In this document: piece by piece, positions 1-64,000 of the stretch
Layout of the letters: each line of letters starts with the position of its first letter
How positions within the stretch are numbered: the stretch's first letter is position 1
IMG/VR virus record: IMGVR_UViG_3300027797_000013
Span: 32,001-96,000 of that record
Strand: one strand, 5' to 3'
DNA length: 64,000 nt
Origin: a virus
Notes under the pieces: model-generated
Database searches by the model: none
Seen by the model: only the letters and a program-made list of their open reading frames with translations
Told to the model about the DNA's origin: nothing
Program-made: the position numbers and the translations under genes

Positions 1-762
1 AATAATATCTTCAAGCTGATCTTCATTGACTTCTGAATCGATAAGATCAGCTAAGAGCTCTTTAGGTTTAAAGGTCATTCCAATCTCTTGCAAGTACCTA
101 ATACCCTTAAGACCAGCGACAACTGGATTTGAAGTATCTACACTACGAATACTATAATCACCCTTATACGCTCTCATCTCAATAGGTAATGAGCATCCTA
201 GAAGATGGTGAGGCTTATTATAGTTCCAGTGACCATCACTCTTAAGCATATTAATTAGCTTAGTCCTCCCTTGTGCCATTCGAGTTAGCATTGCTCTCTG
301 ATCTGTACTATCAGTATAAACAATTTTCTGGTACCAGGAGAAGTCAAACGAGATAGCAATATAGTCCGCATTCTCAGACATAAACTTATAACACTCTACG
401 ATATCTTGATAGCTCTTACCTTGAACAGCACCAATCCAAAGACCTGGTAAGTCAGGATACAAATATTTAAAGCCTTTATACGAATCAATAGTAGCTCTCG
501 AATCCTCAAGTACATCAGGTACAATAAAGCTAGTAGGTTTTAGCTCATCAATATAGTCTGCATATTTACCAGCATCAAAAGCAGTCTTGAGCTCAAAGAT
601 AGAGTTATCAAGCATTACTTCATTACCCATTTGAAGACTCCTCTTGAAGAAGTTAAAGTACTCTGGGCTCTTATCAAACAAGTGAACCAAAGCGTATTGA
701 TAATCGGTATGGTACGATACCTCATCTAGGATCGCAATAGGTGCTTCATGAGCTATTAACAT
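1..762 (-). CDS. tRNA-guanine transglycosylase-fold protein (DpdA-like), runs off the window edge
   Basis: Translated by hand (absent from the ORF track): MLIAHEAP...VMLDNSIFE...FIVPDVLED...GAVQG...HHLLGCS...RSVDTSNPV. The motifs occur in the TGT/DpdA order. Confidence 0.65.
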   Translation of the reverse strand, partial: MLIAHEAPIAILDEVSYHTDYQYALVHLFDKSPEYFNFFKRSLQMGNEVMLDNSIFELKTAFDAGKYADYIDELKPTSFIVPDVLEDSRATIDSYKGFKYLYPDLPGLWIGAVQGKSYQDIVECYKFMSENADYIAISFDFSWYQKIVYTDSTDQRAMLTRMAQGRTKLINMLKSDGHWNYNKPHHLLGCSLPIEMRAYKGDYSIRSVDTSNPVVAGLKGIRYLQEIGMTFKPKELLADLIDSEVNEDQLEDII

Positions 763-812
763 ATTATAATTATATAGTAGTTCATTTCAAACACCAGTAT
801 TAAATATGGTAT

Positions 813-1397
813 ATGGATACAATTACTACAAGCGTAGGAGGTCTAATAAGTTCTGTAAACGATAAAGTTGATACTATTACGTCTGTCGCTAATGGCATTT
901 TGTGTTTACCGTATATACTTACTGATGGGATAGGTGGTTTAATAAACACTGCTATTAATACGCTAGCTTCTACTCTTAAAAGTATCGCTGCTGGTCTTCA
1001 AGGTCTAATTAATTCAGTAGTAAAGTCTGTGATTGGCAAGATAGTAGGAGCTATAAAGAAATTGTTAGGTAAAATACTATCAGTTTTTGATATAATAAAG
1101 TCTTTAATTAATAAAGTAAAGTCTTTAGTTAATAAAATTAAAAGCGCTATATTTGAAAGAGAAAATTGTAAATTTGTTGCAGCTTCACTCTTTAAGTGTA
1201 TATTAAGTGAAGCAGCTAACAGCATTACAAAGAAAGAAACCGCTATTCCTGATATTACCTCGCTCATCGATTCTAAAACTCAATCTATAGCTGACAAAAT
1301 TACACAGCCTGGTGAATTAATTGATCGATATGTAGATAAAGCATCTAATATGGCATCACGAGCTACTACTGCGGTTAATTCTTTATCTTTATTTTAA
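813..1397 (+). CDS. putative baseplate/tail-associated helical protein
   Basis: Amphipathic helical repeats; abuts the spike gene; TAAATA upstream. Confidence 0.45.
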   Translation: MDTITTSVGGLISSVNDKVDTITSVANGILCLPYILTDGIGGLINTAINTLASTLKSIAAGLQGLINSVVKSVIGKIVGAIKKLLGKILSVFDIIKSLINKVKSLVNKIKSAIFERENCKFVAASLFKCILSEAANSITKKETAIPDITSLIDSKTQSIADKITQPGELIDRYVDKASNMASRATTAVNSLSLF

Positions 1398-2072
1398 ATG
1401 AGTAAGTTACACGGTCTTTATAAAGGTGTTGTTGTTTTTGACAGTGATGTAGCTGACACAACGAACACATCTGGCGCAGCAGGTAGAGTTAAGGTTAAGG
1501 TTGAAGGTGTAAGTTATTCATCTAATAAATCTGAATCATATAGATTTCCTAGAGGTAGAAACGTTACTGGTGGTATACTACCTGAAAACATTGAATATCT
1601 TAATAGCTTTGAAACTTGGGCATATGTAAGCTCACCTGTTATGGGTGAAAGTTCTATGGGTAAATATAATGCATCGCGTGATGCAGCTAGTATATCAGAC
1701 TCATCGGACATATCCTTATTTGGTATTAACGGTAGCAATGGAACCCCACCTGCAGTACAGTTTAATCTTCATTCTGTATCTGATGCTTATGTAGCAGGTC
1801 CTGAAGCTTTAGGTACAACCGGTACTAATACATATGGTTACGGCTATTATTGTGATAATAGATCAAATTGTAGTAAAGGAGTATTTGCCATCCCTACTGT
1901 TGGAACACATGTTGTAGTACAATTCCTAAACGGCAGCAAAAACTTTCCTATCATAACTGGAGTTATAAATTCAACTGAAGATATAAAGACAATATTTGGA
2001 GCTGAGGGCAATGCTGGTCCTGGCTACCCTAACGCGTTCAGTAAGACAGTACAAACAATACCACAAGTTTAA
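1398..2072 (+). CDS. baseplate spike gp5/VgrG-type OB-fold protein
   Basis: GRVKVKV and PTVGTHVVVQFLNGSKNFPIITGVI match the gp5/gpV OB-fold motifs. Confidence 0.7.
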   Translation: MSKLHGLYKGVVVFDSDVADTTNTSGAAGRVKVKVEGVSYSSNKSESYRFPRGRNVTGGILPENIEYLNSFETWAYVSSPVMGESSMGKYNASRDAASISDSSDISLFGINGSNGTPPAVQFNLHSVSDAYVAGPEALGTTGTNTYGYGYYCDNRSNCSKGVFAIPTVGTHVVVQFLNGSKNFPIITGVINSTEDIKTIFGAEGNAGPGYPNAFSKTVQTIPQV

Positions 2073-2074
2073 TT

Positions 2075-3298
2075 ATGGCAGGACCTAATGAAATAAATAC
2101 ATATCGAAATGAAGTAGTTTGGAACCATACAGCTGGAGCTATGGTATTTAACAATACTACTGGTCAAGAGACTGTTAGTATGGCTCATAGAGGCGGTGCT
2201 AGCTTGGTATTCGGCAATCAGACCTCATCTGAATTTCATCCTAACAATAAGCAATCGATCGTTCAAGGAGATAGATATAGCACCGTTAAAGGTGATAGAT
2301 ATGATATGACATATTATGATCGTGAAGACAGAGTATTAGGAGATTTAAAAATTATAACTGGATCACCAGCATTTATATATGGACCAGTTGCATCGATGTA
2401 TATCGAGAAGCAATCTGAGATAGCTGCTGCGCAGTGCTCACCTGAAGACGGTACAATGGGTATAGGTAATAATACAGGGGCAGAGATTGCACCAGGAGCT
2501 GATGTTGAATCTGTGATGTTAAAGAAAGAGAAAGAGTTGATAGAGGTAGCTCAGAATATGGGAGAAGGAGGTACCATACATCTTAATTCCTGCAAACATA
2601 TCAGTATTATAGCAGGTACAACATGCGCTAATTTTGATTCAGGTATAATAAAACCAGAAGGTAGAGTTGTAAGTAAGAGATATACCTACACTGGATTAGG
2701 ATCGTCACCTCAACTAGGTACTCCAGCACCTCCTACTACAGCTCCTATACAGCCAATACCTGTAGGTGTGAGTACGCTTGGTTCAATTAATTTAGAGTTA
2801 ACTCCTATACCTCACTATGAAGATGTTAATACTGCATCAACTATACCCTTTGGTGACATTACTTTAAACGCATCTACAAAGATAAACATGCAAGCTGGCG
2901 CTGGAGGCATAGACATTAAGTCAGCAGGGTCAATGAGATTTGGAGGCTCCGGTATGACTACTATAGGAGGCGCTCAGATCAATATAGGTGCAGGAAGCTC
3001 AGGGTCAGGTAAAGTTAAAGAAGAGCTGGGATGTGTTTATATATTCTCTAAGTATGCACAGATAAAAGGAGAGACTGGTGTTGGTATAAAGGCACCTGCG
3101 ACCATGATAGAATCAGAAGACGTTACTATAACTGGCAATACAATCATTAATGGCGACTTGGTTATAGGTAAAAATCTAATAGTAACTGGAAAAATTACTG
3201 CAGGTGAAGATGTAGTTGCAGGAGGTGTTTCACTGCGATATCATACTCATATAGTAGCAGGGACACTCGCACTAGCTCCTACACCAACATCTTTTTAA
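2075..3298 (+). CDS. baseplate spike beta-helix/needle protein
   Basis: Gly/Ile-rich beta repeats; C-terminal GVSLRYHTH matches the HxH metal-binding tip of gpV/gp138-type spikes. Confidence 0.65.
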   Translation: MAGPNEINTYRNEVVWNHTAGAMVFNNTTGQETVSMAHRGGASLVFGNQTSSEFHPNNKQSIVQGDRYSTVKGDRYDMTYYDREDRVLGDLKIITGSPAFIYGPVASMYIEKQSEIAAAQCSPEDGTMGIGNNTGAEIAPGADVESVMLKKEKELIEVAQNMGEGGTIHLNSCKHISIIAGTTCANFDSGIIKPEGRVVSKRYTYTGLGSSPQLGTPAPPTTAPIQPIPVGVSTLGSINLELTPIPHYEDVNTASTIPFGDITLNASTKINMQAGAGGIDIKSAGSMRFGGSGMTTIGGAQINIGAGSSGSGKVKEELGCVYIFSKYAQIKGETGVGIKAPATMIESEDVTITGNTIINGDLVIGKNLIVTGKITAGEDVVAGGVSLRYHTHIVAGTLALAPTPTSF

Positions 3299-3357
3299 GA
3301 TAGAAATAGTCTTTATATTACAAGCTAAGAACTAACTTGCTTAAGTAAAGATATCAC

Positions 3358-6300
3358 GTGAAAAAAATAACTCTTTTATATATAGTAGCTCTCTTATTTA
3401 CGTCAGTAGTTTGGGGAGCTGTATCCGACATAGTAGTTGGTCAACGCGCAGGTGGAAATCAAAGATTTGTACAACGAGTCGTTACCGGTACTGCAAATAC
3501 TTATAAACCAGTAGGATTCAGCAGCGATGGCACCTTCGAAGCCATATCACAGATCCGAGGAGCAACTCTTGGCACACCTGATGGTCTATCTAATATAGAT
3601 ATAACTACTAATGGAACTATAAGAATAACAGCGAACGGTACTAACTCTATTAATACATCTACACGTAAGTTGTTTAATAGCTCAGGTACAGAGACATTTG
3701 ACTGGAATAGTAATATCTTACAAGGCAATTGGATTGTAGGTGGCAGCTTTAAAGTAGGTAGTAAAATAGTAACCGGCAATGCTCTTGCTACTAATGCTAT
3801 CAACACTTCTGTAGAGCTAAATACAAAAACGGTATCTGCAAACACAACCTTTACTTTCAGCGCGACACCAGCTGTAGGTCAAGTCTTTGACCTTGACGTT
3901 AAAAATTCTGGCGGTTCTGAGATAACTATAACTATTCCCTCAAGTAAAGACGCTTCAACTGGAGCTAGTATTACGAGCCTTAATTTAATAGCTACAACAG
4001 GACGTAAGGTATTAAGTTGGAGATATGACGGTACAGACTATATTCTTACGCGTGTCGGCTCTGGTGCTGAAACTGTTTTCCCTCTTACAACGAATGTAGG
4101 CTTCGGGGGATTTAACGCCAGTAATATAGGTATTGTTACAGCTACTAACTTTGTTGGTGATGGTAGTGCAATAACAGATTTAAATGCAGCTGAACTCGTT
4201 GGCACTATACCTAGCTTGAGTACAGGACTATTAACTACTCAAAAAGCAAGAGCAGTAACACCAGTCGCTGGTGTATCTAATGTTATAGTAACAGATAACG
4301 GAGATACAACTATAACACTTAATGATGCTACTGAGACTCTTACCTACTCAAATACACCACCAGATGGAACAAGATTTGAATATACTCTAACTGGTCAGGC
4401 TACTGATACTACAGTTAATATACCTGAAACATACAGTAATGCTTTAGGTAATTTGAGATCGACTTTTACAGTTCCAGCGCTAAAGAATGCTAATATTGTA
4501 GTTAAGAGAGAAGCTGGTAGATATGTAATGTGGGGTGACCCAGTAACTATTACAGATTATCCAGCTAATACAACCCCTACTGTTGATGGTATATTAGAGG
4601 TAGATCAGAATGGAAGTACTCGTTCAACATTAGGTCAAATAAAAGCTTTAATGCTAGATACTCCAGTACTGACCGGAGGCGCATCTGTTCAAGGTATTTT
4701 AACTGCAACTACATTTAGTGGTAGCGGTGATGATTTAACTAATTTACCTGCTGACCAAATTGTTGGTACTCTACCTGACTTGGGTACTGGTATATTAACT
4801 ACTTCATCTTCTAAGAAAATCTTACCAGTAGCTGGAGTGTCAAATGCTATCAATACTGCTAACGGAGAAACTACAATTGCATTAGACGCTACAACCGAGA
4901 CTCTTTCATACTCTGCAACCCCCTCAACAGGTACATATTTTTCCTATACCCTTGAAGGTCATTCTGCAGCATCAGTAGTTACAATACCTTCAACTTACTC
5001 TTTTGCACTAGGCGGGTTTCGTACATCTTTTACTGCTCCAGCTAGTAAACCTACCTCAATTACAGTAAGAAGAGATGCAGGTCGATATATAATGTGGGGT
5101 GATCCAGTTGATATTGGAGATCTTTCTAATAATCTATCCCCTACTACGGCTGCTAAGTTAGAGATAGATCAAGGCTCAGGAAGCGAGTACATAACATTAA
5201 ATCAGGTTAAAACACTGACATCGACAAGTCCAACATTTACAGGTATTGTAACTAATTCAGGTGCTACTGCTAATACAGCAGCTGCTATGGCAGCTAACGC
5301 GATCGATGTAACACAAGAACTAAACACAAAGACAATTAGTGCTAATACTACTTTTACGTTTACCGGCACACCAGTAACTAATCAATGGTTTGGATTATAT
5401 GTTAAGAATACTGGCGGAACCGCTGTCATTGTAACTTTTCCAAATAGTAAGGATAGTGTTTCAGGAGCTAGTATTACAACATCAACAGTTACAGCTACAA
5501 CAGGTCGACAACATTTATACTGGAGATGGGACGGTACAGAGTATATAATATATAGAGGGACTGGTGACGGAACTTTATTATCAGGAGATCAAAATATTCA
5601 AGGAACGTTAACAGCTACTACTTTCTCAGGTGAAGGTACATTTCTAGATAATATACCAGGATCAGCACTAAACGGTCCGATACCAGACATTGAAGTAGAT
5701 ACTTTAACTACTGATAATGTTAGAGTTATAGTTCCAACAGCTATATCAAGCGGTACTATTGATGTTACGAAAGGGTGGTCATATAAGACTTTAACTTCTA
5801 ACCTAACAATTTCCTTTTCTGATACACCTGCCAACGGTACTATCTTATGGGTTGAGTTTATATGTGATAGTGTTGCTCGTCAAATAACTTTACCCACTGC
5901 TGTTTACTCAGATGAGAGAGGTTCTCAGGTTATAGATTTTACAGTTCAAGCTAATACCCGTCCACTTATATCGTTTATTAAATTAGCTGATGGCTGGAGA
6001 GCTCAAGGCATACCTACACAAATTAGTGATTTAGCTGCTGTTAATTCACCGGACACAACAGCATCAATAGAAATAGATCAGGGAACTGGTAGTAGAAGAA
6101 CAACTCTTGCCAACATAAAGACAGCCTTGTCTCTTGACACTAGCAGGACAGGTACTCACGCTACACCTAGTACAACAACTCCATTAAGTCCAACCTGGAC
6201 TGGACCGTCTCACACAGTTTATTATGGTGCAACTGGTACTATAAACTTACCTGCGGCTTCAGCATACGCTGATAAAGGCATTATAATTTATAATACTGGT

Positions 6301-6480
6301 AGCTTTACTATAACTGTTGATGCATCAGGTTCAGAAGTTATAGTAAGAGATGGAGCAGTACAGACCGGCGGCGTATCGTTCACTCTGTCAACCGGTGCAG
6401 GTAACTTCGTAAATCTAATATCAGACGGTATACGATGGATAACACTTGAATACAAAGGTACTTTAACACAAGGATCTTAA
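3358..6480 (+). CDS. large Thr/Gly-rich fibre/adhesin-like protein with signal peptide
   Basis: GTG start; N-terminus MKKITLLYIVALLFTSVVWGA; two internally duplicated domain types (…AGRYxMWGDPV and …WRxDGTxYI). Confidence 0.6.
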   Translation: MKKITLLYIVALLFTSVVWGAVSDIVVGQRAGGNQRFVQRVVTGTANTYKPVGFSSDGTFEAISQIRGATLGTPDGLSNIDITTNGTIRITANGTNSINTSTRKLFNSSGTETFDWNSNILQGNWIVGGSFKVGSKIVTGNALATNAINTSVELNTKTVSANTTFTFSATPAVGQVFDLDVKNSGGSEITITIPSSKDASTGASITSLNLIATTGRKVLSWRYDGTDYILTRVGSGAETVFPLTTNVGFGGFNASNIGIVTATNFVGDGSAITDLNAAELVGTIPSLSTGLLTTQKARAVTPVAGVSNVIVTDNGDTTITLNDATETLTYSNTPPDGTRFEYTLTGQATDTTVNIPETYSNALGNLRSTFTVPALKNANIVVKREAGRYVMWGDPVTITDYPANTTPTVDGILEVDQNGSTRSTLGQIKALMLDTPVLTGGASVQGILTATTFSGSGDDLTNLPADQIVGTLPDLGTGILTTSSSKKILPVAGVSNAINTANGETTIALDATTETLSYSATPSTGTYFSYTLEGHSAASVVTIPSTYSFALGGFRTSFTAPASKPTSITVRRDAGRYIMWGDPVDIGDLSNNLSPTTAAKLEIDQGSGSEYITLNQVKTLTSTSPTFTGIVTNSGATANTAAAMAANAIDVTQELNTKTISANTTFTFTGTPVTNQWFGLYVKNTGGTAVIVTFPNSKDSVSGASITTSTVTATTGRQHLYWRWDGTEYIIYRGTGDGTLLSGDQNIQGTLTATTFSGEGTFLDNIPGSALNGPIPDIEVDTLTTDNVRVIVPTAISSGTIDVTKGWSYKTLTSNLTISFSDTPANGTILWVEFICDSVARQITLPTAVYSDERGSQVIDFTVQANTRPLISFIKLADGWRAQGIPTQISDLAAVNSPDTTASIEIDQGTGSRRTTLANIKTALSLDTSRTGTHATPSTTTPLSPTWTGPSHTVYYGATGTINLPAASAYADKGIIIYNTGSFTITVDASGSEVIVRDGAVQTGGVSFTLSTGAGNFVNLISDGIRWITLEYKGTLTQGS

Positions 6481-6481
6481 T

Positions 6482-7243
6482 ATGAAACAACTACTAACAT
6501 ATATTACCTGCTTATTATGGATATGGGCACCATTATTACAGTCAGCACCGCTATCAGTATTTTTAGGAGGAGGCGTTATAACAGAGAGTTCACCACCTCC
6601 TGTTGTCTCTACTAATATATCATTTACTAGTTCCACAGCTGGTAGCTTTTCAGGTACAACAAGTCCTAATATAGCATACCCTGAGACCTTGGAAAATGAC
6701 ATCTTAATTGTAGTCTTAGCTGGTGATACAGCTACAAGTTCAAGTGGCACGCCTCCGACAGGATGGACTAAGCTAAATCAAGTAGAGCATGGCACTACTG
6801 GAAATATTCACATTTTTTGGAAGAGAGCTGCAGTAACACCAGTAACATCTGAAGTCTGGACCAATTTGTTATCTGCAGCTACAACAGGTATATTTGCCGC
6901 TCTAGGTTACCGCGGCTGTATAACAACCGACTCACCTATAGATGTTGGACTGACAGGTAGTCAGTCAGGCTCAATATCTTGGTCAACAGGCTCTATAACT
7001 ACAACAGGTACGGATCGAATGGCTATAGGTATATTCGGAGGTGATTTAGTCTCAGGTATATCCTTTACTTGGGGAGCAGGTATAACTGAAAGAATCGATT
7101 ATAATAATAACGGATTTGGTGCATTAACAATAGGAGATATATTAGTACCAGCCGCCGGCTCAGTTACTATGACTACAGCACCAACAATAAGTACAACCGG
7201 AGCACGAGCTATATACGCTCTAAAACCCATACCTGCTAGCTAA
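6482..7243 (+). CDS. secreted beta-sandwich protein (phage structural-like)
   Basis: Signal-peptide-like N-terminus; TPPTGWT motif; Thr/Ser-rich. Confidence 0.5.
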   Translation: MKQLLTYITCLLWIWAPLLQSAPLSVFLGGGVITESSPPPVVSTNISFTSSTAGSFSGTTSPNIAYPETLENDILIVVLAGDTATSSSGTPPTGWTKLNQVEHGTTGNIHIFWKRAAVTPVTSEVWTNLLSAATTGIFAALGYRGCITTDSPIDVGLTGSQSGSISWSTGSITTTGTDRMAIGIFGGDLVSGISFTWGAGITERIDYNNNGFGALTIGDILVPAAGSVTMTTAPTISTTGARAIYALKPIPAS

Positions 7244-7249
7244 AAGTAT

Positions 7250-8968
7250 ATGAATACATTTATTAAAAAACTATTATTTATTACTTTAGTTAGCTTAGTA
7301 ATAAATACTCTTAATGCAGCTAACTACTATGTTAGATTAGACGGTAATGATGCAAATACTGGTTTAGTGAATACAGCTGGAGGGGCCTGGCTAACAATAG
7401 TTAAGGCAAACAACACTGCTCAGCCTGGTGATACAATATATCTCGGCCCTGGTACGTTTCCTGGTGATCCTGAACTACTTACTGTACGGTCAGGTACCGC
7501 CTTAGCTAAAATTACCTGGATAGGGTCTGGTAAAGACATTACCTCTATAAGAGGCTTTAACTTTAAGCACTCTTATATAACTGTAAAAGACTTAACTCTT
7601 ACAGGTCCTAATAGAATATGGGAAAGCTTTGTCACTATCGAGGACTGTATACTAAGATATAGCTATTACTCGCAAATATTTTTTCAAGATGGAAATAATT
7701 ACGCTACACCGAATAATATTATAATACGTAACTGCGAGTCACAAGACGCCTCCGATCTTGCAAACGGTCAACCTGCTATGAGAATTACAGGTACAAATAA
7801 CTTAATAGAAAATATAACTTTTACTACTACAATAGGTGGTGCTGATGTGTTTCATATATTCGGATACAATAATATTATTAGAGGCTGCAAAATATATAAC
7901 TGGTTTTTAAGGCCAGGTTCTACAAATCATGTTGATATATATCAAACCTTTTCTAATAATGGAGAGTTTTCTATCGGACATTTAATTGAAAATAACTTTG
8001 CATATAACTGTACAACTACTCAGCTCGGTAATATAACTGATCTTAGAAATCCAAACGTCAATATTAGAGATTGGGTCTTTCGAAATAATATATACATAAG
8101 AGTTGATAGAGGCATTAATTTGTACTGTCCTGGATTTCTATTTTATAATAATACTTTTTTTGAAACTCCTTTAACACAAACATCTTGTGTTCGAGTTATA
8201 GCTTCAACTGATAGAGGTTCGGCTAATAATACAAAAATGTTTAATAATATATTTTACAAAGGTGGCGTCTCACCATCAAGTGTTAACAATGGATACTTTA
8301 TGATTGAACCTAAAGTCGGGTTTCCTATTACCGGGTTCGAAGCAGATTACAATCTGGTTATAGGTACAGGTGCAGGTACAGTAAAATCCGGAGTATGGGC
8401 CTCATATGGAGCTAATGTTAATTCTCTTAATGGTATTGATCCTCTTTTCGTGCAACCTATAAATCCATCAGAACCAGAGCATTTAAGATTATTAAATACC
8501 TCTCCAGCTATAGGCGCTGCTATTCCACGAAACGATTTATTTACAACAGACTTTTCTAATGTGACCCGCGGCGTTGGTTGGGATATAGGAGCATATGAAT
8601 ATGCAGCTGGTTCTGTACCGTCGGATATTGAAGCACCAGATCTTAACTCAGCAACAATAAATAGTCAAGGTAACCAACTCACTCTAAGTTTTAATGAATC
8701 AGTAGTTCTAGTTAACTCATCTCATTATAGTATAAGCGGACTGACTCTAGGCACTGCTACAGGTTCAGGTACAACATTTAATATACCTATTACACCTGCG
8801 GTAGGCGCTGGTCAATCAGTTAGCTTAAATTATACAGCTGGCACAACAGAAGATCCTGCAGGTAACAATCTACTATCCTTTACTAACTTATCTGTACAAA
8901 ATAACTCAATTATAATTACTACAACTAACGCAAAGCGTAAAGGATTACAGACTACAACTAGACCCTAA
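7250..8968 (+). CDS. secreted right-handed beta-helix (pectate-lyase-like) protein with C-terminal Ig-like module
   Basis: Signal peptide, YYVRLDGND start, Asn-ladder repeats, SPAIG…WDIGAYE, D-x-AGN Ig-like module, basic tail. Confidence 0.7.
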   Translation: MNTFIKKLLFITLVSLVINTLNAANYYVRLDGNDANTGLVNTAGGAWLTIVKANNTAQPGDTIYLGPGTFPGDPELLTVRSGTALAKITWIGSGKDITSIRGFNFKHSYITVKDLTLTGPNRIWESFVTIEDCILRYSYYSQIFFQDGNNYATPNNIIIRNCESQDASDLANGQPAMRITGTNNLIENITFTTTIGGADVFHIFGYNNIIRGCKIYNWFLRPGSTNHVDIYQTFSNNGEFSIGHLIENNFAYNCTTTQLGNITDLRNPNVNIRDWVFRNNIYIRVDRGINLYCPGFLFYNNTFFETPLTQTSCVRVIASTDRGSANNTKMFNNIFYKGGVSPSSVNNGYFMIEPKVGFPITGFEADYNLVIGTGAGTVKSGVWASYGANVNSLNGIDPLFVQPINPSEPEHLRLLNTSPAIGAAIPRNDLFTTDFSNVTRGVGWDIGAYEYAAGSVPSDIEAPDLNSATINSQGNQLTLSFNESVVLVNSSHYSISGLTLGTATGSGTTFNIPITPAVGAGQSVSLNYTAGTTEDPAGNNLLSFTNLSVQNNSIIITTTNAKRKGLQTTTRP

Positions 8969-8971
8969 CAT

Positions 8972-11170
8972 ATGAATTATATAAACTTTCTTTTTTTAAT
9001 CGTCTTTAGCTTACTAATTGCAGCTAGTAATACTCTAGCTGCGACATGGTATATTGATATGCAGAACGGTTCCGACGCTAATTCCGGCACTACTGCTAAC
9101 ACACCTTGGAAGCATAGTCCGGGACAGACTACATCACCAGCTAGGACTATTGCTTCAGGTGACTTCATACTCTTTAAAAGAGGAGTAATACACTATATAG
9201 ATTCTGAGATATCTGTTATATCTGGAGTAACTTACGGAGCATATGGTACAGGTGATGCACCTATAATAGATGGTGGTAATACTATACTTGCCGGATTTAG
9301 AGAAGCAGCTAAGACAACTAATGTAACAATACAGAACCTAACTGTTTGTAATATAGGTGGTTGGTCTGAAACCGACCCTATTTTAAACGGTATACAAGTA
9401 TCATCCATTAATCTAACTACTGATGTAGTCACTACTAGTACCGTGCATGGACTAACAGTAGGTACAAATATAGGAGTTACATATGATGGATGGTCTGCTA
9501 ACTTTATAACTGGTGCTAGAACTTCAAGTAGTAATTACTATGTGATAGAGGTTAGTAGCTCTACTAGTGTTAAAGTATCTTCTACACTAGGTGGAGCTAG
9601 TCTAGATTTTACAACAACATTACCTGGAACTTTTAAATTGTTCCGACCTGTTACGTCACCTCCAAGCGGTACAGCTATATCTTTTGGTTCAGGTGGAGAT
9701 AATGTTTTACTTGAAAATCTTAATATTTATGAGATAGGACAATGGATCCCTCTAGCACCAGCATCAGGTGATCAATCTATTAGCGGTACCGGTATATTTT
9801 TGCAAAATAATAATGGAGTTACTATTCGTAACTGCAGTATGGACAAACTTAGAACAGGTATTGCTATAAAATCTAATCTATCTGGACCTATAGAAAATAT
9901 ATTAGTCGAAAATAGCTCTATAAGTCATGTTGTTTGGGGTATAGATGTGGCTCCGAGAGCTGCAAATTCAGTTTTAAGTAATATAACTATTAAAGGGACA
10001 TCAATAAGCGGAACTGCTGTATATGATTCGGGTAACTGGCAAGGCTTTGGTGAGAAACCACACACTGACGGTATGTTTCTTAGAGCTTCAGGTATGACAT
10101 CAACATGGACAAATATATTAATTGACGGTTGCCGCTTTTATGATGATCTAACGGCTAACTCTGCTGGCGGTACAGCCAATATCTATATCAGTCAGGGAGC
10201 AAGTGCTAAGGTAGTTAATTGTGTCTTCGTTAAGTCACCACAGTCAAATGCTGCCCTACAATCAAGTTATGCTAAGTTAGCTGGCATGACTCAAGTACTA
10301 GAGTTTTATAATAATACCTTTATATCATCTGCTAAATGTCTTGTTGTATCGACTGGTAGTAATCCTGATGTATTAAAAGTAAAAAATAATATATTCTGGA
10401 GATCAACAACCTCAAATAACGCTAATGTCGTTGTAGTAGATCCAGCGGCATTTACGTCACCTAGAATAATAGAGATGGATTATAATATATACTGGAACGA
10501 TAATGCGGCACCTATCAATACAAACATATTTAACCTTAATAATAGCTCTAGTTATAGAACTTGGGCTCAATGGAGAACAGCCTTTACAAACATTGATGCT
10601 AATAGCGTAGTCGCTAATCCACTCTTTACAAGTATAACAGGTGATCCTTCAACATGGAACGTAGCTCCAACTACCGGTTCACCAGCTATAAGAACAGGTA
10701 TTAATCTTACAAGCTCTCTAACAACAGATTATACCAGAGCTACTCGACCTTCAACCGGAGCATGGGATATAGGAGCATTTATTACAGGTGCAGCTCCAAC
10801 AGTAGATACTACACCACCAACAGCTACCTCTACATCAATTAACAGTACAGGTCTAATACTAACAGTCAACTTTTCGGAGTCAGTACAAAACGTATTTGCT
10901 GAAAACTATACTATGTCTGGTCAAATTATCGAGACACCAACTATTACTGGTACCGCTGTAACTTTTCCTATATCACCAGGTGTCAAATCTGGAGAAGTAA
11001 AAACATTATCTTATACATCTGGCTCAGGTCGTACAAGAGATGCAGCTAATAACCTGTTGCAGAGTTTTAGTAATTTATCTATAACCAACAACTCTTCTGT
11101 AGTACCTGCTAATAGTACGAGACCGAGCGGGCGTCGCCATGCTGTGAGAGGCTCAGGAGTGAGAAGATAA
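8972..11170 (+). CDS. secreted right-handed beta-helix protein with C-terminal Ig-like module
   Basis: Signal peptide, GSDANSGT…PWK, WDIGAF, DTTPP…DAANN module, Arg-rich tail. Confidence 0.7.
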   Translation: MNYINFLFLIVFSLLIAASNTLAATWYIDMQNGSDANSGTTANTPWKHSPGQTTSPARTIASGDFILFKRGVIHYIDSEISVISGVTYGAYGTGDAPIIDGGNTILAGFREAAKTTNVTIQNLTVCNIGGWSETDPILNGIQVSSINLTTDVVTTSTVHGLTVGTNIGVTYDGWSANFITGARTSSSNYYVIEVSSSTSVKVSSTLGGASLDFTTTLPGTFKLFRPVTSPPSGTAISFGSGGDNVLLENLNIYEIGQWIPLAPASGDQSISGTGIFLQNNNGVTIRNCSMDKLRTGIAIKSNLSGPIENILVENSSISHVVWGIDVAPRAANSVLSNITIKGTSISGTAVYDSGNWQGFGEKPHTDGMFLRASGMTSTWTNILIDGCRFYDDLTANSAGGTANIYISQGASAKVVNCVFVKSPQSNAALQSSYAKLAGMTQVLEFYNNTFISSAKCLVVSTGSNPDVLKVKNNIFWRSTTSNNANVVVVDPAAFTSPRIIEMDYNIYWNDNAAPINTNIFNLNNSSSYRTWAQWRTAFTNIDANSVVANPLFTSITGDPSTWNVAPTTGSPAIRTGINLTSSLTTDYTRATRPSTGAWDIGAFITGAAPTVDTTPPTATSTSINSTGLILTVNFSESVQNVFAENYTMSGQIIETPTITGTAVTFPISPGVKSGEVKTLSYTSGSGRTRDAANNLLQSFSNLSITNNSSVVPANSTRPSGRRHAVRGSGVRR

Positions 11171-11209
11171 TATAAGCAATTACTAACATATACCACCTAC
11201 CCCTATACC

Positions 11210-14200
11210 ATGAAATATTTAAAATTATTATTTATTTTACTTTTAGTAAATGCTGCTCAAGCTGCCACCTATTATGTTCGTAAGGATGGAAGTAATACTA
11301 ATACCGGCGCTGCAAATACAAGTGCTGGTGCCTGGCTTACTTTAGCTAAAGCAACGTCTATAGCAGTAGCAGGTGATACGGTTAATATAGGTGCTGGAGA
11401 CTGGGATGAAGCGCTTACAGTTACAGCTATTGGAACAGCTACAAACCCTATTACTTTTCAAGGCACCGGCGACACTACCGTCATAGGTGTCACAACTGTT
11501 AAAGGTAGATATATACATCTAAAGAATTATAAAGCAGGTCCAACCACATCTCTTGTCGGTAGCTTTTCTATTGGCGACTCAACTAATGTAAATAAAACAG
11601 CACCTCCGTACGGAGGTGATTACTGTCTAGCAGAGAATATAACACACACAAGAATCAGTGGGCAGCAGTTAGGCGTCGGGGATAATGGATTCTTTAAAGG
11701 TCCGATCGGAGTTACTATTAAAAATAGTAGATTTACTAACCCACTTGCCGGAAACTTTGCAATAAATTTTAAGGCTGTTGATAGTTTTATTGTTGACTGC
11801 TACTTCACTAGTAATACAGGAGCGGACGCTATAACATTATTTGGTTATAGAAATACTATACGTAATTGTAAATTTGAAAACTGGTCAAGACCATTAGGTT
11901 CTTCTTTGCATTGTGATTTATTTCAAGCTTTTACAAATAATTTTGAAGAGTCGATGGATCATATAATTGAAAATAATTTTATGTTTAACTGCACCCCAGG
12001 GTGTCAGTTAGGAATTGTTTCTGATATAAAGTTAACCGGTAAAGCTGGTGGATGGGTGTTCAGAAACAATGTAATAGTCAATCAAGCAGCTCCGTTCTAT
12101 ATAATGACACCTAATTGCAAATTTTATAACAATACCCTTGTAAGAAGTCCAACAGAGCAAGGCCAGCAATTCTTACTGTATTATACAGCAGATAGAGGTA
12201 TAGCTAACAATACATCGTTTTATAATAATATATTTTATAAGGGCGGGTCAAATCCAGCCGCGCGCGGCGGCGGATTTTACGACAAGACAGTAGCAGGTGC
12301 ACTATCTTCGTCTTATAAGAATCAAATAATTAACCTACTTTCCGATTATAATTTGTTCTATGGTGCAGCCGGCGCAGCAAAGGTAAGTACAGTTCTTAGC
12401 GAGAATAACGGTAATATTAATTCTGTCAATCCAGGTAACCCATTATTTGTAAATGAATTTGGTATTAATAAGGAAGATTATAGGATTCTAGCTGGTTCAG
12501 CGGCTATAGGTAGGGGAGTTGCTTTAAATAATCTTTTCAGCACCGATTCAGCAGGTACAGCAAGAGGTTTAACTTGGGATATAGGTGCTTTTGAGTATAG
12601 TCAAACCACTACATCTATAACTCAATTTGGAATAACCTGGAACTTTAGTGAAGCTAGAGAGTTCGGACAATTTGCAAACGGAGATTATTGGGTACAAGGG
12701 CCAGTAACCATAACATCAATGACACCAGATTGGGATGATACAACAGGTCGTAATGGGTGGATGGTAAATCCTGCAGCACCAACACCTATAAATGGGTATT
12801 CAGTAGGAACACCTAACTATAGTGCAGCTGCTCGACCTGCGTTACCATTGACTCTAACATCAGGTTCTGTAATTAAAACTATAGGTAAAGCTAATGTCTT
12901 ATTAAGCTCTATAAAGACTGCTGCAGTGCTAACTGTGTTAGAAAATATACCTGAGGGTAGAGGCGCTGGTTACTTTAGACCTCCATATAACGGCACAGCT
13001 AAGCCTCTTAACTTAGTAAGCAGCCTGCGATCAGATCTACTACCAGGTTATGTAGTGCCAGCTGGTGCACCAACTCTAGAAACCATAAGATTAAATTTTT
13101 CTAATTGCTTACGGTTAGAACACTTAGTGAGAAGCAGAAGCATCAGACCAACCGATGCCTTCGAAGGTAATGCAGACGGATATCAACCACAAAATACTCC
13201 ATGGATGAATGAAGCTATGCTAAGATTAATGGGTAATGAATCATTTCAGACTAAATTACCGGCTCTTATAATGTTTACTCAGGCTGCTCTTGATAAAGCA
13301 TATGCTGTGCAGCAAGGATTTAGATCTTCATCCGGCGACGGTCATGACCCTAATCATAGAATTATGGCTGCTTGGGGCGCTACAATGCTCAATCTTACAG
13401 ATATATTAACTTTAATGAGTACTGCTACAGGCTTTCATGAAGATACATATCTCTATGAAGGTAACAATAGTGTTGTACTCTGGGGTGAACCGCCAGCTAG
13501 AGGTGAACTGTCCTATTGGGATTATATAATGGGTAATGGTGGTGGTAGATCAACTAAAGACCCTTATTTCTTTGTTGATGGAGGCAATGCTGTAACAGGA
13601 GGTACAGCTGAATATCAACTTATCGTATCTCAGTCCCTTAAGGGTTCAGCTATCGTTGGTAGATTATTTCCTACTCTGCAGAACTGTTTTCCAGCTGCAA
13701 GATGGTCTATTTTAAATAGATACGCGGAACGATGGGTAACGGTAGGTTCCTGGCTATCACCAGATCCTGTTGCTCCTTATGATAATATAAATACTAACTA
13801 CGGTATAACGTTTGGCCCTAACCTAGCAGGAAATAGAATACCTACAGCATATATAGCTGGTGCAGGTAGAGGTATAACTAGGCACGGTAGCTCTAAAGAT
13901 CTTGGTCAATATAAATCAACGTTCGTAGCTAATATGTGGAATGCATATTCTGGCTCTGTAACACCTCCTGTAGTAGCTGATACAACTCCTCCAACTCTTA
14001 GTACTTCTATTATCAACAACGGAGGTAATAAAATTACCCTAACCTTTTCTGAGAACGTAACTAGTGTTAACGTAAGTCATTATACTTTATCAAATGGTCA
14101 TACCTTATCATCTCCTGTAGTTACAGGTAGAGTTGTTGATATGACTATTAGTCCAGTTGTTAATATTAAAGAAGTATGTACTCTAAGCTATGCCACCGGT

Positions 14201-14362
14201 ACTGGTAGAACAGCTGATACAGCTGGTAATTTACTGCTATCAATTACTAGTGCTGCAGTAACAAATGACTCGTTGGCTACTGTAACAGTTGAAACTAACA
14301 AGCCTAAGCGCAGAGGTAACGGGGGCAAGGCCTCTGCTATTACCGGTCCTATAATAAGATAG
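11210..14362 (+). CDS. secreted beta-helix protein with extra central domain and Ig-like module
   Basis: Signal peptide ending AQA; paralogue of 7250; WDIGAFE; central ITQFGITW…GDYWV domain; DTTPP…DTAGN module; basic tail. Confidence 0.7.
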   Translation: MKYLKLLFILLLVNAAQAATYYVRKDGSNTNTGAANTSAGAWLTLAKATSIAVAGDTVNIGAGDWDEALTVTAIGTATNPITFQGTGDTTVIGVTTVKGRYIHLKNYKAGPTTSLVGSFSIGDSTNVNKTAPPYGGDYCLAENITHTRISGQQLGVGDNGFFKGPIGVTIKNSRFTNPLAGNFAINFKAVDSFIVDCYFTSNTGADAITLFGYRNTIRNCKFENWSRPLGSSLHCDLFQAFTNNFEESMDHIIENNFMFNCTPGCQLGIVSDIKLTGKAGGWVFRNNVIVNQAAPFYIMTPNCKFYNNTLVRSPTEQGQQFLLYYTADRGIANNTSFYNNIFYKGGSNPAARGGGFYDKTVAGALSSSYKNQIINLLSDYNLFYGAAGAAKVSTVLSENNGNINSVNPGNPLFVNEFGINKEDYRILAGSAAIGRGVALNNLFSTDSAGTARGLTWDIGAFEYSQTTTSITQFGITWNFSEAREFGQFANGDYWVQGPVTITSMTPDWDDTTGRNGWMVNPAAPTPINGYSVGTPNYSAAARPALPLTLTSGSVIKTIGKANVLLSSIKTAAVLTVLENIPEGRGAGYFRPPYNGTAKPLNLVSSLRSDLLPGYVVPAGAPTLETIRLNFSNCLRLEHLVRSRSIRPTDAFEGNADGYQPQNTPWMNEAMLRLMGNESFQTKLPALIMFTQAALDKAYAVQQGFRSSSGDGHDPNHRIMAAWGATMLNLTDILTLMSTATGFHEDTYLYEGNNSVVLWGEPPARGELSYWDYIMGNGGGRSTKDPYFFVDGGNAVTGGTAEYQLIVSQSLKGSAIVGRLFPTLQNCFPAARWSILNRYAERWVTVGSWLSPDPVAPYDNINTNYGITFGPNLAGNRIPTAYIAGAGRGITRHGSSKDLGQYKSTFVANMWNAYSGSVTPPVVADTTPPTLSTSIINNGGNKITLTFSENVTSVNVSHYTLSNGHTLSSPVVTGRVVDMTISPVVNIKEVCTLSYATGTGRTADTAGNLLLSITSAAVTNDSLATVTVETNKPKRRGNGGKASAITGPIIR

Positions 14363-15007
14363 TTATAATATCTCATCTACTAGACCATACTCAAGGCATG
14401 TATTGGCATCAAACCAGATATCGTGCTTTAGAATCTCATCTAGTTTCTTCATAGGTACCTTAGTATATTGCTTATAGATACCTTTGAGGCTTTGCATTAA
14501 GCGCTTGTTGTTCTCCATCTCATCTTCAAGCTCAGAGAATGTACCATAAGCACCAGAGCTTAATTGATGAATTAACATCATTGAGTTTCTACCTATGAAG
14601 CGCTTCTTACCTACAATAGATATAATAGTAGCTGCAGATGCAGCTGCACCATCAATATAGGTATGAACATCGCTCTTCAAGTTACGAATAGCATCTACTA
14701 CTGCCATACCTGCGAAGAGCGATCCACCAAAAGAATTAATGTGTAACTTGATAATCGGAGTATAATCTTCAAAGGTTGTAGTTATCGTTCGCAGCCTATA
14801 ATCTAAATCGTGAAGCACGTGATTAAGCTCTAAAGCAGATTGCTCTGAGATATCAGCATAAAAGAAGACGCGATTCTCTGACACTCTAATATTATTACCA
14901 CTAGCTGCTGGAGAGCTAATTACGATATTTGGAGAGCTGATAATACTAGCTCCTACATCTTCGGTAGGAGCTGCTTCTTTATCATTTAGTTTATATTTCC
15001 ATTGCAT
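14363..15007 (-). CDS. clpP: ClpP-like protease
   Basis: LHINSFGG, GAAASAAT (catalytic Ser), MLIHQ (His), LEYGLVDEI. Confidence 0.85.
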   Translation of the reverse strand: MQWKYKLNDKEAAPTEDVGASIISSPNIVISSPAASGNNIRVSENRVFFYADISEQSALELNHVLHDLDYRLRTITTTFEDYTPIIKLHINSFGGSLFAGMAVVDAIRNLKSDVHTYIDGAAASAATIISIVGKKRFIGRNSMMLIHQLSSGAYGTFSELEDEMENNKRLMQSLKGIYKQYTKVPMKKLDEILKHDIWFDANTCLEYGLVDEIL

Positions 15008-15010
15008 AAA

Positions 15011-16660
15011 TTATGACTGGCAAGTTGAGCATTCGAGAATTGATCTCGCAAGCTCTTGCGCAGGGTTAGCTGACCGTTGATAGTAGAGAGACTTAATGTT
15101 CTGCTCCCATGCGAATATCATTAGCTCGTTAACGTCTTTAGCTCTTACTGATGGTGCAATCATAAGGTTTAATGATTGCCCTTGATCGATATACTTCTGA
15201 CGCTGAGCTGCTTGAATAACAATCTCTTTCTGAGATATCTCTCCGAACGTCTTGAAGACATCCTTCTCATGACTAGATAAGAAATCTAGATGCTGTACGC
15301 TACCTGCTTTAAGTAAAATACTCTTCCAGGTATCGTTATCGTCTTTACCTTTCTCTTTGAGTAAATTCTTAAGATAGTTATTCTTATAAGTAAACTTACC
15401 TTTAGCTAAGTCCTTAACAAAGTAATTACTATTAAGAGGCTCAATAGAAGGTGATACTTGACCTAAGATAAACGATGAGCTCGTAGTAGGAGCGATAGCC
15501 ATCGTAGTTACATTGCGCTTACCGTAGCCTTCAAGTAGAGGAGGCTCGCCGAACTTAGCAGCTAACTCTTGAGTAGCTTCATCGCACTGCTGACGGATAG
15601 TTTCAAAGATAGAGCTATTCTCCATCTTAGCTTCCATAGACTCGAAAGCGATATTATGCTGCTGTAAATATGAATGCCATCCTAATACACCTAGACCGAG
15701 AGCACGTTGATTAACTGCAAACTTATGAGGTGCTTCCATGTATTTAACCCCTTCAGTCTTGGATATAAACTCGGTCATGACTGCGTCAAGGAAGTATATT
15801 AAGACTTTAATTGCATCGGTGTCCCTCAATTCTCTCCACTTGTCCAGGTTAATAGACGACAAGTTACAGACGAAAGATTCATCTTCGAAAGTAGATAGAA
15901 AGATCTCTGAGCAAAGGTTACTAGCATAGATGCGCTGACCTTTATCCTTATAGACTTGAGGAGCATTCTTGTTAGCAGTATCAGAGAAGAAGATATAAGG
16001 ATAGCCTGACTCGAATCTCTTCTGAATGACCTTACCCCATAGCTTGCGCTTATCCTTATCGCCATCGATCATTGATTTCATCCAATCATCACTGATGCAC
16101 ACGCCAATAGATAGCTCTTGAATAGCATTACCTTCACTTCTGATCTTTAAGAACTCTTCAATGTCAGCATGATCGATAGGCAAGTAAGCGGCGAATGAAC
16201 CTCTACGTACATTGCCTTGTGACACATAGTTAATGAGAGAGTTAAAGACAGTTAGCTGATGATGTACGCCTGTTGATTGACCACCAGAAGAGATAGCTGA
16301 ACCTCTGCCTCTTACCGCACCGAAGTAAGCAGAGGTACCTCCACCAACCTTAGACATAGTACCAATCTCACCCATCTTATTAAGGATGTGTTCCATGTCA
16401 TCAGGTATATAACTACCGTAGCATGAGATAGGTAAACCTCTTTCAATTCCAAAATTAGACCATATGGGTGAGGATAACGAATAAAAACCTCGAGACATAT
16501 AGTCTTCAAACTTAGCTGCAAATCCTTCAATGCCAAGATTCTTCTCAGCTGCCTGAGCGATATCAATGATTCGTTGCTCTGGAGTTACTCCTTCGGTAAG
16601 ATATCCTCTGCTTAAGAACGTCCTTGAATCGTTGTTAAGCCATTCGTATTTTTTTGTCAT
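15011..16660 (-). CDS. nrdA: ribonucleotide reductase class Ia alpha subunit (short, no ATP cone)
   Basis: PISC, SNLCSE, APTTSSS, DQGQSLN, SLYY and C-terminal CSTC. Start at MTKKY preferred. Confidence 0.95.
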   Translation of the reverse strand: MTKKYEWLNNDSRTFLSRGYLTEGVTPEQRIIDIAQAAEKNLGIEGFAAKFEDYMSRGFYSLSSPIWSNFGIERGLPISCYGSYIPDDMEHILNKMGEIGTMSKVGGGTSAYFGAVRGRGSAISSGGQSTGVHHQLTVFNSLINYVSQGNVRRGSFAAYLPIDHADIEEFLKIRSEGNAIQELSIGVCISDDWMKSMIDGDKDKRKLWGKVIQKRFESGYPYIFFSDTANKNAPQVYKDKGQRIYASNLCSEIFLSTFEDESFVCNLSSINLDKWRELRDTDAIKVLIYFLDAVMTEFISKTEGVKYMEAPHKFAVNQRALGLGVLGWHSYLQQHNIAFESMEAKMENSSIFETIRQQCDEATQELAAKFGEPPLLEGYGKRNVTTMAIAPTTSSSFILGQVSPSIEPLNSNYFVKDLAKGKFTYKNNYLKNLLKEKGKDDNDTWKSILLKAGSVQHLDFLSSHEKDVFKTFGEISQKEIVIQAAQRQKYIDQGQSLNLMIAPSVRAKDVNELMIFAWEQNIKSLYYQRSANPAQELARSILECSTCQS

Positions 16661-16687
16661 ATATTGTCTAAATGTTAACGGGTACAA

Positions 16688-16728
16688 AAGTCAGTGATAT
16701 AGTCACATAATAACTATATCACTGACTT
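16688..16728 (-). terminator. 16-bp stem hairpin upstream of nrdA
   Basis: AAGTCAGTGATATAGT-N9-ACTATATCACTGACTT, ending in a T run on the minus strand. Confidence 0.55.
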
Positions 16729-16765
16729 ATTTATCGCAAAGTCTTTCGAAACCAACAAGTCTTTA

Positions 16766-17182
16766 CTAAAATTTAGCGCAATATGCTACCTTAATCGGAT
16801 CTCTAATCGGATACACACTTGATGTTGTTTCTGCGGTCGAGAGCCAACCACGATCTAATAGATATTGTAAAAATACCTTAAAGAATCGCTTATTATCATC
16901 AGACATATCAGGTAAGTCAGCTAACGATTCAGGATCATCACTTAGAACGCCAATCATCCATTTATCATTATCCCAGAACTCTTGCTGATGAACATCACCT
17001 GTCTTATCGATATACTTGATATCAATACCTTCGAAAAACGAATCATCATCCTTATAAAGCCTATTAGCCTCAAAGGACACTTCGCTATTCTCAACGATAC
17101 AAGCTTCGTACCTTACAGGGTCTAAGTCAATACTTTGAGTTTCTGGAACATACCAAACGCCATTAATTTTAATACGTGTCAT
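16766..17182 (-). CDS. hypothetical protein between nrdB and nrdA
   Basis: ORF with a degenerate AACGAACT promoter directly upstream. Confidence 0.6.
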   Translation of the reverse strand: MTRIKINGVWYVPETQSIDLDPVRYEACIVENSEVSFEANRLYKDDDSFFEGIDIKYIDKTGDVHQQEFWDNDKWMIGVLSDDPESLADLPDMSDDNKRFFKVFLQYLLDRGWLSTAETTSSVYPIRDPIKVAYCAKF

Positions 17183-17209
17183 ACGATAATAATATAATAG
17201 TTCGTTATG

Positions 17210-18196
17210 TTAAAACAAGTCATCTTCAGAAAAAGACTGACTATTTTTTGAGTACTCCACGGGTCTGCTGAAGAAGAAGTCGCTAGAAGTGTTTCCATGC
17301 AGCTCTTCTTCAAACCATAGAGCATCTTTTAGTAGTTCAGTATCTATCTCAAAGATTGTCTTAAAACCAATCTGAGTCATTGATTCATTAATACGATTCT
17401 TAATAAACTCCTTGAGAATATTAGCATTGAGACCCTTCTCTTGATACCCATTTACCATCCAATCAATAATCTTAGACTCAGCCTTGAAGGCCTCTTCAGC
17501 TTCATGAGCTATTTTAATTTCAAGATCTTCATCAAATAGCTCTGGATGTTCTTCGCGAATTGTTTTGATAATAGTCATACCAACTATGGCATGAATATTC
17601 TCTTCATTACGAGTATACTTTACTTGCTGGTCAGTGTCCTTGAGCACATTCTTATTACGTGAGAACCAATTGATAACATAGAACTGACTGAACAGAGATA
17701 CATTCTCTACAAATAGCGTAAACAATATAAGAGCATAAAGATACTGCTTCTTAGAGTCTTTATAGAATCTATGAGTATACTTACGAAGATACTTTACTCT
17801 ACCTTGGATGAAGTCTAACTTTAGATTCTCTTCAAAGACATCTTCAAGATCTAGAATCTTAAGAAGTCTTTCATATGCATTATTATGAATAACTTCAACG
17901 TTAGCCATTACAAAACCTAAATCCTGAAGTGATGGATGAGGTAAATTCTCACCAAGTTTTGACCAAAAGGTCTTAACAGCTACTTCAATCTGACTGATAG
18001 CTGATAGAGTACGTACAATAATTTCACGTTCCTGATCTGACAAGTTGACTTTAAATTGCTGTACATCGGTACCGAAGTTAAACTCTTTATCAGTCCAAAA
18101 CCCGTTATGCATAGCTTCAATAAACTTATCTACCCATGGGTATCGATTAGGCTTCCGACTAATTTGCTCTTCAAAGATGCTATATTCTCTACTCAT
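17210..18196 (-). CDS. nrdB: ribonucleotide reductase beta subunit
   Basis: EVIHNNAY, ENVSLFSQF, EENIH diiron ligands, DFF…Y tail. Confidence 0.95.
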   Translation of the reverse strand: MSREYSIFEEQISRKPNRYPWVDKFIEAMHNGFWTDKEFNFGTDVQQFKVNLSDQEREIIVRTLSAISQIEVAVKTFWSKLGENLPHPSLQDLGFVMANVEVIHNNAYERLLKILDLEDVFEENLKLDFIQGRVKYLRKYTHRFYKDSKKQYLYALILFTLFVENVSLFSQFYVINWFSRNKNVLKDTDQQVKYTRNEENIHAIVGMTIIKTIREEHPELFDEDLEIKIAHEAEEAFKAESKIIDWMVNGYQEKGLNANILKEFIKNRINESMTQIGFKTIFEIDTELLKDALWFEEELHGNTSSDFFFSRPVEYSKNSQSFSEDDLF

Positions 18197-18231
18197 ATGT
18201 ATAGTATAGTAAGGTACAGTATGATTGCTAG

Positions 18232-18462
18232 TTATAAGGACGTAACTCTTTTAATATTAAAACCAGGGACAGTATAATATTTTATATGAGTATTACCAGC
18301 TGCATCACAAATACTAACATACATATCTTCCTCTGTACAAATAGGAGGTGATACAATATTGCCGCCTACATCTATAACTTTATATAGCTGTCCGGTTTCG
18401 GCTAGGAATACTTTGACTGATGTTGAACTGCCTTGCTGTGCTATAAAACGTTTTTTATTCAT
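18232..18462 (-). CDS. hypothetical protein
   Basis: ORF track; co-oriented with neighbours. Confidence 0.5.
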   Translation of the reverse strand: MNKKRFIAQQGSSTSVKVFLAETGQLYKVIDVGGNIVSPPICTEEDMYVSICDAAGNTHIKYYTVPGFNIKRVTSL

Positions 18463-18516
18463 AATTTCTGATATTATTTATAAACCCAACCATGTCTGTA
18501 TCTAATTTATATTCAA

Positions 18517-19221
18517 TTAGATTTTACCTATATACTGTAAAAGCTTATTAACATGCTCACATCTTTCGCTGTATCTCTGATCGTAAATTAGTGCAGGGTT
18601 CTCTTTAGATAAATTAATTAACTTTCTCTCTGTAGTAGAGTCGTAAGCTGACTTTCCAACAGTGTAATGCATGTGTTCTGTAATTACATTTGGTAAATAT
18701 CTAACCCGATTGATTTTTGTAGCAACTTCAAATAGCCATGTATCGACATAATCAGCGCAGAAGTAAGGAGGTAACCAAAAACCACTAACTTCTATCCATC
18801 TTCTATGTACAAAGCTATGTGTTGCAAGACCAGCGCCCTGTATCATATCATCACCGTAAACTAGAACTATTCTATCATCTTGCTTTAGAAATTCATCTCT
18901 TATTAATGTATCCCATGATTTCGTTCTAAATCGTGCATCATCACCACATATCATTATAATATCACCAGTGCTAAGCGTATTATATGCGTAATTCCACATT
19001 TGACTTAGATTTAAATTCTCATTGCTAGATGTATATTTTATATTATAACCATACCTATCTATTAAAGATATAATACATGACTCACTATCTGAGTCATCAG
19101 GATCGATATAAAATAAGATCTCAACTAGATCGAAGTTATCACAAGTATTAAATATTGTCTCAACTAATTCACATACCTCGACGGGTCTCTTTCTAGTTGG
19201 TACTACTATCGAAAATTTCAT
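18517..19221 (-). CDS. glycosyltransferase family 2
   Basis: FSIVVPTR, YIDPDD, CGDD (DxD-like), EHMH. Confidence 0.8.
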   Translation of the reverse strand: MKFSIVVPTRKRPVEVCELVETIFNTCDNFDLVEILFYIDPDDSDSESCIISLIDRYGYNIKYTSSNENLNLSQMWNYAYNTLSTGDIIMICGDDARFRTKSWDTLIRDEFLKQDDRIVLVYGDDMIQGAGLATHSFVHRRWIEVSGFWLPPYFCADYVDTWLFEVATKINRVRYLPNVITEHMHYTVGKSAYDSTTERKLINLSKENPALIYDQRYSERCEHVNKLLQYIGKI

Positions 19222-19573
19222 AAGTTCGTATATTATTTATGAACTCAACCACATCGGCATCCGATTTATGTGTAGCAAAATTCAAAGTATTTGCTACTTT
19301 TTTAGTGGTCTCATTATTCTTAATCTTGTGAAACTGAATGAGATCTCTAATTGGTTGTGAGTCTGGTTCTGGTAAGTCTGAGCACTCTACATTTAAGATA
19401 TTGCGTACCTCTTGTACTGAATAACCACGCTCTAGATACCCTTTAGCCTTACGTATAATGAAGTACTTTTGTAGATTATCTTCATCTACATACTCTTCTA
19501 CCTTCTTATTATAGTAGTCTTCAGCAAAGGTATATGACTTACCTGTTACAATGCATTGAATCTTTTTAGCCAT
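19193..19573 (-). CDS. hypothetical protein
   Basis: Start at MAKKIQC avoids overlap with the upstream gene. Confidence 0.6.
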   Translation of the reverse strand: MAKKIQCIVTGKSYTFAEDYYNKKVEEYVDEDNLQKYFIIRKAKGYLERGYSVQEVRNILNVECSDLPEPDSQPIRDLIQFHKIKNNETTKKVANTLNFATHKSDADVVEFINNIRTYEIFDSSTN

Positions 19574-19574
19574 A

Positions 19575-20036
19575 TTATTTATCCCAACCAAATTCAATCC
19601 ATTCGTCACCTTCGATAATTGCGCCAGTAAAGTCAACTAGATCTTGAGTCTTCTCTCTAGTTAGCAACGCTGCATACTCACATACAACTCCATAAATGCC
19701 AGCTGCTTTATTTGCTTTATGTCTAATAAAGTTAAAAGTATTGCCTGAGTCGCAGATATCATCTACGATGAGAACTCTATCACCTTTCGATACATCATCA
19801 AAGTAGAAATCTTGATATACATTAAAACTAGATGTCTGAGTCTTACCTTTATAAGAAGAAATACCTAGATTGTATACCTTCAGATCTAGTTTATAACCTA
19901 GCAGTACTGCTGGTATTAATCCGCCTCTCCCAATACCTACAATACAATCGTACTTACTTTCTGTCTCCTGTATCTGAGTCAGAATAGTCTTTATTAGACT
20001 ATTTACCGATTCATTTTTGTATATATATTCATTCAT
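19575..20036 (-). CDS. purine phosphoribosyltransferase-like protein
   Basis: GIGRGGLIP, VLIVDDICDSGNT (PRPP loop), WIEFGW. Confidence 0.85.
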   Translation of the reverse strand: MNEYIYKNESVNSLIKTILTQIQETESKYDCIVGIGRGGLIPAVLLGYKLDLKVYNLGISSYKGKTQTSSFNVYQDFYFDDVSKGDRVLIVDDICDSGNTFNFIRHKANKAAGIYGVVCEYAALLTREKTQDLVDFTGAIIEGDEWIEFGWDK

Positions 20037-20083
20037 TAATAAATTATACGCTGCATCTATGTTTTTGCTACATAAATATATGT

Positions 20084-20422
20084 ATGAGCGATTATAAGCA
20101 GCTGCGAGCTATATACGAAGGATGGCAAGGATTATCTCGAGATACTGCTCCTAATGATAGATATACTGCTACCTCATCTAATCACTCGTACAGAGGCTCA
20201 TTGCCGTTTAGCTCAGGAGGGTCAGATAACTTATATGCTCGTATGGCTACTAACACCGGAGTAGTTCCAGTTGAGTCTGAAGAAGAGCAAATTGGTGGAG
20301 TGATAAGTAAACTAGCTATTGTTACAAAGATTGAAGAGTTACAGAATGTAGCAGCAGAAAACGGGATGGATTGTTGTATACATACACTAGGTACTCTTAT
20401 AGAGTTTATAAAGAAAGGCTAG
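20084..20422 (+). CDS. hypothetical late protein
   Basis: TAAATA-N5-ATG; N-terminal IYE. Confidence 0.55.
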   Translation: MSDYKQLRAIYEGWQGLSRDTAPNDRYTATSSNHSYRGSLPFSSGGSDNLYARMATNTGVVPVESEEEQIGGVISKLAIVTKIEELQNVAAENGMDCCIHTLGTLIEFIKKG

Positions 20423-20697
20423 TCAGGCCATATAACCTTCCTCATAAGTAGTATAGCATGATCTACTAACCAGCTACACACAGCACTAGCAAATCCAATC
20501 TTCAACATATTAAACTCGCTAGTAGCACCTATTGCTAACCCTGTCCAGAACCCTAAGCACAACGAGCAATTAAACAGCTCTTGTGCTTTTGTAATTTTAC
20601 TACCTACATAAACTCTAAATTCTTCTAATAGGCTACTATGCTTTATTATTAAGCATAGACCTGCACTTGATAGTAGAGTAAGTATTAGAGAAGCCAT
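20419..20697 (-). CDS. small membrane protein with CxxC-x-x-FW motif
   Basis: Hydrophobic segments; CSLCLGFW. Confidence 0.55.
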   Translation of the reverse strand: MASLILTLLSSAGLCLIIKHSSLLEEFRVYVGSKITKAQELFNCSLCLGFWTGLAIGATSEFNMLKIGFASAVCSWLVDHAILLMRKVIWPD

Positions 20698-20699
20698 TA

Positions 20700-20900
20700 C
20701 TAACCAAGAAGTAATTTCTCGTCACCATCAAGAGTAGTTACAGCATCACCCATAAGCTTAAGCTCAGCTTTCTTAACTACAATAGTATTACCATCGTCAT
20801 CAGTAACCTGGTAACTATCTTCGCCTAGCTTAGTTACAACAGGACATCCTTTCTTCCCGCAACAAATCTTAACTTGGTTGGGTGCAATATTTTTAATCAT
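20700..20900 (-). CDS. small Cys-containing hypothetical protein
   Basis: CCGKKGCP; TAAATA-N5-ATG. Confidence 0.6.
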   Translation of the reverse strand: MIKNIAPNQVKICCGKKGCPVVTKLGEDSYQVTDDDGNTIVVKKAELKLMGDAVTTLDGDEKLLLG

Positions 20901-20915
20901 AATACTATTTATTAA

Positions 20916-21572
20916 TTAAATGCAGCTTTCAACTAGCTTTGCTTCATCTTCTCTACGCTTTAAAAGACCATCGACGCCTGCATTTACCCATAACCTTTTC
21001 ATCTTTCTTATCTCATTAGCAATCGCTTTATAATTTTTAGAAGGTACTAAAGCTCTTATATTTTTCATCTCTATACGTCTACTGCCAGCTACATCTGTCC
21101 CTCTGTTAAACACTAAGCTTAGTAAAGCACCGTATGCATCCGGATGTAATCTATCTGCACCAGGAAATACTCTATTGGTTTGATCAGCAAAGATAGGTAT
21201 AGTATGAGACTTAAAGACACTTAATGCATGCTCCCATGATATCTTTATATCTTTAACACCTGGAATTAACTCTTTAGCACTCCTACCCTTTACCCCTAGA
21301 GCTCGTGCTAGTCTAATAATATCTTGTGTACTAAGCTTACCTGTCCAAGATGCTTTAAAAGACTGTAAATTATTATAACCTAAATCATAACCTACCCCAA
21401 TAGTAACTCCGCTATTAAGACCTGGCCATGTAGGTCTATACAGAAGCTTATTATAGTATCTTTCACCTCCACCTACCTCATATTTTAGTATTAAGTTAAG
21501 AGCTTTATCTGATATCTGAGGACCTCCTATCCTAATACCATTACTCCTAACATCATCTTGTTCTTCATCCAT
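20916..21572 (-). CDS. endolysin, pesticin/T4-lysozyme-like muramidase
   Basis: YEVGG, WPG..SGVTIGVGYDLG, ALLSLVFNRG, GLLKRREDE. Start at MDEEQ follows TAAATA-N5. Confidence 0.8.
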   Translation of the reverse strand: MDEEQDDVRSNGIRIGGPQISDKALNLILKYEVGGGERYYNKLLYRPTWPGLNSGVTIGVGYDLGYNNLQSFKASWTGKLSTQDIIRLARALGVKGRSAKELIPGVKDIKISWEHALSVFKSHTIPIFADQTNRVFPGADRLHPDAYGALLSLVFNRGTDVAGSRRIEMKNIRALVPSKNYKAIANEIRKMKRLWVNAGVDGLLKRREDEAKLVESCI

Positions 21573-21624
21573 ATAATTATTTAGATTTACATTCAGTAAT
21601 GACAAGAAAAGAATAAATAATTAT

Positions 21625-21837
21625 ATGAACACATTTGATATACTAGCACAGTTCTTGCCTAATGCTAACTGGTTCGCAGTAATAACTGCTCTAGTTACTT
21701 TAGCTTCCGCCATCACCGCTGCAACTCCAACCCCTGCACCAGGTACTTCACTAGCTATGTTCTATAAGCTCATTGAGTTACTCGCTCTTAATATAGGTAG
21801 AGCAAAAGATACAGGTATACCAGAAGATAAATTTTAA
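21625..21837 (+). CDS. putative holin
   Basis: 70 aa, hydrophobic, TPTP motif; lies between the endolysin and spanins. Confidence 0.6.
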   Translation: MNTFDILAQFLPNANWFAVITALVTLASAITAATPTPAPGTSLAMFYKLIELLALNIGRAKDTGIPEDKF

Positions 21838-21841
21838 TAAA

Positions 21842-22102
21842 ATGATTATAGATCTTATAAAACAAACTTTAATTGCATTAACTGCGTATTTGCAGTTGAA
21901 AAATAAGTCTATGTTTTATAGTATAACTAGGTTATCTAGAGCAAAACAAAAGGAATTAATAAATGAAATTGAGAAAAATCGTAATACTGGTACTAATGAT
22001 TCAAATGATCATGCTGATCTCTTGCGCAAAGAGCTCATCGACGAACAACACTTCTTTGCAAATATATCAACCTACTATACTAAGATTGAAAGCAAACAGT
22101 GA
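21842..22102 (+). CDS. putative i-spanin (Rz-like)
   Basis: Weakly hydrophobic N-terminus, then a charged helix; overlaps the lipoprotein ORF. Confidence 0.5.
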   Translation: MIIDLIKQTLIALTAYLQLKNKSMFYSITRLSRAKQKELINEIEKNRNTGTNDSNDHADLLRKELIDEQHFFANISTYYTKIESKQ

Positions 22103-22211
22103 GGTTCAAACTGTCGATGGTTTATACACACCTCAAATAGACGAGGTATGGCATTCGGATAAAAGGTTTAGAGAGTTAGAGCGAACGTTATATTACCCTA
22201 GTTATAAGTAA
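21963..22211 (+). CDS. putative o-spanin lipoprotein (Rz1-like)
   Basis: Lipobox MLISC; overlaps the previous ORF in another frame. Confidence 0.55.
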   Translation: MKLRKIVILVLMIQMIMLISCAKSSSTNNTSLQIYQPTILRLKANSEVQTVDGLYTPQIDEVWHSDKRFRELERTLYYPSYK

Positions 22212-22218
22212 AGTTAGG

Positions 22219-22947
22219 ATGAATGTAATCTTTTGGCATATATGTGGACTCACAAACTATAAAAAAATAGTTACTTCGCAGTTTAATACCATTAAAAAAA
22301 CAGGATTACTTGACAAGGTAGATAAAATTTATGTTACATATCTTGGTGAAAATAAGACTGATATCAATTTTCTCTTAAGAAAATCAAATAAAATCGTATT
22401 AGACAAGTACGATCCATTTATATTTCATTATGAGAGATTATGCTTGCATTCAATGCATGATTTCTCGCAGCAAAATAATGCTAATATTTTATATATACAC
22501 GCTAAGGGTGTAAGTACACGATTTGATGGCGATTCAAAATTGCAAGATAATATCAAACAATGGAGAAAAATGATGGAGAACTTCTTAATATACCATCATG
22601 AAGAATGTATTAAATTACTAGAGCAGAATGATGCTCTTGGTTGCTGTTTAGTTAACTGCAGATCTAATGATCTAGTTATAGATAAAGAAGATCATGCATA
22701 TCACTTCAGTGGTAACTTTTGGTGGAGTAAGACTGATTATATAAAAACCTTACCTCGTATAAGGGAAGATATAGTAGGTAACCTAGCTGGTAACTGTGCG
22801 TTTCATTTATGCGAACGATGGGTCCTTCAAAAATGGCCTAACATTAAATTAGTTGAAGTGTATAAAGACCCACACTCCTGCCACTTTTATAGTAACCCTC
22901 CTTCTATAGATTACTTAAAGGCTGACCTAAACAAAGTTACTTCTTAA
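22219..22947 (+). CDS. putative glycosyltransferase-like protein
   Basis: LYIHAKG and HFSGNFWW motifs; lies among GT genes. Confidence 0.5.
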   Translation: MNVIFWHICGLTNYKKIVTSQFNTIKKTGLLDKVDKIYVTYLGENKTDINFLLRKSNKIVLDKYDPFIFHYERLCLHSMHDFSQQNNANILYIHAKGVSTRFDGDSKLQDNIKQWRKMMENFLIYHHEECIKLLEQNDALGCCLVNCRSNDLVIDKEDHAYHFSGNFWWSKTDYIKTLPRIREDIVGNLAGNCAFHLCERWVLQKWPNIKLVEVYKDPHSCHFYSNPPSIDYLKADLNKVTS

Positions 22948-23781
22948 TAGCTTTGTCTTATTTTTATTAAAGCTTTTAATTATTCTACGAATCTTCGTAT
23001 CAGAATATTTATCGCATAACTTAGATCTTAGATATTTAAATCTGACACTATTACTAACCGAGTCTTTCTCTTCTTGCGATAGATAAAACTCTACCCCTCT
23101 ATCTTTAAAGTATCTTAAATGATACCAAAAAGCACCTCCAATACTAAAGTCAAACATATACCATTGTAAATTTGGCTCATAATATTGCTCGCACTGAGCA
23201 TAAGAACCGTCATCGTATTTTACCATTCTAAAACAGGAACCTATCTTTATTTCTGTTAGAAAATGATCACCATGACATCCATTAAGAGGTATATTCTCAA
23301 ATGTTGAAACACTAATATTATTGTTGACGTCTACTGTGACATTATAGCCAACCATGCAGTAATACTTAGTTGTTTCCTTTCTCTTAAATAAATTGCTTAA
23401 TTCTTCTTCAAAATAAATTTGATCTGCGTCTATCTTTAAGAACCAGTTAAATTTACATTTACTCAGTCCATAGTTATAGTAATTTGCTAAAGAGTGACAT
23501 GGATTAAATCCTTCAATATAACCACTAGTGTTTGCTGGTATTACATATTGAGTATACTCATGTAGAGATATTTTTTTATATTTTAAGGCTAGTTCTGTAA
23601 GAATTTTAACTGTATTATCTACGCAGTTATGATATACAACTACCAACTCATCTACTACATTTATTACCGATTCAATAGATTGTCTAACAGTCCTCTCTTC
23701 ATTGCTTACCCTCATTAAGCCGGATACACCGTTTAAACGAGAACCTACCAGTGAATCTAAAAATTCCTGAGATATTAACAT
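22927..23781 (-). CDS. glycosyltransferase (GT-A fold)
   Basis: MRVSNEE…SIES, LANYYNYGL, WFLKIDADQ (DxD). Confidence 0.75.
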   Translation of the reverse strand: MLISQEFLDSLVGSRLNGVSGLMRVSNEERTVRQSIESVINVVDELVVVYHNCVDNTVKILTELALKYKKISLHEYTQYVIPANTSGYIEGFNPCHSLANYYNYGLSKCKFNWFLKIDADQIYFEEELSNLFKRKETTKYYCMVGYNVTVDVNNNISVSTFENIPLNGCHGDHFLTEIKIGSCFRMVKYDDGSYAQCEQYYEPNLQWYMFDFSIGGAFWYHLRYFKDRGVEFYLSQEEKDSVSNSVRFKYLRSKLCDKYSDTKIRRIIKSFNKNKTKLLRSNFV

Positions 23782-23831
23782 ACAGATTAATTATTCACAA
23801 CTAATAATTTATCTATTTTAATATTTTTTTA

Positions 23832-24458
23832 TTAGAAATCTAAATGACCAGGTATATGACAAACGTTATGATTAGCTGATATACGTACATTCTTGCTCGC
23901 TGATTGAATTAGATGATGTATTAACATCCAATCATGACCGTACCCATCAGACCAACTAACATTTAATTCTTTTTTGTGAATGATAGAGCTTGTTCCAATC
24001 CGCCCGTATTGTAATATATTCTCTCTTAAAGAAGCAGCATAATCATCATTATTATTATAATGAGTAACTACATAATCATTAGAATAACACCAATCTATAT
24101 CATCCGTAATTTGATTAGCAATAAGCTCTAAATGATTATTTCCAAAAAAATCATCACTATCCAAATAACAAATCCAATTACCTGTTGCTAACGAAATGCC
24201 TTTATTACGAGTGCTACCACTAAACAATGAAGCTTTTTCCTGTTTTAAAAAAACTATATCACTGCAATTATTAAATTTATCTAAGTAAACGTCTTCAGCT
24301 ATATCACAACCATCAGATATAATTATTAATTCTTTATTTTTATAAGTTTGATTAATAAAGGAATTAACCGATCTAATAAATTTATCAACTCTATTTGAAG
24401 CACAACCTTCATAATAGCTTAAAGTCACTGGCATTACTACTGAAATTTTACACATCAT
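23832..24458 (-). CDS. glycosyltransferase family 2
   Basis: ISVVMP, ELIIISDG, RNKGI..ATG.WICYLDSDD. Confidence 0.85.
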   Translation of the reverse strand: MMCKISVVMPVTLSYYEGCASNRVDKFIRSVNSFINQTYKNKELIIISDGCDIAEDVYLDKFNNCSDIVFLKQEKASLFSGSTRNKGISLATGNWICYLDSDDFFGNNHLELIANQITDDIDWCYSNDYVVTHYNNNDDYAASLRENILQYGRIGTSSIIHKKELNVSWSDGYGHDWMLIHHLIQSASKNVRISANHNVCHIPGHLDF

Positions 24459-24594
24459 ATATTAATAAAATTTACTTAAACAATTAAGTTTTTTGTTAGG
24501 TTGTACCATACTATATATATGAAATCTTTCGTAATGTACTAGACAATATCTAACTTTTTTTTAATAAAAGTAACCTCTTTTAATAAATATTATT

Positions 24595-25014
24595 ATGACA
24601 AATAAGCAAAGAGAAGCAATGTTACTCGAAGAGGCTTACTCAGAGGTAAATGAGGGTATTTTTACTCGTTTAAAAGGTCAAGTCGCCGGTATGGGTGCAG
24701 GCTTAAAACAAGGAGCTCAAAATATAGCTACAGGTGTTGCAGGCAAATTAGGTGCAACAGTAACGCCATCAGGTAAAACTATGGGACAAGCTTATGCTAA
24801 AGCTCAGCAAAAATCAATCTTTGCAAACTTTATGAAAGTAGCTGAAAAGGAAATTGCAGATTTTAACGCGGATTTGGAAAAATTAGGTAAAGCTGACCTA
24901 GCTACTTTAAAAGCATCACACCCAGAAATTGAACAAGTTATCAAGTCAAGTAAGGATTTGTTAGATTATCTTAAAAAGAAAAAGTACGCACCCCAGAAAA
25001 TCGCTTCAAAATAG
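24595..25014 (+). CDS. putative internal virion protein
   Basis: TAAATA upstream; N-terminal LLEEAY..VNEG. Confidence 0.45.
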   Translation: MTNKQREAMLLEEAYSEVNEGIFTRLKGQVAGMGAGLKQGAQNIATGVAGKLGATVTPSGKTMGQAYAKAQQKSIFANFMKVAEKEIADFNADLEKLGKADLATLKASHPEIEQVIKSSKDLLDYLKKKKYAPQKIASK

Positions 25015-25037
25015 CTTCTATACCAGTATTTAATAAC

Positions 25038-26342
25038 ATGAAAAACGACAATAAACTTATCTTCAATACATACGCGCGCACTACTGGCGCTTATCTGCTT
25101 AATGAAGCAGATCAGGCTGAAGCTGATCAAAATTTAATAAAACAAAATTTTGCAAAACAACTTGAAGAGCCAGAAGTTCAACAGGCAATGGTTAAACAAG
25201 CTGAAGAGCTTAAGGCAAAGTATCAAGCAGAGATTGATAAAGCCTTAGAAGCCGATGGAGGCACAGCTGGAAGTAATGTTGAAGCGTTATTACAAAAGAT
25301 TCAACAAGAGATTGAAGCACAAGCTCAGCAACAAGTTAAAGAATCAATTGAGTTGCAAGAGGGTTTTTTTAAGAGAGCTGGTGCTCTTGCTTCTGGAGCA
25401 ATGAAGAGAGCTGGAGACGTGATGACTAATACTGCTTCTAATAAGAGCTGGAGACAAGAAGCTATTTTAAAGAGATTCGAGTCACTGAAGTCTTCTTTAG
25501 GTAAGGAATTGAGAGAGTTACAATTAGATATGGAAACTACGTCTAATACAGATACAAAAGTAAAAGACTCTGTTAATAGAATTATAACATTTATTGGTAA
25601 TAAACGTGGTTTCACTCCTAAGTCGTCTAAATTTCAAGACTTTAGACATTCAGCAGGTAAATTTACGCAAAATGTATTAACAGGTGCTGCGATAGCACTT
25701 CCAGCAATGGCTTTAGCTGCTCCTGTAGCTACAGCAATGGGATTAACCGGTGCGGCTGCAGCTGCTACTGCAGCAGGTTTGACTGGAGGTTCTGTATCTT
25801 TCTTAAAAGATTTAATAAATGGTCAAAAACCAGATAAGAAGAGAATGGCTGTAACAGCACTTGCATCCGCTGCTGCAGCCGGATTGTTCCAGGTAGCTAT
25901 GGATAAATATTCTTCATCACCAGAAGCACCTACAGGTACTTCTCAATCGCCTGAAACATCTCAATCGCCTGAAACATCTCAATCGCCTGAAGTTCGTGAT
26001 GCCTTGCCTGTATTAGATCAAGGAGACACGTTTGAAACAATGCATGGTACGTCATATGATCCTGGCGCGACATTGGATCAAATGAAACAATCTTCTCACG
26101 ATGTCCTATGGAGTAAAAAGATCATGGGTACTACCGGTGATGGAACTGCAATACCATCGCCTGCTATACAAAATTACATAGATACATTAGCTAAAAGTAA
26201 TCCTGATAAAGCTCAATATATTATTGATTACATTAAAAATATGTCAAAGATAGATATTGACAATACATTATCTTCTAGTGCAAGAAAAAGCGGTGCTGCT
26301 GTTAACGCTCTTAAGAGTATTGTTAAAAGCAAATTTGGTTAA
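25038..26342 (+). CDS. putative internal virion/ejection protein with Ala-rich hydrophobic segments
   Basis: LLNEA and LQEG sites; hydrophobic Ala/Gly hairpin; SQSPET repeats. Confidence 0.45.
   Translation: MKNDNKLIFNTYARTTGAYLLNEADQAEADQNLIKQNFAKQLEEPEVQQAMVKQAEELKAKYQAEIDKALEADGGTAGSNVEALLQKIQQEIEAQAQQQVKESIELQEGFFKRAGALASGAMKRAGDVMTNTASNKSWRQEAILKRFESLKSSLGKELRELQLDMETTSNTDTKVKDSVNRIITFIGNKRGFTPKSSKFQDFRHSAGKFTQNVLTGAAIALPAMALAAPVATAMGLTGAAAAATAAGLTGGSVSFLKDLINGQKPDKKRMAVTALASAAAAGLFQVAMDKYSSSPEAPTGTSQSPETSQSPETSQSPEVRDALPVLDQGDTFETMHGTSYDPGATLDQMKQSSHDVLWSKKIMGTTGDGTAIPSPAIQNYIDTLAKSNPDKAQYIIDYIKNMSKIDIDNTLSSSARKSGAAVNALKSIVKSKFG
25941..25991 (+). repeat. 18-bp tandem repeat, about 3 copies (SQSPET)
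   Basis: TCTCAATCGCCTGAAACA repeated. Confidence 0.9.
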
Positions 26343-26369
26343 TCAATAACTTTATGAGCTATATAGTAC

Positions 26370-27011
26370 CTACTTTCGTAGGTACTTCCACGACACAGGA
26401 AACAACTCCTGTGTAATATTATCAATTTGCTCAGCTACTAACCTGGTTTCAAGCTGAGTATCTTTCTTGCATCGTAAGTTACAAACACGAGCAAAAGCAA
26501 TTAACGAGCCTGACCAATACCACTCAGTAAAGATGTTCTGAGGTAATACCATACGTGCTTGCTCAGCACATACACCAGCAGCTAATAGGTCTTTGTAGTA
26601 AGCTATACTAGCATTACATACAGCCTCTGCAGAGCTAGATAAGTCTTTAACATCAACAAACTGATCTTCATATGAGCCCTGCTTCTTATCCTCATTACGC
26701 TTACGCCAGCTATCAGGATAATAAATTTCAGGTACAGAGTCTACATACCTCCTCGATACCTCATTCCATACTAGACCAACAGTATGCTTTACTAGCTGAC
26801 GAGCAACAAAGATTGGAGCTTTAATATGAAAAGATAAAGCAGCATGACCAAAAGGAGTCCAGTGATTGTGTTCAGCTAAGAACTTAATAAGCCTTTCATC
26901 CCCAGCCTTTAACTTATCTCCTTCCCAGGTAGACTTCTTATCAAATGATACCCGAGCTGCATTTACTACAGATAAGTCAGTACCCATCTTATCAATTAAT
27001 TCTACAATCAT
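26370..27011 (-). CDS. thyX: flavin-dependent thymidylate synthase
   Basis: VNAARVSF, HWTPF, ARQLVKH, NEVSRRY, EQARMVLP. Confidence 0.95.
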   Translation of the reverse strand: MIVELIDKMGTDLSVVNAARVSFDKKSTWEGDKLKAGDERLIKFLAEHNHWTPFGHAALSFHIKAPIFVARQLVKHTVGLVWNEVSRRYVDSVPEIYYPDSWRKRNEDKKQGSYEDQFVDVKDLSSSAEAVCNASIAYYKDLLAAGVCAEQARMVLPQNIFTEWYWSGSLIAFARVCNLRCKKDTQLETRLVAEQIDNITQELFPVSWKYLRK

Positions 27012-27044
27012 ACTCTATGATAGAGTCATTACTGTCTTAATCAA

Positions 27045-27989
27045 CTATAACAATCTAGCTGTACCGTCTTTCTCTGCTTGTAGAAATGAATCATACGCAT
27101 GATTTATACCCTCTTCTAGATCTATACTATAGCTCCAACCTAACTCTTTTAACTTAGATACATCTAATAGCTTACGAGGAGTACCATCAGGCTTACTAGG
27201 GTCAGTAAGTATATTACCTTTAAAGCCAACAGTCTTAGCTACTAAGTGAGCTAATTCTAAAATGCTAATATCAGTTCCGGTACCTACATTAACCCAATCA
27301 GGAGGATTATCTACCTTAAGGATATGGAAGCACGCTTGAGCTAAATCATCAACGTGAAGAAACTCTCGTCTCGGTGTACCAGTTCCCCATAGTGTAACAT
27401 CACTATCTCCTCTTAGAGTAGCTTCATGAAACCTACGAATCAAAGCAGGTAGTACGTGTGAGTGTTCAGGGTGAAAGTTATCGCCTGGACCATATAGATT
27501 GGTAGGCATTACTGAGTGAAAGAGAACGCCATGCTGTCGTCTATATGACTGACACATCTTCAATCCTGCTATCTTAGCTATAGCATACGACTCATTAGTA
27601 GGCTCAAGAGCAGAGGTTAGTAAGCAATCCTCTGTCATTGGTTGTGGAGCCTCTTTAGGATAAATGCACGAGCTGCCTAAGAACAATAACCTGTCCACTT
27701 TAGTTTTATAAGCTAAGTCAATTAAGTTATGCTGTATTATTAAGTTATCTGATATAAAGTCTGCAGGTAAGTCTCTATTAGCCACGATACCTCCTACCTT
27801 AGCTGCAGCAATTATGACAGCATCAAACCTATGTTCAAACATAAAGTCTTCAACTTCATCCTGCATAGTTAAATCTAGTTCATATCTAGATGCAGTAACT
27901 ACATTCGTCCAACCAGCAGCTGCAGCAGCTCTTAATAGAGCTGACCCAACCATTCCTTTATGTCCTGCGATAAAAAGCTTCTTATTCAT
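27045..27989 (-). CDS. fcl: GDP-L-fucose synthase
   Basis: [44 protein letters not shown]. Confidence 0.95.
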
Positions 27990-27998
27990 AATGTGTAT

Positions 27999-28601
27999 CT
28001 ATATTTGATCCTCATGAATATAAACTCTACCACCTACTTTGCAAACAGATCTTATCTCTTCTTCGGTAAATTTACCAACAGTAGACATAAGGAATAGATC
28101 ACCACCTATCTCCTCTGGAATGCCTTCTATTGAAACAAGTTCCGTACTATGACACGTAAAGTTATACTTTACCTTTCTTGGAGCTCCTATAAGATTCTTA
28201 AACGGATTATAGGAACAGCTAAAAGAATCGAGTATTTCAGTAGGGCTGTACTCTAGACTATCAAGCAAATTATTAGAACAAATAAAATTACCTCCCGCAT
28301 ATGAAGGACAATATTGTAATGAGGTTAATTTATTACCACCACAGTTAAAGTGTTTATATACATAATCAGGTCCTCCTTCTAATGTTATAAGTTTATTTTC
28401 AGAACACTTAAAGGATCCCCCTCCATATGTATATTCTCTTCCGCCTTTTTGTACTGAAGAAGGAGAGTTAATAAGAGAGGTAAGTTTATTTTTAGAGCAA
28501 TCAAATCTACCTCTTACTTCTACCCCTTTCATAAAGTCAGGTAGCTCAGTTATATAGGTGTTATGAAAACTAACATCACCTTCTATGTATCTATTAGACA
28601 T
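27999..28601 (-). CDS. LRR-like repeat protein, paralogue 8
   Basis: YIEG..LPDF N-cap, LxSLxGxP..FxCxxN repeats, FTEEEIRSVC C-cap. Confidence 0.8.
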   Translation of the reverse strand: MSNRYIEGDVSFHNTYITELPDFMKGVEVRGRFDCSKNKLTSLINSPSSVQKGGREYTYGGGSFKCSENKLITLEGGPDYVYKHFNCGGNKLTSLQYCPSYAGGNFICSNNLLDSLEYSPTEILDSFSCSYNPFKNLIGAPRKVKYNFTCHSTELVSIEGIPEEIGGDLFLMSTVGKFTEEEIRSVCKVGGRVYIHEDQI

Positions 28602-29217
28602 ATACTCTACCTCCTACCTTACAAACTGCTCTTACTTGTTCTTCTGTAAATATGACAGGGTCATAGCCAGGACGAGCTCGTTGATTACTGCATATAAAGT
28701 CATTTCTAACTTCCTTTGGAGCTTCTGTTAAATCACTAAGTAAATTATTCGAGCAGTTAAAACTTCCTCCAACCGTTTTTGGAGAGCCTCTAAGGGTTGT
28801 GAGATTGTTATACCCGCATAGATAATGACCATCTTTGTCTGAGAGATACCCCCATCCATCGGCGGATGGAGACGCTTCAATAATAGTAGGCCCGAAATCA
28901 AGATTTTTAAGCATATTGTACCTACAATCGAAATCCCCGATAACTCTGGATGGTGAATGATTAAGTGAGGATATTTTATTGTATCGTATATCTACAGAAC
29001 CGCCTATAATACTAGGTATACCTTCTAAAGAGATTAGCTTATTATCCTTACAGCTAAATGAACCAGTCACTTCAGCAGGAGCATTCTTGAGAGTTCTAAG
29101 TTGGTTTTCACTAGCAAAGAACCCTCCTTTAACTATTAAGCCATTAAGAAACTCAGGTAGCTCCGTAATATAGAAACCTGATATATCAACCATACGCTCA
29201 ATATATCTCTTAGACAT
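28594..29217 (-). CDS. LRR-like repeat protein, paralogue 7
   Basis: Start MSKRYIE; same caps and repeats. Confidence 0.8.
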   Translation of the reverse strand: MSKRYIERMVDISGFYITELPEFLNGLIVKGGFFASENQLRTLKNAPAEVTGSFSCKDNKLISLEGIPSIIGGSVDIRYNKISSLNHSPSRVIGDFDCRYNMLKNLDFGPTIIEASPSADGWGYLSDKDGHYLCGYNNLTTLRGSPKTVGGSFNCSNNLLSDLTEAPKEVRNDFICSNQRARPGYDPVIFTEEQVRAVCKVGGRVYV

Positions 29218-30187
29218 ATCTAAAGCCTTTCTGAAGATTGGATAGATAGGATTCAACTAAGCTATAACCCTCTCCAGCAACCGTCACAATACGCTTCTTA
29301 ATCTCTTCAAAGACTCTCTGCTGCATAGGTACAATCTTTTCATTATAAATCGCCTCCCATTTAGGGTCATCAGTGAAATAATAATTACTCTCATATTCAG
29401 CCATACCTATGTTATCACCATCTCCGGTAACTTTATACCCTTTCTTTAACAAGCTTTTTACGAAAGCTATGGTAGGCTCTTGATATCTTTCAGCAGGAGC
29501 CTGGTTAGAATTACCTTTAATTTGTAAAATATCTTTCTTTTTTATCTCAAAAGTAACGTGAGGTCGGTTCTCTGCATCCCAGAGAGAAATAATGTCCTGG
29601 TTTGGAGTTTTAGGATCATAACTTCCAACACAGTGACCCATTTCATCTCCTTCACACTTATATGCTTTCTTAGAAAGTAACTTAACCCATGTCATCTCTC
29701 TACCACGGCCATCTTTAGTCTTATAGATAGGCTCATAATCGACTCCTTCCTTAAACTTATTGGCAGGAGCTGATGCAGCTTGTCTTGATCTAGCAGTCAT
29801 AGCTGCATCCCAAGAAGCAATCTTCTGTACAATAGTGCTATATGGTTCTTTATTAATTTTTGCTAAATCAATATCTTCTAGAGTATTAAAATAGTCAATC
29901 ATGTGATTAAGATACTCAATATCATCTGGCTCAAAGCCTGTAAAGTCAACAATACCTTCTCCAGACATCCACGAAGGCTCATCTTGAGTATATGTATGAG
30001 GACGAACTGGTTTCTTATCATCATCTTGGTTAGACTTAAACCATTTAATAAACTGAGTACTAAACCACTGACGTATAGGTGCTTTATTAACCCCTTTAGC
30101 ATCTAATACTTTATCAATAGAGAGCTGTAGAGGTTCAATCTGAGCTAAATTAGCCTCTTTAAGATAGAACTGAGTATAGGAAATCAT
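29210..30187 (-). CDS. PcfJ-like domain protein
   Basis: EGDEMGHCVGSY, PHVTFE, QIKGNSN motifs. Confidence 0.65.
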   Translation of the reverse strand: MISYTQFYLKEANLAQIEPLQLSIDKVLDAKGVNKAPIRQWFSTQFIKWFKSNQDDDKKPVRPHTYTQDEPSWMSGEGIVDFTGFEPDDIEYLNHMIDYFNTLEDIDLAKINKEPYSTIVQKIASWDAAMTARSRQAASAPANKFKEGVDYEPIYKTKDGRGREMTWVKLLSKKAYKCEGDEMGHCVGSYDPKTPNQDIISLWDAENRPHVTFEIKKKDILQIKGNSNQAPAERYQEPTIAFVKSLLKKGYKVTGDGDNIGMAEYESNYYFTDDPKWEAIYNEKIVPMQQRVFEEIKKRIVTVAGEGYSLVESYLSNLQKGFRYV

Positions 30188-30250
30188 AATAATATTTAAT
30201 TAAAACTAAAAAGTATACAGTGAATTCTATAGAAAAATACATCTCATCCT

Positions 30251-31183
30251 CTATACTTCAACTCTACCTCCTACCTTACAAACAGCTCTTACCTCTTCTT
30301 CAGTAAAACTAACAGCGTTTTGGGAGCAGCAAAAATGACCTTCTACAACTCGAGGAGCTCCTTCAAGAGTGGTTAATTTATTAATAAAGCAGTTAAAATT
30401 ACCTCCTACATATTCAGGAGCTCCAATTAAACTAGTAAGCTTATTACTATAACAACTAAAATCACCTCCAACCCTTTTTGGACCACCTTCAAGAGTGGTT
30501 AAGTTACTCTGACTGCAACTAAAATCTCTTTCTATAATTTCCGGAGCTCCTTTTAAAGAAACTAAAGACTTACCTCCACAATGATATCTTCTAACTGTTT
30601 TAGGTCCTCCTTCGAGAGATTTTATATTATTACCCCAGCATATAAAAGTGTCTCCTACTGTGTGTGGAGAGCCAGCAAGAGAGGTTAATTGGTTTTTTTG
30701 ACATTGGAAGGATTCACCTACTTCACTAGGAGCTCCAGCTAAACTAGTGAGCTGATTTTCAAAACATGCAAAGTGACCCCCAACACTTTCCGGAGAACCT
30801 TCAAGAGTTCTTATGCTACTATTATAACAATAAAAATTACCCCCCACTCTTAAGGGTGAACCTTTTAATGAAACTAAAGATTCACTTGAACAAATAAAAT
30901 CACCTACTACTTCTTTTGGAGCTCCATCAAGAGTTCTTAGTCTATTAGTATGACAATAAAAACTACCTAATACTCGTTCAGGAGCTCCTTCAAGAGATTT
31001 TAATTTATTTTCAGAACAATCAAAACTTCCCTCAACTTCATAAGGTGCATTAACCAGATTGGATAAGTGGTTAACACTGCAAATGAAATCACCTTGTATC
31101 TTGACATCAGACAAGAAATCAGGGAGTTGCATTAAGTTTATTCCAGATAGTTTTACCTCACCTTCTATATACTTCTTAGGCAT
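30251..31183 (-). CDS. LRR-like repeat protein, paralogue 6
   Basis: About 12 repeats between conserved caps. Confidence 0.85.
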   Translation of the reverse strand: MPKKYIEGEVKLSGINLMQLPDFLSDVKIQGDFICSVNHLSNLVNAPYEVEGSFDCSENKLKSLEGAPERVLGSFYCHTNRLRTLDGAPKEVVGDFICSSESLVSLKGSPLRVGGNFYCYNSSIRTLEGSPESVGGHFACFENQLTSLAGAPSEVGESFQCQKNQLTSLAGSPHTVGDTFICWGNNIKSLEGGPKTVRRYHCGGKSLVSLKGAPEIIERDFSCSQSNLTTLEGGPKRVGGDFSCYSNKLTSLIGAPEYVGGNFNCFINKLTTLEGAPRVVEGHFCCSQNAVSFTEEEVRAVCKVGGRVEV

Positions 31184-31191
31184 AATGTTAT

Positions 31192-31854
31192 TTAGGTATA
31201 TACCCTATCTCCAACCTGACACACCGCTCTTATTTCATCCCTAGTAAACGTTTTACCTTTGTTACCACTTATATCGAAGTTACCATTCACGACTTTAGGT
31301 ATACCTTCGAGTGAAGTAATCCTATTCTGCGAGCAGTCAAAGTCACCATACACGAGACTAGGCGCTCCTAAGAGTGACTTAAGATTACTAAACTCGCAAT
31401 AGAAACTACAATCATCATTAATATCATCGCCTATTTGTTTAGGTGCTCCTTCAAGTGTTTCAAGTTGATTATAACTACAAATATAATTGAGTCTTACGTC
31501 ACTAGGGCCTCCTTTTAGTGTTTTGAGCATATTGTTACTACAATCAAAATGACCTCCTACTCTTGTAGGTCCATTTTCAAGAGAAGTAATACTACAGGTA
31601 TTACATAATAGACTACCTCTTATCTCCCCGGGTACACCTTTAAGTGAAGTAAGATATTTATTTTCGTAACAATATATGCTCATGTTCCTTATATGGTAAG
31701 GTACCCATTTAAATTTAGGCATACCATTAAGAGAAGTAAGAAGGTTATTACTACAATCAAACTCTCCTGCACACTCTACATCGGCTAAGAAATCAGGTAT
31801 ACTCTGCAAATATAACTTAGATATATCAACATTACCTTCTATATACTTTCTCAT
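31192..31854 (-). CDS. LRR-like repeat protein, paralogue 5
   Basis: Same caps and repeats. Confidence 0.85.
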   Translation of the reverse strand: MRKYIEGNVDISKLYLQSIPDFLADVECAGEFDCSNNLLTSLNGMPKFKWVPYHIRNMSIYCYENKYLTSLKGVPGEIRGSLLCNTCSITSLENGPTRVGGHFDCSNNMLKTLKGGPSDVRLNYICSYNQLETLEGAPKQIGDDINDDCSFYCEFSNLKSLLGAPSLVYGDFDCSQNRITSLEGIPKVVNGNFDISGNKGKTFTRDEIRAVCQVGDRVYT

Positions 31855-31864
31855 TATATTATAT

Positions 31865-32563
31865 TTAATCTAGATAAATTTGGCCTTTGATATTAGACAC
31901 TGCTCTAATCTCTGCTTCAGTAAACACTCTTTCTTTTCCTTTTGAATAAAAAAAGTCACCACTTATAAATTTAGGTATACCTTCAAGTGACTCTAAATTA
32001 TTGTTAAGACAGTTAAATGTTCCATTAGGTAAAGATTTAGGAGCTCCCTTAAGTGACTTAAGTTTATTGTGACTACAATCATACACACCTCCAACCTCAG
32101 TAGGTCCTCCTACAAGGTCAGAGAGTAGATTACCTCTACAGTAGAAATGTGTTCCTACCTCAGTAGGCGCTCCTTCAATAGTAGTGAGTATATTTTTATC
32201 GCAATTAAAAGAACCTTTTACATTGGTAGGGGCAAATTTAAGATTACTAAGCAGATTGTGTTTGCAAACAAAATCTTTAAATATAGTAGTAGGAGCTCCT
32301 TCAAGAGTGGTAAGTTTATTGTCACTACAATAATAATGACCTTCTACTTCACTAGGCCCATCTACAAGCTTATCAAGTCTATTAGTACTGCAATCAAATT
32401 TACGTCTTACAATACTAGGTGCATTCTTAAGAGAGGTAAGGAGGTTTCGGAAACAAGCGAAATCGCCCTTAACCTCTATATCATCTAAGAAATCTGGTAG
32501 TTCTACTAGATATAAAAAACCTACAGAAACATTGTAATTACCTTCTATATACTTCCTGGGCAT
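31865..32563 (-). CDS. LRR-like repeat protein, paralogue 4
   Basis: Same caps and repeats. Confidence 0.85.
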   Translation of the reverse strand: MPRKYIEGNYNVSVGFLYLVELPDFLDDIEVKGDFACFRNLLTSLKNAPSIVRRKFDCSTNRLDKLVDGPSEVEGHYYCSDNKLTTLEGAPTTIFKDFVCKHNLLSNLKFAPTNVKGSFNCDKNILTTIEGAPTEVGTHFYCRGNLLSDLVGGPTEVGGVYDCSHNKLKSLKGAPKSLPNGTFNCLNNNLESLEGIPKFISGDFFYSKGKERVFTEAEIRAVSNIKGQIYLD

Positions 32564-32625
32564 TATATTATTTAATATAGAAATAAATTGCTGTACGAGA
32601 AGTTATTAATTCTACCAGTCAAAAT

Positions 32626-33267
32626 CTAGGATTCTCTCTTATATAACCTAACACTACCTTCTATCTCACTTAATGCTCTAACATCACGTTCGGTAATCGG
32701 TAGCTTTTCATCGACCAAACATACAAAATCACCTATTATGAGTTTAGGTATACCCTCTAAGGAAGTAAGCTTATTACCCGTACAATCAAAATTGCCCCCA
32801 ACTCGGTCAGGAGCACCTATAAGATTAGATAATTTATTGAGAGAACAATCATAACTACCATCTACAACAAGAGGACCATTTAAAAGAGATTTAAGACCAT
32901 TGCCACTGCAAACAAACATACCTCCTACAAAGGCAGGAGCAAAATCAAGAGTTTTAAGCTGATTGGTTCCACAATCAAACATACCTTCAGCACGTGTAGG
33001 AGCGCCTTTAAGGGACTCTAAGCCACAGTCATTGCACTCATAATTAGTATCTACATAGGTAGGCCCTCCTTCAAGAGTTTTAAGTTGCTTATTAAAACTA
33101 CAAGCAAACTCTCCTATTATAGAAGAGGGACAATTTTTAAGAGAAGTAAGTTGATTCTTATTACAATCAAAATAACCTCTAATCTCAACACCAGAAAGAA
33201 AGTCAGGTAATTCAGTTAGGTAGAGCTTACGTAAATTTAAATCACCTTCTATATACTTCTTAGGCAT
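32626..33267 (-). CDS. LRR-like repeat protein, paralogue 3
   Basis: Same caps and repeats. Confidence 0.85.
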   Translation of the reverse strand: MPKKYIEGDLNLRKLYLTELPDFLSGVEIRGYFDCNKNQLTSLKNCPSSIIGEFACSFNKQLKTLEGGPTYVDTNYECNDCGLESLKGAPTRAEGMFDCGTNQLKTLDFAPAFVGGMFVCSGNGLKSLLNGPLVVDGSYDCSLNKLSNLIGAPDRVGGNFDCTGNKLTSLEGIPKLIIGDFVCLVDEKLPITERDVRALSEIEGSVRLYKRES

Positions 33268-33303
33268 TATAGTATTTAATATAGATATAACCAGAAGAGC
33301 CAG

Positions 33304-34206
33304 TTATAAAAAGAAATGAACCCCATCAATAACTTTAACTTTACTGTCCGCTGTACTCTCAAATAACTCTACATTACCTTTAACCTCACACACTGCTCTA
33401 ATTTGTTCTTCAGTAAATGGTATACCTCTATTAGATCTCATTGAAAAATTACCTTCTACATATTTAGGTATACCTTTAAGAGACATAATCTGATTTAAAC
33501 CACACACAAAATCTCCACGTACAATAGTCGGAGCAAATTCTAAAGATTCCAACTGATTGTCCCTACAATTAAACAAGCCATTCACAGTAGTAGGAGCTCC
33601 CTTAAGAGAGGTGAGTTGATTAGATTGACAATAATATGAACCGTTTACTGTTGTGGGTCCATATTCTAAAGAATTGAGCTTATTATTGTAGCAACTAAAT
33701 GGACCTCTAAGTATCTCGCCTACACTTGTAGGAGCTCCCTTAAGAGAGGTAAGCTCATTATCATCGCAATTGTAAGAATTTCCTACACTAGTAGGTCCGC
33801 CTTCAAGAGATTTAAGTTTATTACCGTTACAATTGAACGAGTGTCTTAGTGTTGATGGAGCACCTTTAAGATTAGATCTAATTCGATTGTAGCTACAATA
33901 AAATGATTGGGTTACTGTAGTAGGAGCAAATTCAAGACTCTCGAGATTATTAAACCTGCAGTCGAATATACCAAACTTACTATTAGGTCCACCTATTACT
34001 GTAGTAGCTCCTTCAAGAGATTTAAGTTTACTGTGTGTGCAATTATATGTACCTCTTACTATGTTAGGAGATCCTATAAGATTAGATAGTTGGTTGAAAG
34101 AACAAATAAAGTCGCCTTTAACATCGAGACCATCCAAGAAGTCAGGTAGAGTTTTTAACCTTATATTCTGTAGTATTACATCTCCTTCTATATACTTACT
34201 GGGCAT
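33304..34206 (-). CDS. LRR-like repeat protein, paralogue 2
   Basis: Same caps and repeats. Confidence 0.85.
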   Translation of the reverse strand: MPSKYIEGDVILQNIRLKTLPDFLDGLDVKGDFICSFNQLSNLIGSPNIVRGTYNCTHSKLKSLEGATTVIGGPNSKFGIFDCRFNNLESLEFAPTTVTQSFYCSYNRIRSNLKGAPSTLRHSFNCNGNKLKSLEGGPTSVGNSYNCDDNELTSLKGAPTSVGEILRGPFSCYNNKLNSLEYGPTTVNGSYYCQSNQLTSLKGAPTTVNGLFNCRDNQLESLEFAPTIVRGDFVCGLNQIMSLKGIPKYVEGNFSMRSNRGIPFTEEQIRAVCEVKGNVELFESTADSKVKVIDGVHFFL

Positions 34207-34257
34207 TATATTATTTAATAGAGAATAAAAACTTAACTAGCTAATAGAAGTAACTTG

Positions 34258-34917
34258 CTATAATAAAACTTTCCCTTTAACATTACACACAGCTCTTATA
34301 TCTTCTTCGGTAACATTTAGTGTAGAGTAACCCTCTTTATCAAGTTGTTCTTGACACACAAAATCACCTCCTACACTTTTAGGGCACCCTTCAAGAGATT
34401 CAAGACGGTTTTGCGAGCAATTAAACTCTCCTACAATATGAGTAGGAGCACCAACAAGAGAAGTGAGTTTATTAAATGTACAATAAAAATCACCTCCTAC
34501 AGATGATGGAGCGTGTCTAAGATCAGGAAGCTGATTACCACAACAAAAAAAGCCCGAACCTATAATACAATCTGCAGCTCCTTCTAAAGTAGTAAGTAGA
34601 CTATCAGTACATAAAAACTTGCCTCGTATATCTATAGGAGCACCGATGAGATTAGTAAGCCGACTAACAGAGCAATTAAAATTACCTTTTACAATAGTAG
34701 TGCTTATTTCTAGCTTAGTAAGACGATTAACAGCGCCATTATAATTGCCGTCTATGATATGAGGTGAACCTTTAAGAGTAGTAAGCTTATTATTATGGCA
34801 CCAAAAATGACCCTGAGTCCGACCATCTCTTATTTCTATCCCATCCAAGAAGTCAGGAAGAATATGTAAGTGAAGAAACCCCATATCAACTCTACCTTCT
34901 ATGTAATTCCTGGGCAT
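34258..34917 (-). CDS. LRR-like repeat protein, paralogue 1
   Basis: Same caps and repeats. Confidence 0.85.
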   Translation of the reverse strand: MPRNYIEGRVDMGFLHLHILPDFLDGIEIRDGRTQGHFWCHNNKLTTLKGSPHIIDGNYNGAVNRLTKLEISTTIVKGNFNCSVSRLTNLIGAPIDIRGKFLCTDSLLTTLEGAADCIIGSGFFCCGNQLPDLRHAPSSVGGDFYCTFNKLTSLVGAPTHIVGEFNCSQNRLESLEGCPKSVGGDFVCQEQLDKEGYSTLNVTEEDIRAVCNVKGKVLL

Positions 34918-34919
34918 TA

Positions 34920-35295
34920 TAGTATTTAATATAGATATAAAATGTATATAAAAAGAAGAAAAATATAATGTTTTTAAAGAAAAATAATTAAATTAAAAAA
35001 ATAAAGGGAGCTTGCTAATAGAAGTAGGTCAAGATAATAGGCTTGTCTTGCTAATAGACGCGTGTATGTGTATATAAGAGGAAATATAATGTAACTATAT
35101 GTAAAGCATAAAAGAGTGTAGAGAGACCATGAGAGAACCAAAAGAACACATAAGAGAAGATATCGAGCATATAGAAGAGAGAAGGATATAAGGAGAAGGA
35201 TGATAAGAGTGTATTGTGGAGTATGGAGTAGTTCGTATTTATAGCAAAGAGATAAAATATACGAAATAGAGAAATACAAGAGAAATATATTAAAT
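34920..35295. other. AT-rich, strongly purine-skewed non-coding divergent region
   Basis: The + strand is dominated by A/G with very few C; gene orientation switches here. Confidence 0.7.
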
Positions 35296-35318
35296 AACGA
35301 ACTACGATAAAATAAAAT

Positions 35319-35612
35319 ATGAGCTTAGATAAAGCAATTGAATTTGGAAAGGAGAAAAGAAAGCAATATAGAAAGAGCAAAGCTTTCGATCGCACTTGCC
35401 GCAATCACGGATCCTGTCCCTGGTGCGAAGGAAATAGAACATATCAAGCTCGCAAAGAGCATAAGAGAATTCAGAGTTCAGAGAAAGAAGAAGAGTATGA
35501 AGAGATTACAGAACCTAAAAAGTCTAGAAATTACGAGATTCCCCCATTATGGAAATTATTGAGACCTGAAGAGTCTGATGGCTCCGAGTATGGACCTTTT
35601 CAGACATACTAG
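35319..35612 (+). CDS. hypothetical protein with CRNHGSCPWC motif
   Basis: Follows a promoter motif; possible Zn-binding Cys/His cluster. Confidence 0.65.
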   Translation: MSLDKAIEFGKEKRKQYRKSKAFDRTCRNHGSCPWCEGNRTYQARKEHKRIQSSEKEEEYEEITEPKKSRNYEIPPLWKLLRPEESDGSEYGPFQTY

Positions 35613-35647
35613 AAACCTGGAAAATTTCCATACACAGACAGTCTCGA

Positions 35648-35736
35648 AATTACTAGAATGGAGTCAACCTGAAAATTATCAGACCCGCGTCATTATGGTA
35701 ATTACTAGAATGGAGTCAACCTGAAAATTATCAGAC
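35648..35736 (+). repeat. 37-bp direct repeat, 2 copies
   Basis: AATTACTAGAATGGAGTCAACCTGAAAATTATCAGAC at 35648 and 35700. Confidence 0.9.
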
Positions 35737-35791
35737 AGAAGGTAATAACGAACTCCGATATAATGATGGAGTAGAGAGTAACAAATAATTT

Positions 35792-35866
35792 AGCAGAGTG
35801 GAGCAGTGGTAGCTCGTTAGGCTCATAACCTAAAGGTCGTTGGTTCGAACCCAACCTCTGCAACCA
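35792..35866 (+). tRNA. tRNA-Met(CAT), initiator-like
   Basis: Cloverleaf, CAT anticodon, unpaired 1:72, GGAGCAG-type D stem, encoded CCA. Confidence 0.85.
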
Positions 35867-35920
35867 ATCTTTTAACGAACTCCGATATAATAAGTTGTCG
35901 GCAATAACCTTATCTTCTAT

Positions 35921-36172
35921 ATGACCAACTCTACTATCATCGCTGCTCTCAATGCTACCGAAGATCCTGCACTTGACAATATCATTATAGGTATGGCAGA
36001 TATTGAATGTGGGTTCGGTTCTTACGAAAAGGCGGTACGGTATGCTGCTTCTAGAAGCACGTATGAAGAGGTAATGAAGCTTCGAGATGCGTACGAGAAG
36101 CTAGCAGAGACGATGCAGCACGTAGCTACTGTTAAGCAGATACTATTCCGAGATGGTAATAACGAACTCTGA
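35921..36172 (+). CDS. small early hypothetical protein
   Basis: Lies between two promoter motifs. Confidence 0.65.
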   Translation: MTNSTIIAALNATEDPALDNIIIGMADIECGFGSYEKAVRYAASRSTYEEVMKLRDAYEKLAETMQHVATVKQILFRDGNNEL

Positions 36173-36207
36173 TATAATAATGGAGTAGAGAGTAACCAAA
36201 ACCTAAT

Positions 36208-36582
36208 ATGCGAACATTCGAAGAAATCAAAGCTAGCATGAAGAATCGTAAGCCTACGATCTTTAGTGAGATCGCTGAAAACGAACTCCGATATAATAAG
36301 GGAGTAAAGAGTAAAACTACTATGCGAACCTTCGAAGAAATTCTTGATAGTATCAAAGACATCGATCTAATGTTCGATGACGAATTGATCAATAAGTTCA
36401 TTAACGAAAGAGATGATCATTCGACGGCGAATCTATATAATCTACTCAAAGCGGGATCGTTGAATGAGGATGATATTTGTGACTTAGATGAAAATGATGT
36501 TCGGAATATCGTTGATTATGTTAACGTTCGATATGATATTGATTTGAAAGTAGTCGGTTGTAAAGTGATATGGAATAGTTAA
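36208..36582 (+). CDS. early hypothetical protein with internal second start at 36322
   Basis: MRTFEEI occurs twice, each copy after a promoter motif. Confidence 0.65.
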   Translation: MRTFEEIKASMKNRKPTIFSEIAENELRYNKGVKSKTTMRTFEEILDSIKDIDLMFDDELINKFINERDDHSTANLYNLLKAGSLNEDDICDLDENDVRNIVDYVNVRYDIDLKVVGCKVIWNS

Positions 36583-36630
36583 CGAACTCCGATATAATAA
36601 TGGAGTAGAGAGTATTAAAACTAATATATA

Positions 36631-36864
36631 ATGAAACAACTTAAGAAACAACTGGTTAGCTTTATTATGGAAAGTGAGAGCGCGCTCGTTCTATATAATG
36701 GAGTTGGTGGTGTAGTGGACGAACTGTCTCGAGAAGAGGTAGAGTCGATGGTCGAGAGTTGTAAGACAAAGTCAGAATTAAGTCGACTCATTATGGGTAA
36801 GTGGATGTATAGTGATGTGTATGGGAGCTTCGAAGAGCTGTTAGAGGATATTGAGACTGAATAA
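36631..36864 (+). CDS. small acidic early protein
   Basis: Follows a promoter motif. Confidence 0.65.
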   Translation: MKQLKKQLVSFIMESESALVLYNGVGGVVDELSREEVESMVESCKTKSELSRLIMGKWMYSDVYGSFEELLEDIETE

Positions 36865-36867
36865 GTT

Positions 36868-37038
36868 ATGACACTATCAATTGTACCGAAAGAGCGCCGC
36901 GTATGTCAGTACTGTGGCTCGGGGCATCTGATAGTCGCTACTACGCACGATCCGGTCCGGACCGATTGGTGTATGCTGTGTGGTCGCAAGCTAGATGAAG
37001 AGCTCAATGAGCTTCTGGAAGATATTGATATTGAATAA
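36868..37038 (+). CDS. small Zn-ribbon protein
   Basis: Hand translation: CQYCG…CMLCG, ending ELLEDIDIE. Confidence 0.55.
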   Translation: MTLSIVPKERRVCQYCGSGHLIVATTHDPVRTDWCMLCGRKLDEELNELLEDIDIE

Positions 37039-37061
37039 GCTCTCAGGTTAACCTGAGAGCT
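37038..37061. repeat. perfect 24-bp palindrome
   Basis: AGCTCTCAGGTTAACCTGAGAGCT. Confidence 0.9.
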
Positions 37062-37091
37062 GAGGCAAAAGGAACTCCGATATAATAAGGT

Positions 37092-37271
37092 ATGACGATT
37101 ACAGAACTAATTAACAAACTGCAGCAATTGAAAATGGAAAGCGGCGACATTAACGTACTTACTTATGATGAAAGTGAAGGTGCTTTTAATGTCGTTCAAA
37201 GTGCCTTTCTTTCATATCCTGATTCAGATGACGATGAAGGGATCGTGCCAACTGGAGTAATTCTTCAATAA
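37092..37271 (+). CDS. 59-aa early protein (paralogue of 41202)
   Basis: MTITELINKLQQL…DESEGAF; ATG 5 nt after TATAAT. Confidence 0.7.
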   Translation: MTITELINKLQQLKMESGDINVLTYDESEGAFNVVQSAFLSYPDSDDDEGIVPTGVILQ

Positions 37272-37332
37272 GGAACTTCAATATAATAATAGAGTAGAGA
37301 CTAACAAACAAACAATTAATCTAATCAATCAT

Positions 37333-37716
37333 ATGGCTTATCAATCTAAATACAAAGGCGTCCTCGTTCATCCTTCTGATAAAGACACACTGAACACTCT
37401 CCGTGCGCTAGCCCCTAGCCTTACTGAGGCAGATATGATGCAGTTCTTTATCAATAGTGTTGATAAAGAATCATTTACCGCTTTCCTCGTTGAAGAGGAG
37501 ACTCGTAACTTCCTCAAGAAGAACGATAAGAAAGAGGCTTCCGCTAAGCCTGCTAAGAAAGCAGCTAAGGCCGAGACGGTTGATAAGCCGGTCAAAGAGA
37601 AGAAGGTAAAGAAGGTCAAAGAGCCTGTGTTCGTAGCGACAGAAGAAGAGACTGATAAGGTTCGCGAACTGCACGATAAAGACGAGCCTGCTATTCGCGT
37701 AGTGGTAGGCTGCTAG
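37333..37716 (+). CDS. hypothetical protein with Lys/Ala-rich segment
   Basis: Follows a promoter motif. Confidence 0.65.
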   Translation: MAYQSKYKGVLVHPSDKDTLNTLRALAPSLTEADMMQFFINSVDKESFTAFLVEEETRNFLKKNDKKEASAKPAKKAAKAETVDKPVKEKKVKKVKEPVFVATEEETDKVRELHDKDEPAIRVVVGC

Positions 37717-37742
37717 CATAAGGAACTCCGATATAATAAGGT

Positions 37743-37907
37743 ATGAATACGACCCCAACTGAAGACGCAGTTAAGATCGCGCTGTTGCGCAAGACGCTAG
37801 AAGACTTGATCGGTGAGTGGGGCGGTCAAGTTGTCGATCCTAACTGCGACTGTGAGGACTGCAATCATCTGCGCCCTCTGTATAGAGCGCTTGAAGCGAC
37901 AAAGTAA
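37743..37907 (+). CDS. small early protein (CDCEDC)
   Basis: Hand translation; lies between promoter motifs. Confidence 0.6.
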   Translation: MNTTPTEDAVKIALLRKTLEDLIGEWGGQVVDPNCDCEDCNHLRPLYRALEATK

Positions 37908-37929
37908 AGGAACTCCGATATAATAAGGT

Positions 37930-38136
37930 ATGAAGACACAACAAGAGATCAAGGAGACTAGAGAGTACATCAAAGATACAGTGCAGTTCAAGATTAAGGT
38001 TGCTAAGGCTAATGAGTGGTTCGAACGCAACTTCAAATTGTCTGATGACGCTGACGAAGGTCGACACATCTGCGAGCGGTACTGCGAAGAGATCAAAGCC
38101 CTTCACGAGCTCTACCGTTACGAAAAAGGTCTATAA
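37930..38136 (+). CDS. small early protein
   Basis: EWFERNFK…CERY, shared with the next gene. Confidence 0.65.
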   Translation: MKTQQEIKETREYIKDTVQFKIKVAKANEWFERNFKLSDDADEGRHICERYCEEIKALHELYRYEKGL

Positions 38137-38149
38137 TTATATTACTACA

Positions 38150-38593
38150 ATGTCCTATATCGACAATGCAATCGATCTCTCTGCCGACGTCACGAGAGCT
38201 ACTGAGTGGTTCGAGAAGAACTTCAAGCAGTCAGAAAGCGCTGAAGAAGGTACGCGAGTATGTGAACGGTACCTCGCTGAGATGAAAGCTCTTCACGATC
38301 ACTATGTTACAAAGGTTGAAACATATAAAAACAATTGTGAATACTATACCGACAAGCCACGCATTACCGTTGACAATGTCAACTACGATTGGGACGGTTG
38401 GGCTGACGCCTATCTAGGTCCAACTACTCCATCTGGTATATATGGTGCACGAGAAGAGGAAGATGGTAAATGGCGACCAGCGGTATACCGTCCAACCGAA
38501 TACGATGCCGAATTATCATTTGAATCATTCGACACACCTCACTCTGCTATTAAAAGATCACTCGCTTACTTCGCAAAAGGAACTTCGATATAA
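38150..38593 (+). CDS. early protein, N-domain paralogous to 37930
   Basis: Start MSYIDN; EWFEKNFK…CERY. Confidence 0.65.
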   Translation: MSYIDNAIDLSADVTRATEWFEKNFKQSESAEEGTRVCERYLAEMKALHDHYVTKVETYKNNCEYYTDKPRITVDNVNYDWDGWADAYLGPTTPSGIYGAREEEDGKWRPAVYRPTEYDAELSFESFDTPHSAIKRSLAYFAKGTSI

Positions 38594-38638
38594 TAATGTT
38601 GTCAGAGATTGAAAGATACGTTTGACATAAAAACAAAC

Positions 38639-38715
38639 GGCTCGTTAGCTTAATGGCAAAAGCGTCTTAGATGGTGACATCTAAGGAGATGAAGGTTCGA
38701 TTCCTTCCCGACCCT
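38639..38715 (+). ncRNA. tRNA-like RNA with sealed anticodon arm
   Basis: D arm and T arm (GAAGG-TTCGATT-CCTTC) present; anticodon arm is CTTAGATG-GTGA-CATCTAAG; acceptor stem has 2 mismatches; no CCA. Confidence 0.55.
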
Positions 38716-38803
38716 GCTTTCAACGTAGGATGAACATCCGAACAACGAGGCGTCAGAATACGCCTACAAGACACAACTTTAGGAACTCCGGTATAATAAT
38801 AGT

Positions 38804-39148
38804 ATGACCAACGACGAATTCATCAAAGACACCATCGAGTACTACTGCACAGACTCTGACCGCATCGCATATCCAGGTCCAATGTACAAGTGTGGTGGTC
38901 GCTTCTGCGCCGTTGGTCGGTGGATTAAGCCTGAGAAGTACTGTAACGCAATGGAGTGCAGTCCTAACGTAGAGGAGCTGCTCCAAATATATCCTGACTG
39001 CTTGATGGATGAAGTGAGTAGTGTTGATGTAGAGGTACTCTCTGTGATGCAGCAGATGCACGATGTAGTGTTGTCCAGTATTTATTCAACTGAGCAGAAT
39101 CGACAAAAGGCAAAGGTGTTCCTCGAACGCCGCGGCATCACAATCTAA
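38804..39148 (+). CDS. early hypothetical protein (CAVG motif)
   Basis: Follows a promoter motif. Confidence 0.65.
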   Translation: MTNDEFIKDTIEYYCTDSDRIAYPGPMYKCGGRFCAVGRWIKPEKYCNAMECSPNVEELLQIYPDCLMDEVSSVDVEVLSVMQQMHDVVLSSIYSTEQNRQKAKVFLERRGITI

Positions 39149-39170
39149 AGGAACTCCGATATAATAAGGT

Positions 39171-39536
39171 ATGAACATTAACGATCTAACAGATGCAGAG
39201 CTGATTGAAGTCAAAGAGGCTTGGGAAGGAGTAAACAAAGGACAGTACCATGCATGGACCCATACACGCGCTGATGGCTGGGATGACTTCGATGTAGCGA
39301 GAGCTTATCCTGAGTGGTGCTTCGCTGATAATCCCGAGCGGATGCTCAATACATACCCACACTGGGTAGCAATCAATCAACCTGAATTCGCGTTCGAACG
39401 TGAGCCAAAGACAGTAGCTGTAGACAATAACCGTTGGGTAAAAGAGAACAGGCCCGAGTACTACGCAGAGTATAGGAAGGCGATGCGCTTAGCAGGTTAT
39501 GTACCACATAACGGAATGGGCATCGAAGAGCTGTAA
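39171..39536 (+). CDS. early hypothetical protein
   Basis: Follows a promoter motif; PEW/PHW-type short repeats. Confidence 0.65.
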   Translation: MNINDLTDAELIEVKEAWEGVNKGQYHAWTHTRADGWDDFDVARAYPEWCFADNPERMLNTYPHWVAINQPEFAFEREPKTVAVDNNRWVKENRPEYYAEYRKAMRLAGYVPHNGMGIEEL

Positions 39537-39579
39537 CCAAGGCGGGTCGTTTGTTTAAGGAACTCCGATATAATAAGGT

Positions 39580-39768
39580 ATGACCGAAACTGAATACAAC
39601 GAAATTGCTGCTGAAATCTTTGAATCTGCTATGTGGACTATTAAGTTTACATTAGATGCTAAGAAGTCATCAGATGAAGAAAAGCTAAGTCAAATTAAAA
39701 CAATCGTCAGCGGAGCCTTCAAACGCATCGCAGAAGAAGAACTCAATATGCTGTGCGACGAAGAATAA
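39580..39768 (+). CDS. small early protein
   Basis: Follows a promoter motif. Confidence 0.65.
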   Translation: MTETEYNEIAAEIFESAMWTIKFTLDAKKSSDEEKLSQIKTIVSGAFKRIAEEELNMLCDEE

Positions 39769-39791
39769 ACGAACTCCGATATAATAATAAT

Positions 39792-40004
39792 ATGCACAAT
39801 GTATCTGTTGGTGACATCTTTATGGATTCAAATGAAGTCTTTCGTGTGATAGAAGTTCTAGAAAACGAGAAGTTTCCTGAAGATCCACTCATCGAAGTTG
39901 AAGTGTGTATGAGTGGTCCCGGGCGCGAGGGCTTGGGCGACTGGAGCTTCACTCTCGAACAAGCAGAAAAGTACAACCTGCAGCACTACAAAGCTGCCAA
40001 GTAA
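39792..40004 (+). CDS. small early protein (paralogue of 51744)
   Basis: MHNVSVGD…RVIEV. Confidence 0.65.
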   Translation: MHNVSVGDIFMDSNEVFRVIEVLENEKFPEDPLIEVEVCMSGPGREGLGDWSFTLEQAEKYNLQHYKAAK

Positions 40005-40027
40005 ACGAACTCCAATATAATAATAAT

Positions 40028-40279
40028 ATGACACAATCAATCAACTCCTTCGACCTTACTCCAAACGAGCACATCGCTCTTGACAATATTACTGCAAAGC
40101 TGCTCGATGATGTCAATGTCGATATCAAAGAAGCCTTCGAAGTAGTCCAGGCCATTACTCAATCAGAAGGACTGACTGTAGAAGAGGTAATCAAGTTCCT
40201 CACAGAGAGCCTATTCATGGACCTCGAAGTAAGCCCTGATGGTATGACGTTTAAGGCTAACGATGTGCATGATGTATAG
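40028..40279 (+). CDS. small acidic early protein
   Basis: Start MTQSIN after a promoter motif. Confidence 0.65.
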   Translation: MTQSINSFDLTPNEHIALDNITAKLLDDVNVDIKEAFEVVQAITQSEGLTVEEVIKFLTESLFMDLEVSPDGMTFKANDVHDV

Positions 40280-40425
40280 TTCTATTCACGTAAAGGTTCT
40301 TCCTAAGAAAATAGATTATAGCTCTTCGACAATAGAGTGTGAAGCACGCCGTCTTCTATACATTGACGATAGAACTATAGAGTACTGTCAAAAGACCACG
40401 ACCACCCACCCACTACCTCCGGTAT

Positions 40426-40668
40426 ATGACTACTGCAGAGAAGATAGCGATCTTGGATAAGGAGTATGCCGATGCCAAGATCGTTGTCAATAAGACCATA
40501 GAGACCTTCTGTGGTCTGAATTCAGCTGAATCGTTGGCAGTGCGCAGGCTGTTCCAGACAGAGAGAGCACTAGATGGTCTGCTAAAGGCTCTCAGAGAGC
40601 GTCACATTAGTAATCCGGACATAGAATGGATCATTGGTGTAGCAGAAGACATCCGCTACCTAGAGTAA
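40426..40668 (+). CDS. small hypothetical protein
   Basis: ORF whose stop overlaps the next promoter motif. Confidence 0.55.
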   Translation: MTTAEKIAILDKEYADAKIVVNKTIETFCGLNSAESLAVRRLFQTERALDGLLKALRERHISNPDIEWIIGVAEDIRYLE

Positions 40669-40689
40669 GGAACTCCGATACAATAAGGT

Positions 40690-40974
40690 ATGACCGACGA
40701 ACTCAAAACAAACCAAACGTGGGCCGAAATTTCAGCTCTGCGTACAGAAGCCAATATCAAGTCCGCTGCTGCGCACAGAGCTTGGCTTCGGTCTACTGTA
40801 GACCTCAACACTCTCGGACAAAACGAGCAGGTGGTGAAGGAAGTAAATGATAAGCGAGCTGCTGCCTATGCTGAGTATAAGCGCTGTCACGATGAGGCCT
40901 TTAGAATCTCGCAGATAGCCAACTCCTTGTATAGAGATATGGCAGGTTCAGATGATCATCTGTTTAACAAATAG
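40690..40974 (+). CDS. small early protein
   Basis: Follows a promoter motif. Confidence 0.65.
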   Translation: MTDELKTNQTWAEISALRTEANIKSAAAHRAWLRSTVDLNTLGQNEQVVKEVNDKRAAAYAEYKRCHDEAFRISQIANSLYRDMAGSDDHLFNK

Positions 40975-41004
40975 ACCAGTAAGGAACTCCGATATAATAA
41001 TAGT

Positions 41005-41175
41005 ATGACCGACATTACTAAATTCACTGCTGCAGAGCTGGCTCGTATCGAAGCATACGACGCTGACCTTCTTATGCTCAAAGGTTGGGCATCTAATCTC
41101 GAAGAGGCTACACAGATGGCCCGAGCCACTCTCTGTAAACGCTTTGGTGTTAAACAAATGCCTAACCAAGACTAG
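41005..41175 (+). CDS. small early protein
   Basis: Hand translation MTDITKF…; follows a promoter motif. Confidence 0.6.
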   Translation: MTDITKFTAAELARIEAYDADLLMLKGWASNLEEATQMARATLCKRFGVKQMPNQD

Positions 41176-41201
41176 TAAAGGAACTCCGATATAATAATAG
41201 T

Positions 41202-41381
41202 ATGACGATTACAGAACTCATCAACAAACTACAGCAATTGCAAACGCAAGACGGTAATGTAAATGTAAACATTGTCGATGAAAGCGAAGGTGCTTTTAAG
41301 TATTACAAAGTGTTGTACTACAACAATCCGAACCAGGATACAAATATGAGCGCTGGTCGCCCTGGTGAAGTACTTCAGTAA
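41202..41381 (+). CDS. 59-aa early protein (paralogue of 37092)
   Basis: MTITELINKLQQL…DESEGAF. Confidence 0.7.
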   Translation: MTITELINKLQQLQTQDGNVNVNIVDESEGAFKYYKVLYYNNPNQDTNMSAGRPGEVLQ

Positions 41382-41396
41382 AGGTACTCCGATACA

Positions 41397-41700
41397 AGCT
41401 CTCTATATAGCTAATATAGAGAGCAGGCGCTAGCGATAGCTACGCCTCTAGACTATCAGCTCTCTAGACCGTCAGCGCTCCAGATTGTGTATAGAGAGCG
41501 AGAGAAAAAAAAGGTGTGAGCCGCCATGGCCCAATTTTTTTTTTGCAAATTTCCGAAGACCTCCCATATAGGAATTTTTGCAAATTTCCGTATAGCCCTC
41601 TTCTCCCAATCCCCCCACGCCTATAAGATATTCGGAGTCGATACGGAAAATTTTTTTTTCGGAAATTCTCAGAGTTTTCCTAATAGCCGATTTGTAGATA
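41397..41700. other. non-coding signal-like region with homopolymer tracts and repeats
   Basis: Long A and T tracts, a C6 run, TTTTTGCAAATTTCCG twice, repeated CTCTAGAC. Confidence 0.6.
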
Positions 41701-41747
41701 ATACCTTATAAGGTGACTCTAAATTACGGATGAGAGGCGGATTGAAA

Positions 41748-41755
41748 TATAAATA
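41748..41755 (+). promoter_or_regulatory. T4-type late promoter TATAAATA
   Basis: Exact T4 late consensus 5 nt before the ATG; TAA(A/G)TA-N5-ATG recurs before many genes. Confidence 0.65.
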
Positions 41756-41760
41756 ACTAT

Positions 41761-42249
41761 ATGAAGAAAACAGATATCGAGCAGCTTGGTGCACTCTATG
41801 AACAAATAAGCTTCGGAGAGCCTGGTGGTGGTGACAAGTATGGTCCTACTATGGGCCGAGGCGGTTACGGTGTCAGAGTTGCTCCTAAGGAAAAGCGTGA
41901 TCCAGATGAGTATAATGATGGATACGATGACGATGAAGATGGGCCTGATGACTATTTCGACTATGGTTCCTGTATGTTTAAGAAGAACACTTTTCAAAGA
42001 AATCCTTCTTCAATTAAAGCTCATACTACTTTAATTGATGAGGTAGATAATAATAAATCTATTTCTTTCGACAGATTTTGGGAGCTCTTTAGTGTAATGT
42101 ATAGCCTTACAGAGAAGGATACACCTCATTCTAACTTCTTTAAAGTGGCTATTCGTTGCGCTGTTTATAAAGTAAACCAGGACTTCCCTGACATGTCGCT
42201 AGAAGCATCTTTACCTGGAGAAGGCTCAGTATACAAAAAGGAAAGTTAA
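41761..42249 (+). CDS. hypothetical late protein
   Basis: Late promoter; N-terminal LYEQ. Confidence 0.65.
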   Translation: MKKTDIEQLGALYEQISFGEPGGGDKYGPTMGRGGYGVRVAPKEKRDPDEYNDGYDDDEDGPDDYFDYGSCMFKKNTFQRNPSSIKAHTTLIDEVDNNKSISFDRFWELFSVMYSLTEKDTPHSNFFKVAIRCAVYKVNQDFPDMSLEASLPGEGSVYKKES

Positions 42250-42269
42250 TTACTAAACTAAATAGTAAT

Positions 42270-42893
42270 ATGACTCTAAATCACAATGTTGGTAACATTA
42301 AATGTTTAGTAAGAGTCTCTCACTTGACCCATAATCCAGAAGATCATGACAAGTACCATAATGCTTACATATTTGGTATTCAATCTATATCTATGAAGAT
42401 CTTAACATTCCATATCATGACTGATTATGGAATGATGAGAAGTAGGGTTCCTATTAGTGAGATATTTTTGTCTGAGCCTACTAATGATATTCCTTTCCAC
42501 TTTAAACAGCTGTGGGATTGCTTTAGCGAGAATGTATCGGTAATTACTTATGAGTATCTAAAGGAAAAGAGATGCGAAGTATTACTGAAGGACGGATCAA
42601 AGATTTGGGCGAGCTATCTCTTTACCGTAGATTGGTACAACAATGCTTATTCAGATGAGCCTTCTGATTATAAGTGTGGACACGTCTTAGTAGCAGATGA
42701 TGGTTATCTATTATGCCAGCCTAATAATAGAATATACTGGAGAGACTCTAACTGGGTCACTAAGCCTTTTCCCTTTAAGACAACAAAGACTATAAAGGTT
42801 GATAATAAATTACCTTCGGTAGAGGTCGTTTCAGACAAATGGGTTACCGAAGATACTGATTCTTATTATTACGATATATCTAAAAAGGCATAG
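42270..42893 (+). CDS. conserved phage hypothetical protein
   Basis: QLWDCFS, YLFTVDW, QPNNRI motifs. Confidence 0.65.
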   Translation: MTLNHNVGNIKCLVRVSHLTHNPEDHDKYHNAYIFGIQSISMKILTFHIMTDYGMMRSRVPISEIFLSEPTNDIPFHFKQLWDCFSENVSVITYEYLKEKRCEVLLKDGSKIWASYLFTVDWYNNAYSDEPSDYKCGHVLVADDGYLLCQPNNRIYWRDSNWVTKPFPFKTTKTIKVDNKLPSVEVVSDKWVTEDTDSYYYDISKKA

Positions 42894-42914
42894 GCTAGAT
42901 TAGGATCTTAGCTA

Positions 42915-43910
42915 TTAAGAACTTGCTAATTTGTCAGCAGGTTCTTCAGCTGCTATAATTCTAGCGTTTCTTTTCATACGCTTTATGACCCCATCACCTT
43001 TGGGCTTCTTCTTAAGACGTTTCTTATACTCTTTGTGATCTAAGTACTTCTTAGAGGCCTCTTTATACTTCCCAGCTTTGAGGAGCTCTACCCATTCAAA
43101 CTCTCCTTCTCCTTTTGATTGTAAGTCGCCTCTAAACTCTATATCTACGAGTGCGGCCTTTAGCCCAGTGCTCATGTTAGGCCAGAGCTCTATAAATATA
43201 TCTTCTACGGTTGGTATACGTTTACTGACGTCTTTGGTGAAGCGCTCTAGAGCTTCTTCAGGTGTAAAGGCTGATTTGAGGCCTTTCTTTGCACGAGCCT
43301 TATCATGAGCTATCTTAGCTTTTAAACTACCATCTCCTATCAAGTGCCCTACTCCTATTGTCCATTTGCCTACATCGTCCTTATAAGGTGTTAAGAATCG
43401 ACTATTTGCTTTAGACTTTATATCGCTTCCTATGATCTCACTAGGTAGAATATAGTTAGCGATGGTATCGTATAGATTGCCCATGTCCTTTACGGTGATA
43501 GGCGGCTCTTCTTTCTCTTTCTTAGCTTCCTTAGTATCAGGCTTGTTAACAGGTTTCTCTTTGCTCTGAACTTGTTGATCTGGCTGAGCGGCTGGCTGGG
43601 CGGCTTGTGGCTTTGGTTGTTCTGAGGGCTCGTTAACTATACGGCTGATAGCGTCGTTTGCTATCTGATGGAATTTGTCGTTGTTGATCTTATCGGCTGC
43701 TAGCTTCATAGCCTCTATCTTCTGAGGTTTAGACTCAGGACGTTTCCAGAGCTCTTTATTAATCGCATTAACATTATAGAGCAGACCGACAGCACCTAGA
43801 CCTATTACAGCAGCAAGGACTTCTCTTACGCCTTCGTTATACTGTTCGAGCTGATTTCCCTCAGCTATACCTTCGTTAAGGACTCTGTAGAAGACACTAT
43901 CAAAACTCAT
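42915..43910 (-). CDS. virion-associated T4-like lysozyme (GH24-like C-terminal domain)
   Basis: E…PYKDDVGKWTIGVGHLI; N-terminal VLNEG and a hydrophobic segment. Confidence 0.7.
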   Translation of the reverse strand: MSFDSVFYRVLNEGIAEGNQLEQYNEGVREVLAAVIGLGAVGLLYNVNAINKELWKRPESKPQKIEAMKLAADKINNDKFHQIANDAISRIVNEPSEQPKPQAAQPAAQPDQQVQSKEKPVNKPDTKEAKKEKEEPPITVKDMGNLYDTIANYILPSEIIGSDIKSKANSRFLTPYKDDVGKWTIGVGHLIGDGSLKAKIAHDKARAKKGLKSAFTPEEALERFTKDVSKRIPTVEDIFIELWPNMSTGLKAALVDIEFRGDLQSKGEGEFEWVELLKAGKYKEASKKYLDHKEYKKRLKKKPKGDGVIKRMKRNARIIAAEEPADKLASS

Positions 43911-43936
43911 ATAGATACTTAATCATTTAAGCTGTC

Positions 43937-44440
43937 TTATTCAGGACTGATCATATAAGTCGACCATACTTGTCCAGTAGCTGCGTCTCTATGCACAGGT
44001 CCGCTATTGGCTACAGATAGTGTGATACCTTGACGCTCTGCCTTCTTTAAGATTTGTTTTAACAGTGGCTCTGATAGGGTGTTTGGAGATGTAGTAAGTG
44101 ACTTACCGTCTTTTAGTTTAGAAATCAATTGATCTATCCAGCTGAATAGATCTTTCATATAATTAGTTTTCTCTACACCAGGCACTGCTACAATACCTAA
44201 CACAGCTACTAGCTCGTCAGAATCGATATAGCGCACAATCATGCTACCATCTTCAGTCTTATAGGTTTCAATAGGCGCTCCAAAATATTGAGACGCCATC
44301 TTGTCCTGAGATCTAATTGTATTTACTAGCTTCGCATCATAGTGTTGACCTACTGCATTATAGTATTCCTCATCATTTGATGAAACAGCTTCATTCAACA
44401 TCCGCTCATATATTAAAGTCAAAGGGTCTTTCTTGGTCAT
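43937..44440 (-). CDS. hypothetical late protein
   Basis: TAAATA-N5-ATG; LIYERMLNEA. Confidence 0.6.
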   Translation of the reverse strand: MTKKDPLTLIYERMLNEAVSSNDEEYYNAVGQHYDAKLVNTIRSQDKMASQYFGAPIETYKTEDGSMIVRYIDSDELVAVLGIVAVPGVEKTNYMKDLFSWIDQLISKLKDGKSLTTSPNTLSEPLLKQILKKAERQGITLSVANSGPVHRDAATGQVWSTYMISPE

Positions 44441-44483
44441 ATGAGTATTTAATTGTCCTAGTATACTAAGACTATACTACTCT

Positions 44484-45293
44484 TTAGAATTCTGCTGCAG
44501 TAGGTCCAATTCCTTCTGCTTCTTCGAAGCTATAGGTCTCACCATCCGAAAGTACAACCGACTTTAAGTACCCTGTTAGTGGGTAGAACTCGTACTGCTC
44601 TACTTTACCGTCTGGTAAGCGTTTTGTAAAGCTAGTTTGCTTAGGAGCGTTAGTATGCACCAGCCTATTTTTTTCAAGAAAACTTTTAGCTTTATAATAG
44701 TCAGGTAGAACATGATCTAGATGTAGTTTATTTATACTAATATCAAATGAAGTCCATTTAACATCCTTTAAATTAGTTATACCTTCATCATGTTGAAACC
44801 CAGGATATCTGGCTAAGGTGTTTATTCTTTCGTTAGAAGCCCAGTTAGCTCTTTTTTCCTTTTTATCCGACGAGGTCTCAGCATTTATCGGGTACCATTC
44901 ATGCAAATTAGATGTATACCCTCTTAGTAGGAAAAAGGTATGATCATCTGACATAGTTTGGCTCCAAGATCTAATTACAGAAACAGAAATTTCTTCATCT
45001 GCTTTACTAAAAAGATATTTTAAAGCAGTTACCATATCACCCCCAGTCTCAGCGAGCCTACCAGAAAAAATATTATGCATTATTGGTACCTTATTTGAAT
45101 ATCTTTTTTCTAATCTATTTGCTCTTTCTTGTGCTTGCTTATATCTGCTATACGCATCTTTAGTCACAAAATAAGATCTATTGTGCTCGCTGCCCACCTC
45201 TGGATCTTTAGTATCACCTACTACTTGACGGTAGGCTCTACCAACATCATCTCGTTCTTTAAGTATTTGATCAACTTCCTTATTAAAATCCAT
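44484..45293 (-). CDS. hypothetical late protein
   Basis: TAAGTA-N5-ATG; ILKE. Confidence 0.6.
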   Translation of the reverse strand: MDFNKEVDQILKERDDVGRAYRQVVGDTKDPEVGSEHNRSYFVTKDAYSRYKQAQERANRLEKRYSNKVPIMHNIFSGRLAETGGDMVTALKYLFSKADEEISVSVIRSWSQTMSDDHTFFLLRGYTSNLHEWYPINAETSSDKKEKRANWASNERINTLARYPGFQHDEGITNLKDVKWTSFDISINKLHLDHVLPDYYKAKSFLEKNRLVHTNAPKQTSFTKRLPDGKVEQYEFYPLTGYLKSVVLSDGETYSFEEAEGIGPTAAEF

Positions 45294-45301
45294 ACATATA
45301 C

Positions 45302-45466
45302 TTAATCAATCAGAGTCACACCTTCTGGTGGAGGAGACATTTTGTAGATTTCCTTCCAGCGATTAGCGCCCGGACCAGAGAAGGAGATGGTTCCAGGCTT
45401 AACTTTATCGGCCTCTACAATCTCACTAGCTTGAATCTCTGCAGACATATCGTTGTAATCACTCAT
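45302..45466 (-). CDS. small early protein
   Basis: Hand translation MSDYNDM…; ATG 5 nt after the motif TATAAT. Confidence 0.55.
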   Translation of the reverse strand: MSDYNDMSAEIQASEIVEADKVKPGTISFSGPGANRWKEIYKMSPPPEGVTLID

Positions 45467-45487
45467 ACCTTATTATATCGGAGTTCG

Positions 45488-45727
45488 TTATGGGTACAGT
45501 TTCTGTACCAGTTCTTTGTGTTTGCAAAGTATTTCGTCCATCTCTTCACGACTAAACGTTCGTGTCGACGTCCAGACTTGTAGATCTAATCCTTCAACTT
45601 CTTTCTCGCAAATTCCGCATCGCGCTTTTTTGATCGGGTTTTGCTCGGACGCGAGGATTTGGTATCCGAATCCACAGTACTTACAGACGTGTGTAATGCG
45701 GTGGTAGGTCTCAATAGTAGTTTCCAT
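45488..45727 (-). CDS. Zn-ribbon protein
   Basis: CKYCG…CGICE. Confidence 0.6.
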   Translation of the reverse strand: METTIETYHRITHVCKYCGFGYQILASEQNPIKKARCGICEKEVEGLDLQVWTSTRTFSREEMDEILCKHKELVQKLYP

Positions 45728-45730
45728 GCT

Positions 45731-46075
45731 TTATTTTATCAAACTGATACGAGCTGCACCATGCTGGATAGTAGCAGGTTCAATCGACACAATTTTAGAG
45801 TAGTACATCGCAGTCAACGCATCATAAGATTCATACGTATGCAGTACACCATCTGTAGTACGCTTGATACGTTCGATGAGAGCCTTTAATGCTACAGCAG
45901 AGCTGAAGTGAGGACGATTCTTACTATTAGCTTTGATGTAATCGTAGCAGTGCAATGCCTGTTCAGTAGTTGCTTTAGGTCTATCTGCTATGAGCTGAGC
46001 GGAGGCTCGGCGTACGGTAGTCTTAGGAGCTGGCACCGTAATGTTGTATAGAGGGTTAGATGGGTCGTACGGCAT
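45731..46075 (-). CDS. hypothetical protein
   Basis: ORF track. Confidence 0.55.
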   Translation of the reverse strand: MPYDPSNPLYNITVPAPKTTVRRASAQLIADRPKATTEQALHCYDYIKANSKNRPHFSSAVALKALIERIKRTTDGVLHTYESYDALTAMYYSKIVSIEPATIQHGAARISLIK

Positions 46076-46079
46076 ATGA

Positions 46080-46301
46080 TTACTTAGAGTAGTTGATCCA
46101 ACGCAGGAATGAACGGAAGTTTTTGAAGCCTACTATGCTGCCATCAGGATTGATCTCTGCTTGTAGGTTATTATTATTCCTGGTACGTTGCATCAGTACA
46201 GAGCTGTCATCGTACATGCACATGACTCTGAAGCCTAGATGGATCAGCGACATCAACGTTATTTGACGTTCAAAGGAAGGTAGAGTGAGTGTATCGGTCA
46301 T
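46080..46301 (-). CDS. small early protein
   Basis: Start MTDTL after a promoter motif. Confidence 0.6.
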   Translation of the reverse strand: MTDTLTLPSFERQITLMSLIHLGFRVMCMYDDSSVLMQRTRNNNNLQAEINPDGSIVGFKNFRSFLRWINYSK

Positions 46302-46328
46302 ACTATTATTATATCGGAGTTCGTTAAC

Positions 46329-46376
46329 AAAAAAAAGACCCGCCTTGGTGCGCATCGTAGAGAGGCGTGGCGGGTA
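46329..46376 (-). terminator. probable intrinsic terminator
   Basis: ACCCGCC…GGCGGGT followed by C and a T run on the minus strand. Confidence 0.55.
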
Positions 46377-46444
46377 CAGATCACCTAACGAAGTGTGCTT
46401 CACTCTTTTCAGGAGGAGAGGCCCGTTAAGTCTACTGAAATTAT

Positions 46445-46933
46445 TTATGCATCCTTAAAACTTTTAGGTTTATACCCCATGGAGCGCTCCTCAGGTTCAT
46501 CGCCCATATCTAAATGATAAATTAAATTCTCAAGCTCATCGTACTGGAGCTGAGTGCCGAACAAATAATCTACAGCAGCTATAATTTTCTCAACTTCAAA
46601 AGCTGTTAAGTTTCCTACTTCGGATTCATCGCCGCCGAAGTCACCCTCTTGACTATTATTGTCTCCGATAGGCACACCTACTGCTTTGAGAAAGTCTGTC
46701 GCAGATTCGTTTTCTTGTTTAAGAAATGGCATTAGTGCATTCTTATCGAAGCGTAGATTCAAGGTACCAGCATACTCGGTTCCCATCTTCATGGTTTTAA
46801 CAGCTGTAGGCCACTTTGATTCATCTGGAGTATACTTTTGATCTTTTGCATGCATGCTTGCAAAAGGTTCGTTTTGATTACCTTCCATAGCTTCGTATAT
46901 TAAGCCTATTCTCTTAAAGTCGTTATTTCTCAT
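46445..46933 (-). CDS. hypothetical late protein
   Basis: TAAATA-N5-ATG at MRNND; LIYE. Confidence 0.6.
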   Translation of the reverse strand: MRNNDFKRIGLIYEAMEGNQNEPFASMHAKDQKYTPDESKWPTAVKTMKMGTEYAGTLNLRFDKNALMPFLKQENESATDFLKAVGVPIGDNNSQEGDFGGDESEVGNLTAFEVEKIIAAVDYLFGTQLQYDELENLIYHLDMGDEPEERSMGYKPKSFKDA

Positions 46934-46977
46934 TCCTTTATTTATGGCTCGTAATATATTTTCTTTAGGTTCGTCTT

Positions 46978-47178
46978 TCATACTTCAGGAAAGGGAGGAA
47001 GATCCATCCATCCAATGATGGTCCAATCCATATACGGATAAGCATTATCGTCTCTACTAATCCACCTGTGGCCAAGTTGTCTTACGATGGCGTGTCCTTG
47101 TGGACCGTCCTTTACAGTACCATACGCAATGAGGACTTCACGATCACTAGGAATGGTCTTAAATGACTTCCATTTCAT
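46978..47178 (-). CDS. small protein, DUF551-like
   Basis: MKW…P…VL…WMDLP pattern. Confidence 0.5.
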   Translation of the reverse strand: MKWKSFKTIPSDREVLIAYGTVKDGPQGHAIVRQLGHRWISRDDNAYPYMDWTIIGWMDLPPFPEV

Positions 47179-47346
47179 AATTACTTAACAATAATGAACC
47201 AGATAGCAGCGACAAGAGCAATGTCGAGTACTGCGCAGATATAACCAGTGACGAATGTGCTATAGGATGAGCGGAAAGCGTAGTAGCGAATATTATTGAG
47301 CATACTTTATTATATCGAAGTTCGTTTAGATCTATATGAAAAAATA

Positions 47347-47431
47347 TGGTGGGTAGGGATGGATTCGAACCATCGAAGGCTAAGCCAGCAGATTTACAGT
47401 CTGCCCCATTTGGCCACTCTGGTACCTACCC
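47347..47431 (-). tRNA. tRNA-Tyr(GTA)
   Basis: GCAGA-CTGTAAA-TCTGC anticodon arm, long variable arm, CCA. Confidence 0.95.
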
Positions 47432-47437
47432 GTATTA

Positions 47438-47932
47438 CTATTTATCTAAATCTTCAACTTCATCAAGCTCTTTCTCTATCTCTCTACAAGTCTTATTAGC
47501 TAGTGTCTGCAGCTCTTCTGTAAAGTTTCCATAGATTCTAAACGTATCATACTTCCATTTTGTATCAGTTACTCTAATACCTTTAGTGAGTAGATAAAAG
47601 ATCTTTGATAGAAAGAGATTTCGACATCTGACCAATGAACCATCGTTGCCGAATAGATCAAGTAAGCGTAGTACGAATCTTGGACACCACCACGGGCGCG
47701 CTACCTTATCAACCTCTTTAAAGAACTCGCGTAGGAGTGCTTCTTCAGGGTATAGAAATTTGCTACCTACAGTATAGGTATAGATAGCGTAACCTAGATA
47801 ACTGTACTCGTTTCCTATTTTAGGAAAGAAGCATTCAATTACATCTCCAACCTTTATGCTATTTAACATAACTTTAAAGGCTGTCGAATCTTTTACTCTC
47901 GGTTTAACAAGTACAATGTCTCTAAAATTCAT
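47438..47932 (-). CDS. hypothetical protein
   Basis: ORF track. Confidence 0.6.
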   Translation of the reverse strand: MNFRDIVLVKPRVKDSTAFKVMLNSIKVGDVIECFFPKIGNEYSYLGYAIYTYTVGSKFLYPEEALLREFFKEVDKVARPWWCPRFVLRLLDLFGNDGSLVRCRNLFLSKIFYLLTKGIRVTDTKWKYDTFRIYGNFTEELQTLANKTCREIEKELDEVEDLDK

Positions 47933-47936
47933 ATAG

Positions 47937-48341
47937 TTAGTCTACTCTCGTATCTTCAGGTATATCTTTCTTAGGCACGATATATACATCTATTGTTTTC
48001 TTATCTTCGATAGATATAGCTCTCTTTAATCTATTCAGACCGTCCGCTACAGATAGCCCATAAGAGCTATCTTTAATAACTAACAAAGGGTATGATGTGT
48101 CAGCTTTCTGCACACGTTCATTAGAATGCTTAGGATCTTCCTTATTCTGTTTGTTCCACCATTTTAGTTCATGTTTAAGTTTAGAAATAGGAAAATCTTT
48201 TTTAAAGTACTTTTCCTTATTCTTCTCAGCAAACTTTACTATTTTTGGAACAGACCACTTTTCACCTTTCTCATTCTGCATTATATTGCTTGCATCATGA
48301 AAGTGCTCTAGAAGATTTTCTATTTCTTTATTAAAATTCAT
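47937..48341 (-). CDS. ParB/sulfiredoxin-like domain protein
   Basis: YPLLV…VADGLNRL. Confidence 0.55.
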   Translation of the reverse strand: MNFNKEIENLLEHFHDASNIMQNEKGEKWSVPKIVKFAEKNKEKYFKKDFPISKLKHELKWWNKQNKEDPKHSNERVQKADTSYPLLVIKDSSYGLSVADGLNRLKRAISIEDKKTIDVYIVPKKDIPEDTRVD

Positions 48342-48345
48342 ATAG

Positions 48346-48834
48346 TTAGTTCTGAGATGTGCCGGGAATCTCCTTTACCATAGCCTGTAGTAGGGCTCTT
48401 GCAACTACTCTATCCTTCTCTTTATCAACTTCCTTTAAATCCTTATAGTCAAGGCCCTTTAGATACTCTCGCTGAGCATACTTAGTATCAAACTTGCCGT
48501 CATCACGTAGCTTTTGAGTGTCGTCGAATTGATCAGGATCTTGAACGAAGCGCTCTGCAGTTTCATTCCAACCTTTATGAATTTCATCACTGATACGCTC
48601 GATGTCTGTCTCGCCACTATTAATAGATTTTGCAGCGTACTCTGCACTCTTAAGGTTGGATTGCCAGCCGAATGTATTGCTGTTTGGAATACTCGTTGGC
48701 CAGCCATATTCTTGCTTCAATGCTTCGTCACTTATCGCAGCGAGTTTAGCAATATCGCTTGAATCAGTGTTGGTATTTTCTAGAATGCAGCTATAAGCAG
48801 TCGCAATAAGTTCAGCGTCTTGTTTGTGTTTCAT
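48346..48834 (-). CDS. RyR-domain-like protein
   Basis: IHKGW…YKDLKEVDKEKDR. Confidence 0.5.
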   Translation of the reverse strand: MKHKQDAELIATAYSCILENTNTDSSDIAKLAAISDEALKQEYGWPTSIPNSNTFGWQSNLKSAEYAAKSINSGETDIERISDEIHKGWNETAERFVQDPDQFDDTQKLRDDGKFDTKYAQREYLKGLDYKDLKEVDKEKDRVVARALLQAMVKEIPGTSQN

Positions 48835-49367
48835 TTTAAATTTTGTCCATTGAGAGATACATTAGGTACCTCACTTGCTTGAATATTAAACTTACAAGGT
48901 CCTGCAGTAAAGAAAACTTTGACACCTTCTCTTCTAGTAATTGTTATAAAGTCATTCCTACCGCAGCCTAGGTTCGCAAGCTCATCACTAAACTCTTCAG
49001 TAATGTACAATATTTCGTCTTCCATACACTTACTTATAGTCTAGCTAAGATTCTACTAGCTTGTTTTATTTACGTAAAGTTTGTGTCTCTCCTATTGCTC
49101 TGTTTCTCTAACACCCATACTACCTTTTACGGTAGCATTGGAGAGACAAAGGATATACCTAAGAGACGACCTATCAGGTAAAGCTTTCGTAGAAGTTCTG
49201 ACGCGATTCCCAGATATCTACCTCTTCTTCGAAGTTTGCGTCAGGAGAAAGAATATCCCAGCCCCCTGCCTTTAACTCTTCTTTCATATGCATTTTGAAT
49301 TTAATTGGCTCATTGTCGATAGGAGACAAGGCAATGAAGAATTCTTCGTTGATCATATTTGTGTTGG

Positions 49368-49583
49368 TTAGTTGAAGGCCGTAACGTAGACAGTATTGTT
49401 GCTTTCGTCGATACTGAGATGGCAACTGAATAGAAAGGAGGCGTAGTTGACAATCTCTTCTAGTTCGGTATAGCTGAATCCATACCAGATTTGTAGAGGA
49501 TCTAGAGCTGATAGAAGAGCCGCAATAGTCACACTTCCCTTCTCTTGCAACTCTTCGATGATTCCGTATTCTTCAGTAAGCAT
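49368..49583 (-). CDS. small early protein
   Basis: Follows a promoter motif. Confidence 0.6.
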   Translation of the reverse strand: MLTEEYGIIEELQEKGSVTIAALLSALDPLQIWYGFSYTELEEIVNYASFLFSCHLSIDESNNTVYVTAFN

Positions 49584-49589
49584 ACCTTA

Positions 49590-49826
49590 TTATATCGGAG
49601 TTCGTTTTAACTTTCGATTCAAAATACTTTCAACAATAGTCTTTTTCTCAGCTTTCAACTCTTTTAAAAGAGCAATATAATCAGCAGAACTACAGATGCA
49701 AGTAATCTGTAAAGAAGGATCATCCATAGCTCCGCAGTCGCAGCTATCGCGATGCTCATCGATACTCTTACTGAGCTCAATAATGCGCTCCATAGTACGA
49801 GTTTCTTCTGCCGTTAGTTTTTTCAT
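49590..49826 (-). CDS. small Cys-rich hypothetical protein
   Basis: CDCG…CIC. Confidence 0.55.
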   Translation of the reverse strand: MKKLTAEETRTMERIIELSKSIDEHRDSCDCGAMDDPSLQITCICSSADYIALLKELKAEKKTIVESILNRKLKRTPI

Positions 49827-50041
49827 TTAAAAGGAATTTAAAGCCTCTGGTAGATGTAGAATGATTTTACTCAAGTATACCAGCATTATAACTCCCATAG
49901 AGCAGAGAGCTCCTGTCGTTATAAAATCAAATATACTACGCTGACTACTCCTATACTTTTGTCTTTCAATCTGTATTAGTTTCTCTACACTATTGTCTAG
50001 ATAATATTTTTTCATATATAAGGGAGGTATTAGTATACTTA

Positions 50042-50962
50042 TTAAGCTTCTACCTTCTCTTCAACTAGTACTTTCTTGAAGCAAGCGTTATCGCCTCGTC
50101 CAATCTTTACTAGCTTATTAGTATCGCAGAGCTCTTTCAGAATCAGGTAAGCTTGAGAACCAGAAAGATTAAGAGAAGTCATAATAGTGCTCTTAGTAAT
50201 CAAAGGAGGGTCGAGCTTGAGAATACTATCGATAAGAGTTTTCTTACGAGCGTTCTTAGAAGGAGTTACTTCTTGCTCAACTACTTTACCCGTAAACGTA
50301 AACCCTTTACTAGTCATACTAGCGCGATAGTCGAGAGTAGCTCCAAAACGATTCTTAATAAAGCTAACAACACGAGCAGTAGAGTCGTCTTCTTCATCTA
50401 GCTCGATCTGAATATTCACATCGACAGTATGAGGAATAAGAGTCGAACCTTTCAAGACGCCATTCTTAGTAAAGTGCATAACGATAAACAAAGCACACTC
50501 GTTCTCTTTAGCAGCTTTAACAAGACTACTAATAGCGTATCGCTCGAGCTCTGAGAAATTAAGCTTATTAGCACTAGTCAGAGCTTGAAAAGAATCGACA
50601 ACAAGAGCGTCAAAGTCTTTAGTCGCATTAACAAGATTATCGATATCAGTTTCGCTAGCGATAGACACGTTCGAAACATTTAGACGTTTGCAAGTATAAG
50701 CGAGCTGATGCTGATTCTCTTCACCAGAAGCATAACCAACGTTATACCCGTTATTAGCTAGACCTTCCATAAGCTGTAGAAGGAAACTAGACTTACCAGA
50801 ACCTGCACGACCCGTTACAGTAAAAGAAGAACCAGGAATAATACCTTCACCAAACATCTCATCAATCTCTTTAACACCAGTCGTTAGACGGTTAAAGAAA
50901 GTAGAAGGAATAGCAACATCACAAGCGCGGACAAAGTTGGTACGTTCAATATTTAGATTCAT
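50042..50962 (-). CDS. RadA/Sms-like RecA-fold ATPase (no Zn finger or Lon domain)
   Basis: GRAGSGKS, YASGEE, VVDSFQ, H.TK.G, H.VD, KNRFG. Confidence 0.8.
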   Translation of the reverse strand: MNLNIERTNFVRACDVAIPSTFFNRLTTGVKEIDEMFGEGIIPGSSFTVTGRAGSGKSSFLLQLMEGLANNGYNVGYASGEENQHQLAYTCKRLNVSNVSIASETDIDNLVNATKDFDALVVDSFQALTSANKLNFSELERYAISSLVKAAKENECALFIVMHFTKNGVLKGSTLIPHTVDVNIQIELDEEDDSTARVVSFIKNRFGATLDYRASMTSKGFTFTGKVVEQEVTPSKNARKKTLIDSILKLDPPLITKSTIMTSLNLSGSQAYLILKELCDTNKLVKIGRGDNACFKKVLVEEKVEA

Positions 50963-51338
50963 ATTAATTTCTGATTACTCCTTATTATACTGTAGTTCGT
51001 TAAAAGTTCAATTAAGCACAAGCTAGTCCCTTAAAAGCTACAGCAGCGATCGCTTCAGGACCAGTGCAAAGAATCTTTGCATGCGGATAACGAACTCGAA
51101 GGGTTGAAGGCCGACCGCTCCAGAAAAACTCACGACTTTTATTCTTGATATAGTAGCAGGCATACACATTGGCTTTTACTAGTTGTTCGTCTGTTGTCAT
51201 ACTATTATTATATTGAAGTTCGTTAAGGTTAATATTACAGAATGTACCAAATAGTGCAGATAATAAGGAACCCTAATCCTACACAAACAAGAGCAGTACT
51301 TAGCAGTTCATTATCGTTATCATCGTTATAGTTCATAA

Positions 51339-51725
51339 TTAGTAGCTTTCCCAGAGTCCGAATTGATTGGTGAAGTAGACTTTTTTAAAGTTCAATACTT
51401 TGATTAGATGAGCGCAATGAAAGCAAGGCTTGCTATGGTTAAGCTTACCGTTGCGGTCAATCCGAAGTACACCGATGCTATACTTGCGGCAGTCCTCTTC
51501 GCCCAGTTTAATACAAGCTGACAGTTCCGCGTGAAGTCTCGAGTGATCTTCGTAACCATATTGTTTAATTTTTGGATGTGTTTTGTTTGAGTTAGTGCCA
51601 ACAGAAAGAATATTATTACCTCTAAAGATAAAAGCGACATGAAAGCATCTGCTTTCTCTTGAGAGATTCTCCCAAGCGATATTTTCTAATCTCTTAAGCA
51701 GCTTAATATTGTTTAGCATTAACAA
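51339..51725 (-). CDS. CMP/dCMP deaminase-fold protein
   Basis: LHAE…SKPCFHC. Confidence 0.75.
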   Translation of the reverse strand: MLMLNNIKLLKRLENIAWENLSRESRCFHVAFIFRGNNILSVGTNSNKTHPKIKQYGYEDHSRLHAELSACIKLGEEDCRKYSIGVLRIDRNGKLNHSKPCFHCAHLIKVLNFKKVYFTNQFGLWESY

Positions 51726-51743
51726 TATTATATCGAAGTTCGT

Positions 51744-51914
51744 TTACTCAGTTAACCAAGAAAGCAAAGTAAACTTTCCCCAGCGATTTGTTTTTTTAAT
51801 CGACTCAATATGGAGAATTGGATCATTGGGATTCTCTGCGTTGTTTATAACTTCAATTACGCGCATTTTATCGTTTGAAACTGTAAAGACATCATTAACA
51901 GATATATTGTGCAT
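51744..51914 (-). CDS. small early protein (paralogue of 39792)
   Basis: MHNISVND…RVIEV; lies between two promoter motifs. Confidence 0.6.
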   Translation of the reverse strand: MHNISVNDVFTVSNDKMRVIEVINNAENPNDPILHIESIKKTNRWGKFTLLSWLTE

Positions 51915-51936
51915 ATTATTATTATATCGAAGTTCG

Positions 51937-52950
51937 TTACGCCAATCCTGCATCAACAAGAGATCTTTCATGCTTAGCTAATTTTAAATCTGCATCGACC
52001 ATAATACCACAAAGCTCTTTAAACCTCACTTTAGGCTCCCAACCTAGAGCGTTTTTAGCTTTACTAGGATCGCCAATTAACAAATCTACTTCCGCGGGTC
52101 GATCGTATCTAGTATCGTACTTGACATACTGTCGCCAATCGAGATCGAGAGCACTAAACGTCTCTTCGACAAATTCCTGAACGCTATGAGTCTCATTTGT
52201 AGCAGCTACATAGTCGTCTGGCTTATCTTGCTGAAGCATTAGCCACATCATATGTACATATTCCTTTGCATATCCCCAGTCACGCTTTGCGTCTAGATTT
52301 CCTAAAACTAATTCAGATTGCAGACCCATTTTAATACGAGTAGCTGCTCTAGTAATTTTACGCGTGACAAAGGTCTCACCTCTACGAGGCGACTCATGAT
52401 TGAAAAGTATACCGCAACTTGCATGCATCCCATACGACTCACGATAGTTGACAGTCAACCAGTGACCATACAATTTAGCGCAAGCATATGGAGAGCGTGG
52501 ATAGAATGGAGTAGTTTCAGTCTGCGGTACTGCTTGCACCTTACCATACATTTCTGACGATGATGCTTGATAGTATCGAGTATACTCGATCAAGCCTGTT
52601 TGCTTGATCGCATCAAGCAGTCGTAGAGTTCCGAGACCGACAATGTCACCTGTTGACTGAGGAATGTCGAAAGAGACTCGCACATGGCTTTGCGCGCCGA
52701 GATTATAAATTTCGTCTGGCTCAATTTGTGTAAGTAGCTGGCTTAAACATGCAGCATCAGTTAAGTCACCGAAGTGTAACTTAAGACGATCGCCGAGCTC
52801 TGGATTACTATAGATATGCTCTATACGACCAGTATTAAAGCTAGAAGAGCGCCGTATTATACCATGAACCTCGTAACCCTTATCTAGGAGTAACTCAGCT
52901 AAATAAGAACCGTCTTGACCAGTAATACCAGTTATAAGCGCTTTTTTCAT
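51937..52950 (-). CDS. gmd: GDP-mannose 4,6-dehydratase
   Basis: [34 protein letters not shown]. Confidence 0.97.
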
Positions 52951-53234
52951 ACCTCAATATACAGTAGCTTTAATTTATGTCAACAACTTTTACCAGTTTT
53001 AATAACTCCAACTACAATAAATGCTTTTGTAATAAAGTAGACTTATCTATACAAACAAGTATAGAAGATAGAGCATGGACTTCTGTTCCGTAAGTCTCAG
53101 TTACGATTTGAGAATTATTCTCAATGTTCTTAGCTTCGAGTTTCCAGCAACTGTCTCCATAGTCCATTCGCTGTTCGAAGTCCACGCTATATCCTTTATA
53201 ATTGATAATACTATACTTAAACTTACCCATAGTA

Positions 53235-54539
53235 TTATTCAGCTCCGTGCTTTTCCTCGTCTAGCATTTTAGTTTCAAGTCCAAGGAATTCAAGATCTTT
53301 TAATTTTAAAGCATTCCACTTTAAAGGTACTTCTTTGTTAACAACGATACCTTCCATAGGAACATCTTTAGTGCATAATGGATCTCTCTTACCTAGAAAC
53401 TCCTCGGATAGACTCTTAACAAAATTACTACTCCATTCACTATCTTGAGGAATATCATACAGATCTTTAGCTAGCCCGTGGTAGTAACCGTAAACCGTTT
53501 TCAATCCTTTCATCTTGCAGTACTCTACCACTTGCGGAAACGTAAACGTAAAGCTCTCGCCATCGACATTAACATAGTCAATCTTGAAAATTAAGAACTC
53601 ATTGTTACCTGGAGTTAAACCATAGTCGTAGTCTGGCTGAATCAACTTCATACCATCATAGCCAATGATCTCTCCAGTCACTCGAATACCTTTATCCAGG
53701 AGGGGATAGATTCGCTCTGCAACATCACTCCAAGCATTTTTCTGTTCGCTTGAGTTAAAGTTGACACCATCTTTAGAATGACCCTCAGCATTTCGTACAA
53801 CAGTTCTACTAGAGTAGATCATACCATATTCTTTTTCTACTACTTTAACTTTAAAGAATTTGGCAATCTTTTCTACCCAGGAAAGCGGACGATTAACGAG
53901 AATATTTGCGACAATGCAATTACAGCCATGAAACTTATTCGTAATAGAGATGCAATCATTTGGATTTAAATCAAAAGCTCTAGTACGCAAGTTCTCGGTA
54001 TCGCCATGGAATGCAAACTGATGATCAAGTAGTCTCTTGAACTTAGGCTTAGACTCTTTCTGACCTTTCTCTCGCGCTTTCATAACCTTCGGAACGTACT
54101 TGCTGATAAAAATATCACCACACACGCTATCGAACTTGCGACCAATTACACCATAAGACATATACACACCATACTCTTCTGAAACAAACAATTCAAAAGA
54201 ACTAAAAGGTACGACGTAACCGTCACTATAAATTCCTCGCAGCTTAATCATACGAACCCGACCATTAGAGCCGAAGAATCCTTTCTGAGTAATATCCTTA
54301 TTTAACGCGCAGTCGGAATAAGCGTTCGACCATCGTAGAAACTTTTCTGAGAGCTGAGACTCAACAGGAAAGTAGACGTACACTTCACCCTTCTTCGCCT
54401 CGAGTCCAACAACAATCTTTGTATTTAGCACTTCAGCTACTTGTAATTTATCAGCATTAGGGTGCACGTTGACAGATTCTAGCTCCACAATACGAGCCAG
54501 ATAATTTGGATTTGCATTCTCAGAGATTGAAAGACACAT
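53235..54539 (-). CDS. RNA ligase with N-terminal OB domain (DRB0094/Rnl5-like)
   Basis: HPNADKL and KLRGIYS in the OB domain; KFHG (motif I), GEIIG, EGIVV, LK. Confidence 0.75.
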   Translation of the reverse strand: MCLSISENANPNYLARIVELESVNVHPNADKLQVAEVLNTKIVVGLEAKKGEVYVYFPVESQLSEKFLRWSNAYSDCALNKDITQKGFFGSNGRVRMIKLRGIYSDGYVVPFSSFELFVSEEYGVYMSYGVIGRKFDSVCGDIFISKYVPKVMKAREKGQKESKPKFKRLLDHQFAFHGDTENLRTRAFDLNPNDCISITNKFHGCNCIVANILVNRPLSWVEKIAKFFKVKVVEKEYGMIYSSRTVVRNAEGHSKDGVNFNSSEQKNAWSDVAERIYPLLDKGIRVTGEIIGYDGMKLIQPDYDYGLTPGNNEFLIFKIDYVNVDGESFTFTFPQVVEYCKMKGLKTVYGYYHGLAKDLYDIPQDSEWSSNFVKSLSEEFLGKRDPLCTKDVPMEGIVVNKEVPLKWNALKLKDLEFLGLETKMLDEEKHGAE

Positions 54540-54604
54540 ATATATAAAGTTTTTAGATTGTTACAAAAGAAAGATCTCTTTGCAGAGGTCTGGGTTACAA
54601 ACGA

Positions 54605-54877
54605 CTACTTACTTGGAGTTACCTGCTTAGATACCTCTTTCGGCTCTTCTTCTTTCGCTACGACATTATAGCCGATCGCAAAAGCAATATAAGGCTTTAC
54701 ACCTGCTACAGTAGTACTAGCGTAAGTATTGAATTCATGACCGCCTTCGGTTTTGGCGAGCTCAGATCCAAACTGCTTATTAGTCTTAGCTTCAGCGACT
54801 AGGCTTGAAGTCTGAGTCTTAACAGTAGTACAGCTAGAGAAGAGAAGAGCGAGTAGAGCAATATAGATTAGTTTCAT
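54605..54877 (-). CDS. small lipoprotein
   Basis: Lipobox LFSSC. Confidence 0.65.
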   Translation of the reverse strand: MKLIYIALLALLFSSCTTVKTQTSSLVAEAKTNKQFGSELAKTEGGHEFNTYASTTVAGVKPYIAFAIGYNVVAKEEEPKEVSKQVTPSK

Positions 54878-54912
54878 ACGTTATTTTATACTAGAAATTA
54901 GTTTAATCAAGA

Positions 54913-55938
54913 TTAGTTATTGTAAATATCGAGTAACTTAAATTGAAGATGAGGTCCTTTAGAGAAGATTTTTGAAGCAGCCATATTAAGCGCATTCGAT
55001 TTGTACAAACCAATTTCGTCCTTTTTATGAGTAGCGAGATAGGTTGCGCGATTAAACATATCGTATAGGTTTTCGTTAGTATACGTATATCGTGCTTTCG
55101 AAGCGTTCATATCTTTAATAGGATATCCTGCTAGCTCTAGATCGTTAACAGTACTAGTATATTCAGGAATATAGAGATCACGTTCATCACTACTTAGAAC
55201 TTTTGCAATATCACTCAGCTCTGCAAATGATGCGCGTGAGTTCTTAAGCTTATTGACTTTAATGACAATCATATCAGAGCTATCCTGTTTCGAGAATTTG
55301 TTATACTGACGCTCAACATCTTCGTCAGATTTGAAGACTCGATTAAAAAGTACTTCTTGAACCATTAGTCCGTTCGCGCAAGCGAGACGAAGATAATAGC
55401 TTTTGAAAGTATTACTAGTCAGACCTAGATTAGTAGAAGTTCCAGCTTTATAGCTATCGTTAGGACCGCAAGAAATTTCTTTCTCTTTAGTAGAGTTAAT
55501 AACTAGCTTTCCAGTTTCAGGAAGATAGAAGATCTCAGTTAGAGTATCATTACTATCGTTGATAGCATTCATAACGCTATCGATTCGATTATCGAAATTT
55601 AGTTGAGTAGGTTCTACAAAAGAAGTTCCAGTAAAGATCTCAACTTCAGAGTTATCGTTGACAACACAATTGAAGAGACGATTCTTATCGACTTTATTGA
55701 TTGCTGATCGCACTTCAGCCCAGTTGAGATTAGTCACGTCGTCAGTCTCGTTAAAGATCTCTTTTGTTAGAGATTCTTTAATTCCGAGAGTATTCATAGT
55801 TTTACGAGTACTATTAAACTTATAACGATTATTAATATAAAGATCATTTCCTTGGTTAGTAATATCTCGCACTGTAAAAGGGAGAATGGTTTTAGTTTTG
55901 ATTTGATTTTTGACTTCTTCGATAGTAGCAGCGTTCAT
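54913..55938 (-). CDS. DUF932-like protein
   Basis: YLRLACANGL motif. Confidence 0.5.
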   Translation of the reverse strand: MNAATIEEVKNQIKTKTILPFTVRDITNQGNDLYINNRYKFNSTRKTMNTLGIKESLTKEIFNETDDVTNLNWAEVRSAINKVDKNRLFNCVVNDNSEVEIFTGTSFVEPTQLNFDNRIDSVMNAINDSNDTLTEIFYLPETGKLVINSTKEKEISCGPNDSYKAGTSTNLGLTSNTFKSYYLRLACANGLMVQEVLFNRVFKSDEDVERQYNKFSKQDSSDMIVIKVNKLKNSRASFAELSDIAKVLSSDERDLYIPEYTSTVNDLELAGYPIKDMNASKARYTYTNENLYDMFNRATYLATHKKDEIGLYKSNALNMAASKIFSKGPHLQFKLLDIYNN

Positions 55939-55950
55939 ATTATTATTATA

Positions 55951-56595
55951 TTAGAGTTCGTTAACGGTATTGTAAAACTTTTTGGCTACGATTTTTGGGA
56001 GACCGAATTGTTTAAACATTGGCAGGATCTCATTTCGAACCCAGTTACGTCTATACGTGTTGTCCTTATTGGTCTCATCCTCTACAATATATGAGGTGAG
56101 TTTGTTGTGCACGGTATAATTTACAAAATCTTCCTTTTTAGTTCTCATAAAAGGTCTAATGAGCATTTTTGGCTTAATTAGTTTACAGTTGTCTAAAGGA
56201 GTAAGAGTAGGTACAGGTACATACTCAGGACATCCTCTTAGCATATTCATTACGTAGCCTTCAACCGCATCTCCGTTATGATGACAACATACTACATCAC
56301 TGTATAGAGATTTAAAAAAATCCATTCTTTCCTCTCTTAAGGCATCTTCGCTCTTGGTCCAAAAAGCACCACGCGTACCAACTACGCATTCAGTAGAAAA
56401 ATGATGACAAAACACTTCTACCATCTCTTGCATAGTATGATTTTGTTGTCTCAAATTATGATTAAAGTGAGCTACTTTGACTCGATCTCCGTAAAGTCTA
56501 ATTAAGAGATGAGCTGCTGCGATACTGTCCACTCCACCAGATACAGCGACGTAGAACTCGCCGCTAGGAATCAATGAACGATCTAATTTAATCAT
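55951..56595 (-). CDS. tilS: tRNA(Ile) lysidine synthetase, minimal
   Basis: AVSGGVDS PP-loop, HFNHNLR, HHNGD..E, LIRP, DETN…RNWVR. Confidence 0.85.
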   Translation of the reverse strand: MIKLDRSLIPSGEFYVAVSGGVDSIAAAHLLIRLYGDRVKVAHFNHNLRQQNHTMQEMVEVFCHHFSTECVVGTRGAFWTKSEDALREERMDFFKSLYSDVVCCHHNGDAVEGYVMNMLRGCPEYVPVPTLTPLDNCKLIKPKMLIRPFMRTKKEDFVNYTVHNKLTSYIVEDETNKDNTYRRNWVRNEILPMFKQFGLPKIVAKKFYNTVNEL

Positions 56596-56617
56596 ACCTT
56601 ATTATATACAAGTTCAT

Positions 56618-56651
56618 AAAAAAGGCTCTCGCCAATTTGGCGAGAGCCTTT
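56618..56651 (-). terminator. intrinsic terminator
   Basis: AAAGGCTCTCGCCAA-T-TTGGCGAGAGCCTTT with a T run on the minus strand. Confidence 0.85.
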
Positions 56652-56666
56652 ACCGATTGCTTCTTC

Positions 56667-57410
56667 TTAGAATCGGAACGAGGCTTTCACACCCCAGTAC
56701 TCTCCGTCTTCCTGTTGATTATAATCATCCTGTACAAAATTATATTCAACGAATGGCGATACCGTCAACGCTTTGGTTACACTGTAATTATAAGCTAGAG
56801 AAAGGGTAGTATGAACAGCCTCTCCATCCTCTAGATACAATCCCTGTGTAGCCTTGCCGACGAGCGATTGAGTAGGTTGACCTTCTTTATCAACCGCAAG
56901 TACCCAAGGAGCACTAACTGACACTTCTGTATAATCTTTAACATCATCTTCGAGGCTGAAATTATAGACAGCTCCTAAGACAATATTAAAAGGCAAAGCA
57001 TACTCGACACCACCGTATAGTTCTTGCTGAGTACCACCTAAGGCATCAGGAAAATCAAATACAGAGTAGCCTCCGAGCACGGATAGCTTGCCAAACTTTT
57101 GACGAACACCGACACGTCCATCAACTTGATCTTCATCAAATGAGTCAAACGTTCCATAAAAACCTTGAAACTCAAGAGTAGTGCTTTCTGTAACGTCATA
57201 GGATAGACTGAGTTGACCGAAGACGAGATCATCTCCAAGAGATACTCCACGCCATAGATTCTCACTTGCATATCCAGACGATACTTCGCCATACAATCGA
57301 GTTTCAGAAGCAGTAACAACTACTGGTGGTGCTTTAACTGATTCACCCGCGAAGGCTGGTGCACTAGCTAGTAGTAACGACGCAATGATATTTGTTAGTT
57401 TGTTTTTCAT
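56667..57410 (-). CDS. outer-membrane beta-barrel protein
   Basis: Signal peptide ending AFA; S.NLWRG; alternating strands; C-terminal ASFRF beta-signal. Confidence 0.75.
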   Translation of the reverse strand: MKNKLTNIIASLLLASAPAFAGESVKAPPVVVTASETRLYGEVSSGYASENLWRGVSLGDDLVFGQLSLSYDVTESTTLEFQGFYGTFDSFDEDQVDGRVGVRQKFGKLSVLGGYSVFDFPDALGGTQQELYGGVEYALPFNIVLGAVYNFSLEDDVKDYTEVSVSAPWVLAVDKEGQPTQSLVGKATQGLYLEDGEAVHTTLSLAYNYSVTKALTVSPFVEYNFVQDDYNQQEDGEYWGVKASFRF

Positions 57411-57427
57411 AGAATGTTTAAAATTGT

Positions 57428-57503
57428 TGGTAGGCCGTATTGGATTCGAACCAATGACCAAGGGATTATGAGTCCCCTGCTCTTACCGCTGAGCTAACAG
57501 CCT
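57428..57503 (-). tRNA. tRNA-Ile2(CAT), copy 1
   Basis: GGGGA-CTCATAA-TCCCT; body resembles bacterial Ile2 more than Met; CCA; near tilS. Confidence 0.85.
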
Positions 57504-57950
57504 GTATATAGTATTTTATACTATTAGTTTAAATTTGCAAGATTAATTTTTAATTCTTCTAAAATTTCAGAATAAACTCTTATCATGAGTTTTGATTGAT
57601 TACTTTTTGTCTCATCGAAAATCTTCTGATGTTCTTTGAGCGACTGATCTATAACTTTAATATCCTCAGTTATAAACAAAAGATTCTCTTTGTCTTTCTT
57701 AGAGATTTTTGCCATATTTAACTTCAAGTGGATTCAAAAGATACTTAAATGTCGTCTTCTTTTTAAGAACGTTATGCTTAGTACGAACTAGTTCACCTTT
57801 CGTATTATAAGATTTAGAGAAACTATTATCTGCACCTGATTCTAAAATATTCATCATATAACCAACACGCTCAAGACGAGCTTTATCGTAAGATTTAAAT
57901 TTAAATAGTTTAAGTAGATTCATATATAATAGCTTTACTGTATAACCTTA

Positions 57951-58316
57951 TTATAAGGTAGTTCCATTTGACTGTAAGCAATCCATAGAGAACATTTCTA
58001 CATTTTCAGTCATGTCAAATTGCTGATTCATGATACCTAGTAGAGCATTTTTGCTATGCGAAGTATAGATAGCTACCTCTTTTTCGTCAATACTGCCAAA
58101 GTAATACTCAGTATAAGTCTCTTCCTCGAAACCAGTATAAGACTCTGCCTCGAAACCTTCGCAATATTCTATAATATCTACAGGAGACTTATCCATAAAA
58201 GTGATAAACTGAGTCTCATCTATCTCTTCTAGCTTATAACCAACTCGTGATGCATTATACGTACCAAATATATTTTCTGGATTACAAGTCGCGTAAGTCA
58301 AAGTAAGTTTGTGCAT
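57951..58316 (-). CDS. acidic early hypothetical protein
   Basis: Follows a promoter motif. Confidence 0.6.
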   Translation of the reverse strand: MHKLTLTYATCNPENIFGTYNASRVGYKLEEIDETQFITFMDKSPVDIIEYCEGFEAESYTGFEEETYTEYYFGSIDEKEVAIYTSHSKNALLGIMNQQFDMTENVEMFSMDCLQSNGTTL

Positions 58317-58340
58317 ATTATTATTATATTGTAGTTCGTT

Positions 58341-58805
58341 TTAAAATTCTCCAACAAATTGCCGACGATTATATTCTTCCTTGGTAAGACACTCTCCGTT
58401 AATCCACCAGGCCGTTACTGAACCTTTTGTATCTTCAACTGCAGGACCGTTATCGCGATGCAAGTAGCCATTGCGATACCAGACCTCGATATCGCTATCT
58501 TTATAAATCATTGCAGGACCGTCTTCACGATGACGCACACCGTTGCAGTACCACGCTACTGTACCGTTCTTATAGAGACGAGCAGGTCCTCCTTCACGGT
58601 GCAGTTTACCTTTATAATACCAGTCTTCAGAACCATCGACGTTCTTTAGAGCAGGTCCGTCTAATCGATGCATGAGACCATCGAGATACCAAGCTTCATC
58701 ACCGTTCTCAAATACAATAGCTGGTCCATCTTCGCGATGCAGATACATGTATTCCGGATCTTTGAAGTACATAGTTGTACCGTTGTAGCTAGTCTTTGTA
58801 TACAT
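58341..58805 (-). CDS. LHRxDGPA repeat protein
   Basis: Five W(Y)xxG-LHRxDGPA-type repeats. Confidence 0.8.
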   Translation of the reverse strand: MYTKTSYNGTTMYFKDPEYMYLHREDGPAIVFENGDEAWYLDGLMHRLDGPALKNVDGSEDWYYKGKLHREGGPARLYKNGTVAWYCNGVRHREDGPAMIYKDSDIEVWYRNGYLHRDNGPAVEDTKGSVTAWWINGECLTKEEYNRRQFVGEF

Positions 58806-58807
58806 AA

Positions 58808-59272
58808 TTATAGAATAAAGAAATAGTAAATTACGATTAGGACCCATCCAATCAATCCTAATAAACATCCAACAGCAACGCCTTTTGCTGGGTCACTATT
58901 ATCAGCTCTATACAATTCTTCAAGAGTCACCGCATTCGGAACGACTACTGGCTCTACTAAAACAGGTTCCGCTGATAGAGTTTCAGTAACGGTTTGTTCG
59001 CGTTCTACTTTTACTTTTAGTACATGGTCAAGATTACAGTAATGAATTACTGTAACAATCTTATTAGTATCTCCTTGCAACTTTACTACACTATCTGAGA
59101 CCGAGATAGTATAATGTGGATACAAGCTAGATAGTTGTTGCTCTAGATAATTCTCTTGCTCTTTTGAGAGATTAATATCTAGTTTAATTCGGCCGCCGCC
59201 AGCTCGACTATCGTGACGCGCTTTGACGTAAAATCCTAAAATATTCCTAATTTGTTTAATTGAAGGTCTCAT
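58808..59272 (-). CDS. hypothetical protein with C-terminal TM helix
   Basis: Follows a promoter motif; hydrophobic C-terminus. Confidence 0.6.
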   Translation of the reverse strand: MRPSIKQIRNILGFYVKARHDSRAGGGRIKLDINLSKEQENYLEQQLSSLYPHYTISVSDSVVKLQGDTNKIVTVIHYCNLDHVLKVKVEREQTVTETLSAEPVLVEPVVVPNAVTLEELYRADNSDPAKGVAVGCLLGLIGWVLIVIYYFFIL

Positions 59273-59347
59273 TGTGCTTATTATATATAAGTTCGTTAAC
59301 TAAAATATTAAAGAAAAACCCATAAATTAAATTATGGGTTAAGAAAT

Positions 59348-59422
59348 TGGCTCCCAGGGCAGGGTTCGAACCTGCGACCTAGTGGTTAACAGCCACCCGC
59401 TCTGCCACTGAGCTACCTGGGA
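59348..59422 (-). tRNA. tRNA-Asn(GTT)
   Basis: GGTGG-CTGTTAA-CCACT; GCCA end. Confidence 0.95.
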
Positions 59423-59455
59423 TTATAAAAATAATTATGGGAGGGTTAATTGAAA

Positions 59456-59665
59456 TCAAGCTACTGCTGCGGCTTTCGCTGCTTTACGCTCGTTCTTTTC
59501 GTCTGTAATTTGCTTGCGGCAAATCTTAACATTAGCGATTACTTCTTGCAACGCTTTACGTGCTCGAGTACTAGCTGAACCATTACCTGATTGGAATTTA
59601 GTGTATTCACTCTGGGCTGAGGTTAGATGATGGGCTGCTTGCATTAGTGCTGTGTCTGTTGTCAT
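59456..59665 (-). CDS. histone H1/Hc1-like small basic protein
   Basis: GNGSASTRARKALQE…RKQI. Confidence 0.65.
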   Translation of the reverse strand: MTTDTALMQAAHHLTSAQSEYTKFQSGNGSASTRARKALQEVIANVKICRKQITDEKNERKAAKAAAVA

Positions 59666-59749
59666 ATTGTTTGTATTTAAAATATATGTCTTTAAAATTA
59701 AAATCTACAAAAACTTTCGTTATTCGTATAATGATTATATCGTAGTTCG

Positions 59750-59995
59750 TTAATAAACTGCAGCGCCGAATCCATCACCATATCCACCACCATTACCAGA
59801 CCCGGAACCAGAACCAGCTCCAGACCTAGCTCCTTCTCCAAACCCGTCTCCATATCCGCATCCACTACCATTACCCTTACCGAATCCCGACCCCGTAGCA
59901 TTTCCAAAACCGTATCCAAGCCCAGTAGTATCTTCTAAACCAGATCCCCATTCTAGATCTGGTGAATATGTACTGTGTATATAACTTAGTTTCAT
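59750..59995 (-). CDS. Gly-X repeat peptide 8
   Basis: MKLSYIHSTYSPDL leader plus (GX)n. Confidence 0.75.
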   Translation of the reverse strand: MKLSYIHSTYSPDLEWGSGLEDTTGLGYGFGNATGSGFGKGNGSGCGYGDGFGEGARSGAGSGSGSGNGGGYGDGFGAAVY

Positions 59996-59999
59996 AAAA

Positions 60000-60272
60000 T
60001 TAATCTTCATCATAATAAGAATGATCGTACCCGTAATCAATACTATAACCAGATCCTTCACCTAACCCCTCGCCTTCTCCGTCACCTTCTCCTCCACCAT
60101 CTCCATGTCCAAACCCCATCCCTTCACCTTCCTTACAACCTGACCCCTCTCCAGACGCATAGCAGGTGCCGCAGCAATCACCATAACCAAATGTAGTACC
60201 ATGACCAGACCCACATTGATAAATGTAATCTCTTTTTTCAAACATATGGTTACCTATTAGTAAATTATTCAT
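60000..60272 (-). CDS. Gly-X repeat peptide 7
   Basis: Leader plus (GX)n. Confidence 0.75.
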   Translation of the reverse strand: MNNLLIGNHMFEKRDYIYQCGSGHGTTFGYGDCCGTCYASGEGSGCKEGEGMGFGHGDGGGEGDGEGEGLGEGSGYSIDYGYDHSYYDED

Positions 60273-60290
60273 ACTTTCTTTATATTTAAT

Positions 60291-60578
60291 TTATAAATGA
60301 TCTTGAAAATAATAAACATATTCATATTCAGTCATATCTTCTGCTCCATCTCCTGTACCATTACCATATCCATATCCCGTCCCAAATCCTGCTCCATCTC
60401 CTGTTTCAAATCCAGATCCAGAACCTTCACCATCTCCTGATCCATCTCCCGAGTTGTACCCACTACCATAGCCATCGCTATGACCGAAACCAAGGCCTGA
60501 GCCATCCTCTTTACCGTGACCTCCTCCAAATTCATCAACCTGTATAAATGTGTGATGTGTTTCTACTAAAGTTTTCAT
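60291..60578 (-). CDS. Gly-X repeat peptide 6
   Basis: Leader plus (GX)n. Confidence 0.75.
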   Translation of the reverse strand: MKTLVETHHTFIQVDEFGGGHGKEDGSGLGFGHSDGYGSGYNSGDGSGDGEGSGSGFETGDGAGFGTGYGYGNGTGDGAEDMTEYEYVYYFQDHL

Positions 60579-60587
60579 AAATTAAAT

Positions 60588-60869
60588 TTATCCTTTTCCT
60601 GACCCCTCTCCATCACCTTGACCAGTTACTGCTCCATTACCCCAGCCACACGCCCACCATGATACCTGGCCTCCTCCTACTGGCTCTTCACCATTTCCAT
60701 CACCATTTCCGTCACCATCTCCATCACCCTCGCCGTAACCAAAACCTTCTCCATTACCATATCCATGACCATTGGTATAGCCTTGAGCCGCATTGAACTT
60801 TTGCATAAGTTCGCCTGCACCCATATCTTCAAAATTATTAATTAGAAAAGCTTCAATAAGAGAATTCAT
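60588..60869 (-). CDS. Gly-X repeat peptide 5
   Basis: Leader plus (GX)n. Confidence 0.75.
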   Translation of the reverse strand: MNSLIEAFLINNFEDMGAGELMQKFNAAQGYTNGHGYGNGEGFGYGEGDGDGDGNGDGNGEEPVGGGQVSWWACGWGNGAVTGQGDGEGSGKG

Positions 60870-60898
60870 AAAATTTACTTTTTTTTATTCTTAAACCC

Positions 60899-61150
60899 CT
60901 ATCCACTACCATCACCATATCCCTCTCCGTCACCAAATCCAAGTATATAATTTCCTTTTTTACATTCGTCAGTACATCTGAATCTATATCCTCCTCTATA
61001 TCCAATCCCTTCACCATCACCAATCCCTTTACCATCTCCAAGTCCAGCACCGTTTCCTTTTCCAGTTTCAGCTCCGTCTCCGAATCCAGTCCAGGAAGAA
61101 ATTAATTCAATATATTCTTCTGTGTGAGAATGATGTGCTAATTTTATCAT
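60899..61150 (-). CDS. Gly-X repeat peptide 4
   Basis: MIKLAHHSH leader. Confidence 0.75.
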   Translation of the reverse strand: MIKLAHHSHTEEYIELISSWTGFGDGAETGKGNGAGLGDGKGIGDGEGIGYRGGYRFRCTDECKKGNYILGFGDGEGYGDGSG

Positions 61151-61416
61151 ATATTTAATTTATTGTCTGTGACTATTCCTGCCCCATTTCCATCACCAAA
61201 CCCACTTCCTCTTCCATTACCATATCCATAACCATCTCCCCAACCGTAGCCCTCACCATCACCATCTCCTTCACCAATCCCATCCCCAAATTGGGATGAT
61301 CTTAGCCAGTCTCTTCCATATCCAGATCCATCTCCAAATCCAGCTCCACATCCAAAACCAGCAGAAATAGCTTTAATGAATAAATTAGAATGTGAATGAT
61401 GTGCTAATTTTAGCAT
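61147..61416 (-). CDS. Gly-X repeat peptide 3
   Basis: MLKLAHHSH leader. Confidence 0.75.
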   Translation of the reverse strand: MLKLAHHSHSNLFIKAISAGFGCGAGFGDGSGYGRDWLRSSQFGDGIGEGDGDGEGYGWGDGYGYGNGRGSGFGDGNGAGIVTDNKLNI

Positions 61417-61429
61417 AACTTTAAATTAT

Positions 61430-61669
61430 TCAGTTAATTGTATACCCTGTTCCGTCACCTGTACCATCCCCTTTCCCTTTTCCTGATCTTTCATTATACC
61501 CACATGAAAATCCAGACCCATCACCAGACCCAGCTCCATCAATAAACCCACAGCCAAACCCATAACCAAGACCAGAGCCATCACCTAAACCACAGCCAGA
61601 TCCAGTTCCATCACCAGATCTACAGACCAAATCAGCAAAATCACCATGGTGTCTATAAAGTAAATTCAT
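61430..61669 (-). CDS. Gly-X repeat peptide 2
   Basis: MNLLYRHH leader. Confidence 0.75.
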   Translation of the reverse strand: MNLLYRHHGDFADLVCRSGDGTGSGCGLGDGSGLGYGFGCGFIDGAGSGDGSGFSCGYNERSGKGKGDGTGDGTGYTIN

Positions 61670-61680
61670 AAAATTATCTA

Positions 61681-61875
61681 TTAAGACTCATCTCCAGCTC
61701 CATCGCCGAATCCATCACCGAATCCAGATCCTTCTCCATAGGCATCATTGTATCCACTCTCATGCCCTTGACCTGATCCCGTCCCATGACCGTATTCAAT
61801 GCCAGATGAATCTCCATTCCCAGATCCACAGATCAAATCAGGAGAATAAAGATTATGTATAGAAAGTAGATTCAT
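61681..61875 (-). CDS. Gly-X repeat peptide 1
   Basis: MNLLSIHNLYSPDL leader. Confidence 0.75.
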   Translation of the reverse strand: MNLLSIHNLYSPDLICGSGNGDSSGIEYGHGTGSGQGHESGYNDAYGEGSGFGDGFGDGAGDES

Positions 61876-61890
61876 AAAATAAAAAAGAAA

Positions 61891-62007
61891 GAGCAGGGTA
61901 GGATTTGAACCTACACGGGCTAGCCTCATACCACCAAGGATTAATGATAGAATCGAACTACCTGCGCTAGCCCTGTTTCTGACCGTATACCTAATCGGAC
62001 TCTGCTC
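61891..62007 (-). ncRNA. 117-nt tRNA-like RNA with two T-loops
   Basis: GAGCAG/CTGCTC closing stem, CCG/CGG D-like arm, GGGCTAGC/GCTAGCCC stem, loops TTCGATT and TTCAAAT. Confidence 0.6.
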
Positions 62008-62018
62008 GTCTATTAAAC

Positions 62019-62387
62019 TTACTCGATAAACTTAATATAAGTAGCTTCCGCTTGCGAGGTTGTCGGAATATACTCAATAGCATTGGTTAGATAGACCTCA
62101 CCAGTTGCATTCAAGCGACCACCTTTGATACCGTCATTAGCTACAGCAGAGAGACTTAGACCGCCGCCTTCCCATTTCCATAGTCGCAAAGCGTTATCCA
62201 GCTTCACTTCCATAGAGTTATTAGGGTTAATATAGGTGACATCTCCGATGTGAACACCTGCTGAATAGGTTCGAATAATACAGCGACGTCCAAGCATTGG
62301 ATGGCTAGTTGCAGCTGGAGCGGAATTAAGGTTCGAGAACATTGAAGCAATTTGTTTAGCTTCACGAATTGTCATATCTTCAATCAT
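62019..62387 (-). CDS. putative Sm/LSm-like fold protein (DUF6948-like from memory)
   Basis: LGRRCIIRTYSAGVHIG…VKLDNALRLWKW…LS..A..G…IEYIP. Confidence 0.55.
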   Translation of the reverse strand: MIEDMTIREAKQIASMFSNLNSAPAATSHPMLGRRCIIRTYSAGVHIGDVTYINPNNSMEVKLDNALRLWKWEGGGLSLSAVANDGIKGGRLNATGEVYLTNAIEYIPTTSQAEATYIKFIE

Positions 62388-62417
62388 ATTATTTGGTTTG
62401 TTTATTGGTTTGGAAAT

Positions 62418-62493
62418 TGGTAGGCCGTGTTGGATTCGAACCAACGACCAAGGGATTATGAGTCCCCTGCTCTTACCGCTGAGCTAACGGCCT
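62418..62493 (-). tRNA. tRNA-Ile2(CAT), copy 2
   Basis: Differs from 57428-57503 at 3 positions; CCA. Confidence 0.85.
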
Positions 62494-62505
62494 ATTTTGA
62501 AAATT

Positions 62506-62582
62506 TGGTGCACCTAGTTGGATTCGAACCAACGACCGACGGATTCATTTGTCCGCTGCTCTATCCGCCGAGCTACAGGTAC
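62506..62582 (-). tRNA. atypical tRNA with 8-nt anticodon loop (Arg-like body)
   Basis: Intact acceptor, D and T arms and CCA; GCGGA-CAAATGAA-TCCGT. Confidence 0.7.
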
Positions 62583-62625
62583 TTTTTTGTCTATACATTT
62601 TTATATAAGAGTTCGTTAAAGTGAG

Positions 62626-62698
62626 TAGGTACTGAGGGATTCGAACCCTCACTGGAAAGATTTTAAGTCTTGTGTCTCTGCCGTTGGACTAAGCACCC
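62626..62698 (-). tRNA. tRNA-Leu(TAA), short variable arm
   Basis: CAAGA-CTTAAAA-TCTTT; no encoded CCA. Confidence 0.8.
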
Positions 62699-62713
62699 GT
62701 GTTTGAAAATTGT

Positions 62714-62788
62714 TGGTGACCCTACCAAGAATCGAACTTGGACTTTCTGATTAGAAGTCAGATGCTCTATCCGTTGAGCTATAGGGTC
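62714..62788 (-). tRNA. tRNA-Arg(TCT)
   Basis: TCTGA-CTTCTAA-TCAGA; CCA. Confidence 0.95.
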
Positions 62789-63071
62789 AATTTGTTGTTG
62801 TACAGTTATTATACGGTAGTTCGTTTTTAAATCTACTATATTATAAAGAATTTATATACTGCTCTAATTCAATATAGTCAAGTATATCAAGAGCTTCTTC
62901 TTTATTAGCAGGGTTAAAATCTGAATCTTTTAACCCGTGATTGTTTCTAACTGAGTTGCAGCTTACAAATGAAAATAGAACTACAAGTGCAAAGGTCACT
63001 AGAGAGATAAAGTTTATTTCTGATATAGAAGTTTTCATTAATAATTTTCTATGTCATACTTTATTTAATCT

Positions 63072-63296
63072 CTACTCTGGTGAAAGCTCTCTTTCTGGAA
63101 CCACCTTTGGTCTACGAGCTTTCTTTGCTTTGTTTAGGAAGATTGTAAATTCCTTCTTAGTAAGAACGCCATCACCATTAGCATCTGCTACTAAAAAAGC
63201 CTTTTCAATAAGAGTATCAGGTAGGGGGTCAGGTTCTACGCCTTGACCATATAAAGATTGAGTTGCGAGGAGTAATAGGATATATAACTTTTTCAT
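63072..63296 (-). CDS. secreted EF-hand protein
   Basis: Signal peptide; DANGDGVLTKKE loop. Confidence 0.7.
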   Translation of the reverse strand: MKKLYILLLLATQSLYGQGVEPDPLPDTLIEKAFLVADANGDGVLTKKEFTIFLNKAKKARRPKVVPERELSPE

Positions 63297-63522
63297 AAAA
63301 TTTATTCGTTGTCAAGTGGAGTCGTCCAGGACTTGATCATTGCATACACATGCACTTCATAGTATGCTACACTTGGGTCATTACGTAACTGCTCTTCTAG
63401 AGCTTGTACCTCTTTAAAGTCCTCGCATAGGAAGAACTCTTGCTTTTGGTCATTCTTAAAACAAAGTATAGTATAGGAACTCATAGATACTTAAGACAAA
63501 TTTATTATAAAGCAGTTCGTTA

Positions 63523-63921
63523 TTACATTTGAATCAGTTCAATATCATACCGCTTCGCTATCTCTAAAACTTGAAAATAGTCATTGTAATCATCTTGAAA
63601 GATTACCTTTTTTATTCCGAACATTGCAATGTCTATAATACAATGCTGACATGGAGACAGAGTAACAGCTATTAGTTTCGCTTCACCAGGCTTGCAGTAG
63701 CGAAGAGCTGATCTCTCTGCATGAGATACAAACGGACGCCGAGCGTCTCTATCTGTCCAATCTATATTATACCCTGGTGGAGACCCATTATATCCTAACC
63801 CTGCTACACTATTGTCGTGTCTCAAGACGCAAGCGCCGCATTTAATATATGGATCCTCTGATCTTAGGCTAGCTGTATTAGCTAGTAGCAGAGCGTATTC
63901 TTCCCAGGATGGTCTAGTCAT
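63523..63921 (-). CDS. dCMP deaminase
   Basis: RPSW, GYNG, HAE, SPCQHC. Confidence 0.9.
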   Translation of the reverse strand: MTRPSWEEYALLLANTASLRSEDPYIKCGACVLRHDNSVAGLGYNGSPPGYNIDWTDRDARRPFVSHAERSALRYCKPGEAKLIAVTLSPCQHCIIDIAMFGIKKVIFQDDYNDYFQVLEIAKRYDIELIQM

Positions 63922-64000
63922 ATATTATAAAATTAATTATACTATATATTCTGTAATTAGCAAAATTTTATAAAAAAAATCCCGCTAACCGTATATAGTA

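Follow-up and report, generated by a model that had tools for sequence, protein, structure and literature searches.

The gap between a sigma70 -10 element and the transcription start site is usually 6–7 nt, and the late promoters of phage T4 are read by gp55 together with gp33 and the gp45 clamp. The Thermus phage P23-45 reportedly produces leaderless middle and late transcripts. Leaderless transcripts of the same two temporal classes are described for the Thermus phage phiYS40 (PMC3594737), and in Deinococcus-Thermus a -10-like hexamer located about 6–7 bp upstream of the ORF gives rise to leaderless mRNA, as described by Zhong et al. (2025, PMC12340547). The T4 late box, TATAAATA, occupies -13 to -6 with respect to the point where transcription begins (PMC1524935), and Arbiol et al. 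(2010, PMC2839356) described the promoter-early stem-loop (PeSL), which joins a promoter to a stem-loop terminator. A search of the literature found no paper on the promoter–ATG layout of the phages considered here.

The window, i.e. the whole stretch of 64,000 nucleotides that was analysed, is part of a 121.6-kb (121,642-bp) fragment of an uncultured, freshwater, distant T4-like myovirus with an AT-rich genome (38% GC). The contig encodes T4-type virion and replication genes, and no gene for gp55, gp45 or DNA polymerase was found in its 121.6 kb. Its capsid protein had no match at 60% identity or above in the phage collection searched, where the 25 best-ranked matches listed were 31–34% identical. 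Only one RNA library contains the phage; its contigs cover 85% of the words sampled from window positions 35296–45295, and the ends of these contigs coincide with the repeated promoter motif described below.

Genes were taken as the first ATG after a stop, a procedure blind to motifs, giving a set of 174 ORFs. In this set the ATG follows the end of a TATAAT hexamer at 5, 6 or 7 nt in 10, 10 and 3 genes, and the end of TAA(A/G)TA at the same distances in 29, 8 and 2 genes, while every other offset between 0 and 44 nt is occupied by at most three genes and the histogram is flat outside 5–7 nt. The distribution of -10-to-ATG distances, which the first-pass annotation had put forward as a check on its reading, is thus sharp at 5–7 nt for both motifs. 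The fused starts in the ORF set are all ATG, each being the first ATG of its own frame, and the T preceding the ATG is near-invariant. The same pipeline applied to a 50-kb late region of T4 gave offsets of 9–46 nt with none at 5–7 nt, and in the cyanophage P-HM2 it gave one offset at 5 nt and the rest at 20–50 nt, without a peak. The geometry is real and far beyond chance. The earlier description of a largely leaderless transcriptome was right about this geometry but overstated its extent, as the layout is present in 62 of the 174 genes (36%, about a third) and the major capsid gene has retained a conserved leader of at least about 30 nt.

Within positions 35296–63484 there are 21 early-type and eight late-type promoter–ATG sites. 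The early type carries a conserved GAACTCCGA in the place of a -35 element; TTG occurs at the -35 position in only 2 of 32 early promoters, which are thus without a -35 element, and matches to a two-hexamer promoter are not enriched (59 versus 49 ± 7). Allowing up to three mismatches, the 15-mer GAACTCCGATATAAT has 39 copies in the window against 2.87 expected, a number reached by none of 100 shuffles, and 47 copies in the whole contig. Among the 36 exact occurrences of GAACT-N4-TATAAT in the contig, 24 are followed by ATG, at N5 (10), N6 (11) or N7 (3). The spacers are those quoted in the first-pass annotation for ATGs 5–6 nt past TATAAT: nearly always AAGGT at N5, and AATAGT or AATAAT at N6. 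About 30 viral contigs carry the exact 17-mer in multiple copies, and of its 52 distinct contexts 30 have an ATG 5–7 nt away.

On the plus strand, N5 sites stand at 37072..37094 (GAACTCCGA-TATAAT-AAGGT-ATG, 59-aa ORF), 37723..37745 (54 aa), 37910..37932 (68 aa), 39151..39173 (121 aa), 39560..39582 (62 aa) and, with the variant TACAAT, 40670..40692 (94 aa). Plus-strand N6 sites are 38783..38806 (AATAGT, 114-aa ORF), 39771..39794 (AATAAT, 70 aa), 40007..40030 (83 aa), 40984..41007 (56 aa) and 41181..41204, whose 59-aa ORF is a paralog of the gene at 37092. The minus strand has N5 sites at 45464..45486 (54-aa ORF), 49581..49603 (71 aa) and 56593..56615, before a PP-loop (TilS-like) gene of 214 aa; N6 sites at 46299..46322 (73-aa reading frame), 51198..51221 (62-aa ORF), 51912..51935 (56-aa reading frame, paralog of the gene at 39792), 55936..55959 (341-aa ORF) and 58314..58337 (121 aa); and N7 sites at 51717..51741 (126-aa deaminase-like ORF) and 59270..59294 (154-aa ORF).

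Seven plus-strand copies in the array, at 35750, 35877, 36164, 36283, 36584, 37273 and 38580, are not of the leaderless type, having gaps of 27–45 nt to an ATG or a tRNA. Four of them have leaders of 30–33 nt (35877..36633; 35877 to ATG 35921, 36164 to 36208, 36283 to about 36323 and 36584 to 36631), one has a 45-nt leader before ATG 37333 (37273..37335), and one (38580–38594) lies upstream of a tRNA-like gene at 38639–38715 (38580..38715, plus strand), which scores 38.1 bits against the Rfam tRNA model and was missed by ARAGORN. The remaining one, the first full-consensus copy of GAACTCCGATATAAT (35750–35764), is separated by 27 nt from an initiator-type tRNA-CAT downstream at 35792–35866 (35750..35866, plus strand). 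This tRNA has an A1.A72 mismatch, A11:U24 and two of the three G-C pairs beside the anticodon loop, and its best match in E. coli is the tRNA-Met between argG and rimP-nusA-infB; the presence of an initiator-like tRNA among the first units of the array, as proposed from the sequence, is thus borne out. The further suggestion that it could favour phage over host translation is speculation. On the minus strand, two degenerate copies (62600–62614 and 62808–62822; 62600..62822) lie upstream of tRNA genes, so the motif serves untranslated genes too. Overall it occurs no more than 60 nt upstream of four of nine tRNA genes and hence does not act as a translation signal.

For the late type, TAAATA-N5-ATG is found at 29 places in the contig, whereas 50 Markov shuffles averaged 3.6 such sites and never gave more than 10. 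On the plus strand the box with this spacing precedes ORFs of 162 aa (41750..41763) and 207 aa (42259..42272), and on the minus strand an ORF of 167 aa (44438..44451). TAAGTA takes its place on the minus strand at 43908..43921 (331-aa lysozyme-domain protein), 45291..45304 (269-aa ORF), 46073..46086 (114 aa) and 49023..49036 (64 aa). The minus-strand TAAATA box at 46931..46944 stands at N5 before an in-frame ATG that lies 16 codons into an ORF starting at 46981. Outside positions 35296–63484, within 20073..34928, late-type boxes are fused at N5 to the ATGs at 20084, 21625 and 24595 on the plus strand and at 20900, 21572, 30187, 31183, 32563, 33267, 34206 and 34917 on the minus strand, where the ATGs at 23355 and 31854 have them at N7. 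All 17 late coordinates listed by the first-pass annotation carry TAA(A/G)TA-N5-ATG, and in 16 of them this ATG is the first in the ORF, the exception being the internal ATG at 46933; ten of them (20084–34917), however, fall outside the range 35296–63484 to which the list had been assigned. The late class consists of virion genes: those for the portal, prohead protease and tail sheath, a tail-tube homologue, a T4-baseplate-domain gene, a head–tail adaptor gene, a head-closure Hc2-like gene and two lysozyme-domain genes.

The layout is conserved in relatives. In 80 environmental IMG/VR loci with a capsid protein 63–88% identical to that of the studied phage, the distance from the end of TAAATA to the ATG is 5, 6 or 7 nt in 160, 51 and 37 of 923 ORFs, and 60 of the 80 loci have at least one such site at 5–6 nt. 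Orthologues of three late genes keep the box, the spacing and the ATG while the spacer letters differ, g21 orthologues retain all three in 5/5 cases, and the orthologous proteins are conserved at their N-termini, starting with the ATG codon. In the relative G001 the late box peaks 4–6 nt from the ATG (13/23/15). A complete 229.7-kb relative has the layout too, with TATAAT-N6-ATG at 22 genes, and in 22 of its 30 TATAAT-N5-7-ATG sites TTG stands at the -35 position, 15–17 nt apart from the hexamer, so that TATAAT there is the true -10 element of a two-hexamer promoter.

Beyond the motifs, spacings, statistics, conservation, controls and tRNA features that the analysis established, we infer transcription start positions, early and late timing, the mode of translation and the factors reading the GAACTCCGA element and the late box. 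The promoters abut the start codons, and the promoter-proximal gene of each unit probably gives a leaderless (5'-AUG) mRNA. The first class would be a repeated promoter without a -35 element, (T)AA(C/G)GAACTCCGA-TATAAT-AA.., common to this phage and a set of environmental viral contigs, in which TATAAT would be the -10 element of sigma70 type. Lying 6 or 7 nt past TATAAT, the A of the ATG would then occupy the usual start point of RNA polymerase; it always follows a T, so that -1 would be a pyrimidine and +1 a purine. The spacing matches the usual sigma70 gap. In the second class a T4-type late box, (T/A)nTAAATA, ends 5 nt before the ATG, and given the position of the T4 box this spacing would place +1 on the A. 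Since gp55 was not found in the contig, its role as the putative reader of this box comes from relatives, homologues being present in three of the four clade relatives searched. Ribosomes and initiator tRNA would bind the 5' AUG directly, and the array's first promoter would drive the phage's own initiator-type tRNA. Direct initiation fits this tRNA and a genome from which Shine–Dalgarno (SD) sequences are absent, SD-like motifs at -18 to -4 occurring in 6/174 genes versus 7/174 in a control window (31/56 versus 2/56 in T4 by the same measure). Terminator-like sites are not enriched (15 versus 12.7 expected), so most genes would also sit inside read-through transcripts, where internal ATGs would need a second initiation route. 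This speaks against the leaderless reading, as do the missing -35 element of the early promoters, the failure to find gp55 in the contig, the N5 early spacing, the seven copies with gaps of 27–45 nt, the leader of the capsid gene and the limited share of genes (62 of 174) with the layout.

One alternative, which we regard as rather unlikely, is that the promoters are true but transcription starts 1–3 nt off the A, on the G of the ATG at N5 early sites or 1–2 nt upstream at N6–7 sites, giving very short leaders or a lost codon, with some proteins made from a later codon. The spacing is indeed multi-valued in both classes and in the late box of G001, and at N5 early sites the A comes sixth after TATAAT rather than seventh as is usual; a start on the G would destroy the codon there. 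Against this, the near-invariant T before the ATG provides a pyrimidine–purine start context, the co-variation of spacer sequence and length suggests that one start point is held, orthologous N-termini are conserved from the ATG on, and any downstream start would lack an SD sequence.

Distinctly unlikely, in our judgement, is that the repeats work chiefly at the level of RNA (as intercistronic processing sites, or as A/U-rich ribosome landing pads in a non-SD host) or as PeSL-like cassettes kept alike by recombination, ATG proximity being a by-product. SD motifs are missing even from genes inside operons, which requires some form of internal initiation independent of SD, and the lack of terminator enrichment makes polycistronic RNAs likely. 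Some cassettes are paralogous (37092/41202 and 39792/51914), a tandem start occurs at 36208 and 36323, and in contig variants precisely one cassette is left out from one repeat to the next (37088 to 37267, 41189 to 41398); PeSL shuffling is documented for T4-type phages (PMC2839356). However, the late box is the T4 late promoter core and stands before virion genes, the -10 of the complete relative is paired with its TTG, the early motif also precedes tRNA genes, and at late sites the flanks differ yet box and spacing persist, a pattern for which recombination cannot account. A role in recombination would in any case be compatible with the leaderless reading and does not exclude it. That AT-rich upstream DNA merely mimics TATAAT and TAAATA (313 and 194 copies in this 38% GC contig) while the ORF caller picks nearby ATGs is highly improbable and was rejected by the shuffles (3.6, maximum 10, versus 29 observed; 7.3, maximum 13, versus 33 observed) and by the controls, since the AT-rich T4 and P-HM2 have no peak, the histogram is flat outside 5–7 nt and ORF calling was blind to motifs.

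Returning to the known systems with leaderless mRNA as the preferred reading, the phage resembles phiYS40, in which most mRNAs of a temporal class are leaderless and are translated by the host (PMC3594737). Both phiYS40 and P23-45 are unrelated to it and infect a host phylum rich in leaderless genes, and their 5' ends were mapped experimentally, whereas those of the studied phage are predicted. The Deinococcus-Thermus layout is a trait of cellular genomes, unlike the two promoter classes here, one of them phage-specific. As in the PeSL arrangement (PMC2839356), near-identical strong early promoters recur among small, uncharacterised genes of a plastic region, with hints that cassettes were gained and lost at the repeats; unlike the PeSL of that description, the promoter has no terminator-hairpin enrichment and no -35 element, and it abuts the ATG. 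T4 shares the core of the box (TAAATA, preceded farther out by T or A) before virion genes, but its offsets are 9–46 nt and its genes often carry SD-like motifs (31/56), whereas the box of the studied phage ends 5 nt from the ATG without SD. HTVC008M, a cultured T4-like Pelagibacter (SAR11) phage, differs in having SD-like motifs in 22 of 58 genes and no TATAAT at 5–7 nt in its first 50 kb, but in 8 of the 58 ORFs of the same 50 kb it likewise has TAAATA ending 5 nt upstream of the ATG.

In the contig, the whole 121,642-bp record (the window being its bases 32001-96000), 39 of the 174 ORFs called have a late-type box, TAA(A/G)TA, ending shortly before their first ATG, at a distance of 5 nt in 29 ORFs, 6 nt in eight and 7 nt in two. 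TAAATA-N5-ATG, N5 being the 5 nt between the hexamer and the start codon, is present in 29 copies, whereas 50 shuffles gave 3.6 on average and never more than 10. The genes concerned encode portal, prohead protease, sheath, tube, baseplate, lysozyme-domain and neck proteins, and the box TATAAATA (core TAAATA) is found upstream of virion genes as in T4-type late promoters; gene content and promoter type together suggest late expression. In T4, the late consensus TATAAATA spans -13 to -6 relative to the transcription start according to PMC1524935, whose Additional file 5 lists predicted late-promoter coordinates that could refine a comparison across the T4 family. Since the T4 box occupies these positions, a box ending 5 nt before ATG would place +1 on the A, and a gp55-dependent start is expected on this base. 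The first-pass annotation had picked out 17 late sites of this kind, all of which proved real; at one of them, 46933, the late box is present but the ATG is an internal in-frame codon and not the start of an ORF. The capsid gene is an exception, with no late box adjoining its ATG; its leader in the 88-nt intergenic region (L001:15313-15400, contig coordinates) is conserved and purine-rich (AAAGGAAA) with a hairpin AGGTACC..GGTACCT, and the segment ATGAAGGTCGAA..AAGGAAA is conserved in relatives.

Two details of late-type sites were also noted. Four paralogous late genes at 31865-34917 (-), with ATGs at 32563, 33267, 34206 and 34917, have near-identical junctions, TATATTAAATA(A/C)TATA-ATGCC, and three of them give weak DUF4893 matches. 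A tRNA-Tyr gene has a TAAATA box (47431-47445, -) 7 nt ahead of its 5' end, and a late-type start there would fall 1-2 nt before the mature tRNA.

The contig belongs to a T4-like lineage, with genes identified by Pfam and PHROGs for the major capsid protein gp23, portal gp20, gp15, a gp21-type protease, terminase, sheath, tube, baseplate proteins and the clamp-loader gp44/gp62. When its capsid protein is compared with the phage collection, the 25 records ranked highest are cyanophage gp23 matches of 31-34% identity and no record reaches 60%; a near-identity DNA search of the same collection returned a 57-nt tRNA stretch as sole match. Relatives of the capsid protein are encoded in at least 599 IMG/VR stretches (tblastn E <= 1e-3), with 63-88% identity in the best 80 of these. 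Profile searches, with P-HM2 (a cyanophage) and clade queries for gp55 and gp45, found no DNA polymerase, gp45 or gp55 in the contig, which is a fragment; gp55 is present in three of the four related records searched, including a complete 229.7-kb relative, G001. The contig is probably about half a genome, because the relative rated complete by CheckV measures 229,717 bp and another, of 111.6 kb, is rated 52% complete. Its other contents include a QueF-like gene of the 7-deazaguanine pathway (contig 29816-30802, -) and, in contig 1-7000, a block of methyltransferase, glycosyltransferase and nucleotidyl-transferase genes between the clamp-loader genes gp44 and gp62.

The late layout is shared by this clade. 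Among the 923 ORFs of 80 related IMG/VR loci (the best 80 of at least 599), TAAATA lies 5, 6 or 7 nt before 160, 51 and 37 ORFs, respectively, compared with four at 4 nt and 14 at 8 nt, and one or more sites at 5-6 nt are present in 60 of the 80 loci. For three late genes, orthologues retain the box, spacing and ATG despite changes in the flanks and spacer letters (five of five for the late gene g21), and where protein alignments of late-gene orthologues are offset, the ATG has shifted along with the box. With the same ORF caller, the offsets in a 50-kb late region of T4 are 9-46 nt, with none at 5-7 nt, and P-HM2 has one at 5 nt and the remainder at 20-50 nt; in the first 50 kb of the Pelagibacter phage HTVC008M, eight of 58 ORFs have the box at 5 nt.

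The early-type promoter has the consensus (T)AA(C/G)GAACTCCGA-TATAAT-AA. Allowing up to three mismatches, GAACTCCGATATAAT occurs 39 times in the window, where 2.87 copies are expected, and 47 times in the contig; about 18 of the copies fall within 35.7-41.4 kb, the minus strand has about 17 others, and every copy within the two arrays (35.3-41.4 kb, +; 45.5-63.5 kb, -) is oriented in the direction of the neighbouring genes. TATAAT, the -10 hexamer of sigma70-type promoters, is present at 36 exact GAACT-N4-TATAAT sites in the contig, and ATG follows at N5, N6 or N7 in 10, 11 and three of them. The N5 spacer is AAGGT in every case and the N6 spacer AATAGT or AATAAT with one exception (TATAAT), and T directly precedes ATG at all of these fused sites except two of the N7 class. 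In the N5 class, the A of ATG is the sixth base after the -10 element, one short of the usual position, for which the constant pairing of N5 with AAGGT may compensate. Gene content and promoter type point to early expression.

A hairpin of ACTCC and GGAGT around the -10 element of long-leader copies was discarded, as neither the short class nor the relatives preserve it. AAGGT as a Shine–Dalgarno (SD) sequence is rejected on its spacing, since it lies 1 nt from ATG, and it is absent from the N6 class. That the motif as a whole is a translation signal is argued against by its position upstream of tRNA genes, four of nine having a copy within 60 nt, which argues for a promoter; the plus array also has seven copies separated by 27-45 nt from the ATG or tRNA. 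As a promoter it departs from the sigma70 type, which has a -35 hexamer TTGACA 16-18 bp upstream: only two of the contig's 32 TATAAT-N5-7-ATG sites have TTG at the -35 position, the space being occupied by AAcGAACTcCgA; accordingly, a generic sigma70 two-hexamer scan shows no enrichment (59 versus 49 +/- 7). In G001, TATAAT-N6-ATG is found at 22 genes and TTG at -35 in 22 of 30 TATAAT-N5-7-ATG sites, 17 of these with a 16-nt spacer, so that its early sites read as ordinary two-hexamer promoters pressed onto the ATG. About 30 viral contigs each contain several exact copies of the 17-mer of the contig's motif, and of the 52 distinct contexts, 30 have an ATG 5-7 nt further on. A GAACTCCGA-TATAAT promoter lacking a -35 element yet identical in many environmental contigs is a candidate transcription-factor site.

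Several other features were noted in and around the early arrays. Between the late and early blocks lies a 300-nt purine-rich stretch with no convincing gene (35000-35300, +), and a directly repeated element of about 36 nt (ATTACTAGAATGGAGTCAACCTGAAAATTATCAGAC) occurs twice at 35640-35740, immediately ahead of the first promoter. A 56-aa Cys-rich early protein (36868-37038, +) has weak matches to RbpA, which binds RNA polymerase, and to the rubredoxin domain of PknG, with E values of 0.004-0.007, below cut-offs, and is a candidate polymerase binder only. An abiF RNA motif (Rfam; 51 bits, gathering score 37) at 46338-46374 (-) lies a short way upstream of an early-type promoter (46308-46322). 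Eight small paralogous genes in a row (59750-61929, -; 79-95 aa) look like one operon; most are without either promoter motif, and several have a Gly-rich GDG-type stretch just before the next ATG.

The best explanation for this promoter geometry is, in our judgement, that promoter-proximal genes are expressed as leaderless mRNAs, which we consider likely. All promoter-fused starts are ATG, the ORF caller having taken ATG starts only. SD-like motifs (GGAG, GAGG or AGGA at -18 to -4) precede six of the contig's 174 genes, compared with seven of 174 in a control window further upstream; the corresponding counts are 31 of 56 versus two in T4, 22 of 58 versus five in HTVC008M and 48 of 319 versus 21 in G001. 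Operon-internal genes are also without SD motifs, which means that another SD-independent route must exist. Terminator-like sites in 35000-54999 are not enriched (15 versus 12.7 +/- 3.6 in shuffles), making read-through transcripts likely, and the term leaderless can apply only to the transcript from each gene's own promoter. If transcription starts fit the geometry, an abundant uncultured aquatic T4-like lineage makes at least a third of its genes leaderless, from both host-type and gp55-type promoters, which is not so in T4. Start-codon calling in such phages can draw on promoter position.

The proposal of the first-pass annotation that an initiator-like tRNA stands among the first units of the array holds in most respects. 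The tRNA-CAT gene at 35792-35866, which a gap of 27 nt separates from the first full promoter copy upstream of it, encodes a CAU anticodon, an A1.A72 mismatch in the ARAGORN fold and an A11:U24 pair (D-stem G10 A11 G12 C13 / G22 C23 U24 C25). In E. coli genomes, where it matches a median of four places each, it comes closest to the tRNA-Met gene lying upstream of rimP-nusA-infB (81.6% over 74 nt), which we take to be the initiator gene metY. The third of the G-C pairs next to the anticodon loop (29-31:39-41) is lacking, 29:41 being A-U. G001 also has a tRNA-CAT, with two G-C pairs by the anticodon loop when the sequence is read by eye, and this presumably resembles initiator tRNA too. It is a reasonable idea that an initiator-type tRNA supplied by the phage might bias translation towards 5'-AUG messages. 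The other two tRNA-CAT genes, 57428-57503 (-) and 62418-62493 (-), are paired at 1:72 and best match the E. coli tRNA-Ile downstream of rpoD-mug (87.7%), presumably ileX. A PP-loop gene (PF01171, TilS-type; 55951-56595, -) lies near both and beside one of them, and it may be that the phage supplies a tRNA-Ile2 as well as the enzyme that modifies it. A tRNA-like gene at 38639-38715 (+), scoring 38.1 bits in Rfam, was missed by ARAGORN, and a tRNA at 62506-62582 (-) in the tRNA cluster has an 8-base anticodon loop ('aatg') and was called Ile|His.

Possible hosts were sought in cellular genomes. In 185,579 bacterial and archaeal species genomes, the promoter word of 21 specified bases has no match, and the 17-mer has 43 single, taxonomically scattered matches, where about 70 are expected by chance as estimated from the collection size; being at about chance level, the motif is not a host genomic repeat and indicates no host. 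A GDP-mannose-dehydratase-like gene (51937-52950, -) shares 74-78% identity with genes from MAGs of Verrucomicrobiota, which make up most of its best 25 matches, and a 69-aa protein (59456-59665, -) matches the Hc1 histone-like family (PF07432, E 8e-10). Taken jointly, the two genes give a weak hint of a verrucomicrobial (PVC) host, a group for which we know of no cultured T4-like phage.

The arrays also carry possible signs of cassette turnover. Paralogous cassettes with common first codons are found at 37092-37271 and 41202-41381, at 39792-40004 and 51914 (-), and at 36208 and 36323. Of the phage words sampled from 35296-45295, a freshwater metatranscriptome contains 85% and two lake runs contain 5-6%, all three being in the form of contigs. 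Two RNA-library contigs each skip one cassette between repeats, from 37088 to 37267 and from 41189 to 41398, with weak joints whose shorter side spans 28-30 letters at a likeness of 90%. Together with the paralogous cassettes, they hint that genes may have been gained and lost through recombination at the promoter repeats. Contig ends at 37906, 41189 and 41398 were rejected as RNA ends, since all fall on the repeated motif and are therefore assembly breaks. Word depth in the contigs is 20-36 over 35.7-41.7 kb versus 0.65-2.2 over 33.0-35.0 kb, a contrast that would be more in line with RNA than with DNA; as contig depth cannot rank genes, it is not counted as evidence. The plus array ends in inverted and direct repeats (41400-41720), within which an A-run, hairpin and T-run at 41497-41550 could terminate transcription both ways.

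These elements can be combined into one scheme, in which a large and abundant aquatic T4-like clade makes most of its expression independent of 5' UTRs and thereby takes over the host at the level of translation; as a whole, we regard this as improbable. Its early part may consist of mobile cassettes of promoter plus start codon, read by a phage or host factor through GAACTCCGA in place of a -35 element, and its late part of gp55-type promoters fused to late genes. The phage-supplied initiator tRNA may then steer ribosomes to 5'-AUG initiation, and phage messages may be distinguished from leadered host messages by mRNA architecture. If transcription starts fit the geometry, an abundant uncultured aquatic T4-like lineage makes at least a third of its genes leaderless, from both host-type and gp55-type promoters, which is not so in T4. 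Start-codon calling in such phages can draw on promoter position.

Leaderless arrangements in phages are known by experiment mainly from Thermus phages. Phage-wide classes of leaderless transcripts are described for Thermus phage phiYS40 (PMC3594737), and PMC12340547 locates the -10 element 6-7 bp before ORFs in Deinococcus-Thermus genomes; for phiKZ, a dRNA-seq study (PMC8244752) reports no leaderless phage transcript. No paper found in our literature search describes a T4-like phage whose early or late genes are leaderless, and in the pelagiphage and cyanophage papers PMC9004378 and PMC12801897 the word 'leaderless' occurs solely within the title of a cited gene-finder paper. As in the PeSL cassettes of T4-type phages (PMC2839356), an early promoter is repeated between small ORFs of a plastic region, but the contig's early array has neither the stem-loops nor a -35 element and its promoter abuts the ATG; in place of the adjacent terminator stem-loop of the PeSL type, a hairpin before the promoter is seen in a few units only. 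Compared with T4 late promoters, the contig's late box is the same promoter at a new position relative to the gene. The layout is a variant of three known systems, namely T4 late promoters, leaderless phage transcripts and early cassettes of the PeSL type.
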